In this document: positions 1 to 32,678 of the stretch, in pieces | How the letters are laid out: each line of letters opens with the position of its first letter | Position numbering within the stretch: position 1 is the first letter of the stretch | From: Gammaproteobacteria bacterium | GTDB taxonomy: Bacteria > Pseudomonadota > Gammaproteobacteria > Methylococcales > Methylomonadaceae | Reading direction: 5' to 3' | Length of the DNA stretch: 32,678 bases | NCBI GenBank assembly: GCA_024276805.1 | Contig: JAJRWJ010000240.1 | Span: 1-32,678 of the forward strand | Made by a program: the position numbers and the translations under genes | Notes under the pieces: generated by a model | Databases searched by the model: none | Told to the model about the DNA's origin: nothing | The model's input: the letters and a program-made list of their open reading frames with translations, nothing else

Positions 1-708
1 ATCCCCACCCGGCAGACCCGTCTCCGGTAACAGGTGATGCGCCAGGATCAAGATGCCCCACTCTTTCGACTCGGTACCCGTCAGCCCTGGCGGATGATAA
101 TGCAGGCTGCTCAACACCTCCTGATACGAGACCGGCAAACGCAAGGCCCTGCATACGCGCTCGGCCAGGTCGTCATGGCTGAGTCCGTAGGCCTCCATCT
201 CCAGCACATCCAGAGGCAGAGATTCCGCTACCGAACGGGCACGTATGGACTGATAGGAGTCTTCAAAATTTGTCGCCAGCACGATCATACCCACGTCATG
301 AAGCAGCCCCAGCAAGGCCATATCATCCGTCTTGGCGCGGTAGCAGACCTGTGCGATCAGTTTGCTCAGCGTGGCGATGGAAACCAGGTGACTGAGGATA
401 TCCTTCGCCACCGGACTATCCACCGGGAGCGCACTGTTCAGGGTCGACATGACAATGGCGCTACGGACATTCTTCAACCCCAGCAAGCGCACGGCTGTCG
501 GCACATTGGTCACCTCGCCGGCCCGCCGGAACAAGGGGGAATTGGCATAGCGCAACAACTCGCCGGCCTGTACCGGGTCGTTCATCAAGGCCTGTTCGAG
601 GGCATTGAAATCCGGGTCTGCCTCGGCAAGCATTTCCAGAACCCTGGCAGCCTGGGCAGAGGCTTGGGGGATTTCCAACTCATCAACTGCAACAACTTGT
701 TGTGACAC
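1..708 (-). CDS. HDOD-domain signalling protein, partial (3' end lies beyond the left window edge)
   Basis: It is not in the ORF track because it starts with GTG (708..706, with GGGAG 8 nt upstream) and runs off the edge. My translation is VSQQVVAVDELEIPQASAQAARVLEMLAEADPDFNALEQALMNDPVQAGELLRYANSPLFRRAGEVTNVPTAVRLLGLKNVRSAIVMSTLN...LLGLLHDVGMIVL...YGLSHDDLAERVC. This is the typical HDOD layout (DP..A.ELLRYANSP.F, AV.LLG, HDVG). The listed + ORF 34..705 is its antisense shadow. Confidence 0.75.
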   Translation of the reverse strand, partial: MSQQVVAVDELEIPQASAQAARVLEMLAEADPDFNALEQALMNDPVQAGELLRYANSPLFRRAGEVTNVPTAVRLLGLKNVRSAIVMSTLNSALPVDSPVAKDILSHLVSIATLSKLIAQVCYRAKTDDMALLGLLHDVGMIVLATNFEDSYQSIRARSVAESLPLDVLEMEAYGLSHDDLAERVCRALRLPVSYQEVLSSLHYHPPGLTGTESKEWGILILAHHLLPETGLPGGD

Positions 709-1001
709 AGTAACTCCCAATAAACGGGGCGGACAATAAACGGGGCGGAGACAAAAAGGGTGCCTGGCCAACCCGGGCCACCCATCGCTACATGATAGGC
801 CAATTCCACAGAATTCAGAATTATTGAAGGGCAGACAATTCAAATTAGGAATAATGAGTGTCTCCGCTTACCTGTGCCGGCAGGCACAGGAATAAGTCAG
901 CGGCATAGAAATACCCACTTCCTAACGAAGGGCAGACTCGGGAAACATTTGGATATTACAGAAATATGGAGCCAGAAGTGGCGAGACTTCGAGAAAGTGG
1001 C

Positions 1002-1042
1002 AAAAAAAAGTAATTAGCCCTGATCTAGCCAGGGCTAATTAC
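1002..1042 (-). terminator. Terminator-like hairpin: perfect 13-bp stem, and a T8 run when read on the minus strand
   Basis: GTAATTAGCCCTG (1010-1022) pairs perfectly with CAGGGCTAATTAC (1030-1042), leaving a 7-nt loop. It is preceded by A8 (1002-1009), which is T8 after the hairpin on the minus strand, and followed by a C9 run (1042-1050). Confidence 0.4.
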
Positions 1043-1195
1043 CCCCCCCCTCCCTCTATACAGCTTGATCATACCGAAGAGGCCACACAGGTCAAATCAT
1101 AATTTATGAAGAAGAACAAATTATTAATCGAGAAACCGAACATTATTGATGTTTTTTGTACGGTTTGCCTTGACATTCACTGATGACCGAGCACA

Positions 1196-1720
1196 ATGAG
1201 GAGAAACCCGCTTCAGAGTAAGGGGAAGAAACCGTTGAAATCCGGGTTTACCAGCCAGCAAGCCATGTTCGTAAGCGGGCTCTCCAGGCGCCAATTGACC
1301 TATTGGCGCAACACCGGGCTCGTCATACCCGGCCAACGCACCCGCGGTGGCCACTGGCGATACACCTTTCTCGACCTGCTGGCGCTGAAAACGGCCAAAA
1401 AGCTGATCGAGGCGGGAGTCTCAGTACAAAAAATTCGTAAAAGTATCGCCGCGCTTCTCAACTTTCTGCCCACCTGCAAGGCACCACTGCGAGAACTTTC
1501 TCTGGTCACCACCGGTGACATTATTCTGGTGCTCCACGGTGATTCAGCCTTTGAGGCATTGACGGGCCAGGAATGGATATTGCCGGTTGCTGAACTGGAA
1601 CTGGAAATCAGCCGCCTGCATTACCCGGGAAAAGCGGTGCAAGTCGAATTATTTCCCGATCAGGAAATCCGCAACACTGAATTCACACAGGCGGTAATCA
1701 CAAAAGTCATCGCACAGTAG
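1196..1720 (+). CDS. MerR-family helix-turn-helix protein
   Basis: The N-terminal FTSQQAMFVSGLSRRQLTYWRNTGLVIPGQRTRGGHWRYTFLDLLALKTAKKL matches the MerR HTH plus wing pattern (sequence-tlryWe..GLv.P.R...g.R.Y...dl). The start is uncertain: ATG 1196 lacks a good SD. An in-frame TTG (MKSGFTS...) preceded by AAGGGGAAG is an alternative. Confidence 0.7.
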   Translation: MRRNPLQSKGKKPLKSGFTSQQAMFVSGLSRRQLTYWRNTGLVIPGQRTRGGHWRYTFLDLLALKTAKKLIEAGVSVQKIRKSIAALLNFLPTCKAPLRELSLVTTGDIILVLHGDSAFEALTGQEWILPVAELELEISRLHYPGKAVQVELFPDQEIRNTEFTQAVITKVIAQ

Positions 1721-1854
1721 TTGCACAGTTCACAGTTAATAGAAGCACCCTAGATTTAACCTGGATTTAAGAAATCTCTGGTTAATCCGGCGAGACATGG
1801 ACTGCATCGCGAACCAGGCCCAGGCATGGGCGGAATAACAGGCCCGGGGACAGC

Positions 1855-3024
1855 ATGCACATCATTGCCATCGTCAATCAGAAAGGCGGCTGTGGAAAGA
1901 CCACCACCGCCATCAACCTCGCCGCCAGCCTGGGGCATAAGGGTCACCGCACACTGCTGGTGGATGCCGATCCACAAGGCCATGCCTCCCTCGGCCTGGG
2001 CGGACGACGGCAGGACGAGCCGGGACTGTATGAAATATTTGCACTGGATTTTCCCCTTGCAGAAACCATCATCCCGCGCATTTCTCAAGGACTGGATATC
2101 ATTCCCGCAACGATTTCCCTGGCTGCCGTTGAATATCTGCTGGCAAACATGCCGGAGCGCGAACGGCAGTTAAGCACGTATCTGCACTCAGTAGACTCTA
2201 TTTATGACTATGTGGTTATCGATTGCCCCCCTGCACTCGGCCTGCTCTCCATTAATGCGATTCGCGCTGCGCAGCGGGTCATCGTGCCGGTCGACATGAG
2301 TCTGTTCGCCATTGATGGTATCGAGCGACTCAGTGAAACCGTCGATCTGGTAGCAACAAAATATGACCTCAACATTGAGCTGAATATACTGCCCACACTG
2401 GTCGACAGGCGCACTCGCCTGGGTCGCAAGCTGCTGTTAGGCATTTGGGAGCGATACCAGAACAAGGTGCTCCCTGTGATGATTCACCATACCGTGCGAC
2501 TGAAAGAGTCTGTCTGCGCCGGGCAGTCTATCGTGGATTTTGCACCTAACTCCCCCGCCGCAAGTGATTTCCACGATCTTGCCGATGAACTCATCATGCG
2601 CAGCCACACGGCCCCGGACACCACACAAGCCAATATCTCCTGGCTTCTCTCACATGTCGAGTCCACTGACAACAAGCCCGCCAATATAGTCTCGTTGCAT
2701 AAAGAACATCTGGCAACAGAAAACAGTAACGCACAAAAGGTCGTGCTCAGCTTCCAAAATCATCAGCAACGCGACATCAGAATTGCGGGGGAATTCAACG
2801 AGTGGATAGCGGACAAAGACGTCCAGACCGTCACGGAGAATGACATCATTCACAAGGTGTTTTATGTGGAACCGGGAGATTACCAGTATCGCTTGATCGT
2901 GGATGGCAAGTGGCGCAATGATCCCACCAATCCACGCCAGGCACTCAGCGCGCTGGGAATTCACAACTCCCTTCTACATGTCACAGGCAACGGCACACTC
3001 AACCAGTCCATCGGCAATCACTGA
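1855..3024 (+). CDS. ParA/MinD-family deviant-Walker-A ATPase fused to a C-terminal CBM48 (AMPK-beta glycogen-binding-like) domain
   Basis: IAIVNQKGGCGKTTTAINLA is a KGGxGK[ST] deviant Walker A. LLVDADPQGHAS and VVIDCPPALG are ParA motifs. The C-terminal VVLSFQNHQQRDIRIAGEFNEWIADKDVQTVTENDIIHKVFYVEPGDYQYRLIVDGKWRNDPTNP...GIHNSLLHV fits the CBM48/AMPK1_CBM pattern (GSFN.W, pG.Y.Y.f.VDG.W..DP). Confidence 0.85.
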   Translation: MHIIAIVNQKGGCGKTTTAINLAASLGHKGHRTLLVDADPQGHASLGLGGRRQDEPGLYEIFALDFPLAETIIPRISQGLDIIPATISLAAVEYLLANMPERERQLSTYLHSVDSIYDYVVIDCPPALGLLSINAIRAAQRVIVPVDMSLFAIDGIERLSETVDLVATKYDLNIELNILPTLVDRRTRLGRKLLLGIWERYQNKVLPVMIHHTVRLKESVCAGQSIVDFAPNSPAASDFHDLADELIMRSHTAPDTTQANISWLLSHVESTDNKPANIVSLHKEHLATENSNAQKVVLSFQNHQQRDIRIAGEFNEWIADKDVQTVTENDIIHKVFYVEPGDYQYRLIVDGKWRNDPTNPRQALSALGIHNSLLHVTGNGTLNQSIGNH

Positions 3025-3063
3025 TCACACCATCCTGAACACAAGAAAACATACCAACCTGCC

Positions 3064-3792
3064 ATGCCACACGCTGCACCTGACGATGTATTTTCCTCCC
3101 TGACCTCCCGCCAGCGGCTGGCGGATATCAGCCACCATTTCTTGAGTGATAAGGGAGAGCAGTCTGCCCCGTGGCAGAAAACCTGCCTCATCCCCCTGCT
3201 CCTTGTCTGTCGTGAAGATGATTTTGTTGTCTATCTGTTGAAAACCGCATTACAGCAACATCATCGGAATTGCGTGGTGCTGAATATAGAAAATCAACCC
3301 GACCCACTCTCAATATCAAAGTCAATGGCGGGAGAAAAAGATGGCGCCCCGGATATCTGCCTGCTACCGCTGACATCACCCGGATCGACCCTGGCGATTC
3401 CGCACAACAAACTGCTCATGGCAGTCCCGACGTCACTGCCGGGGATACGGCTGGCCTATCATCATCTGGCCCAGTTGGCGGAACAGGGAAGCCGCCTCAC
3501 GGTAAGCATCATCATGCTCGACGCACGCAGTGAGAAACACGGCGAGCGTTATTTTTCCTTTCTCAGCGACAGCGCCAAGTCGCTGCTATCATTGGAGGTC
3601 AAATCAGCAGGTGTACTGTACCGCCGGCAGACGAGCAGCGATGAAACCTATGGCGGCACGGATAAAATCATCAGAAACATTCTAATGGATGAGGGGAAAC
3701 ATGCTTCACCGGCATTTTCACCCAAGCCAAATGCCTCTACAGGCAACACTCAGCACCTTCGTCTGATGCCAGCCGCTACACCGGCGGAATAG
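3064..3792 (+). CDS. Hypothetical protein; possibly a Walker-A-less ParA/MinD-like fold
   Basis: A 242-aa ORF lies directly downstream of the ParA-like gene on the same strand. The alternating hydrophobic-strand pattern (CLIPLLLVCREDDFVVYLL..., VVLNIEN, DICLLPLTS, LLMAVPTSLPGIRLAYHHLAQL, VSIIMLDA) resembles a MinD/ParA core without a P-loop. The fold call is weak. The 3' end overlaps the convergent gene by 17 nt. Confidence 0.5.
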   Translation: MPHAAPDDVFSSLTSRQRLADISHHFLSDKGEQSAPWQKTCLIPLLLVCREDDFVVYLLKTALQQHHRNCVVLNIENQPDPLSISKSMAGEKDGAPDICLLPLTSPGSTLAIPHNKLLMAVPTSLPGIRLAYHHLAQLAEQGSRLTVSIIMLDARSEKHGERYFSFLSDSAKSLLSLEVKSAGVLYRRQTSSDETYGGTDKIIRNILMDEGKHASPAFSPKPNASTGNTQHLRLMPAATPAE

Positions 3793-5485
3793 GTACTACG
3801 GCCATTGGCCTGGCAATGCCATAACCCTGTGCCAGATCCACACCGATGTCCTGCAATGTACTGAGCACCGCGTCATTTTCAACAAATTCCGCGATGGTAC
3901 GCAGGCCCGCAACGTGGCCGATTTCATTGACGGCCTGCACGATGGCATAATTCATTGGATCACTGGTGATATCACGCACAAAACCACCATCAATTTTCAG
4001 ATAATCCACAGGCATCGCCTTCAGGTATGAGAACGAACTCAGGCCAGAACCAAAGTCGTCTAACGCGAATTGGCAACCTAGACTGCGTATACCATGGATA
4101 AAATCCACAGCCAGGTGCAAATTTGAGATGGCCGCAGTCTCTGTGACTTCGAAACACAACAACTCTGGCGGCAGTTCATTAACTTTCAGTTGCTCGCCGA
4201 TGTACGAAAAAAAGGCTGCGTCATTGAGAGATGCGCCAGAGAGGTTGACAAAAAAGGTGCCTAGTTTATCTGTATCCGGTGTTTGCCGATAAAGGCCTGC
4301 AAGATATTCAATCACCGATTTCACCACCCAGCGATCCAGCAGGGTCATGATGCCATAGCGCTCCGCCGCAGGGATGAAGGCGCCGGGCAAAATAATCTTG
4401 CCGTCATCATCCACCATGCGCAGCAGGAACTCACTGTGCGGATGCAAGCAGGTATCCGTATCCAGTGCCTGCATGTGCTGGAGGTAAAGTACGAAACGTT
4501 CGTCTTCCAGAGCCTGCTTGATGCGTGATACCCAGCGCATTTCGTTATGCCGCCGCAACAACTCGGAATCGTCATCAAGATAAACATGGACGCGGTTACG
4601 CCCCAGATCCTTGGCGGTATAACAGGCCATATCCGCTGCACTAAGCACCTCATTTACGCCCCGGGCATCCGAGGTGATGGGCGTCATGCCGATACTGACG
4701 CCAACACTGAAGGTTTTGTCCTGCCAGACAAAGCGAAAATTGGCGACCACCTCACGGATTCCCTCGGCAATCTGGTGGGCCTGCTCCAGCGGACAACTTT
4801 CCAGCAGCAGACCAAATTCATCACCCCCCAGACGGGCCAGAGTATCGTTGGAACGCACCTTATCACGCAACACCACCGCCAGCTGACTGAGCAGCTGGTC
4901 GCCGGCCTGATGGCCGCAGGTATCATTGATCACCTTGAACTGGTCAAGATCGAGGTACAGCAGAACATGCTCCAGCTCCCCCTCCTTGGCGCTGCGTAGG
5001 GATTCCTTGAGCCGGCGATCGAATTCGTGCCGGTTCACCAGCCCGGTCAGGTGGTCATGGAAGGCAAGGTGATGAATGGTCGCTTCGGCCAGACGGTGGG
5101 AGCGCCGCAGTTCGGCTTCACGCAGCTCACGCTCGATGGCGGGCACCAGGCGCGTCAGATTGTCCTTCATGATGTAGTCGTGGGCGCCCATTTTCATGGC
5201 GGCCACGGCAATGTCTTCACCAATACTGCCGGAAACGATGATCACAGGAAGATCCAGGCCAGAGTTCTTGACGATGGCCAAGGCGGCCTCAGAACTGAAA
5301 CCGGGCAGGTTATGATCAGTTACGACCACATCCCAGGTGTGGTCCTGCAGGGCTGTTTGCAGGCGCTCGGCAGTCTGTACGCGAAGGGAAAGGGGGTCAT
5401 AGCCGGAACGACGCAGTTCCCTGTCAAGCAGCAAGGCGTCATCCTCCGAGTCCTCTACAACAAGAACCCGTAACGGATTTCCCAT
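3776..5485 (-). CDS. Response-regulator receiver (REC)-GGDEF-EAL c-di-GMP turnover protein
   Basis: REC: LVVEDSEDDA...DVVVTDHNLPG...GAHDYIMK. GGDEF: RSND (RxxD I-site) followed by ARLGGDEFGLLL. EAL domain: EFLLR (an EAL variant), FEVTE, LDDFGSG, YLKID, QGY. Confidence 0.9.
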   Translation of the reverse strand: MGNPLRVLVVEDSEDDALLLDRELRRSGYDPLSLRVQTAERLQTALQDHTWDVVVTDHNLPGFSSEAALAIVKNSGLDLPVIIVSGSIGEDIAVAAMKMGAHDYIMKDNLTRLVPAIERELREAELRRSHRLAEATIHHLAFHDHLTGLVNRHEFDRRLKESLRSAKEGELEHVLLYLDLDQFKVINDTCGHQAGDQLLSQLAVVLRDKVRSNDTLARLGGDEFGLLLESCPLEQAHQIAEGIREVVANFRFVWQDKTFSVGVSIGMTPITSDARGVNEVLSAADMACYTAKDLGRNRVHVYLDDDSELLRRHNEMRWVSRIKQALEDERFVLYLQHMQALDTDTCLHPHSEFLLRMVDDDGKIILPGAFIPAAERYGIMTLLDRWVVKSVIEYLAGLYRQTPDTDKLGTFFVNLSGASLNDAAFFSYIGEQLKVNELPPELLCFEVTETAAISNLHLAVDFIHGIRSLGCQFALDDFGSGLSSFSYLKAMPVDYLKIDGGFVRDITSDPMNYAIVQAVNEIGHVAGLRTIAEFVENDAVLSTLQDIGVDLAQGYGIARPMAVVPIPPV

Positions 5486-5489
5486 TTGG

Positions 5490-5936
5490 CTAACTCCTGA
5501 TTTTTACCGGTGATTCGTTCAAGACGAGCCAGTACAAGCCCAACTGTTTTACCGCTTCAATGAACTGATTGAAGTCCACCGGTTTACGAATATAACTGTT
5601 GGCCCCACTCTCGTAGCTGCTGGTAATGTCCTTTTCCTCGCTGGAGGTAGTCAGTATCACGACCGGCTGAAGTGCCGTACGCTTGTCGGCACGCAGACGC
5701 TTCAGCACCTCAATACCGTTAATCTTGGGTAACTGAAGATCCAGCAGGATCACCTGAGGCTGAACGCTGACATCGCGTCCTTCATATTTGCCGGTGCCGA
5801 ACAGGTAATCCAGGGCTTCTTCGCCGTCACGTGCGACGACAACTTCATTCAAGATATTATTCTTTTTCAGGGCACGCAGGGTCAGCGCCTCATCGTCTGG
5901 ATTATCTTCTACCAGCAGAATCACCTTGTCTGACAT
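5490..5936 (-). CDS. Stand-alone CheY-like response-regulator receiver
   Basis: MSDKVILLVEDNPDDEALTLRALKK...VILLDLQLPKINGIEVLKRLR...PVVILTTSSEE...GANSYIRKP. I prefer the ATG at 5936 (AAGGA/GGAGG upstream) over the track start at 6002. It ends 4 nt upstream of the start of the REC-GGDEF-EAL gene, so they probably form an operon. Confidence 0.85.
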   Translation of the reverse strand: MSDKVILLVEDNPDDEALTLRALKKNNILNEVVVARDGEEALDYLFGTGKYEGRDVSVQPQVILLDLQLPKINGIEVLKRLRADKRTALQPVVILTTSSEEKDITSSYESGANSYIRKPVDFNQFIEAVKQLGLYWLVLNESPVKIRS

Positions 5937-6291
5937 CGCGTAATCCTTCACAACCCCTCCTTTAACCCTAGTATAGCAGTTGGGATATGCCAGTTTTCCC
6001 ATACACCCCTGAATCTACCACAGAGCCCGCCTGATTCAATGGCGGAATCGACCATTTCGGCATTAATTCAGGCCGGAAGGGTAAAAAACACGCTCGCGCC
6101 CACGCCGGGTTTGACGTTAAACCATACGCAACCGTAACTGGCTGATTTCCTCGCGGTTAAAGGCTGCATAATGCGCCAGGCCACCTGTCCGGCCTCACTT
6201 CACAGAGAAATATAGAAATAGAGTATATATGTAGACATCATAACCGGTTTCTCATCACCATGGAGCAACACCGTAGTATTTTACTACAGTT

Positions 6292-8382
6292 TCACAGGCC
6301 CTCCCGAGCAGGGTGGTTAGCCCGCGCTTGCAGACACTGCAACAGATCCGCCAGCGGCATGGGCCGGCCAAAGTAATAGCCCTGCACCCAGTCACAGCCG
6401 TGTTCACGCAGAAAATCCTTCTGCGCCGCAGTCTCCACACCTTCGGCAATCACCCGCAAGTTCAAGCGGTGCGCCATGGCGATAATGGTGTCAATAATGG
6501 CCGCATCGTCATCATCCTCCGGTACATCGGCGACGAAGGAACGGTCAATCTTCAATACATCCAGTGGGAAACGCTTCAGATAGCTGAGCGACGAGTAGCC
6601 AGTACCAAAGTCATCGATGGCAATGCGGATACCCCGTTCATGGCAGGCCTGCAAGGTCTGCATCGCAAACTCCGGGTCATCCATGACGCTGCTCTCGGTG
6701 ATTTCCAGTTCCAACAGGCGCGGATCCGTACCGCTTTCCTCCAGCACCTTATCGATCATCTGCACCAGATCCCGGTTGCGGAACTGGCGCGGCGACAGGT
6801 TGACCGCAACCGGCACCGGTCTGCCGCCCTCTGACAGCCACGTCTGCAGATCCCGACAAGCACGCCTTAAAACCCATTCACCCACAGGGATAATCAATCC
6901 GGTATCCTCCAGAAGGGGGATAAACCGGCCGGGCATCACCATGCCCTCATCGCATCGATCCCAACGCAGCAAGGCCTCGACGCCAATGATCTCTCCCGTC
7001 GACACATCCACCTGGGGTTGATAGTGCAAGCGGAACTCATCACGTTCCAGCGCCCGCCGCAGGGCACTTTCCATGTTCAGACGCTCATCGGCATCGGTAT
7101 TCATGCCGCTGTGGTAGAACTGATAGCTCTCCCCCAGCCGCTTTGCATATTGCAGGGCTGTCTCGGCATAGCAGGCCAGCTCGTCGTAGCTACTGGCGTC
7201 GTCCGGGTACATGACCGCCCCCATGCTGGGCACGAGGAATATCTCCCTTTTTGCAATGCAGAAAGGCTCGGCGAAGACATCGACAATCTTCTCCAGGAAG
7301 TCTTCCACCTCGACACGCGTCATCAGTGCCGGCACGGCAATGGCAAAATCGTCCCCACCCAGGCGTGCCACGAAATCCATGGGGCGAATATTCTTGGACA
7401 GTCTCTGCCCCACTTGCACCAGTAACTGATCACCCACGGCATGCCCCAGGGTATCGTTAACCTTGATAAAACGATCGAGATCCAGGTGGATGAAGGCCGT
7501 ATGGTCGTTGGAGCGCCGGGTCCGCAGCATGCATTGCTGAAAACGGTCACGGAACAGCGTGCGATTGGGAAGGCCGGTCAGCGCATCGTAATACATCAGA
7601 TGCTGGATATGCTCCTCAGCCTGCTTTTGCTGGCTCAGGTCGGTGAAACCACCAATGTAATGCGTCACTTGGCCCGACTCATCACTGACCGCACTAATGG
7701 TCAGCCACTCGGGGTAAATCTCACCATTCTTGCGCCGGTTCCAGATCTCACCCTGCCAGGAACCCGTTTTGATCAATGATGCCCACAGATGGCGGAAAAA
7801 GTCCTCGTCGTGACGCCCGGACTGCAGCATGCGGGGTCTCTGCCCGATAACCTCGGCCTCGCCATAACCGGTGATATCCAGGAAGGCCTGATTGATGCGA
7901 AGGATGCGGCCGTTCTTGTCCGTAATCAGGATACCTTCGACACTACCCTCGAAGACCTTGGCGGCCAGCCGCAAATCCGCCTCCGCCACGCGACGCGCAC
8001 GACGCTCACCGGCCTCGCGCAGCTCACGCTCAATGGCCGGCGCAAGACGCGCCAGATTGTCTTTCATGATGTAGTCATGAGCCCCGGCGCGCATCAGCTC
8101 AACGGCGATTTCTTCACCAATCGCACCGGAAACGATGACAAAGGGGATATCCAGCCCCGTTGCCTGCAGCAACTTCAGCGCCGCAGCACCACTAAAGCTG
8201 GGCATGTGATAGTCGGAAATTACCACGTCCCAGCTTTGTGCATCCAGCGCAGCCTGCATGAGCTCGGCACTGTCGACCCGCTCACAATGAGGTTCGAACC
8301 CTGCCTGCAATAGCTGGCGCTGAGTCAGGATTGCATCATCCTCGGAATCTTCCACCAGCAGCACGTTTAGCGGCTCAGTCAC
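6292..8382 (-). CDS. REC-PAS-GGDEF-EAL c-di-GMP turnover protein
   Basis: The REC domain is paralogous to that of 3776..5485. PAS: ILITDKNGRILRINQAFLDITGYGEAEVIGQRPRMLQSG...WQGEIWNRRKNGEIYPEWLTIS. GGDEF domain with RPMD (RxxD) plus ARLGGDDFAIAV, a GGDDF variant. EAL: EALLRW, LEITES, IDDFGTGYSS, LKIDRSF, QGY. Confidence 0.9.
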   Translation of the reverse strand: MTEPLNVLLVEDSEDDAILTQRQLLQAGFEPHCERVDSAELMQAALDAQSWDVVISDYHMPSFSGAAALKLLQATGLDIPFVIVSGAIGEEIAVELMRAGAHDYIMKDNLARLAPAIERELREAGERRARRVAEADLRLAAKVFEGSVEGILITDKNGRILRINQAFLDITGYGEAEVIGQRPRMLQSGRHDEDFFRHLWASLIKTGSWQGEIWNRRKNGEIYPEWLTISAVSDESGQVTHYIGGFTDLSQQKQAEEHIQHLMYYDALTGLPNRTLFRDRFQQCMLRTRRSNDHTAFIHLDLDRFIKVNDTLGHAVGDQLLVQVGQRLSKNIRPMDFVARLGGDDFAIAVPALMTRVEVEDFLEKIVDVFAEPFCIAKREIFLVPSMGAVMYPDDASSYDELACYAETALQYAKRLGESYQFYHSGMNTDADERLNMESALRRALERDEFRLHYQPQVDVSTGEIIGVEALLRWDRCDEGMVMPGRFIPLLEDTGLIIPVGEWVLRRACRDLQTWLSEGGRPVPVAVNLSPRQFRNRDLVQMIDKVLEESGTDPRLLELEITESSVMDDPEFAMQTLQACHERGIRIAIDDFGTGYSSLSYLKRFPLDVLKIDRSFVADVPEDDDDAAIIDTIIAMAHRLNLRVIAEGVETAAQKDFLREHGCDWVQGYYFGRPMPLADLLQCLQARANHPAREGL

Positions 8383-8661
8383 CCCTTGAAGCCCTCACAT
8401 TTATTCTCTTGTATTGACCCGTGTGGCGAACGATACCCTCATCCATGAGGCCCATTGATACACCCTGCCCGCAAAAAGACACTTACCGGAAAACCATCGG
8501 CTTAACCGCATGATTCTTTAGGGGGCATCTATTCATTCTGGACGTTTCAGATTGATCGCCAGACCCGCCCCATCCAGGCAGTGACAAACTGGCGCCCAAA
8601 AGCCTGCACGCCAGCCCCCGTCTTTGCTATTCTTGGCCGTTTGATCGCAGACGCAGCCACA

Positions 8662-8979
8662 ATGATTGTTCTTCGCAGCACCGTCCTGTTCCTACTCTCC
8701 CTCTCACTTGCCTGTGCGACGGAAGTCGATACCCCCCAGACGGAGCAGGCGCTCCGTCAGTTGCTCGAAGACATCGATAAACAGGAGCAGGGTAACGACA
8801 GACAGCGGGCGGCCCTGCAACGCATTGAACAACAGATGGAGTGCAACTGGGCCCTGATCCGCAGCTATGAGATATGCACCCGGCTGTATCAGGATGAGCC
8901 GCAGAACCACTTGGTCTGCGTTAACAAGGCGAAGACAAACACCACACGTTGTCTCATCAACACAACCGACCAGCCCTAA
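8662..8979 (+). CDS. Small secreted (possibly lipo-)protein, hypothetical
   Basis: The internal ATG gives MIVLRSTVLFLLSLSLACATEV..., a signal-peptide-like N-terminus. The mature part is coiled-coil-like and carries 4 Cys. The track start at 8581 is a GTG with a non-signal N-terminal extension, so the start is uncertain. Confidence 0.5.
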   Translation: MIVLRSTVLFLLSLSLACATEVDTPQTEQALRQLLEDIDKQEQGNDRQRAALQRIEQQMECNWALIRSYEICTRLYQDEPQNHLVCVNKAKTNTTRCLINTTDQP

Positions 8980-9073
8980 AGAAAGTATTACCGCGCCGCC
9001 CACGCTGGCATTGCTGGCAAAGAAAAAGGGGGCTGAAAGCCCCCTTCATCCAGATCAGGATTCCCACAGAATA

Positions 9074-9907
9074 TCAGGCAGCCTGTTCGTCCACTGAAAA
9101 CAGATGTACATCCGTTTGCGGATAGGGAATCGAAATTCCGGCAGCATCAAAGGTAATTTTTATATTCTCCAACATCGCGGCTCGCACATTCCAGTAGTCC
9201 GCAGACTCCACCCACGGCCGCACCGCCAGATTCACGCTGCTGTCGGCCAACTCCGCAACCATCACCACCGCAGCCGGATCCTTCAGAATACGCTCATCGG
9301 CCGCCATCACTTCCTCTATCAACTGCTTGGCCTGACGGATATCATCGTCATAACCGATGCCGAATATCAGATCGATACGGCGCGTATCACGGGCGCTGAA
9401 ATTGACAATGGTGCCACCATAGATCTGCCCGTTGGGCACCGTAATCTCGCGGTTATCCCCGGTTTTCAACAGCGTGCTGAAAATACGGATCGATTCCACC
9501 ACTCCCGTCACACCACCTGCTTCGATGAAATCGCCGAGCTTGAAAGGCTTGAACAGCACCAGCATCACCCCTGCCGCCAGATTGCCCAGTGAATCTTTCA
9601 GTGCCAGACCTATAGCGAGACCGGCGGTTGCAAAGATGGCCATCACTGATGTGGTATCCACGCCCAGCTGATCCAGCGCCGCAATGATAACCACGATCAA
9701 CAGCGCGGCATAAATCAGGTTGCCGAGAAAATCGACCAGAGACTCATCCATGCCACCCTTTTTCATCAGGCGCCCCACCGCGTTGGTCACCGCTCGCGCA
9801 ATCCAGCGCCCGACAATGAAAATGACCAATGCCAAAACAAGATTAACGGCCCAGGGGATAATGTAGGTACCCAGATAATCTACATCGGAATTAAGAAATG
9901 CATCCAT
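9074..9907 (-). CDS. mscS: Small-conductance mechanosensitive channel (MscS family)
   Basis: 277 aa with three N-terminal TM segments, then ...GLALKDSLGNLAAGVMLVLFKPFKLGDFIEAGGVTGVVESIRIFSTLLKTGDNREITVPNGQIYGGTIVNFS. This is the conserved MscS pore-helix/beta-domain signature. Confidence 0.9.
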   Translation of the reverse strand: MDAFLNSDVDYLGTYIIPWAVNLVLALVIFIVGRWIARAVTNAVGRLMKKGGMDESLVDFLGNLIYAALLIVVIIAALDQLGVDTTSVMAIFATAGLAIGLALKDSLGNLAAGVMLVLFKPFKLGDFIEAGGVTGVVESIRIFSTLLKTGDNREITVPNGQIYGGTIVNFSARDTRRIDLIFGIGYDDDIRQAKQLIEEVMAADERILKDPAAVVMVAELADSSVNLAVRPWVESADYWNVRAAMLENIKITFDAAGISIPYPQTDVHLFSVDEQAA

Positions 9908-10175
9908 AGGAAGAAACCCCTTATTGTTAGCTTATTAGAAAAGTTAAAGAAAACTCGAAAATATCTAAATGTGGAATATGCCCACGAATAATAGCATTTT
10001 GCGCCACGTAAAATAACAGAAAAATTAAATAATCAGAGCGATGCGTCTATAAAGAGTTTTTTGAGAAAGACCCACCAAATGTCAGAAATGACACATTAGT
10101 TTTGGCCCCATCTAACTGCATATATAAGACATAAACAGAAGTCATGTCGGCATGACATGCCTTCGCCGAAACAAT

Positions 10176-10201
10176 AAAAAAGGCCACCCTGATGGGTCGC
10201 C
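10176..10201 (-). terminator. Rho-independent-type terminator downstream of tRNA-Ser
   Basis: On the minus strand the hairpin is GGCGACCC-ATCA-GGGTGGCC (7 of 8 pairs), followed by TTTTTTATTG. It sits 10 nt after the tRNA CCA end. Confidence 0.5.
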
Positions 10202-10210
10202 CTTTTAGTT

Positions 10211-10300
10211 TGGCGGAGAGGGAGGGATTCGAACCCTCGGAACGCTCGCGCGTTCACTTGATTTCGAGTCAAGCCCATTCGGCCTCTCTGGCACCTCTCC
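10211..10300 (-). tRNA. tRNA-Ser (anticodon CGA), long variable arm, encoded CCA
   Basis: The reverse complement reads GGAGAGGTGCCAGAGAGGCCGAATGGGCTTGACTCGAAATCAAGTGAACGCGCGAGCGTTCCGAGGGTTCGAATCCCTCCCTCTCCGCCA. The acceptor stem GGAGAGG pairs with CCTCTCC. The anticodon stem CTTGA/TCAAG carries loop CTCGAAA, giving anticodon CGA. The T-arm GAGGGTTCGAATCCCTC and a long extra arm are typical of class II Ser tRNAs. Confidence 0.9.
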
Positions 10301-10313
10301 GAACAAGACGCAT

Positions 10314-10342
10314 AGGATACGCGGTATCGATTATGCGCTCAA
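10314..10342 (-). promoter_or_regulatory. Possible sigma70-type promoter for tRNA-Ser
   Basis: The minus strand reads TTGAGC (10342-10337), a 17-nt spacer, then TATCCT (10319-10314). This is about 13 nt upstream of the mature tRNA 5' end. It is a motif match only. Confidence 0.3.
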
Positions 10343-10509
10343 TACATACCACACTACCCAACCATTACTTCAACTTTCAGGCCAGAAATAGACGTAAGAA
10401 GTCAACCCATGTCTCGGTATCGGCATTTTTACAGCCTTTCAGCTATCAGTAGCGATGACAGCGGGAGAAACCAGCAGAAAAACCACGACGCACAACATCA
10501 GACGATAAT

Positions 10510-11046
10510 TCAGCCTCTCTCGCCCGGCATTTTGCGCCGTGCGCGAAAAAACTGCCGCAGCATGTCACTGCATTCCTCGGCCAACACCCCGCCCTGTACG
10601 CTCACTTGATGATTCAACGGCGTATTCTCTAACAAGGAAAAGACACTGCCAGCAGCACCAGCGCGCGGGTCTGTGGCGGCGTACACCACGCGGGCAACCC
10701 GCGCGTGAACAATGGCGCCAGCGCACATCACACAGGGCTCCAGGGTCACGTACAAGGTGGTGCCGGTGAGACGATAATTCGCAGCGGTCAGCCCCGCCGC
10801 ACGCAGGGCCATGATCTCGGCATGCGCAGTCGGGTCGTGAGCGCCGATGGGCTGATTCCAGCCTTCGGCCAGCAAGCTGTTGTCGCGCACGATAACGGCG
10901 CCCACAGGCACCTCGCCCGAGGTCTCGGCGCGTTGCGCCAGCGCCATGGCGTGGCGCATCCACTGCTGGTCGCGCGGTGTACCGTTGGTGAAATCCTGGC
11001 TAATCGAAGTTGTCCGGCTTTCCAAAACCGCCCGCCCTATTCCCAC
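10510..11046 (-). CDS. tadA: tRNA-specific adenosine deaminase TadA
   Basis: WMRHAMALAQRAETSGEVPVGAVIV...GWNQPIGAHDPTAHAEIMALRAAG...YRLTGTTLYVTLEPCVMCAGAIVHARVARVVYAATDPRAGAAGS carries the HAE and PCxxC deaminase motifs and is colinear with E. coli TadA. The true start is uncertain: the track start is a GTG at 11046, and TTG 11025 or ATG 10959 are alternatives. Confidence 0.9.
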   Translation of the reverse strand: MGIGRAVLESRTTSISQDFTNGTPRDQQWMRHAMALAQRAETSGEVPVGAVIVRDNSLLAEGWNQPIGAHDPTAHAEIMALRAAGLTAANYRLTGTTLYVTLEPCVMCAGAIVHARVARVVYAATDPRAGAAGSVFSLLENTPLNHQVSVQGGVLAEECSDMLRQFFRARRKMPGERG

Positions 11047-11170
11047 TCGATTGTAAATAAGCCATTATTACACTTCATTTTCAATGACTTAGCTGTTGGG
11101 GGTAGTGAAAATACGATGACAAATACCATGTTCAGAAATTCCTGCCAATCGCGACTGAAAACGATTGCCC
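11042..11170 (+). repeat. Island repeat copy R1 (lacks the left flank; abuts or overlaps the tadA 5' end)
   Basis: CCCACTCGATTGTAAATAAGCCATTATTACACTTCATTTTCAATGACTTAGCTGTTGGGGGTAGTGAAAATACGATGACAAATACCATGTTCAGAAATT, followed by CCTGCCAATCGCGACTGAAAACGATTGCC. It aligns by eye with R2, R4 and R5. Confidence 0.8.
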
Positions 11171-11277
11171 CAATAAAGGTTTCACGGTCTTCCCCGGTTT
11201 ACAGGCGCCTTACGCCCCATTTGGGGTTCTCCTGATTTTCCGCCCCTACTTTCCGTAATTTACGATATCATACCCGC

Positions 11278-11382
11278 ATGAATTCGCCATCCCTGTATCC
11301 CCGCTGGATAAAACCACGAATTGACGAAGCCTTACTGGATACGCCAGTGATTCTGCTTGCAGGGTCACGCCCGGTGGGGTAA
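11278..11382 (+). pseudogene. 34-codon N-terminal fragment of an AAA (AAA_14/DUF4143-type) ATPase gene
   Basis: ATG 11278 gives MNSPSLYPRWIKPRIDEALLDTPVILLAGSRPVG*. It resembles the N-terminus of DUF4143-family ATPases (R.....l..aL.d.pvvlL.G.RQ.GK[ST]TL). It stops inside the Walker A, directly abutting the GTG start of the next gene. Confidence 0.4.
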
Positions 11383-13635
11383 GTGGCTACAGGCATTTCC
11401 AAGGCTAAATTGAGCGCGCCGCGGCTGAGCAGAACCTACGCGCGCATACGCTTGTTCGAGCAGCTCGACGCTGTCCGGCATGCGCCATTGATCTGGCTCT
11501 CGGCCCCGGCCGGCGCGGGAAAGACTTCTCTGGTTGCCAGTTGGCTCAAAGACAGGGGGGATAGCGCCCAGTGGTGCCGGATAGACGAGGGTGACGCCGA
11601 TGTCGCCACGTTTTTCTACTACCTCGGCCAATTGGACATAGAGGCAGGCAGCCCTCTACCCCTGCTGACCCCGGAGTATCTGGCCAGCCTGCCGATTTTT
11701 ACACGCAACTTTTTCCGCGAGCTGTTTTCGCGAATCAAGCCCCCCGGCGTGCTGGTGCTGGACAATTTTCAGGACGCAGAGGTAGCGGAAACCCTGTACG
11801 AGCTGCTGGCGGTGGGCTGTAGCGAGATTCCCGCCGGAATCAATGTCATCGTCATTAGCCGTGAAGATCCGCCACCGGCCTTCGCCCGCTTCCGGGCCAA
11901 CGGTGCCCTCGCTCCGATAGGCTGGGATCAGCTCCGGCTGACTATGCAAGAGAGCCGCGCCATCGCCCACCTCTACGTCGAGCTCCCGCTGGGTGACACC
12001 GACGCCCAGGCCCTGCACGCGAAAATTGATGGCTGGGTGGCGGGGCTGGTGTTGCTGGCAGGGCAAGACGCCCCTTCCCTCTCGGCGAAAACAGGGCGAC
12101 CGGAACTACAATCGCAAGCTATGTCCGACTACTTCGCGACCGAGATTTTTCAGCAGGTTGATCAAGACACCCAACACTTGCTCACCCGCACGGCCCTGCT
12201 GCCCCGGGTCAGCCCTGCGGCAGCACAGACCCTTAGCAGACTTGATGACGCAGCCACCCTCCTGGAGGCCGTGTATCGCAGGAATTTCTTCACCGTGCAG
12301 CACCCCGGCCCGGTGTACGAATATCACCCCTTGTTTCGCGCCTTTCTGCGCCAACGCCTCATCCAGAGTCTGCTTGTTGAAGAATTGACCAACCTCTACC
12401 GACAGGCAGCACAGTGGCTGGTGGATGACGATCAAGTACCCGAGGCCGTCGACTTATTATTAGAGGCCGAAGCCTGGGAAGTCGCTGCGCCCCTGATCCT
12501 GCAACAGGCTCAGGGCCTGCTCGGCCAAGGGCGCGGGGCAGCTCTGGTGCGCTGGCTGGACATGCTACCTGATGCGCTCGTGCAAGAAGCCCCCTGGCTG
12601 TTGTTCTGGCGCGGCATGGGCGAGATGGCAACGAACCCGGCTGCGGCCCGCCGTCACCTGGAGCGGACCTATGTCCGGTTCAAGGCCGATGGTGAGTTCA
12701 ACGGCCAGATATTGAGCTGGTCGACGTTGGTAGACAGTTTCCTCTTCGAGTGGAGTTGTCTGGTAGGGCTGGATCACTGGATTTCCGAGGCAAGAGAGCT
12801 TGCCGCCACCAGGCTAGACGCCCTGCCCCAAAATACGCAAGACCACTTCACCTGCGGCTTGTTCATTGCCTTGATGTTTCGTCAACCTCAACATCCGGAT
12901 CTGAGCCAGTGGGCGAACCGCACCCAACAAATCGTGGTTCACGGCCATGACCCCAGGCTACGCGCCAAGGTGGCCCCCTTTGTGGTGATGTACTACACCA
13001 CGGCCAATCGTAAGCAGGCGGGGGTGGTGCTCGACGCCCTGCGAAGCATAATGAATCGGCCGGATCAGCCACCCATGGTGGAGATCGCCTGGGCGGCCAC
13101 GGAGGGATTTTTCCAGACAGCCGGCGGCGACGTTTGTGAGGCGGCAGAACGTCTGCATGCTGGTCTGTCGGTGAGCGCGGCGGCAGGAATTCGGACCTGG
13201 GAGACGCTTTTGCTCAGCCAGGCCGCCATTGCCTCCCTGGTGCGGGGCGGTTCGGCGGAGGATTATTTGCAGCAGATGCGTCACTTGTTGGTTGACGAGC
13301 GTTACCTGGACTGGAGTGTGTATCACTACATCATGGCCTGGCAGGCACTGTCAGAGAATCATGCAGAGATAGCCCTGGCACAGGCACAGTTGAGTGAGAG
13401 CTATCGTTCCATGTCTGGCACGGTACGGTTTGAAATTTACCTGCAGGTAATGCAGGCCCAGTGCCTGTTTGCCCGTGGTGATCAGGCGCAAGCGCTGGCG
13501 CTTATCGAGACCTCTGTGCTGCACGTTGGTTGGCAGAAGGGCACCCGGTCTGCCTTGTCGGCATGGCCAAGGCCTGGTTCGAATACCAACAGGGGAAGGA
13601 ATCGGCCTGTCTGGCGACCCTGCACAGGACGCTGA
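11383..13635 (+). CDS. MalT/LuxR-type STAND NTPase plus helical (TPR-like) region; probably the N-terminal part of a frameshifted regulator
   Basis: KLSAPRLSRTYARIRLFEQLDAVRHAPLIWLSAPAGAGKTSLVASWL...WCRIDEGDADVATFFYYL is the MalT-like N-terminus with a Walker A. VLVLDNFQD is the Walker B. The last roughly 37 aa (VGWQKGTRSALSAWPRPGSNTNRGRNRPVWRPCTGR) look out of frame. Confidence 0.75.
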   Translation: MATGISKAKLSAPRLSRTYARIRLFEQLDAVRHAPLIWLSAPAGAGKTSLVASWLKDRGDSAQWCRIDEGDADVATFFYYLGQLDIEAGSPLPLLTPEYLASLPIFTRNFFRELFSRIKPPGVLVLDNFQDAEVAETLYELLAVGCSEIPAGINVIVISREDPPPAFARFRANGALAPIGWDQLRLTMQESRAIAHLYVELPLGDTDAQALHAKIDGWVAGLVLLAGQDAPSLSAKTGRPELQSQAMSDYFATEIFQQVDQDTQHLLTRTALLPRVSPAAAQTLSRLDDAATLLEAVYRRNFFTVQHPGPVYEYHPLFRAFLRQRLIQSLLVEELTNLYRQAAQWLVDDDQVPEAVDLLLEAEAWEVAAPLILQQAQGLLGQGRGAALVRWLDMLPDALVQEAPWLLFWRGMGEMATNPAAARRHLERTYVRFKADGEFNGQILSWSTLVDSFLFEWSCLVGLDHWISEARELAATRLDALPQNTQDHFTCGLFIALMFRQPQHPDLSQWANRTQQIVVHGHDPRLRAKVAPFVVMYYTTANRKQAGVVLDALRSIMNRPDQPPMVEIAWAATEGFFQTAGGDVCEAAERLHAGLSVSAAAGIRTWETLLLSQAAIASLVRGGSAEDYLQQMRHLLVDERYLDWSVYHYIMAWQALSENHAEIALAQAQLSESYRSMSGTVRFEIYLQVMQAQCLFARGDQAQALALIETSVLHVGWQKGTRSALSAWPRPGSNTNRGRNRPVWRPCTGR

Positions 13636-14513
13636 CCACCACCACCGCCGGTACCGGTGATTATACCTGCAGCCTGTTGTCGCAACAGCAGGCGACTCTA
13701 TACAGCCTTGCGCTGGCGCATGGCATCGAAACCAGGTATGTGCGGCGCATGATCCGCAAACTGTGCCTGACACTGGCTGAGCCGCAGCAGGCCCCCGAAA
13801 ACTGGCCCTTCCCGATCAGAGTTTATACCCTGGGGCGCTTCAGCCTGTTGATTGATGGCCAGAGCCAGATAGCGGGTAAGCGAGCCCAGGCGAAACCGCT
13901 GGAACTCCTGAAGCTGCTGATTGCGCTGGGCGGACGTGACATCAGTGATGCCAGGCTGGAAGGGGCCCTGTGGCCGGACGCCGAGGGCGACGCCGCCCAC
14001 CGTGCCCTGATCACCAATCTGCAACGCCTGCGCAAGCTGCTGGGCCTGGCGGGGGCCATTGACTATACCGATGGCCGTCTGAGCCTGAACGCGCGTCATT
14101 GCTGGGTGGATATGTGGGCCTTTGAGCGTACCGTGGCGCAAGCGGAGCAACAGGAACGGGCGCAGGAAATCTACAAAGGCGCCTTTCTCGCCGAAGACAA
14201 CGATCAGCCCTGGCTGTTGACCGCCCGGGAGCGCTTGCAACGCAAGTTCCTTCGGAGCCTCAGCGACCTTGGCGCACAGTACAGCGCTGACAGCAACTGG
14301 GACAAGGCCATCGACCTCTACCAGCACGGCCTCGATATCGACGACACGGCCGAGGTGTTCTACCAGGGCCTGATGCAGGCCTACGCCCGGCAAGGCCAGC
14401 GGGCCGAAATGGAAAAAACCTACCAGCAGTGCCGGCGGGTCCTGTCCGCACGGTTCGACACCAGCCCCTCGCCACAAACCATAACCCTGTATCAACAGCT
14501 GTGTGAAAAATAA
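13530..14513 (+). CDS. SARP-type winged-helix DNA-binding plus BTAD domain; probably the C-terminal part of the same regulator
   Basis: IRVYTLGRFSLLIDGQSQIAGKRAQAKPLELLKLLIALGGRDISDARLEGALWPD...LRKLLG is an OmpR/SARP wHTH. VDMWAFERTV...YKGAFLAEDNDQPWLLTARERLQRKFLRSLSDLG...AIDLYQHGLDIDDTAEVFYQGLMQAYARQGQRAEMEKTYQQCRRVL is BTAD. The ORF overlaps the previous one by 106 nt in a different frame. Confidence 0.75.
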   Translation: MAEGHPVCLVGMAKAWFEYQQGKESACLATLHRTLTTTTAGTGDYTCSLLSQQQATLYSLALAHGIETRYVRRMIRKLCLTLAEPQQAPENWPFPIRVYTLGRFSLLIDGQSQIAGKRAQAKPLELLKLLIALGGRDISDARLEGALWPDAEGDAAHRALITNLQRLRKLLGLAGAIDYTDGRLSLNARHCWVDMWAFERTVAQAEQQERAQEIYKGAFLAEDNDQPWLLTARERLQRKFLRSLSDLGAQYSADSNWDKAIDLYQHGLDIDDTAEVFYQGLMQAYARQGQRAEMEKTYQQCRRVLSARFDTSPSPQTITLYQQLCEK

Positions 14514-14539
14514 TCGGCCAACGGTGGGTGGGCACCCTG

Positions 14540-16423
14540 TCATACTGTTGCAAGGCTTCCCCTTCTTGCCCATTCAAGCGGGTTCGAACCGGTGTTGAAT
14601 TCCATTGTATCGTTGACACCATCAAAGTCGGTGTCTTCCGCAATGGGGTTTGTCCCTTCGGCAAATTCACGCCAGTTGGGTGTGCCGTCCCCATCCGGGT
14701 CTTCTGAGGCGTTTGGTGTTTGTGGGTCAAATCCGTAGTTGATTTCCCATCTATCCGGCAGGCCATCAAAATCCGAGTCTAGGGCGACGTTGACGGTAAC
14801 AGTCGTTGAGCTCTGCAGGCCGTTACTGTTTGTTGCCAAGAAGGTGATGCGGTGTTGCCCTTCAGCCAAACCGGAGATTGTTGCCCGTGTGCCATGGCCG
14901 ACTGTTTTGCCATCAAGCTGCCACTCCAGTTGCGATCTGGAAAGCGGACCATCCAACCGATCAAATGCCTGTCCCATCAGCGCAATGTCTTGCCATGAGG
15001 TAAGCGTGGCGCCATCAGCGGGATTCAGCAACAGTAGTTGCGGTGGCTTGGCGGCGATTTCTGTTTGGGTGCTCTGGCGTGTATCAGTTACAGTTGTCTC
15101 CGGCCCCGCTTTATTCGCAGTAGCCGTAGCAGCGCCATTCAACCAGGTTCGAATGCCATTCCAGGTATAGAGGGAAGTCCATATGAGCCCCCTGTCTGTT
15201 GGATAAGACATATCCATATTGTTATTCCCTCCGTACGACATATAGTCGTGCGTGTGTCCGCCGCTGCCATCAACGGGTGGTATTGCTTGCATGGCGAAAA
15301 TATCGAAACCATAGGCGTTTGCTTCAATCGCTCCGTGCGGGTCAGGATATAACGGGTCGATAGGCGGAAGTTCACCATCGCTACTCCCGGCATGGGCCAG
15401 GGCAGGCCCTGCATGTCCCGATTCTTGCGCAAGCAGTGTAGTACAGGACGTAAGCCAATAATCCGGAGCGGTACCAACCCCCGCCAACCCCCGGCACCCC
15501 ATTCTGTCGCCCACAAAATCGATCGAGTCCGGGTGATTGATGGCTGGCACCATGGTATAGCCACCGGCTACCAGCCCAAGCTCTGCACTCCTGGCGCGCA
15601 TCTGGTCTTCCACCGAGACCGGTACGTTCGCGTCTGTGCCGGTATAGGGATTGATACAGCTTTGGCCGTTCGGAACGCAGGTGTCCACATAATAGGTGCC
15701 GAAGAGCTGCATCTCCGGAATGGGCCATGTCTTGTAAACGTAACTGATCACATTGGCTACTTCACTGCTGCTTGGCTGAAGCCTGGTCACCGTGCCATCA
15801 CTTGCAACACTGGCCCACCGCAAGATGTAGGGAATACACGTCGCCTGATTTGCCACCGTCGTAAAGCGTGTGCCGGACAATGTGACGCTGTTGTTATCGC
15901 TACAACCGTCACACTCTGCGACATATTGATCCCCGCTCGGGTTTGCCTCGGCCACCAAACGAATCTCGCCGCCAACTGTCCAGGAGTATGGCAAGACGAA
16001 GTTCCAGGAGCGTGCGGCTTCGTCTCTTAGATAAGACAGATTTGTATATGACGAGTGAATAAAGAGCGTGGTGTTTTGAGGCGTGAGGGGTGAACCCGGC
16101 AATTCAGTACCATCGCCTGCAAAGCCCCGCAGGCGGGCCGAAAGCGAGTATGCAGGTGTGCCGGTATAGATACGCATCCAGGGATAAACCCGAACGATGG
16201 TGCGACGCTCGGCCACATGGAAGCCGTTGCTTCGAAACGAGGCGTCTTCTGCAAGGTAACTGAACGCATCGGGTGGAACACGGCTGGGGATATCCCCACG
16301 AATGCCTTGCGTGACTTCCATGGCCTGAATCTGCACATCAAATCCGTCACTGGGGCTGTCCACGCCATTATCGTTGCCACATCCGGCCAAGCCCATGACA
16401 ACAAACAGGATAAATATCCTCAT
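14540..16423 (-). CDS. Lipoprotein with a metzincin-like (degenerate) region, an Ig-like segment and C-terminal thrombospondin-type-3 calcium-binding repeats
   Basis: MRIFILFVVMGLAGCGN has a lipobox (LAGC), and GGAG lies 9 nt upstream of the ATG. QESGHAGPALAH and HTHDYMSYG resemble, but do not match, HExxHxxGxxH and the D.MSY of pappalysin/M43-like peptidases. The C-terminal DSDFDGLPDRWE...DPDGDGTPNWREF...DTDFDGVNDTMEF are DxDxDG repeats. Confidence 0.75.
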   Translation of the reverse strand: MRIFILFVVMGLAGCGNDNGVDSPSDGFDVQIQAMEVTQGIRGDIPSRVPPDAFSYLAEDASFRSNGFHVAERRTIVRVYPWMRIYTGTPAYSLSARLRGFAGDGTELPGSPLTPQNTTLFIHSSYTNLSYLRDEAARSWNFVLPYSWTVGGEIRLVAEANPSGDQYVAECDGCSDNNSVTLSGTRFTTVANQATCIPYILRWASVASDGTVTRLQPSSSEVANVISYVYKTWPIPEMQLFGTYYVDTCVPNGQSCINPYTGTDANVPVSVEDQMRARSAELGLVAGGYTMVPAINHPDSIDFVGDRMGCRGLAGVGTAPDYWLTSCTTLLAQESGHAGPALAHAGSSDGELPPIDPLYPDPHGAIEANAYGFDIFAMQAIPPVDGSGGHTHDYMSYGGNNNMDMSYPTDRGLIWTSLYTWNGIRTWLNGAATATANKAGPETTVTDTRQSTQTEIAAKPPQLLLLNPADGATLTSWQDIALMGQAFDRLDGPLSRSQLEWQLDGKTVGHGTRATISGLAEGQHRITFLATNSNGLQSSTTVTVNVALDSDFDGLPDRWEINYGFDPQTPNASEDPDGDGTPNWREFAEGTNPIAEDTDFDGVNDTMEFNTGSNPLEWARRGSLATV

Positions 16424-16436
16424 TGGGTTGATCTCC

Positions 16437-17693
16437 TTATTTTGAAATTATCACGCGATTCCCGCTGGTCAGGTCTATTGCCACCACCACGTCCAGATCA
16501 GCATCAACCACTAAGGCGCGGCCGTTGGCGCTGTCCAGCGTAATGCCAAGCAGGTAGTTGAGTGCGTTCACCGCGTCTGGAGTTGTGGCATCGGAGAGAA
16601 TCGTGCGCGAGCCGGTGCTCAGATCAACGGCTATTACGGCGTCTAACGTAGCGTCCACCACCAGTGCTCGGCCATTGGCACTGTCTAGCGCAATGGTTCT
16701 TGGATAGTCGAACGGGTTCGAGGTGTTGGGGATTGTTGGACCGGAGAGAATGGTGCGCTCTCCTGTGGTCAGGTCCATCGCTACTATGGCATCCAAGCCA
16801 TCATCGGCAATCAGTGCCCGGCCATTGGCTGAATCCACCACGATACCTTCCGGAAAGCTGAATGGGTTCGCCGCACTGGGCGTTGTTGCATCGGAGATAA
16901 TTGTACGCATCCCGGTGCTCAGGTTGACCGCCACCACGGCGTCTAAATTGAGATCAACAACCAGTGCGCGGTTATTGGCGGTGTCCAGCGCGATAGCCAC
17001 TGGATTGACGAACGGATTGACGGCGTCCGGGGTGGTGGCATTGGAGAGTATGGTTCGTGCGCCAGTGCTTAGGTTGACCGCCACGATGGTGTCCTGAGGG
17101 CTATCAACCACCAATGCTCGGTCATTGTTGGTGTCTATTGCGATGGCACTGGCTCCCCCGAATGGGTTTGTTGTGTCCGGGGTGGTGGCATCGGAGAGCG
17201 TGGTGCGCTCTCCATTGCCTAAGTCCACCGCGATGACAGCGTCTAAATCGGAATCAATCACTAACGCCCGCCCACGTGGCGCATCCAGCGCGATGGCGGC
17301 AGGAATGTTAAGTGGGTTCATCCTATTCGGAACTGTCGTATCAGAAAGCAAGGTGCGTGCTCCGGTGGTCAGGTCCATCGTCAGCACGGCGTCGCTACTA
17401 TCAATCACCAGTGCCCGCCCATTGGCAGCGTCCAGAGCGATGGCTAACGGGAGGTTAATCGGATCCGTCGTGTCCGGGGTAGTGGCATCGGAGATAATTG
17501 TGCGTGCCCCGCTAGCCAGATCGACCGCTATCACGGCGGAGAAAAAATAATCAACCACCAGTGCGCGCCCGTTGGCGGTGTCAATCGTGATGCCCCTTGG
17601 AAGCCAGAATGGGTTCGACGTGTCGGGGGTTGTTGCATCGGAAAGCATCGTGCGCGCGCCAGAACTCAGATCCACTGCTAGCACGGCTCTCAA
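16437..17693 (-). CDS. Tandem-repeat (NHL/YncE-like beta-propeller-type) protein, 3' portion of a disrupted gene
   Basis: It has nine units of about 46 aa with consensus P.aIALD.ANGRALVVD..LDAVIAVDL.TGARTILSDATTPD..NPF. The track start is a TTG generated downstream of the frameshift. The stop is 13 nt upstream of the lipoprotein ATG, so the two form an operon. Confidence 0.7.
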   Translation of the reverse strand: MRAVLAVDLSSGARTMLSDATTPDTSNPFWLPRGITIDTANGRALVVDYFFSAVIAVDLASGARTIISDATTPDTTDPINLPLAIALDAANGRALVIDSSDAVLTMDLTTGARTLLSDTTVPNRMNPLNIPAAIALDAPRGRALVIDSDLDAVIAVDLGNGERTTLSDATTPDTTNPFGGASAIAIDTNNDRALVVDSPQDTIVAVNLSTGARTILSNATTPDAVNPFVNPVAIALDTANNRALVVDLNLDAVVAVNLSTGMRTIISDATTPSAANPFSFPEGIVVDSANGRALIADDGLDAIVAMDLTTGERTILSGPTIPNTSNPFDYPRTIALDSANGRALVVDATLDAVIAVDLSTGSRTILSDATTPDAVNALNYLLGITLDSANGRALVVDADLDVVVAIDLTSGNRVIISK

Positions 17694-18049
17694 ATCACCA
17701 TCGGTGACCAGTGCCCGGTCATTGGTTGCATTGCATCCAGCGTGATGGCACTCGGATTATTGAAAGGGGTTGTCCCATTCGGAATTGTCGCATTGGAGAA
17801 GATTGTGCGCGCGCCGCTGGTCAGATCCACAGCGATCACGGCATCCAGGTTGGCATCGACCACCAGCGCCCGGTTATTGGTTGCATCCAGCGCGATGGCG
17901 ATTGGGTTGATGAAGGGATTTGTCGCATCCGGGATTGTTGCGTTGGAAAGAATCGAGCGAGCACCGCTGGTCAGATTTACCGCCACCACGGCGGCCAAAT
18001 CGGAATCAATGACAAGCACCCGGTTGTTGGCAGTTGACGCATATTCCAC
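17690..18049 (-). CDS. Same tandem-repeat protein, 5' portion (two more repeat units), ending in a frameshift tail
   Basis: A GTG start gives MEYASTANNRVLVIDSDLAAVVAVNLTSGARSILSNATIPDATNPF...AITLDA, then the aberrant tail MQPMTGHWSPMVI*. There is no signal peptide and no ATG. The frame opens only 26 codons upstream, after a TAA. Confidence 0.6.
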   Translation of the reverse strand: MEYASTANNRVLVIDSDLAAVVAVNLTSGARSILSNATIPDATNPFINPIAIALDATNNRALVVDANLDAVIAVDLTSGARTIFSNATIPNGTTPFNNPSAITLDAMQPMTGHWSPMVI

Positions 18050-18192
18050 GTGGGCATGAAAAGCCTGTCCACCCCACCAGATTTTTTGCGTCAGAGCCTG
18101 ACTCAGATTCCATTAATTCGAGTCTGCCCCTATTTCCGTGCACCAATCAGCGGTGGACAGCAGCTGGACATCGCTTGTTGCAGGGGCTAAAG

Positions 18193-18218
18193 TTAATCAA
18201 CTTGATCAATTTAATCAA
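18193..18218. promoter_or_regulatory. Operator-like repeat cluster upstream of the phd/parE-like operon
   Basis: TTAATCAA (18193-18200), the palindrome TTGATCAA (18202-18209) and TTAATCAA (18211-18218) occur at 9-nt spacing. They lie immediately upstream of the SD (AAGG 18221) and ATG 18232. Confidence 0.35.
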
Positions 18219-18231
18219 ATAAGGCACAACT

Positions 18232-18495
18232 ATGATGAAAATACTCAACGCTAGTGATGCCAAACGCGAATTCGGTGAAGTCCTGATCAGGGCACAGCAT
18301 GGCCCTGTTGGCATTAACCGCAATGGCAAGCCCATTGCTGTAGTGATCTCGGCGGCAGAATATGCCCAGCTTGAGGCACTAAAAAAGGCACATCTAGAAA
18401 AGGCAATCGAGGATGGAATCTCTGACTTGCAAACCGGCAAGGTCAGCAATGGTAAAACTGTGATCGACAATTTACGCAAACGGATAAACAGCTAA
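18232..18495 (+). CDS. Phd/YefM-family type II antitoxin
   Basis: MMKILNASDAKREFGEVLIRAQHGPVGINRNGKPIAVVISAAEYAQLEAL matches the Phd/YefM N-terminal pattern (sequence a+..f.e.l......pv.i.r.gkp.aVvls.eeYe.L). The ParE-like ORF starts 3 nt downstream. Confidence 0.85.
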   Translation: MMKILNASDAKREFGEVLIRAQHGPVGINRNGKPIAVVISAAEYAQLEALKKAHLEKAIEDGISDLQTGKVSNGKTVIDNLRKRINS

Positions 18496-18498
18496 GCC

Positions 18499-18801
18499 GT
18501 GACAAAGCCCCGCCCCCGCTATCAATTCACAGAAAAATCCGAACGTGATCTTGAAGACATCATCGACTATACCGTCCAACAGTGGGGAGTTTCTCAGGCC
18601 GATACTTACCTTGATAGCCTGGAAACACGCGCTCAGCTCCTTGCTGAAAACCCCGACCTGGGGGTCAAACGGGAAGCGCTTTTCGAGGGACTACTCAGCT
18701 TTCTTTATGAAAGCCATATCCTGTACTACATGAAACGATCCGGCGGGATCACGATTGTACGAGTACTCCATCAAAACATGGATCCGATGAAGTACCTCTG
18801 A
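18499..18801 (+). CDS. parE: ParE/RelE-superfamily type II toxin
   Basis: A GTG start gives YQFTEKSERDLEDIIDYTVQQWGVSQADTYLDSLETRAQLLAENPDLGVKREALFEGLLSFLYESHILYYMKRSGGITIVRVLHQNMD, the canonical ParE pattern (A..DL..I..Y....wg..qA..Y...l......L...P..G, ...i.I.rvLH..MD). Confidence 0.85.
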   Translation: MTKPRPRYQFTEKSERDLEDIIDYTVQQWGVSQADTYLDSLETRAQLLAENPDLGVKREALFEGLLSFLYESHILYYMKRSGGITIVRVLHQNMDPMKYL

Positions 18802-18830
18802 TTTTTCAAGCCAAACACCTGCCCTCCCGG

Positions 18831-19145
18831 GCTATTTCCCTCCTGTTGCAGAGCAGTGATGATTTGAAAAATATCGGCCGCTACACAGAGCGGCAATGGG
18901 GAAAAATCCAGCGCAACACCTACCTGTAAAATCTCGAAAAACGCTTTCGCTGGCTATCTGAAAACCCTCAACTGGGTAAGCACCGCTCCGATGTTGCTGA
19001 AGGTTACTATAGTTTCCCACAGGGCGAGCACGTCGTCTTTTACCTGATTGGCCAAGAAGGAATTGATATTATTGGTGTTCCCCACAAAGAGATGGGCATC
19101 ATCTCATATTTTCTGCCTGACTTAACACTCGAAAAATGGGTGTAA
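18831..19145 (+). pseudogene. Second ParE-like toxin gene, degraded (no start codon, in-frame TAA at 18927-18929)
   Basis: The frame reads ...DDLKNIGRYTERQWGKIQRNTYL*NLEKRFRWLSENPQLGKHRSDVAEGYYSFPQGEHVVFYLIGQEGIDIIGVPHKEMGII...*. This is the ParE pattern interrupted by a stop. There is no cognate antitoxin ORF in front of it. Confidence 0.6.
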
Positions 19146-19147
19146 TA

Positions 19148-19276
19148 CCAGCCAATCCCTGCCGTTGCCAGCTCACTCCCACTCGATTGTAAACGAGCCG
19201 TAAAAAGCCAGTAATGACGCGGGTTTTAAGAGGGGCGAATGTGTCGATACCATGAAATATACCATGTTCAGAATTT
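19148..19276 (+). repeat. Island repeat copy R2 (divergent middle part)
   Basis: CCAGCCAATCCCTGCCGTTGCCAGCTCACTCCCACTCGATTGTAAACGAGCC...GATACCATGAAATATACCATGTTCAGAATTT. It starts 2 nt after the stop of the ParE pseudogene. Confidence 0.8.
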
Positions 19277-19509
19277 GGTGCTCAGTAAGTTGTATTGAGT
19301 GCGGTTAACGATATCGTAACAGACCAACGACATCGGTTTACTGACAGCCCTGGTCATCACAGCGTGCCTAATTCAAGTGTTGGTATTGCAGGGGAAAATG
19401 GACAACCCCAAGAAGCTGGAATGCTGAATTTGGCTAATTATCAATCGTATTGACAATTAGCCAAAATGAGCTACATTACCGATATCATGAACGAATCAGA
19501 GCGAACCTG

Positions 19510-20688
19510 ATGTATATCCCCCGAGAGGCTGAGGCCAGACTTCAGCGCTTCGCCAGCGGCTACCCAGTGGTCGTAGTCACCGGTCCACGCCAGTCCGGCA
19601 AATCTACGCTGGTGCGCCATGCGTTTCCTGAACACCATTACGTATCCCTTGAGGATCTCGATCAGCGGGACTTTGCCGAAAGTGACCCCCGAGGCTTTCT
19701 GAACCAGTTTACCGAAAATGCAATTCTGGATGAGGCGCAACGCTGCCCTGCCCTGTTTTCCTATCTGCAGACACGCATAGACGAGCGGCAACGGCCCGGC
19801 GAATTCATCCTGACAGGCTCACAACAGTTCGACCTGCTATCGGGCATCACACAAAGTCTGGCCGGCAGAGCGGCATTGCTTACCCTGCTTCCCATGACAT
19901 ACGGCGAATTAAAGCGCACAGGACAAATCAACCGCCATCTCGACCAAACCCTTTTTTATGGGGCGTACCCTCCCATCTTTGATCGCAGACTCGAGCCACA
20001 TCCGTGGTATGGGAATTATGTGCGCACTTACCTGGAACGCGATGTCCGGCAATTGATTAACGTGCAGGATCTTGGGACATTTCAACGGTTCCTGAAATTG
20101 TGCGCGGGTCGAACCGGACAACTCCTCAATCTTTCCTCGCTGGCCAATGACGCCGGCATTACGCACAACACGGCCAAAGCCTGGATATCTGTGCTGGAAG
20201 CGAGTTACATCGTACATCTGCTGCCACCTCACCACCAGAATTTCAACAAACGTCTGGTTAAGACACCCAAACTCTATTTTCTGGATACAGGTCTTGCGAC
20301 TTGGTTGCTCGGTATTCAGAACATGGACCAACTGGCCACCCATGTTCAACGCGGTGCATTATTCGAAACCTGGGTCATCAGCGAATTACTCAAGGCCCGC
20401 TATAATGCGGGCGAGGCCTCGAACCTTTACTTCTGGCGTGATCGATCAGGACACGAGGTAGACCTGCTGATTGATCATGGAACACACCTGTCACCACTGG
20501 AAATAAAATCCGGTCAGACCATCAACCGGGATTATTTCAAGGGATTGGATTTCTGGCGAAAACTGGCAGGTGAGACCGCCGGGAAAGCATGGCTAATTTA
20601 CGGCGGCGACACCCTGCAGACTCGCTCCGACGTCACTATCCTGCCATGGCATAAAATCGATCCCGAGCAGATTGTGATGCCTGCGTGA
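19510..20688 (+). CDS. AAA-family ATPase with DUF4143-type C-terminal domain
   Basis: MYIPREAEARLQRFASGYPVVVVTGPRQSGKSTLVRHAF contains the Walker A. ILDEAQR is the Walker B. The C-terminal ...LLNLSSLANDAGITHNTAKAWISVLEASYIVHLLPP...KLYFLDTGL...GALFETWV...YFWRDRSGHEVDLL is the AAA_14/DUF4143 layout. The track start at 19450 is an upstream TTG; I prefer ATG 19510. Confidence 0.85.
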   Translation: MYIPREAEARLQRFASGYPVVVVTGPRQSGKSTLVRHAFPEHHYVSLEDLDQRDFAESDPRGFLNQFTENAILDEAQRCPALFSYLQTRIDERQRPGEFILTGSQQFDLLSGITQSLAGRAALLTLLPMTYGELKRTGQINRHLDQTLFYGAYPPIFDRRLEPHPWYGNYVRTYLERDVRQLINVQDLGTFQRFLKLCAGRTGQLLNLSSLANDAGITHNTAKAWISVLEASYIVHLLPPHHQNFNKRLVKTPKLYFLDTGLATWLLGIQNMDQLATHVQRGALFETWVISELLKARYNAGEASNLYFWRDRSGHEVDLLIDHGTHLSPLEIKSGQTINRDYFKGLDFWRKLAGETAGKAWLIYGGDTLQTRSDVTILPWHKIDPEQIVMPA

Positions 20689-20728
20689 TTCGTAGATTCG
20701 AGGCGAATCCTTCTATAAACGTTTAATG

Positions 20729-20825
20729 CCAGTCATTACCAGCCATTGCCTGTCAATACCGGTCACTCCCACTCTATTGTAAATACCCAACAAGTCAGTC
20801 GATATATCAATAGCTTACTATTGAC
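20729..20825 (+). repeat. Island repeat copy R3 (left flank and 5' core only; the ATACCATG half is missing)
   Basis: CCAGTCATTACCAGCCATTGCCTGTCAATACCGGTCACTCCCACTCTATTGTAAATACCC...GATATATCAATAGCTTACTATTG. It lies 40 nt after the ATPase stop. Confidence 0.7.
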
Positions 20826-20953
20826 TTCGCTTTATAGTCAGCACAATTCCAATCCCTCCCCATCGCGCTTTTAATCTTCTCCTCCAGTAACCGTATAGAC
20901 ATCCGATATACAATTATGTATATTGATCATCCATACAACAGGAGACTATTGCG

Positions 20954-21232
20954 ATGGCTGAAACACAGAACCGTGCAGCACCGATTAACATCCGCGCCCG
21001 CACAACGCAGCGCAACCTGATCGATAAAGCAGCAGCGATGCTCAACAAGAATCGCTCGGACTTTATGCTGGAAGCCGCTTGCCGTGAGGCTGAGAACGTG
21101 TTGCTCGACCAACGGCTCTTTTTGGTGGACGACAAAACCTACAAGACATTCGCAACGCTCATTGATGCGCCGATCAAAGACAACCCTGCGCTGCGAAAAT
21201 TGTTACATGACAAGGCGCCATGGGAGAAATAA
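20954..21232 (+). CDS. DUF1778 (TacA-like, RHH) type II antitoxin
   Basis: INIRARTTQRNLIDKAAAMLNKNRSDFMLEAACREAENVLLDQRLFLVDDKTYKTFATLIDAP matches the DUF1778 pattern. GGAG lies 9 nt upstream. An imperfect palindrome, GATATACAATTATGTATATTGATC, lies at about 20905-20928. Confidence 0.85.
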   Translation: MAETQNRAAPINIRARTTQRNLIDKAAAMLNKNRSDFMLEAACREAENVLLDQRLFLVDDKTYKTFATLIDAPIKDNPALRKLLHDKAPWEK

Positions 21233-21714
21233 CAGCGCCGGAGCCCATTACGGAAGCTCACCTCATAGAATCGTTCTCATGCTGTGTCCCGGTACTGGAT
21301 GAATGGCTTAAACGCCATGCGCTCAAGAACGAAGTTTCCGGTGCATCCCGCACCTTCGTCGTATGCCAGGACAAGAAGGTCATTGGTTATTACGCCCTGG
21401 CCACAGGGAGTATCGAACATCGTGACGCCCCGGGAAAAATACGCCGCAATATGCCGGATCCGATTCCGGTCATGATACTCGGAAGACTGGCCATCGACCA
21501 GCAGTGGCAACAGGCGGGTCTGGGTCGGAATCTGCTGAAGGATGCGCTGTTGCGTTCACTGTCGGTATCAAAACAGACAGGCATCAGAGCATTACTTGTT
21601 CATGCACTCTCGCAAGATGCAAAACGTTTCTATACCGGTAACGGGTTTATCGAATCCCCGCTTGACTCGATGACCTTGATGGTCGCCTTGCAAGATGCAG
21701 CACATTGCCTATAG
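21220..21714 (+). CDS. GNAT-family acetyltransferase toxin (TacT/AtaT-like)
   Basis: It overlaps the DUF1778 gene by 13 nt. FSCCVPVLDEWLKRHALKNEVSGASRTFVVC...VIGYYALATGSI...PVMILGRLAIDQQWQQAGLGRNLLKDAL...GIRALLVHALSQDAKRFYTGNGF shows the GNAT Q/RxxGxG/A motif in the arrangement typical of DUF1778-linked toxins. Confidence 0.85.
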   Translation: MGEITAPEPITEAHLIESFSCCVPVLDEWLKRHALKNEVSGASRTFVVCQDKKVIGYYALATGSIEHRDAPGKIRRNMPDPIPVMILGRLAIDQQWQQAGLGRNLLKDALLRSLSVSKQTGIRALLVHALSQDAKRFYTGNGFIESPLDSMTLMVALQDAAHCL

Positions 21715-21769
21715 GAACATGCACAGGTAAACAAATCAGAGAGAATGGAGCGCGGCCCTGCGACAGGCT

Positions 21770-22756
21770 GTGATACGACTGAAGCCGGACTATTTTTCAT
21801 TACCCGAAATCGAATGTGATGCTTACCGGCTCCACCTGACGTCAGAAGATGACTTCCGAGTCCGGCAAACTCTCCTCAACGGATTGTTTGGGATTGCGGT
21901 CAACAACCCGGAAGAACTGGATGCAGCACTGGAAACGTTTGATGACAGCCAGTATCTGTTGCTGAATAGCACCCTGCTACCATTTCAAGGCATTGGTAAA
22001 GATTACTTCTTCCTGAACGAATATCTCCCCAAAGATATCACCCTGCTCGATTTCGATACGGTCGGGGATTATGCGCGTGACGATCACCGCTTTCAGGAAC
22101 AGGCGCGCAAACAGGAGGATCCAGATTACCCTCCACGCCCCTACCGGGGTGATATTCACCGCTGCTGGGCAAGGCTGGAGATTGATGGCGCTTTCCATTA
22201 TGCCGATATCAGCTCCCTGGCGGGATATCTGACCGATGTGCTGGACGAAGCAGGGCTCGAACGCATTGACGAACTCATTCCCTGCCAGTACGTCAATGGC
22301 CCGAACCATGGCAAGCGGGAAGGCAAAGGATATGTCTACGACAAACGCCTCGATGCCGGCGGATTGGAAGGCCAGTTGCAGGCACTACGAGATCGTTACT
22401 ACGCCTATATGCAGGAAAGATACGAAGCACTGCTTGATCGGTTCAATACATCCCCGACAACACGCGTATACATGCGACGTCAGATACGGGATACGGAATC
22501 ACACATGGACTTCGTTTTCTCCGACGCCACGGCACTGGAAGCCGTACGCTTCCGACACTTCGTCAGCGACTGCCGGCATATCGCTGACGATCCAGCAAAA
22601 GTTGACGCTCTCATCGAGCAGGAAAAGCGCCTCGCGCTCGATTTTCTTGCCAACACTTACCAGGACATCATGGACAACTTCGATCCCACAATCGTGAAAC
22701 TGCACCGGAAACACAAGGTCATCCTGGCGAATGAAAAGTTGAAGGATCTGCTATGA
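21770..22756 (+). CDS. Hypothetical protein (328 aa), no motif recognised
   Basis: A long ORF with plausible composition, on the same strand and in the same repeat-bounded cassette as the DUF1778/GNAT pair. It has a GTG start without a clear SD, so the start is uncertain. Confidence 0.55.
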   Translation: MIRLKPDYFSLPEIECDAYRLHLTSEDDFRVRQTLLNGLFGIAVNNPEELDAALETFDDSQYLLLNSTLLPFQGIGKDYFFLNEYLPKDITLLDFDTVGDYARDDHRFQEQARKQEDPDYPPRPYRGDIHRCWARLEIDGAFHYADISSLAGYLTDVLDEAGLERIDELIPCQYVNGPNHGKREGKGYVYDKRLDAGGLEGQLQALRDRYYAYMQERYEALLDRFNTSPTTRVYMRRQIRDTESHMDFVFSDATALEAVRFRHFVSDCRHIADDPAKVDALIEQEKRLALDFLANTYQDIMDNFDPTIVKLHRKHKVILANEKLKDLL

Positions 22757-22855
22757 CTGATCCATTACCTTGATTTCAACGCGATACTGGATTCTCGCTT
22801 GCACGGGAATGACGAAAAACAAATCAACCAGGCTTCCCCCTGGTTTACCGACAAA

Positions 22856-22994
22856 CCAGTCGTTGCCAATCAATACCTGCCGTTGCCAGGTCACTCCCAC
22901 TCGATTGTAAATAAGCCATTTTTATCCTTTAATATCAATGGCTTTGATGTTGTTGCAAATGGTAATACCATGAAAAATACCATGTCCAGAATTT
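22856..22994 (+). repeat. Island repeat copy R4 (full length)
   Basis: CCAGTCGTTGCCAATCAATACCTGCCGTTGCCAGGTCACTCCCACTCGATTGTAAATAAGCCATTTTTATCCTTTAATATCAATGGCTTTGATGTTGTTGCAAATGGTAATACCATGAAAAATACCATGTCCAGAATTT. Confidence 0.85.
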
Positions 22995-23115
22995 CTTATA
23001 AATCATCACTATCCATAACCAGCGCCTAGACAGATACCATTACTGATCAGATTTACAGTAGACCTATAAATGGACTATATTTAGTACCAATTAAATCGAT
23101 GAAGGAATACAGGCC

Positions 23116-23397
23116 ATGAAACTGAGTGAGTCGGTCAAACCCATCAGCTACCTGAAAAGCCACACCGCCGAGGCACTGCGAAGCGTCAGCGAGGGGCAAC
23201 GTACTATGGTGATCACTCAACACGGCGAAGCCCGAGCAGTGCTCCAGGATATCGTCAGTTATGAACAAACCCAGGAATCGCTGGCGTTGCTCAAGATGCT
23301 CGCCCAAAGCTCCAAAAGCGTTCAGGAAGGCCGCAGCAAGCCCCTCAAGAAAGCCTTTGCGGATGTTCGCAAGCAGATCCGGGAACTCGCTGAGTGA
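23116..23397 (+). CDS. Phd/YefM-family type II antitoxin
   Basis: SVKPISYLKSHTAEALRSVSEGQRTMVITQHGEARAVLQDIVSYEQTQESLALLKML fits the pattern. It has a 4-nt GTGA overlap with the downstream toxin ORF. Confidence 0.85.
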   Translation: MKLSESVKPISYLKSHTAEALRSVSEGQRTMVITQHGEARAVLQDIVSYEQTQESLALLKMLAQSSKSVQEGRSKPLKKAFADVRKQIRELAE

Positions 23398-23720
23398 AAC
23401 ACTATCGTGTCCGGCTTACCGAGGATGCGGAGCGGGACCTGATCGAAATCTACCGCTACATTGCTTTCCACGGCTCGGTGGAGAATGCGGATTACGTACT
23501 GGATCAACTCGAGTCCCTGTGCTCGCGGCTTACCGAACTGCCCGAGCAGGGCCACGTTCCGCCCGAGCTGGATCGAATCGGTGTAACGAACTATAGGGAA
23601 GTCAACTTCAAGCCGTATCGTGCCATCTATGAGGTGATCCGGCAGGACGTTTTCATTCATTGCATCCTCGATGGCCGCAGGGATATGCCATCGTTACTTG
23701 AGCGGCGCCTGATTCGCTAA
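23394..23720 (+). CDS. ParE/RelE-superfamily type II toxin
   Basis: A GTG start gives YRVRLTEDAERDLIEIYRYIAFHGSVENADYVLDQLESLCSRLTELPEQGHVPPEL...YREVNFKPYRAIYEVIRQDVFIHCILDGRRDM, the ParE/RelE pattern. Confidence 0.85.
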   Translation: MKHYRVRLTEDAERDLIEIYRYIAFHGSVENADYVLDQLESLCSRLTELPEQGHVPPELDRIGVTNYREVNFKPYRAIYEVIRQDVFIHCILDGRRDMPSLLERRLIR

Positions 23721-23784
23721 TACTGTCGCCGAAGAATTCAAACCCGCATTCTCATTCCCAACAAATCCTTTATATACTGTTCAT

Positions 23785-23945
23785 GCCTGCCAGTGCCAGA
23801 CAGTGCCGGCCACTCCCACTCTATTGTAAACGAGCGACTTTTATACTTTGATATCAATGGCTTAATTGTAGGGGTAAGTGATAATACCATGAAAAATACC
23901 ATGTTCAGAAATTGTTGCTAATCGCCTGCAAAAATTGCCAACAGA
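23785..23945 (+). repeat. Island repeat copy R5 (full length, with a right extension shared with R1)
   Basis: GCCTGCCAGTGCCAGACAGTGCCGGCCACTCCCACTCTATTGTAAACGAGCGACTTTTATACTTTGATATCAATGGCTTAATTGTAGGGGTAAGTGATAATACCATGAAAAATACCATGTTCAGAAATTGTTGCTAATCGCCTGCAAAAATTGCCAACAG. Confidence 0.85.
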
Positions 23946-23963
23946 ACGCTGCCACACAGCCCC

Positions 23964-24293
23964 CTAAGCCACCTTCCGGGCTTTGACTTCCAAGTATATG
24001 CCTTCCTGCTCCTGCTCCTGCAGATAACCGATCACCGCAAACAGATTACTCGCCTGGGGGTTCCCTTTTGGCCCGAACATGCGCATGAGACTCTTTCTCG
24101 ACTTGTCAAAACCCCGGGACAGTTCCTCGAACCCGATCGTCGCATTGATATAGTCGCGCAGCACCGCCTTGCCGGTATCGACGTCACCGGCAAGCAGACA
24201 TTCGACCCCCTCTTGCAGCAAGGCCTTGCGAAACGCGGGATCCCCTTGGGCACGTGCCTGAATGGTATCCTTAAAATCTTTCGTCAGAGCCAT
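23964..24293 (-). CDS. HTH-type antitoxin (antidote partner of a COG3657/HigB-RelE-like killer protein)
   Basis: MALTKDFKDTIQARAQGDPAFRKALLQEGVECLLAGDVDTGKAVLRDYINATIGFEELSRGFDKSRKSLMRMFGPKGNPQASNLFAVIGYL is a pattern I recognise from antidote proteins encoded downstream of killer genes. The remnant of such a killer gene lies immediately upstream. Confidence 0.7.
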   Translation of the reverse strand: MALTKDFKDTIQARAQGDPAFRKALLQEGVECLLAGDVDTGKAVLRDYINATIGFEELSRGFDKSRKSLMRMFGPKGNPQASNLFAVIGYLQEQEQEGIYLEVKARKVA

Positions 24294-24295
24294 CT

Positions 24296-24439
24296 TTACA
24301 CCCCTTGCCGTTTCCGGCGCTTATAGTCGCGCCAATGCCCTTTTGCGGCGGAAATATCCGCATCCTGACGCTTCTTGGTGCCACCCGCGAGCAATATCAT
24401 CAACCGATCCCCGTCCTTGCCGAAGTAGATCCAATGTAT
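24296..24439 (-). pseudogene. 5'-truncated killer (HigB/RelE-like, COG3657-type) toxin remnant
   Basis: The minus-strand frame between TGA (24442-24440) and TAA (24298-24296) reads [47 protein letters not shown]. This is the conserved C-terminal half (YR.YF....g..i.LL.GGdK..Q..DI..Ak) with no N-terminal half. The space upstream is occupied by the 3' end of the NERD-helicase gene. Confidence 0.6.
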
Positions 24440-24465
24440 TCAGGAAACCGTACCCACAAGCACCA

Positions 24466-26028
24466 TCAGCAACAGATCATGCTCAACAGCGCGCGCGCCC
24501 TGCTCATCCCAACATAGTGAAGCGAACGCAGGGTCTCGCTATGCCCAGGTCTAGGCATATCGACAAGAACAACTACCTCGCTCTCAAGCCCTTTGAAATC
24601 CCCAACCTGCGCAAAACCGATGGCCTGACGATTCATGTTACGAGGTGAGGCATCGTCCAGAACAGAGATTGAATCTCGCAAATCCTTGGATAACGAACAC
24701 GTCCATGACTGTGCAAATGGAAAGGGCGAAAGTATGACGATGTCACCCGGATTAAATCCCTCGCCATCCACGAGACCGCGCAGCTCTTTCTCAAAAGCCT
24801 GGATAGCGCCGTCTGTGTCGGCAACACGAACTTCACGTACAGCTGGGCCATCACCGACCCCGGAATTACCCACATCAGCACCCAAGGCGTCTTGTATCTG
24901 TTGCAGGATTTGCAATGAGTTCCGGCAATTCGTCCTCAGTGGGATTCGCGCCGGGCCACAACTTTCCAGATACTCATAGGCATCGGGCACATAGGATCCG
25001 CACAGGCCGGATTGATTGTTGGCGTCATGAAAAAAACACCAACATCCTTCGCTTATTCCACCATATAAACAATTATCCAGTCGCTCCAGCGCATCCATAT
25101 TCAAAATATCCTGACCTTCATCCACGATCAATGCATCGAATTTTTCGATGCCGGCTCGCCTTGCAGCGACATGGATCGAATCCGCTAGGCTGACCGTCAG
25201 ACCCGGTACGGCGTTCCGTTCCAGGAATCGCTTGAGCCACGGCGAATGGCAGGCCAGCGCGGTTTTCATTCCAGATGCGCCCCAGCGCTTCGCCAGTTCA
25301 AGCGCCAACATTGTTTTCCCTGTCCCAGCACCTCCGGAACATATTACCCGCGGGTTGGCTTCGACGACATCGATCAGCCTTAGCTGATCCTCTGTCAGCC
25401 GAGCGATACGTGTTTCGACATCATGAGCGGGAATGTGCAATGGTACGACCGCCTCAAAATCAGGGCGTAAGTGTTGCTGCAACACATTCAACTGTTTAGG
25501 GCTTGCGACTGGCTTGCGACTATCCTTCGCGCGCCAATACCTTATGAATCGTTCCAGCCACTTTTCGAATTGCCTGAAGTCCCGACCGTCCGCGAGAACG
25601 GCGCGATCCCACTCCGCGCTATCGGGAAGTTGCTCAACACCGGGCATGACAACACCGTAACCGACCACAAAGGCGCGAGAGATCGAAGCGGGTAGTTTTT
25701 TCCGTAGACCATGCAAAGCACCCTCTGCCTGCTTAAACGGTGACTCCCGCAATCGCTCGGATTCTCCATAACGGTTCTTCGTTCCCCAGATGCCATCGTG
25801 GCACGAGACACGACCACCTTTGATCTCAAGTACGAAAAGGCCATCCGGCCCACATACGATGAAATCGATTTCACCGAACCGCTTGTATTCATGCCGCGGG
25901 AGGTTAAGTGAGTGCATAGCAAACCAGCCATTTTTATCCGGCGAGGAAAACGTCGCCCTCAGCTGGTCGAACACATTTTTTTCGGCTTTGCTGGGTGTGC
26001 GCAGTGGCTGGCGGGGAATCATCCGCAT
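24466..26028 (-). CDS. NERD-domain / SF1 (UvrD-like) helicase fusion protein
   Basis: NERD: EKNVFDQLRATF...WFAMHSLNLPRHEYKRFGEIDFIVCGPDGLFVLEIKGG. Helicase: VICSGGAGTGKTMLALELA (Walker A), ALIVDEGQDI (Walker B), TNCRNS, FKGLESEVVVLVD, LHYVGMSRARALL. Confidence 0.85.
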   Translation of the reverse strand: MRMIPRQPLRTPSKAEKNVFDQLRATFSSPDKNGWFAMHSLNLPRHEYKRFGEIDFIVCGPDGLFVLEIKGGRVSCHDGIWGTKNRYGESERLRESPFKQAEGALHGLRKKLPASISRAFVVGYGVVMPGVEQLPDSAEWDRAVLADGRDFRQFEKWLERFIRYWRAKDSRKPVASPKQLNVLQQHLRPDFEAVVPLHIPAHDVETRIARLTEDQLRLIDVVEANPRVICSGGAGTGKTMLALELAKRWGASGMKTALACHSPWLKRFLERNAVPGLTVSLADSIHVAARRAGIEKFDALIVDEGQDILNMDALERLDNCLYGGISEGCWCFFHDANNQSGLCGSYVPDAYEYLESCGPARIPLRTNCRNSLQILQQIQDALGADVGNSGVGDGPAVREVRVADTDGAIQAFEKELRGLVDGEGFNPGDIVILSPFPFAQSWTCSLSKDLRDSISVLDDASPRNMNRQAIGFAQVGDFKGLESEVVVLVDMPRPGHSETLRSLHYVGMSRARALLSMICC

Positions 26029-26030
26029 GG

Positions 26031-27644
26031 TTAATTACCTTCGTTTCCCTGTTCATCTTCTTCTTTCGCGCTCAGCAGTTTGCGTATGTCGGATTCGATC
26101 TGGGGGGGAATCAAAGGCCATTTACCCAAACGGCACAAAAATGAGGCCATATCTACTTCCTCCGTGACCCTCACCCTTCCTGGGAACACCATCTGCAAAC
26201 CTTTTCGCTCGAAGCTTTCAGGATAATCACCTTCCGTCAAAGTGATGTGTGTCTGAATACAGTTGTTCCAACTGCATTTTCGCGCAAGCTCCAAGGCTAC
26301 GTCTCTCTGTATGCTGTTCCACTCACCGCCGGGCGAAGTAAAAAGTTCTCGCAAGGGTTCCGGACGTGCTGGCGCATCCAAGGCAATCTTATCGCCTTGT
26401 TTCCGATGCTCAGCGTCTGCCATCCGATAAGTCACATAGGCAGAGAAGTCCGAATTTCGAAGATCGCGCGGCAACTGCAGCCAGCTATCGCGCACGCCGA
26501 ACAGAATGCCGGCAAGAATATACTCGGCGTCGCTCAACAGTGGATGGAAAAATTCGAGCAAGTCCGTGCAATGATCGCGCAGGCAGAATAGAAGCAAGGG
26601 CCTCGATAGAGACCCCTCGTGACGCTCAAGCAGTTCGGTGACTGTTCCGCCACCGAGGCCGAGGCAACTTCGCATGTCCGCAATCAGTCGCTCCAGTCGT
26701 GCCCGGAATCCCATTTCCTGCAGCTGATCAAGCTGATCCTCCAGATACGCCAGCGCCACATCGACGACGGCTGTTTGAGGTCGCTCCTGCATCTGTGCGT
26801 CGACCAGCGATTGGACAACGCCCCAAAATAGCCTTGCACGGGTATCTGCATGCCTGGATATCTCATTCCTATTCAGCCAGTCAGGAAGCTCAGCCAGGAT
26901 GGGGTCGCTTTGGACCAAGTCATTATCTGTGTCGCGTATGGCACCTGTTATAAAGCGAAAGGCCGCAAGACCCAGATCGCTGCGGTTGGCGATGTGGTAC
27001 AACATCACAAACATGCCGCCAATCGCCTGTCCCAGCGCAGGGGGACTATCATTGCTGTCCTCAAGCAATTGTCCTTGTGACCCCACCGGCGGCCATATCA
27101 CATCTGTAGCAGCGTGGAATAACGATTCGTCAACCTCGATCCGATGGGGGGACAGATCGACATTGGAGACGTCCCTGGCAGCGCTTTCAAATGCTTGCAT
27201 GTCCCCGGGTGAGCGAAAGCTGATGCTAGATAGCAAAGTCATCGGCAGTGGCGCGCGAATCACGATGGCAATGTCGTCCTTGCGTTTTCTCACGGTTGGC
27301 GAAGCGACATCACGCATACCGCCATCCCGCGACAGCATCCGAACGGGGCCGGATAGATTGCTCAAACTGAATGATGCAACGCAGGGCAGCAAATGCTTAC
27401 GCTCGCTGGTTGCATGACTCAAAGCGCCAGCTGGAATATCAACATTATTCCGGAGCAAGGGAATCCATCCAGGAGAGACGCCCAATGAATCGGAATAATG
27501 CTTACCTCGGAAACCAGCGGGTCCCATTACCATACCGGCGGCCAGCATGTAGAGCATGTTCTGGTGATTGGTTACCAGATGCCATGTGTGTGTGGATTTG
27601 CAACCTCTTCGCGGCTTCTTCGGAGTACTATTTTTCGTAACCAT
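26031..27644 (-). CDS. Hypothetical protein (537 aa), no recognisable motif; member of the helicase operon
   Basis: A long ORF spaced 3 nt from the upstream gene and 2 nt from the downstream gene. It has a basic N-terminus (KKPRRGCK), then HTWHLVTNHQNMLYMLAAGMVMGPAGF. I see no P-loop, HKD, HNH, PD-(D/E)xK or methyltransferase motif. Confidence 0.7.
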   Translation of the reverse strand: MVTKNSTPKKPRRGCKSTHTWHLVTNHQNMLYMLAAGMVMGPAGFRGKHYSDSLGVSPGWIPLLRNNVDIPAGALSHATSERKHLLPCVASFSLSNLSGPVRMLSRDGGMRDVASPTVRKRKDDIAIVIRAPLPMTLLSSISFRSPGDMQAFESAARDVSNVDLSPHRIEVDESLFHAATDVIWPPVGSQGQLLEDSNDSPPALGQAIGGMFVMLYHIANRSDLGLAAFRFITGAIRDTDNDLVQSDPILAELPDWLNRNEISRHADTRARLFWGVVQSLVDAQMQERPQTAVVDVALAYLEDQLDQLQEMGFRARLERLIADMRSCLGLGGGTVTELLERHEGSLSRPLLLFCLRDHCTDLLEFFHPLLSDAEYILAGILFGVRDSWLQLPRDLRNSDFSAYVTYRMADAEHRKQGDKIALDAPARPEPLRELFTSPGGEWNSIQRDVALELARKCSWNNCIQTHITLTEGDYPESFERKGLQMVFPGRVRVTEEVDMASFLCRLGKWPLIPPQIESDIRKLLSAKEEDEQGNEGN

Positions 27645-27647
27645 AAC

Positions 27648-28835
27648 CTACTTCCTGACGAGTATACTTGGATCAGTGGGCAGCAATCCATCCACGACGG
27701 GGCAAACATTACCAGTACGGAGAAGGATGACCTGTTCACGGGCACGCGCCACCATCACATAAAATCTTGACTTGAGCACATGCGGGTCGCGTTTGGGTTG
27801 GTGCTGGTCGATGTCGGCCAGGATGGTGATATCAAACTCCAGGCCTTTGCTGGACTGGGCGTTTATGATCATGAGGCCGCCCTGACCGAAGTTCAGTAAT
27901 TCCTGCTGGCCTGAAACAAAGGTCTGGATAGGCGGTTTGTCATTGTCGAGCTTTGGATTGGCACGAAGAAGCGCGTCATTAAATTTCGTCCGCACTTTAT
28001 TGTCTGGAGTAATGATCCCAATAAGCTTGCGTGGGTTTCGGTCGCTCAACTGGAGAATATGATCTGCAATTTCCGCCGGCGTTGCCGTGTTTTCCCTACC
28101 ATATGTCCATAGCTCGGGCATCATTGCGGCAGGTTTGACATGGGGCAGGTCAGGCCTTGGACTGGCCGGGTCGGCTGGGTAAAAGTGCTGGGCAAGCAGC
28201 GCGATAGGACGCGTGTTCCGGTAGTTGGTTTTCAGTTCCAGCGTGTTGCCCGGTTCGATTGCGAGAACATTCTCGATATCCTGGCGTGAACTGCACTTGT
28301 CGGGGTGAATCTGCTGGTTCTGGTCGGCCGCCACATAGAAATTCTCGAAGCCAAGATTGATCAGCGTTCGATAAAAGACTGGCGGCATATCCTGCCCCTC
28401 ATCGATAACCAGAAATTTATTGCTTTGATCTTCTATATTATCCAGAGATTGAACCTGTTGTTCGACGGCCTCCCAATCTATGGGGCGATAACCTCCAGGT
28501 TTCTCGGGGTCATGCGTTGGGATGACGGCGTCAAAAAAATGTTTGTAAATACGGCGAAACCAAGAGTCCCAAGTCTTGGCGGAGAATGTTTGATCGCTGC
28601 CAAATAGATGTCGGTTTGAATGATCCAGCAAGTGATTATATACGAGAGCTCTGTACGTCCTGTCGTTCTGGGCAAGGCGTCGCGCCCGCAACAGCGCCAC
28701 TACCGACTTTCCGGTGCCAGGACCACCGACAATCAGATGTTGCCCCTCAAGCGGTAATGCCAGCGCCTCATCCTGATCCTTGTTCAGGTCATGAATGCCG
28801 GGGAGGCTGAATCGGCGGGCGCGGTCAACGGGCAT
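27648..28835 (-). CDS. Minimal UvrD-like SF1 helicase/ATPase (395 aa)
   Basis: LIVGGPGTGKSVVALLRARRL (Walker A), FLVIDEGQDM (Walker B), QNQQI, TNYRNTRPI, SSKGLEFDITILAD, FYVMVARAREQVILL (motif VI-like). No accessory 1B/2B-size insert is evident. Confidence 0.85.
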   Translation of the reverse strand: MPVDRARRFSLPGIHDLNKDQDEALALPLEGQHLIVGGPGTGKSVVALLRARRLAQNDRTYRALVYNHLLDHSNRHLFGSDQTFSAKTWDSWFRRIYKHFFDAVIPTHDPEKPGGYRPIDWEAVEQQVQSLDNIEDQSNKFLVIDEGQDMPPVFYRTLINLGFENFYVAADQNQQIHPDKCSSRQDIENVLAIEPGNTLELKTNYRNTRPIALLAQHFYPADPASPRPDLPHVKPAAMMPELWTYGRENTATPAEIADHILQLSDRNPRKLIGIITPDNKVRTKFNDALLRANPKLDNDKPPIQTFVSGQQELLNFGQGGLMIINAQSSKGLEFDITILADIDQHQPKRDPHVLKSRFYVMVARAREQVILLRTGNVCPVVDGLLPTDPSILVRK

Positions 28836-28837
28836 AT

Positions 28838-30661
28838 TCAGGTTATCCCAAAAAATGAAGGCAGTCCGTTGGCGGCATCGTCCTTGACGAAGCCGCGGTC
28901 CAGCAAAGTATTGCCGTATTCGCAGGCAGGCTCGGGTACCAACGCACAGGCATGACAGGCGGCGCGATTCAGCAAGCCTGGTCCTTGACCTTCATGCTCG
29001 CTGCAAACTGGGTCAAGCGAACACCAGTGTGAATGCTCCAGTGCTCGAATCAGGATGCCTAGAAAGCGCCGGGGTTCGCTCAGTTCAGCCAGGCCACCCA
29101 GTGAACCGGCGATGTCGGGAACGGCGACATGGATGAGGATACCGGCCATGGGCTCCGGTACATTGGCGCAATAGATACGCTCAATCAGCGACGCCGCGGG
29201 ATAGCCACCCTCGGACTCGATTTGTCGCATCAGCAGGTGTGACAACGTATGCAATAACATGAAGCGTGTTGTCAGCGGATTGGGGTCATCGCGACCGGAT
29301 TGGGCAAATCGGGGAAGGAGTCGATTTAGTCGCGAAACAACCGCCGGTGTTTGCTCCCACACCTTGAGCCGGTCCTCATCGAGCGCGAGGAAGATGCCCT
29401 CTCCATACAACTCAATGGCTGGCAACCAATCGGATTTCCCTACGATGTCCGGCGGCACTATTTCTTGTCCGCCCAAGCGGGTAAAGCCCTTGAATACCTT
29501 CACCGCCTTGAGGCGATCCACGCGGACAAGGTGACGGACGCCATGGACAATTTTCCGTTCATCAGTATCCAGGTCGACCGCCACCCCCAGTTCACGCCAC
29601 TCGTCACTTTTGTTGCGAGTCACCAAGTCTTCGTCCTCGCGCTGGTCGGGCAACACCTCCAGGAATGCTTTAAACTCGCTTTCCCGCAATTGCCCTGGCG
29701 TAAGGTTCTCGCCATACAATGGGTAGCCGCGGGCAAGATCAGCCAATGCGGTTTCGATATCGTTGGGTGTACAGCGATATTCCGTCGCCAGCGTCCGTAT
29801 GATGCCTTTCCTCGCCAATGGCGTTCGCGCACCGTCTATGCGACTACGATCACCGGAATTGCGATATAGGCGATCCACGACGGTTCCCTTGCGTACACGG
29901 GATTCCGGTGGAATCACCAGAACGGATTCAGCGACAGGCGCGTAAACCCGCGTGTCATTGATCACCAGCACTTGCGCGTAGTCTTTGTCACCTTCTTCCG
30001 TGACCTCTATTGGCGGAACCAGATCGTCTTTGGTCCATGGCTGCATCCGGCCCTGGCCGAAGCCCACTCGATCATCACCACGAAATCGGGTTTCAGCGCG
30101 GCAGGCGCCGCACCGTAAAATGCGCTCTTCGTAGCCACGTTCCATTAACCGTAATTGGTCTTGTACTTTGCAGTTGCGCTGTGTGGGGTCGCGCGCGCCC
30201 TGATGCGCGAGAAAATGCCACGGCACATCGGCAAGGTATCCCTCTGGATGTGCGAGCACCCAGGTCACCTGCTCCATCTTCGGGTGACGCTTGCAATCTT
30301 GATGATTACAACGGGGTGCGTGATCGCGCTGATCGTTCCGCCACGGCCAACGATACATGGCGCCACAGGCCGGGCAGCGCATCCAGGAGGGGAATCGCGT
30401 CGCCGGCACACTGGTGCCATCTACCTGTCCATTCGCCAGCTCTTTCGCTACAGGCGGCTCGCGCAGTTGCTCCTCGATGCCCAGCGCGGCACGCACGCGC
30501 TCCACATACGGAATCAGCTTACCGGCGGAGAGACCAGAGCGATCCGTCCATTGCCGGGTGTCCTGAACGACCACCAGCCCATTCACCCCACGCACGATGG
30601 CTCCGACACCACTATGGCCAAGCAGGTGTGACAGGCGTATCGGAATCAGTTCATTGGCCAT
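28838..30661 (-). CDS. DUF1998 (MZB) protein, DrmB-like
   Basis: N-terminal IRLSHLLGHSGVGAIVRG...VVVQDTRQW, a central CPACG...C..QDC zinc-ribbon-like segment, and C-terminal HTLSHLLMRQ...CSLDPVCSEHEG...LNRAACHACALVPEPACEYGNTLLDRGF. The last is the DUF1998 Cys cluster ending in N..LDR. Confidence 0.85.
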   Translation of the reverse strand: MANELIPIRLSHLLGHSGVGAIVRGVNGLVVVQDTRQWTDRSGLSAGKLIPYVERVRAALGIEEQLREPPVAKELANGQVDGTSVPATRFPSWMRCPACGAMYRWPWRNDQRDHAPRCNHQDCKRHPKMEQVTWVLAHPEGYLADVPWHFLAHQGARDPTQRNCKVQDQLRLMERGYEERILRCGACRAETRFRGDDRVGFGQGRMQPWTKDDLVPPIEVTEEGDKDYAQVLVINDTRVYAPVAESVLVIPPESRVRKGTVVDRLYRNSGDRSRIDGARTPLARKGIIRTLATEYRCTPNDIETALADLARGYPLYGENLTPGQLRESEFKAFLEVLPDQREDEDLVTRNKSDEWRELGVAVDLDTDERKIVHGVRHLVRVDRLKAVKVFKGFTRLGGQEIVPPDIVGKSDWLPAIELYGEGIFLALDEDRLKVWEQTPAVVSRLNRLLPRFAQSGRDDPNPLTTRFMLLHTLSHLLMRQIESEGGYPAASLIERIYCANVPEPMAGILIHVAVPDIAGSLGGLAELSEPRRFLGILIRALEHSHWCSLDPVCSEHEGQGPGLLNRAACHACALVPEPACEYGNTLLDRGFVKDDAANGLPSFFGIT

Positions 30662-30664
30662 AGC

Positions 30665-32678
30665 TCATAGCGCCTTGAGCAGGGCAGTATTTTCGACGTT
30701 GCGCATGGATTGCAAGGTCGGCCACAGGCCGCGAATCTGATCATCATGGTTGTACAACAGGCGATCACGCCCAGTCTCCTTGTCCTTGACTTCATACTCC
30801 AATTTTCTTGAAGCTATCTGGCAGCGTTCGGCCTCATTCTGCCATTCGGCAACCAGGGCATCGATATGCCTGTTCACCTCATCGATCTGATCGGGAGCCG
30901 ACAATCCACAGCGACGCTTGAGTTGTTCAACGGCTTTGGCAACTTGCGAATCGTCTGGATCAAAGTCAGTGGCTGCGCCATTACTCAACAAACCAACCCT
31001 ACCGTGTCGCATTACGATAACCAGCGCCGCGTGGAGGGCGCGCAAGCGAGCCTGATAGGTATAGGGCGTGACGCTGGTGGGTTCGACGAAACGGTAGAAG
31101 GCTTCATGGTAAGGGCGGAAGCTCTCGTAGTGTGACAGGCTGCGCGCCTGCTCTCGGTAGTAGTTGGCGAACACCACGCCAGGTACCTCGCTGCGCCCCA
31201 CGCGGCTACTGGCCTGAATATATTCTGCCGTGGTCAATGGCTGGCCGTTGATGATCATCAGCGCCAATCGAGCCACATCAAGTCCGACCGAGATCATATT
31301 GGTGGCCAGTACGGCGTCCAGGCAGCCATCCTCTTCGCGTGTCTTGCTCAACCGGGCAAAAATCTCTGCATTCTGCGCCGCCGTCTGCAAGCTGGTGAGC
31401 TGGGCAATGCTCGGCGTCGAGCGTTCTTGTTTCTTTGCCTTTTCGTCTTTCTGAGCCTGCGCATCCGTTGTACCAGACAATAACCGCATGAAATCGCGCA
31501 CATCGCTGGCAAAAGCCGTGTGACTGTTGCCAACGCCCTTGAGGCTGCCGTGATACACCACCTGCGTCCACCAGGCATCCAGCAGTTCCTGAGCATCCTG
31601 GTCACTCTCGAACAGCACCTGCGGTGCCAATAGCAATGCCGCCGCCAGTGGTGCCAGGCACTGCTGGCGGTTCAGCATCGGCGCCAGATAGCCTACGTAG
31701 ATTCGGCCCGGGCGTTGCTCAAGCGAAACAGTACGGGCGAAATAGGCGTCGTCGCAGTTCAGTCCCGGCGGCGGAAACACGGCGACTTCGCGTCCATACA
31801 GTCGTTTCACCTGCTGGTCCGCCATGCGGATGGTGGCCGTCGATGCGATGTACTTCGGATACACGCCGCGCACTTGAAGCACGGTATCGATAGCGGCTTC
31901 GTACAGACCGGCCACCGAACCCAACGCACTGGCAATCAGGTGCAATTCATCCTGAATGATGATTTCGGGTGGACGATATCGTGTACCGCCGAAAAATGTA
32001 TTGGCACGTTCTTCCCAGGCCAGCCTGGCGAATTTGTCCACGGTGGCGACCAGCATGGTCGGGGCTTCGGTGTACAAAGCTTCGTCAACGACATTGCAGG
32101 GCAATACCCCACCCGGGAACGCGCCAAAGTCGCAGCCCGGATTCCGGCAGAGGAAATGGAAGTGCTGTGTGGTGCTGTCATAGTTGTGCGCGGCCTCGAA
32201 GTCTTGTCCACACCAGGGACAACGATCGAGTACAAGCGCGGGCTTTTCACCCGTCGCACGCGCCTTGTTTACCAGCTCGGCAGCCTTCTGGAAGGTGTTT
32301 GGGCTGGTGGCCTCTCCCACCCACATGCCAACGGTGATCGGTGTCGATCCGAGATCATCGCGTTCACGCCGGATCAGTTCCAGCGCACAGATCAGGCGGG
32401 TTGCGCGTATGAACTGATCGCGGGTCAACAGGCGCAGAGTATAGCGCATCAGGATAGCGGTTCCGCCCCCGGTATCGGAATGATGCAGCCGACGCAGTAC
32501 GATCAGCAAGGCGATCAGGCCGAGGTAGGCTTCGGTCTTACCGCCGCCCGTCGGGAACCAGATCAGGTCAACCGTATCGCGGAATTCGCTGTCCTCGTTC
32601 GCCGTGGATTCCAGCGTAGTTAACAGGAAGGCCAACTGGAATGGACGCCAACGATAGGCATCGTCAACGCGGGACTTG
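30665..32678 (-). CDS. DrmA-like SF2 DExH helicase, partial (5' end beyond the right window edge)
   Basis: The frame stays open to the window edge (...KSRVDDAYRWRPFQLAFLLTTLES). The track's M at 32635 is an internal TTG. Motifs: WFPTGGGKTEAYLGL (motif I), IIIQDELHLI (motif II), ASTATI (III), TNMISVGLDV, QASSRVGR (VI). A CPWCGQ...CRNPGC insert is also present. Confidence 0.85.
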   Translation of the reverse strand, partial: KSRVDDAYRWRPFQLAFLLTTLESTANEDSEFRDTVDLIWFPTGGGKTEAYLGLIALLIVLRRLHHSDTGGGTAILMRYTLRLLTRDQFIRATRLICALELIRRERDDLGSTPITVGMWVGEATSPNTFQKAAELVNKARATGEKPALVLDRCPWCGQDFEAAHNYDSTTQHFHFLCRNPGCDFGAFPGGVLPCNVVDEALYTEAPTMLVATVDKFARLAWEERANTFFGGTRYRPPEIIIQDELHLIASALGSVAGLYEAAIDTVLQVRGVYPKYIASTATIRMADQQVKRLYGREVAVFPPPGLNCDDAYFARTVSLEQRPGRIYVGYLAPMLNRQQCLAPLAAALLLAPQVLFESDQDAQELLDAWWTQVVYHGSLKGVGNSHTAFASDVRDFMRLLSGTTDAQAQKDEKAKKQERSTPSIAQLTSLQTAAQNAEIFARLSKTREEDGCLDAVLATNMISVGLDVARLALMIINGQPLTTAEYIQASSRVGRSEVPGVVFANYYREQARSLSHYESFRPYHEAFYRFVEPTSVTPYTYQARLRALHAALVIVMRHGRVGLLSNGAATDFDPDDSQVAKAVEQLKRRCGLSAPDQIDEVNRHIDALVAEWQNEAERCQIASRKLEYEVKDKETGRDRLLYNHDDQIRGLWPTLQSMRNVENTALLKAL

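Follow-up and report, generated by a model that had tools for sequence, protein, structure and literature searches.

The repeats that punctuate this genomic island are very probably att sites of elements of the GIsul2 family, which a P4-type tyrosine integrase inserted at the 3′ end of guaA and which accumulated there in tandem. A mysterious-looking repeat would thereby be assigned to a family of integrases responsible for the spread of sul2 and further resistance genes; in uncultured environmental bacteria, the same machinery would stack toxin-antitoxin and phage-defense genes (DISARM, PDC-S01 ATPase) at guaA. Two of the interpretations offered in an earlier note on this DNA, an att-like recombination site and tandem accretion scars, were thus essentially correct.

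The window, i.e., the whole stretch of 32,678 nucleotides (nt) that was analyzed, contains five repeats, R1 to R5, all on the plus strand (Table 1). Searches with the core and the right block found these copies where the earlier note had placed them, whereas chance alone would give 0. Matches to the core, TCACTCCCACTCKATTGTAAA, start at 11037 (3 mismatches), 19173, 20763, 22891, and 23810 (1 mismatch), with a chance expectation of 0.00 (100 shuffles). The right block, ATACCATGAAAAATACCATGTTCAGAA, lies at 11111, 19247, 22965, and 23884, also with a chance expectation of 0.00; R3 has no right block. A profile built on 75 non-identical related att sites from other genomes matched the window at the positions of R1 to R5 only, with E-values of 2e-22, 7e-22, 5e-6, 2e-27, and 7e-28, respectively, the R3 match covering only the first 61 positions. 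Over the core plus right arm (116 nt), R1, R2, R4, and R5 are 70 to 78% identical to each other, and identities in core plus right arm for pairs that include R3 are 61 to 69%. All copies fall within 11 to 24 kb; core and profile searches found none in the remaining ~20 kb.

The three-part structure that had been described for the repeats holds for the core: TCCCACTC, the reverse complement of GAGTGGGA, is found in all five copies. The other parts are not universal, however. R1 has no TGCC-rich flank, its left side being chromosomal DNA; R3 is truncated; and R2 is missing the GATATCAATGGCTT piece, its middle being another variant that is also seen in other genomes. From the TCCCACTC core rightwards, R1 is element DNA, a right arm in which the ATACGATG/ATACCATG pair is degenerate. 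R2 to R5 all have left arms of the TGCC type, that of R2 being short. The right arm of R2 is a "AAAAGCCAGT..." variant, common to L008, L014, and L118, with the ATACCATG pair; that of R3 is cut at about 40 to 60 nt and has no ATACCATG pair. R4 has a AAGCCATT...AATGGCTT inverted repeat and the ATACCATG pair, and the right arm of R5 has a perfect ATACCATGAAAAATACCATG.

We surveyed arm anatomy in 86 non-identical sites. A pair of ATRCCATN motifs at +72 and +84 was present in ~76 of the 86; TGCC(A/T)G motifs peaked at −37, −27, and −17 (13 to 17 sites each); and 29 sites had a left arm of the TGCC type. The ATRCCATG and TGCC repeats are predicted to be protein-binding arm sites. A TIEWE-stop core, an ATRCCATG pair ~72 to 84 nt away, and TGCC repeats at 10-bp spacing give a signature with which such arrays can be searched for.

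TABLE 1 Features of the island and the basis of each assignment (positions are those of the window)
Feature	Position	Strand	Basis
tadA, tRNA adenosine deaminase	10510..11046	-	Pfam; 91% identical to P0001
R1, distal hybrid att site (attR-type)	11037..11151	+	Core, right block, profile, minus-strand reading
Unit 1, composite	11152..19147	.	Pfam, translation, comparison with other loci
Unit 1: DUF4143 ATPase N-terminal remnant, 34 codons	11278-11379		
Unit 1: MalT-like AAA_16 regulator and BTAD ORF	11383-14513	+	
Unit 1: NHL/TSP3 repeat proteins	14540-18049	-	
Unit 1: Phd/ParE	18232-18801		Pfam and translation
Unit 1: ParE pseudogene with in-frame stop	18816-19145		
R2, element-to-element junction att site	19148..19284	+	Core (19173-19193), right block, profile
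Unit 2: DUF4143/AAA_14 ATPase	19285..20726	+	Pfam; PADLOC candidate defense family PDC-S01
Unit 2: DUF4143 ATPase gene	19450-20688		Pfam and translation
R3, truncated junction att site	20727..20822	+	Core (20763-20783), profile
Unit 3: TacA antitoxin, GNAT (TacT-like) toxin, 328-aa ORF	20823..22855	+	Pfam
Unit 3: TacA/GNAT toxin genes	20954-21714		Pfam and translation
R4, junction att site	22856..23001	+	Core (22891-22911), right block, profile
Unit 4: Phd/ParE toxin-antitoxin unit	23002..23782	+	Pfam
Unit 4: Phd/ParE genes	23116-23720		Pfam and translation
R5, junction att site	23783..23924	+	Core (23810-23830), right block, profile
Unit 5: 109-aa ORF (23964-24293), NERD-helicase, 537-aa ORF, UvrD-like helicase, DISARM DrmB, DrmA; runs off the window	23925..32678	-	Pfam, comparison with other loci

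On the minus strand the core is ACA ATC GAG TGG GAG TGA (T-I-E-W-E-stop), which is the conserved C terminus of GMP synthase (GuaA). Direct reading gave TIEWE-stop in R2 to R5 as well. The minus strand of R1 reads L-F-T-I-E-W-E-stop, and the native end of guaA is seen in its CTATT (stop TAG, Glu GAA). In related loci, guaA genes of full length terminate in ...KPPATIEWE, and at this point the same core adjoins them; a guaA ending in PPATIEWE at this core was found in the 10 loci that have guaA in view and also in L121, a close relative. R1 is a distal hybrid between the native guaA end (GAA TAG) and an element arm, and R2 to R5 are attP-like element-to-element junctions.

The L121 contig encodes a TadA that is 91% identical, and it is collinear with the window from 531 to 11059, mostly at 82 to 88% nt identity, with one block at 71%. 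The homology stops inside the R1 core, at window position 11059, and the R1 junction and its left flank are identical in L121. Beyond the core, L121 carries a single ~1-kb ParE/HTH toxin-antitoxin unit; next come a TGCC arm, another copy of the core, and guaA. Because collinearity extends to the R1 core and is followed by one unit and then guaA, the insertion target is most probably the 3′ end of guaA and not, as had been suggested, a tadA-proximal site; tadA is simply the native chromosomal neighbor that follows guaA. Judged from the gene as called in L121, tadA likely has its true start at the TTG at 11025, which leaves ~11 nt to the stop codon of the ancestral guaA. A scan of 10900 to 11450 revealed no consensus promoter by which the right arm could drive tadA. 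Both guaA and an integrase are outside the window; synteny with the relatives predicts that guaA should lie beyond its right end, at least 21 kb from tadA. The complete order tadA-array-guaA, with no integrase, is present in L002 and L005.

Pfam and translation bore out the gene calls that had been made around the repeats. Units 2, 3, and 4 have att sites on both sides and only ATPase or toxin-antitoxin genes inside, and they fall within the definition of cis-mobilizable elements (CIMEs). Unit 2, the start of which carries a 23-nt palindrome (19423-19471), has counterparts flanked by att sites in L110, L038, L095, L101, L012, and L108 (80 to 81% nt identity). The counterpart of unit 4 in L068 (86% nt identity) stands alone between an att site and guaA. 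Unit 1 is different. The segments with its Phd/ParE pair and its ParE pseudogene each form a unit of their own between att sites in L092, L075, L090, L049, L012, L003, and L026, and unit 1 has apparently lost the att sites inside it. Since unit 1 is a mosaic without internal att sites, deletions or other rearrangements also shaped the island. In unit 5, drmA is cut by the window end and the 109-aa ORF is conserved; the stretch from 23811 to 24435 is ~81 to 86% identical to unit starts in nine other loci. The 109-aa, 328-aa, and 537-aa ORFs gave no family assignment even at E = 5.

A 20-mer core search found >119 loci across Pseudomonadota. At least two sites were present in 48 of 119 loci, and in all 48 the sites are on one strand. 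Several of the window's units are found in guaA arrays of other genomes at 77 to 86% identity; those that recur there bounded by att sites are the DUF4143 unit, both Phd/ParE units, the ParE pseudogene, and the start of unit 5. The repeats are also where homology to other genomes starts or stops, an outcome that, by the earlier note's own criterion, favors a recombination site. Units are more similar between genomes than is the flanking tadA (in L095, for example, 80% for the unit versus 69% for tadA), and a given unit has differing neighbors from genome to genome. In a census of ORFs in att-bounded units outside CR2-sul2 (n = 136), toxin-antitoxin and defense families predominated. Tandem guaA arrays of such units appear to be widespread.

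We propose the following mechanism. In each unit, a core of ~20 bp duplicates the final codons of guaA together with the stop codon (the overlap being GAGTGGGA), an arrangement by which guaA would be intact after insertion. The right arm has two ATRCCATG direct repeats ~72 and 84 nt from the core, and the short left arm has TGCC(A/T)G repeats at 10-bp spacing. Circular units would recombine, one after another, with the guaA site or with a resident att site, and this tandem accretion would push guaA away from its native neighbor tadA; the proximal site beside guaA would be expected past the right end of the window. The units themselves, as CIMEs like CR2-sul2, would be mobile only when an integrase of the family is supplied in trans, encoded either on a newly arriving element or at the end of the array next to guaA.

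As the earlier note had stated, no integrase lies in the window: tblastn found none of the P4 type (best E = 0.64). One is possibly encoded beyond the right end, with guaA. In L001, L055, L119, and L007, integrase genes with Arm-DNA-bind_3, Phage_int_M, and Phage_integrase domains start ~300 bp to the left of the core, and an E. coli sul2 locus has an "Arm DNA-binding domain" pseudogene at the corresponding position. Because the CR2-sul2 unit also has no integrase, the missing gene counts against an autonomous element and not against an att site. We infer that the window sites were made by a GIsul2-type integrase, and they may still be active.

An alternative is that the repeats originated as att sites but are now inert scars, the array changing only by homologous recombination and deletion. 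This we consider rather unlikely, but it has evidence on its side: the window has no integrase, integrase-less arrays are common among the loci, and the internal sites of unit 1 are lost. In addition, R3 is truncated and without a ATACCATG pair and the pair in R1 is degenerate, so some of the sites may indeed be dead. On the other hand, R2, R4, and R5 keep the full anatomy of the experimentally active attLR and attR, and both the excess similarity of units over flanking tadA and the different neighbors of the same unit in different genomes argue against inert scars.

It is very unlikely that the repeats are terIS ends of ISCR2-like (IS91-family) rolling-circle transposons left by repeated one-ended transposition. 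In ISCR2 and IS91, terIS lies upstream of the gene for the Y2 HUH transposase, with oriIS at the opposite end. No Y2_Tnp match was found among the window's long ORFs that were scanned, and only 2 of the 136 ORFs in att-bounded units outside CR2-sul2 encode Y2 transposases. ISCR2 does adjoin such a site in many loci, and the TGCC arm plus the core corresponds to GGGAGTGACGGGCACTGGC, which had been put forward as the putative terIS of CR2 (PMC9376610). However, TGCC arms occur at 29 non-identical sites, mostly without ISCR, and the insertions are always at the guaA end, with the last codons restored. A transposon end (IS91/ISCR oriIS or terIS) had been our own first reading of the variable left flanks beside an identical sul2-side arm. 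It was dropped because the core encodes the GuaA C terminus and the variable flanks are the DNA downstream of guaA in each host.

That the repeats are a dispersed REP/MITE, or a small RNA, promoter, or terminator module, clustered here by chance is highly improbable. REPs and MITEs are dispersed genome-wide in both orientations and irrespective of target. The repeats are intergenic and about 110 to 140 bp long, and the short AAGCCATT...AATGGCTT inverted repeat in R4 would suit such a module, but the copies in the window are confined to 11 to 24 kb on one strand. The same was found elsewhere when the possibility of genome-wide scatter, raised in the earlier note, was checked in the loci examined: copies are tied to guaA in the 10 loci where it is in view, and they are co-oriented in all 48 multi-copy loci. 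The mobile promoter/terminator module that the note had also put forward found no support. No promoter-like site was present in 10900 to 11450, the only stretch scanned, and the single terminator-like match in that stretch is no better than chance and falls outside the repeat. The repeats had no Rfam match; gathering and permissive thresholds returned only a tRNA-Ser and chance-level matches. We also considered a conserved small protein read through the right arm (..HGIFHGI..FTIEWE) but rejected it because the frame is not conserved between sites.

We give almost no credence to an integron-like array, with attC-type sites that fold as single strands and an integron integrase. An attC site is an imperfect palindrome (R''-L''...L'-R') with RYYYAAC/GTTRRRY boxes and a stable single-strand hairpin. 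The layout is integron-like, i.e., small, mostly toxin-antitoxin units with one repeat each in one orientation, but when both strands of R1, R2, R4, and R5 were folded as single-strand DNA (n = 8), the folds were no better than those of shuffles (z, −1.6 to +2.5), which agrees with the earlier note's view that these are not attC sites. The repeats have no R''/L''-L'/R' inverted repeats and no long hairpin, and their core is the coding end of guaA. The window has no integrase, R1 is a guaA/element hybrid and not an attI, and the integrases beside such sites elsewhere are of the P4 type with an arm-binding domain, not IntI.

The closest known system is GIsul2 (Zhang et al. 2022, PMC9376610; also Nigro & Hall 2011 and Harmer et al. 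2017, as cited in PMC9376610). Its attL, attLR, and attR share the crossover core GAGTGGGA at the 3′ end of guaA, and its P4-type tyrosine integrase was shown to mediate excision and integration of GIsul2 itself and of CR2-sul2, a unit that has no integrase (PMC9376610). The window array has the same core (GAGTGGGA inside ...ATCGAGTGGGAGTGA), restores the guaA end, and resembles GIsul2 in its arms, its tandem arrangement, and its integrase-less units between two att sites. Over 116 nt, identity to GIsul2 attR is 83% for R4 (the closest), 79% for R5, and 71% for R1, and the left arm in the window, of the TGCC type, matches that of attLR. The capture system is therefore not an unrecognized one, a possibility that the earlier note had raised. 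Since this integrase system is already known as the mover of sul2, only the array and its cargo are new. That cargo is toxin-antitoxin and defense genes, whereas GIsul2 carries sul2, ISCR2, and ars; also unlike GIsul2, the array has at least five units in a row, its host is an uncultured environmental gammaproteobacterium, and the GIsul2 backbone (integrase, alpA, rep, trb) is not in view. We describe the att sites as structures of ~110 to 140 bp with conserved arm repeats, whereas the sites of GIsul2 were defined as 19 bp only (PMC9376610).

The two systems are also connected by their flanking DNA. Window positions 23811 to 24101 are ~79% identical to the attR-sul2 spacer of GIsul2, a spacer that, by this similarity, is apparently a remnant of the 109-aa gene that opens unit 5 and similar units. 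The stretch from 23780 to 24110 was matched in 1,753 of 5,426 complete E. coli genomes, and the loci found by the core search include ISCR2-sul2 units with two cores exactly 3,292 bp apart. The analysis suggests that the natural reservoir and origin of CR2-sul2, including its supposed terIS, are in such arrays.

CIMEs have been described mainly for Streptococcus elements of the ICESt1 type (reviewed in PMC5704250). As in CIMEs, att sites are kept while genes for integration and transfer have been lost or were never present, and a new element enters a resident att site to give a tandem array at one target gene. Unlike CIMEs, the window units are very small (0.7 to 2 kb), numerous, and recurrent in many genomes. 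The Pseudomonadota integrative mobilizable elements (PIMEs) at guaA (bioRxiv 10.64898/2026.01.12.698999) use the same attB beside guaA, and their int and alpA are related to those of GIsul2. However, the core gene set that defines PIMEs, with int and alpA among its members, is absent from the window, and tandem arrays are not mentioned in the text describing them ("tandem" occurs 0 times; bioRxiv 10.64898/2026.01.12.698999).

Finally, it is conceivable, although we hold the idea only tentatively, that the guaA end is a widespread and somewhat integron-like cassette platform in environmental Gammaproteobacteria, at which P4-type integrases acting in trans capture, stack, and exchange units. The idea comes from the 48 of 119 loci with multiple co-oriented sites, the shared units with differing neighbors, the toxin-antitoxin and defense census, and the attR-sul2 spacer remnant. 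The cassettes would be integrase-less units of 0.7 to 2 kb, each with a double-strand att site of ~110 to 140 bp, carrying toxin-antitoxin pairs, Fic, DUF4143/PDC-S01 ATPases, or AbiE. Their left arms would be of two alternative kinds, with TGCC repeats or AT-rich with a second ATACCAT pair. If so, the clinically important CR2-sul2 would be one cassette that escaped into pathogens. Alternatively, the small units may be products of decay that do not move by themselves. Our literature check covered open-access full text, and the idea may already have been published. The resemblance to the sedentary arrays of chromosomal integrons, which are likewise made of co-oriented, small, toxin-antitoxin-rich units with their own recombination sites, is functional only. 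The window sites are double-strand att sites with arm repeats, whereas integrons have folded attC sites; the integrase is of the P4 type for guaA arrays and IntI for integrons; and guaA arrays use the end of a housekeeping gene as their platform, where integrons use attI with its Pc promoter.

We searched the window for the core TCACTCCCACTCKATTGTAAA and found it at 11037 (with three mismatches), 19173, 20763, 22891, and 23810 (with one mismatch), whereas none would be expected by chance. The block ATACCATGAAAAATACCATGTTCAGAA followed at 11111, 19247, 22965, and 23884; it was not found in R3, whose match in a profile search was confined to roughly the first 60 model positions. Thus, the five same-strand copies described in the earlier note (R1 to R5) are all present on the + strand, and alignment and a repeat finder both placed them within a few bases of its coordinates. 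Its gene calls around the repeats were borne out by Pfam, and the ParE pseudogene does have an in-frame stop. The TGCC-rich left flank said to be common to all copies is present in R2 to R5 (as TGCC-type arms) but not in R1. R1 and R3 are degenerate sites.

The minus strand of the core reads TTT ACA ATC GAG TGG GAG TGA, or F-T-I-E-W-E-stop; R1 reads L-F-T-I-E-W-E-stop, with GAA TAG replacing GAG TGA. In related loci, full-length GMP synthase genes code for a C-terminal ...KPPATIEWE, and in ten loci exactly this core is joined to such genes. Because of this translation and these junctions, we conclude that the invariant core duplicates the guaA 3′ terminus.

The 3′ end of guaA is the insertion site of the genomic island GIsul2, whose attL, attLR, and attR have in common the core 5'-GAGTGGGA-3' (Zhang et al. 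2022, PMC9376610). Via these att sites, GIsul2 and the CR2-sul2 unit, which lacks an integrase, are both excised and integrated by the GIsul2 integrase; the formerly proposed CR2 terIS (GGGAGTGACGGGCACTGGC) begins midway along attLR (Zhang et al. 2022, PMC9376610). The reverse complement of that terIS is the TGCC-rich flank plus core of the window; TCCCACTC is contained in all five copies, and over 116 nt of core and right arm R4 and R5 are 83% and 79% identical to GIsul2 attR. When the 20-mer core was scanned as an exact match, with one genome per species, more than 119 loci were matched in Gamma-, Beta-, and Alphaproteobacteria. Many of these have two cores exactly 3292 bp apart with sul2 (271 aa) and the ISCR2 transposase (497 aa) between them; in an E. 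coli record both genes are annotated and an "Arm DNA-binding domain" pseudogene adjoins the site. These loci are the sul2 end of GIsul2.

The closest TadA homologue (91% identity) is on a hydrothermal-vent metagenome contig, L121, which is collinear with 531-11059 of the window, mostly at 82 to 88% nucleotide identity (71% in one block). The homology stops inside the R1 core, and the junction in L121, ...CCGCCCGCC CTATTCCCACTCGATTGTAAA, is the same as that of R1. Past it, the right arm of L121 differs; next come a single ParE-like/HTH unit (about 1 kb), a left arm of the TGCC type, and the core, to which guaA (...PPATIEWE-stop) is joined. Complete tadA-array-guaA arrangements, with no integrase in either, are also found in L002, a Competibacterales MAG (one unit), and in locus L005 (two or three units); L002 also has the tRNA-Ser gene. 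From these arrangements we conclude that guaA and tadA are native neighbors in this lineage and that the array (at least 21.6 kb in the window) has been inserted between them, with R1 as the chromosome/element hybrid site at its distal end; we predict that guaA itself lies to the right of the window. The ancestral distance from guaA stop codon to tadA start is about 11 nt. Comparison with relatives for presence or absence, which the earlier note had proposed, therefore puts the boundary at the repeat.

The gene tadA, essential in E. coli, was probably cotranscribed with guaA in its native state; it now lies opposite the right arm of the island and a gene of divergent orientation, and this stretch (11025-11383) yielded no consensus promoter. 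In another lineage (loci L123 to L126, TadA 90% identical), tadA is preceded by an alpha-amylase gene, not guaA, and a separate P4-type integrase/AlpA/Toprim/DUF3631 element, probably at a tRNA gene, is on its other side. There is no P4-type integrase/AlpA element at the tRNA-Ser gene of the window (10211-10300).

We compared 86 nonidentical sites with full flanks. In about 76 of them the right arm has two ATRCCATN motifs, one at +72/73 and the other at +84/85. Three types of left arm occurred: one with TGCC(A/T)G repeats at −37, −27, and −17 (29 sites, R2 to R5 among them); one that is AT-rich, with a second ATACCAT pair at −89/−77 (25 sites); and one of unique DNA (32 sites). Among the last are distal hybrid sites such as R1, together with sites at which the left flank runs into an integrase gene. 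In L001, L055, L119, and L007, integrases that combine Arm-DNA-bind_3, Phage_int_M, and Phage_integrase domains begin some 300 bp to the left of the core. The GIsul2-type arm upstream of int has more ATACCATG-like motifs in both orientations. The ATRCCATG repeats are putative arm-type binding sites, as perhaps are the TGCC repeats. The AT-rich arms (GATTATATTATCAATTGGATT...TTCAATGNGTTANAAATTCCGGT; in L004, L005, L038, L046, L090, L092, L098, and others), with their own ATACCATGAAAAATACCAT pair about 80 to 90 nt from the core, share arrays with TGCC-type arms. These two classes may reflect two integrase subfamilies or two arm architectures.

In the mechanism we propose, a circular unit with an attP-like site would recombine with the guaA end or any resident att site, and each inserted unit would bring its own right arm to its left border and its own left arm to its right border. 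Homology boundaries with other loci match this pattern exactly. That the sites are now inert scars is a real possibility, which concerns their present-day activity and not what the repeats are. Rolling-circle transposition from ISCR terIS ends is unlikely: a Y2 transposase was not found among the long ORFs of the window, insertion is at guaA in every case, and CR2-sul2 movement is known to be integrase dependent. We rejected integron attC sites because single-strand folds were no better than those of shuffled sequences, the core is a coding end, and there is no IntI in the window. A REP/MITE, RNA, or promoter module found no support.

Searched with a profile built from the core and right arm, 48 of 119 loci had at least two att sites, in every case on one strand, at spacings of about 0.7 to 7.6 kb (many 0.7 to 1.6 kb; the CR2-sul2 spacing in 17 cases). 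Among 136 ORFs in att-bounded units, CR2-sul2 left out, the leading Pfam families were DUF4143/AAA_14 ATPases (7), Fic/DUF4172 (7), ParE (6), and HTH_3 (5), followed by LysR (4), HigB (3), ParD (3), and AbiEii (2); the 25 commonest families included no integrase. Units of the window are also found, flanked by att sites, in other loci: the DUF4143 unit in six loci (80 to 81% identical), the ParE pseudogene in five, the start of unit 5 (23811-24435) in nine, the Phd/ParE unit at 18139-18807 in L092 and L075, and that at 22964-23727 in L068 (86% identical), where it is the lone unit between an att site and guaA. Their neighbors are the same in some loci and different in others. In L095 the unit is closer to that of the window (80%) than is tadA (69%), which is consistent with horizontal exchange but is no proof of it.

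Features within the units of the window
Feature	Position	Strand	Details
DUF4143-type ATPase N-terminal remnant, 34 codons (MNSPSLYPRWIKPRIDEALLDTPVILLAGSRPVG)	11278-11379	+	76% identical to intact L098 gene
AAA_16/MalT-like ORF (750 aa) and BTAD/TPR ORF (327 aa)	11383-14513	+	overlap ~100 nt, different frames
150-nt (50-aa) tandem repeat, 10 copies	16529-18030	-	in NHL-repeat protein genes 16437-18049; copies 61-74% identical to reference copy
Near-perfect palindrome	19423-19471		23-nt arms, 87% complementary, 3-nt spacer; overlaps DUF4143 ATPase ORF start
Conserved 109-aa ORF	23964-24293	-	first ORF of unit 5 and of its counterparts in nine other loci (~81-86% nt)
Defense gene cluster	24466-32678	-	NERD-helicase, 537-aa ORF, UvrD/GajB-like helicase, DISARM DrmB, DrmA

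Because the DUF4143-type remnant lies just right of R1 and adjoins the MalT-like ORF at its start, unit 1 must once have been a DUF4143 unit whose body has since been replaced; it is a mosaic, and its internal att sites appear to have been lost. The MalT-like and BTAD/TPR ORFs may be one frameshifted regulator gene, and the 418-aa and 119-aa ORFs into which the NHL-repeat region is divided (4-nt overlap) may likewise be a single gene with a frameshift. The palindrome is probably an operator; it also caused a spurious microRNA match in a permissive Rfam search. Pfam, NCBIfam, and PADLOC gave no family for the 109-aa ORF, which by eye resembles HI1420-type antidote proteins. The ~290-bp attR-sul2 spacer of GIsul2/CR2-sul2 is what remains of this gene after truncation (..RMLGSKGNPQASNLFAVI..; 20140-20330 in locus L120), and thus the 5′ part of a unit that carried it seems to have given way to sul2. 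In the defense cluster the NERD-helicase is RTasNERD-Hel-like (PADLOC), the 537-aa ORF matched no family, DrmB scored 331.7 bits against an NCBIfam cutoff of 240, and DrmA is interrupted by the window end.

The open-access literature describes tandem CR2-sul2 units and guaA-targeting IMEs; our limited search of it found no description of toxin-antitoxin or defense unit arrays at guaA. In kind the array is familiar, a case of GIsul2-family att sites, CIMEs, and accretion. This instance is new in its host, in its cargo, and in how many units lacking an integrase are lined up, and that guaA arrays are common in uncultured Gammaproteobacteria appears to be new as a wider picture. We suggest only tentatively that the guaA end is a general cassette platform. 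The integrase-less units here are like cis-mobilizable elements (reviewed in PMC5704250) and like the CR2-sul2 unit.

Follow-up and report, generated by a model that had tools for sequence, protein, structure and literature searches.

A widely transferred five-gene cassette with a DrmA/DrmB core, an orphan protein and two SF1 helicases, one of them fused to a NERD nuclease: a probable DISARM-derived defence system

The five minus-strand genes at the end of the window (the whole 32,678-nucleotide stretch of DNA that was analysed) are a real, widely transferred cassette, in which homologues of the DISARM proteins DrmA and DrmB are followed by a small SF1 helicase, an orphan protein and a NERD nuclease-helicase (genes A to E in Table 1). 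On the basis of homology and gene linkage, we consider that this cassette is probably a self-contained, horizontally mobile, DISARM-derived anti-phage or anti-plasmid system, which would be independent of a methyltransferase and would keep only the DrmA-DrmB module of DISARM. The five-gene combination was not found described in PADLOC-DB v2.0.0, Pfam, NCBIfam or the open-access literature searched.

An earlier note on this DNA had described five tightly packed minus-strand ORFs, and the ORF listing gave all five at the same coordinates, with intergenic gaps of 2, 3, 2 and 3 nt. The motifs quoted in that note were also recovered, namely FPTGGGKTEAYL, DELH and QASSRVGR in DrmA, the AACHAC...CEYGNTLLDR cluster in DrmB, and Walker A and Walker B in both SF1 proteins (C and E). 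HMM searches of the kind it had proposed agreed with every domain call, and the 537-aa protein was again without a match.

Table 1. Positions of the cassette genes, their domains and the adjoining ORFs in the window.
Feature	Position	Strand	Basis or remark
Gene A, DrmA-like SF2 (YprA-family) DExH helicase	30665..32678	-	C-terminal 670 aa of ~1063 aa
Gene B, DrmB (OB-CON-DUF1998/MZB zinc-binding partner of DrmA), 607 aa	28838..30661	-	HMM and PDB matches
Gene C, minimal UvrD-like SF1 ATPase/helicase, 395 aa	27648..28835	-	Pfam matches and motifs
Gene D, 537-aa orphan protein	26031..27644	-	No family match
N-terminal domain of D, residues ~17-165, tentative ADP-ribosyltransferase-like fold	27150..27596	-	Sub-threshold matches
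Gene E, NERD nuclease-SF1 helicase fusion, 520 aa	24466..26028	-	Pfam NERD and helicase matches
NERD (PD-(D/E)xK) domain of E, residues ~13-122	25663-25992	-	Pfam NERD
RelE/ParE-family toxin gene remnant, C-terminal ~47 codons only	24296..24439	-	TIGR02683 match
Antidote-like ORF after the toxin remnant	23964-24293		No Pfam or NCBIfam match

The frame of gene A is open from 30665 to the window edge (translation of 30665-32677), which means that the window cuts the first gene and leaves an N-terminal part of about 393 aa beyond the edge. The part present matched the PADLOC DrmA model with an E value of 1.6e-189. A full-length orthologue of A (locus L002) matched chain A (DrmA) of PDB entry 7S9V (7S9V_A, E 1.3e-126) and scored 821.6 bits against NCBIfam DISARM_DrmAS, which is under the equivalog cut-off of 950 and therefore indicates a divergent DrmA subfamily. 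Gene B scored 331.7 bits against NCBIfam DrmB_fam (cut-off 240), and it matched Pfam MZB (E 3.4e-7) and DrmB in the same PDB entry (7S9V_B, E 2e-52), which is the solved DISARM DrmAB complex from Serratia (Bravo et al. 2022). The motifs GGGKT, DELH and QxSSRVGR of A were invariant in 29-30 of 30 loci, and the checked cysteines of B (C547 and C580) and its NxLLDR motif in 36 of 36. These sequence matches identify genes A and B as true homologues of DrmA and DrmB.

Gene C matched the Pfam families UvrD_C_2, SLFN-g3_helicase and UvrD-helicase and the helicase part of the PADLOC 'NERD+UvrD' system (E 1e-14), with weak, partial matches to GajB (PADLOC; best E 1.2e-11 over 57 residues) and weak matches to HelD/HelR. 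Its Walker A (GGPGTGKS) and Walker B (DEGQDM) motifs were invariant in 37 of 37 loci, as were the later helicase motifs NYRN, KGLEF and R364-A365 except at Y205 (33 loci) and N207 (36 loci). By its length, gene C looks like a motor core only. Gene E matched Pfam NERD (E 2.4e-12), AAA_30 and UvrD_C_2; in PADLOC, it matched the RT-associated NERD-helicase model (RTasNERD-Hel) over its full length (E 1e-39) and Nhi and AbiO partially. The nuclease motif of E (D55, E68 and K70) and its Walker A and B motifs were invariant in 30 of 30 loci, and from its sequence E is predicted to be the effector of the cassette. The invariance of the catalytic motifs of A, C and E and of the zinc cluster of B indicates selection on activity.

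The cassette was compared across 32 related genomic loci, which represent at least five bacterial phyla or classes, and across distant metagenome relatives. The loci belonged to Gamma-, Alpha- and Betaproteobacteria, Desulfatitalea, Spirochaetia and Pirellulaceae, with protein identities of 65-95%, and it was found that the order A-B-C-D-E was kept in all 32, wherever the contig reaches. The same five-gene order was present in the distant metagenome relatives, with D only 24-28% identical. The strict linkage of C, D and E to DrmAB in this gene-neighbourhood comparison, together with the true homology of A and B, supports the reading put forward in the earlier note, that a DrmA/DrmB core has here been combined with non-DISARM partners in a set that the note could assign to no named system, with NERD perhaps taking the place of the PLD nuclease.

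The limits of the cassette were equally consistent. In full loci, DrmA (about 1063 aa) was the first conserved gene and was preceded by unrelated genes, and nucleotide similarity between loci began no farther than about 35 nt ahead of the DrmA start codon and ended with the stop codon of E. Flanking ORFs did not cluster between loci, any one being common to at most four loci, and the most frequent Pfam family accounted for no more than 3 of the 106 flanking ORFs (about 30 loci). The families that recurred among these 106 ORFs included no methylase, PLD or SNF2 family, with SWI2_SNF2 found in only two ORFs. A methylase or SNF2 gene upstream of the window edge had been raised as a caveat; because DrmA is the first conserved gene and no methyltransferase, PLD or SNF2 gene is linked to it, this caveat is resolved from the related full loci, in which DrmA opens the cassette and the flanks are unconserved. 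The absence of an upstream methylase is thus judged from related loci, the source genome being seen only within the window.

DISARM of classes 1 and 2 consists of DrmA, DrmB, DrmC and DrmMI or DrmMII, plus DrmD or DrmE (Ofir et al. 2018). The cassette resembles it in having DrmA and DrmB, as adjacent, co-oriented and separate genes with the ATPase motifs and zinc cluster kept, and it differs in having a minimal SF1 ATPase, the 537-aa orphan and a NERD-SF1 nuclease-helicase where DISARM has DrmC, a methyltransferase and DrmD or DrmE. DrmC is a phospholipase-D family nuclease, DrmMI and DrmMII are N6-adenine and C5-cytosine methyltransferases, respectively, DrmD is the SNF2 helicase of class 1, and DrmE belongs to class 2. 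No PLD match and no methyltransferase domain was found in the five proteins with Pfam, PADLOC and NCBIfam, and C, D and E had no PADLOC match to DrmD or DrmE. It is extremely improbable that this is an ordinary class 1 or 2 DISARM locus with its methyltransferase, DrmC and DrmD or DrmE beyond the edge or elsewhere in the genome. The truncation of DrmA, which places the upstream region outside view, and the high DrmA scores against the PADLOC and NCBIfam DISARM models would suit such a locus, but the unrelated genes that precede DrmA in loci with enough upstream sequence, the non-recurrence of methylase, PLD and SNF2 families in the flanks, the constant position of C, D and E after DrmB, and the sub-equivalog NCBIfam score of DrmA all argue against it.

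The neighbourhood of the cassette in the window includes toxin-antitoxin modules and a DUF4143 ATPase, which are neighbours of the defence type and favour a defence reading. Of four toxin-antitoxin loci claimed earlier, three pairs were recognised by Pfam (Phd/ParE twice and TacA/GNAT). The truncated toxin gene reported at the 3′ border of the operon proved to be a RelE/ParE remnant directly after gene E; it matched positions 60-94 of the 95 in TIGR02683 (E 1.3e-8). It adjoins the E stop codon, and the edge of the inserted cassette probably lies here. The description of the region as a tRNA-proximal island is weak, with tRNA-Ser 14 kb away and no integrase or other mobility gene among the window ORFs scanned. 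At two other loci (L035 and L036), a cluster of a reverse transcriptase (RVT_1) and an SMC_N/AAA_15 ATPase lies directly downstream of E, and Schlafen AlbA_2 and ResIII genes occur near the cassette at others. Many cassettes have housekeeping neighbours (such as the his operon, purL and guaA) and do not lie in recognisable defence islands; this, and the lack of a mobility gene in the window, are points against a defence reading.

The YprA relatives MrfA and MrfB act in repair, and the cassette could serve DNA repair, recombination or replication restart, or help to maintain a mobile element, rather than being an immune system. We regard this as quite improbable. It would be in keeping with the housekeeping flanks, with the resemblance of two SF1 motors and a PD-(D/E)xK nuclease to RecBCD/AddAB, and with the existence of a DNA-repair branch of YprA-family helicases (Bell et al. 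2025). However, A and B group with DISARM DrmA/DrmB and have the split helicase/DUF1998 arrangement, the closest full-length model of E is a defence-associated NERD-helicase, and defence-type neighbours are present at some loci. The cassette is also patchily distributed, its proteins being 80-95% identical between phyla, which points to recent horizontal transfer; several cassette copies are decayed or interrupted, and one subunit, D, evolves fast.

Gene D had no sequence match in Pfam, PADLOC v2, NCBIfam or PDB, and its family comprises 366 representatives at 50% identity. In all 21 of the 21 loci compared, D was the least identical of the five proteins (mean 66.7% vs 79-85% for the other four), and it is the fastest-evolving subunit. 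The AF2 model (pLDDT 63) predicts an N-terminal alpha/beta domain, a disordered linker, a helical domain and a C-terminal region; some D variants carry extra N-terminal extensions. When 62 diverse members of the family were searched, Pfam PF22546 (2CompART) was matched by 18 (best E 1.4e-5), always in the N-terminal domain for the three members checked singly, which scored 15-18 bits vs a gathering score of 27. Foldseek with the full-length model placed DarT at the top of the list (7omx/7omv, E 8e-3, probability 1.00), and the D motif WxLVTNHxNLxYMLAAG aligned without gaps to IYHITHIDNLxxILxxG of DarT (T25/T15, N29/N19 and G37/G27). The helical part gave weak ADP-ribosylglycohydrolase matches (BFVD probability 0.80, E 0.18; PDB 3g9d E 1.2), and the polar residues N26, N29, K48, D52, E81 and N161 were invariant or nearly so. 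DarT has ssDNA as its substrate, and helicases produce ssDNA.

The 2CompART and Foldseek matches, the DarT-like motif, the glycohydrolase matches, the conserved polar residues and the action of DarT on ssDNA would be in keeping with D being an active, divergent DarT-like ADP-ribosyltransferase and the true effector, modifying foreign ssDNA exposed by the three helicases and thereby blocking replication. Either the NERD-helicase or the helical domain of D would then be accessory or self-protective. This is nevertheless unlikely, since D is hydrophobic at the positions that align, in a non-significant alignment, to the NAD-binding His13 of DarT (position 23, L/F/M) and to its catalytic E160 (position 126, A/L/V/I family-wide). 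A comparison of D with a 34-sequence DarT profile by hhalign gave a probability of <1%, PF14487 (DarT) was matched weakly by only 1 of the 62 members (E 0.21), the domain-only model retrieved neither DarT nor any ADP-ribosyltransferase with Foldseek, the 2CompART scores of the three members checked singly stay under the gathering score, and the cassette contains no macrodomain or NADAR antitoxin. The ADP-ribosyltransferase-like fold of the N-terminal domain is therefore tentative, as it depends on sub-threshold matches and one Foldseek match that neither the domain-only model nor the profile-profile comparison reproduced. Compared with DarT and 2CompART, D may have a common fold and has a similar N-terminal motif, at a similarity below significance, whereas it differs from DarT in its additional helical region of about 250 aa and C-terminal region, and from DarTG in that no catalytic Glu is aligned in D and no DarG macrodomain gene is present in the cassette. 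A nucleic-acid or NAD-related binding role of the domain would be speculative.

A survey of YprA-family systems found the split helicase/DUF1998 arrangement to be consistent only in the DISARM branch and sporadic elsewhere, and mentioned 'many uncharacterized DISARM-like classes', the present gene set not being among those described (Bell et al. 2025, bioRxiv 10.1101/2025.09.15.676423). In the same work, TALON, which is reported to be rare and found mostly in Chloroflexota, joins a NERD nuclease, a TPR-CSD protein and a TATA-binding-protein-like gene to a fused YprA helicase of the ARMADA-like type. ARMADA unites a YprA helicase, a BrxHII/RapA-like helicase and a PglX-like methyltransferase, to which type II adds a UvrD/GajB-like helicase. 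The cassette is like both in being a defence-type operon around a YprA-family helicase, like TALON in its NERD-type PD-(D/E)xK nuclease, and like ARMADA type II in having a UvrD-like helicase. The helicases of TALON and ARMADA, however, are fused and Druantia-like, whereas those of the cassette are split DrmA/DrmB; no TPR, CSD or TBP domain was found in the cassette with Pfam, and neither the BrxHII-like helicase nor the PglX-like methylase of ARMADA was present in the cassette or recurrent in its flanks.

Protein E has the nuclease-plus-SF1-helicase architecture of Nhi, AbiO and the DRT NERD-helicase. Nhi and AbiO are single-gene systems, whereas E is always fifth after DrmA, DrmB, C and D, and the DRT NERD-helicase pairs with a reverse transcriptase, whereas E does not: the cassette contains no reverse transcriptase, the RVT_1 genes at L035 and L036 belonging to the separate cluster. 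No GajA (ATPase-TOPRIM/OLD nuclease) of Gabija was found in the cassette with PADLOC. By analogy only, a set made up of a nuclease-bearing SF1 helicase (E), another small SF1 motor (C) and a partner that would be non-catalytic (D) recalls RecBCD/AddAB, but the similarity is at the level of generic SF1 motifs, and the cassette set is linked to DrmAB and known from its genes alone.

For the favoured reading of a DISARM-derived defence system, the following scheme may be proposed. By homology, DrmA and DrmB would form a split YprA-type SF2 translocase with a sensing role. As in DISARM, it would load on ssDNA or on the 5′ overhangs of foreign DNA that is coming in or being replicated. A signal or the substrate would then be handed to the effector, E, probably with C, and these proteins, the catalytic motifs of which are intact and invariant, would unwind and degrade the DNA; such a composition would be like that of RecBCD/AddAB or the single-protein Nhi, with no homology claimed. 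In the weakest step, D, with its degenerate ADP-ribosyltransferase-like N-terminal domain and its helical domain, might be non-catalytic and serve as a sensor, adaptor or regulator, either setting specificity or holding the nuclease in check.

Lacking DrmMI and DrmMII, the cassette cannot have self DNA marked by cognate methylation. How a nuclease system that has no methylase avoids self-damage is a further point against a defence reading. Because no methylase is linked, discrimination of self from non-self would depend on DNA structure (free ends or ssDNA) or on a phage-derived trigger, and not on a modification mark. What would be new in such a system is that a DrmAB core is joined to a NERD-helicase, a small helicase and a fast-evolving orphan protein and would act without a DNA methylase.

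As shown in the table below, an ORF listing placed five minus-strand genes, A to E, at exactly the coordinates proposed in the earlier note, with gaps of 2, 3, 2 and 3 nt between them, and every motif quoted there was found in the translated ORFs. The frame of gene A is open up to base 32677 and the gene is therefore truncated by the window; because DrmA is about 1063 aa long in full loci, some 393 residues of A lie beyond the window edge. Gene A matched the PADLOC DrmA model with an E value of 1.6e-189. Its full-length orthologue in locus L002 from another genome (1063 aa) matched the DrmA chain of the solved Serratia DrmAB complex (7S9V_A) with an E value of 1.3e-126 and scored 821.6 bits against NCBIfam DISARM_DrmAS, under the equivalog cut-off of 950. 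Gene B exceeded the NCBIfam DrmB_fam cut-off (331.7 bits vs 240) and matched Pfam MZB and the partner chain 7S9V_B (E 2e-52). Judged by its length, gene C looks like a motor core only. The product of gene E matched Pfam NERD (E 2.4e-12) and, over its full length, the PADLOC model for an RT-associated NERD-helicase (E 1e-39), with partial matches to Nhi and AbiO. No Pfam, PADLOC, NCBIfam or PDB-sequence match was found for gene D, whether the single protein or a profile of close homologues was used.

Features of the cassette and of the remaining window
Feature	Coordinates	Strand	Remarks
tRNA-Ser	10211-10300		
MalT-like regulator	11383-13635	+	750 aa
Repeat-protein ORF pair	16437-18049	-	418 aa and 119 aa
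Phd/ParE pair	18232-18801		upstream of cassette 3' end
DUF4143/AAA_14 ATPase	19450-20688	+	near cassette
TacA/GNAT pair	20954-21714		upstream of cassette 3' end
328-aa ORF	21770-22756	+	between TacA/GNAT and Phd/ParE modules; no Pfam or NCBIfam match
Phd/ParE pair	23116-23720		upstream of cassette 3' end
Likely antidote gene	23964-24293	-	follows toxin remnant; no Pfam or NCBIfam match
RelE/ParE toxin remnant	24296-24439	-	C-terminal third; TIGR02683 positions 60-94 of 95, E 1.3e-8
Gene E	24466-26028	-	NERD nuclease domain fused to SF1 helicase
Gene D	26031-27644	-	537 aa; no family match
Helical domain of D	26277-27038		residues ~203-456
Gene C	27648-28835	-	UvrD-like SF1 ATPase, 395 aa
Gene B	28838-30661	-	DrmB
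Gene A	30665 to window edge	-	DrmA-type SF2 helicase

The linkage of these genes was evaluated by scanning one genome per GTDB species with protein D as the query. It was found that D is present in 32 loci, from Gamma-, Alpha- and Betaproteobacteria, Desulfatitalea, Spirochaetia and Pirellulaceae, and that the order A-B-C-D-E is kept in all 32 as far as the contig reaches, with proteins A, B, C and E 65-95% identical to those of the window. An exhaustive HMMER search extended the D family to 366 representatives at 50% identity, the most remote of them about 25% identical. Contigs were identified for seven distant or variant D homologues (24-28% identical in the four that were aligned at the DNA level), and in each of the seven the cassette genes are present as far as the contig extends: D follows a UvrD-like gene of about 390 aa and is itself followed by a NERD-helicase (about 520-530 aa), and on the longer contigs an MZB protein (578-620 aa) and a helicase (about 950-1085 aa) come before the UvrD-like gene. 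On one short contig just a cut upstream gene and the NERD-helicase are visible. The linkage of C, D and E to DrmAB extends to other genomes, in the 32 loci as well as the distant contigs, as far as each contig reaches. The cassette moves between phyla and is widespread in marine and sediment bacteria.

The sequences around the cassette are unrelated from locus to locus. When L002 (3754-13183) was compared with 15 other loci, nucleotide similarity began at most some 35 nt ahead of the DrmA start codon and ended at the stop codon of E, and the loci had no flanking repeats, promoter region or mobility genes in common; promoter and terminator sites past gene E were no commoner than chance. No cluster of flanking ORFs was common to more than four loci, and when Pfam families were counted in the 106 flanking ORFs that lie within 6 kb and are 200 aa or longer, each family occurred at most three times (SWI2_SNF2 twice), with no DNA methyltransferase or PLD family among those that recurred. 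Neither the clustering nor the census of these 106 ORFs revealed a conserved sixth gene. The earlier note had cautioned that a methylase or SNF2 gene might lie upstream, beyond the window; the unrelated flanks and the position of DrmA as first gene in full loci remove this caveat. The cassette is autonomous and has DrmA as its first gene, and it comes without a methylase, DrmC or SNF2 partner.

Several cassettes look damaged: in L017 an interruption of about 2.6 kb (~6211-8810) splits DrmB, just the last 35 residues of E are left in L023 (~11700-11830), the D match ends at residue 430 in L026 and L027, and the beginning of E has gaps in L022 and L032. This fits a dispensable and costly accessory system. 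Separately, in L035 (9873-12977) and L036 (9693-12797) a reverse transcriptase (RVT_1), an SMC_N/AAA_15 ATPase and a 219-aa gene lie directly downstream of a distant cassette; these genes resemble a retron or Septu-type defence cluster, and both loci look like a defence island.

The motor and nuclease residues of the cassette are strongly conserved, distant loci included. The DrmA motifs GGGKT, DELH and QxSSRVGR are invariant (29-30 of 30 loci), as are the checked DrmB cysteines C547 and C580 with the NxLLDR motif (36 loci) and the Walker A and B motifs and NERD residues D55, E68 and K70 of E (30 loci). Walker A, Walker B and the later helicase motifs of C are invariant but for Y205 (33/37) and N207 (36/37). 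Protein D had the lowest identity of the five in each of 21 complete loci, with a mean of 66.7% vs 83.7, 84.8, 79.2 and 81.6% for A, B, C and E, and it falls furthest in the distant loci, to 24-27% vs 35-57% for the other genes. The most variable part of D is a linker at residues 166-202. Some variants carry added disordered or HTH-like N-terminal extensions, which in some members are about 150-220 aa long: that of homologue P0128 (L038 7938-10133) is internally repeated, of low complexity and rich in proline, glycine and alanine, and in that of P0150 an acidic linker rich in serine comes after a short HTH-like segment.

Of the five features that define DISARM, the cassette lacks three, namely DrmC, the methylase and DrmD/DrmE. 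It is likewise not Gabija, DarTG or a DRT system, nor is it ARMADA or TALON as defined in Bell et al. 2025 (bioRxiv 10.1101/2025.09.15.676423), the supplement of which contains no NERD or UvrD entry. The five-gene set was not found in the open-access literature searched, where the related papers concern DISARM, ARMADA, CoCoNuT, Shield and Cas4, and PADLOC-DB v2.0.0 does not contain the D family. Within PADLOC-DB v2.0.0, Pfam, NCBIfam and the open-access literature searched, the initial reading of a DrmAB core with non-DISARM partners, in a gene set without a name, is supported. PADLOC v2 does not detect the cassette, so current surveys of defence systems probably overlook it.

A mechanism may be proposed in which DrmAB would load on ssDNA or 5′ overhangs of foreign DNA, as is reported for DISARM DrmAB in a summarising passage of PMC10270631. 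The NERD-SF1 protein E, probably together with the second SF1 motor C, would then unwind and cut the DNA, and D would act as a sensor, adaptor or brake. Since the cassette has no methylase, discrimination between self and non-self would rest on DNA structure or on a phage trigger. The original work on DrmAB loading on ssDNA or 5′ overhangs is reportedly that of Bravo et al. 2022. Judged from sequence, the cassette is rather likely to be a defence system acting broadly in this way.

To describe protein D we used AlphaFold2, which gave a model (pLDDT 63, pTM 0.53) with an alpha/beta domain (residues ~20-158), a disordered linker, a helical domain (203-456) and a poorly modelled C terminus. In a Foldseek search of the PDB, the top match of the full-length model was Thermus DarT, the ADP-ribosyltransferase toxin of DarTG (7omx/7omv; E 8e-3, probability 1.00, target TM 0.42-0.45), and all remaining matches had E values above 0.5; nothing significant was found among viral structures. 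Pfam PF22546 (2CompART, the 2-component system ADP-ribosyltransferase domain), of which no published description was found in the open-access literature, was matched by 18 of 62 diverse D members with a best E value of 1.4e-5. In three members checked individually, the matches lay in the N-terminal domain and scored 15-18 bits vs a gathering score of 27. One of the 62 matched DarT weakly, and PADLOC returned just two stray single matches for this set. The D motif WxLVTNHxNLxYMLAAG aligns without gaps with IYHITHIDNLxxILxxG of DarT. When the N-terminal domain was modelled alone (pLDDT 73), Foldseek found no ADP-ribosyltransferase in the PDB (all E > 0.2), and the DarT link was downgraded for this reason. 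A profile search with this domain for annotated ADP-ribosyltransferases returned just fragments of D's own family, and hhalign of D with DarT, using a 3-sequence PDB alignment or a 34-sequence alignment, gave probabilities below 1% both times, the local alignment being identical each time (D 114-164 to DarT 151-198). In this low-probability alignment the catalytic Glu160 of DarT falls on D position 126, which is A, L, V or I across the family; DarT His13 corresponds to the hydrophobic position 23. On balance, we favour a degenerate ADP-ribosyltransferase-like fold for the N-terminal domain, and this domain is unlikely to be an active canonical enzyme.

The helical domain matched a Mimivirus ARH in BFVD (probability 0.80, E 0.18) and the "glycohydrolase" 3g9d, which we take to be DraG, in the PDB (E 1.2). 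This predicted likeness is a lead that is not significant and has no sequence support, and it is suggestive together with the ADP-ribosyltransferase-like N-terminal domain. We consider it quite unlikely that D works as an ADP-ribosyltransferase on nucleic acids through a non-canonical active site, possibly with its own glycohydrolase-like helical domain as a safety catch.

At the 3′ border of the operon, the truncated toxin gene claimed in the earlier note was recovered as a RelE/ParE remnant abutting the stop codon of E. This suggests an insertion scar, with the cassette inserted into, or having replaced part of, a toxin-antitoxin locus. The "tRNA-proximal island" was not established: the window has a tRNA-Ser, and no integrase was found among the window ORFs scanned. 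The remaining window is ordinary chromosome, with a ParA-like ATPase, GGDEF/EAL regulators, MscS, a TadA-like deaminase and a MalT-like regulator. The last resembles MalT-like STAND NTPases (NCBIfam MalT E 1.2e-54, with a score far under the cut-off; Pfam AAA_16) and adjoins the tRNA-Ser and the deaminase. Two neighbouring ORFs in different frames share the NHL/beta-propeller-like repeat ALVVD...AVIAVDL...GARTILSDATTPD, which points to a single repeat-protein gene broken by a frameshift or a sequencing error. The DUF4143 and AAA_14 families recur in two flanking ORFs of other cassette loci, and the association of this ATPase with the cassette may be a coincidence or a loose link.

The mechanism of DISARM is poorly understood, and both the role of the nuclease and the gating of DrmAB by methylation are unsettled. 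The cassette is a natural variant that keeps DrmAB alone, the other parts being swapped for a nuclease-helicase, a second motor and a fast-evolving orphan, and it offers a clean test of DrmAB's own role and of whether immunity is possible without a modification mark. If D were an active ADP-ribosyltransferase, invading DNA unwound by DISARM-type and SF1 helicases would be ADP-ribosylated and then cut, which would be a new immune strategy and would show how a DrmAB system can discriminate self from non-self without methylation. The D family is large and unannotated, and through it the sensor domains of immunity may gain a degenerate ADP-ribosyltransferase fold.
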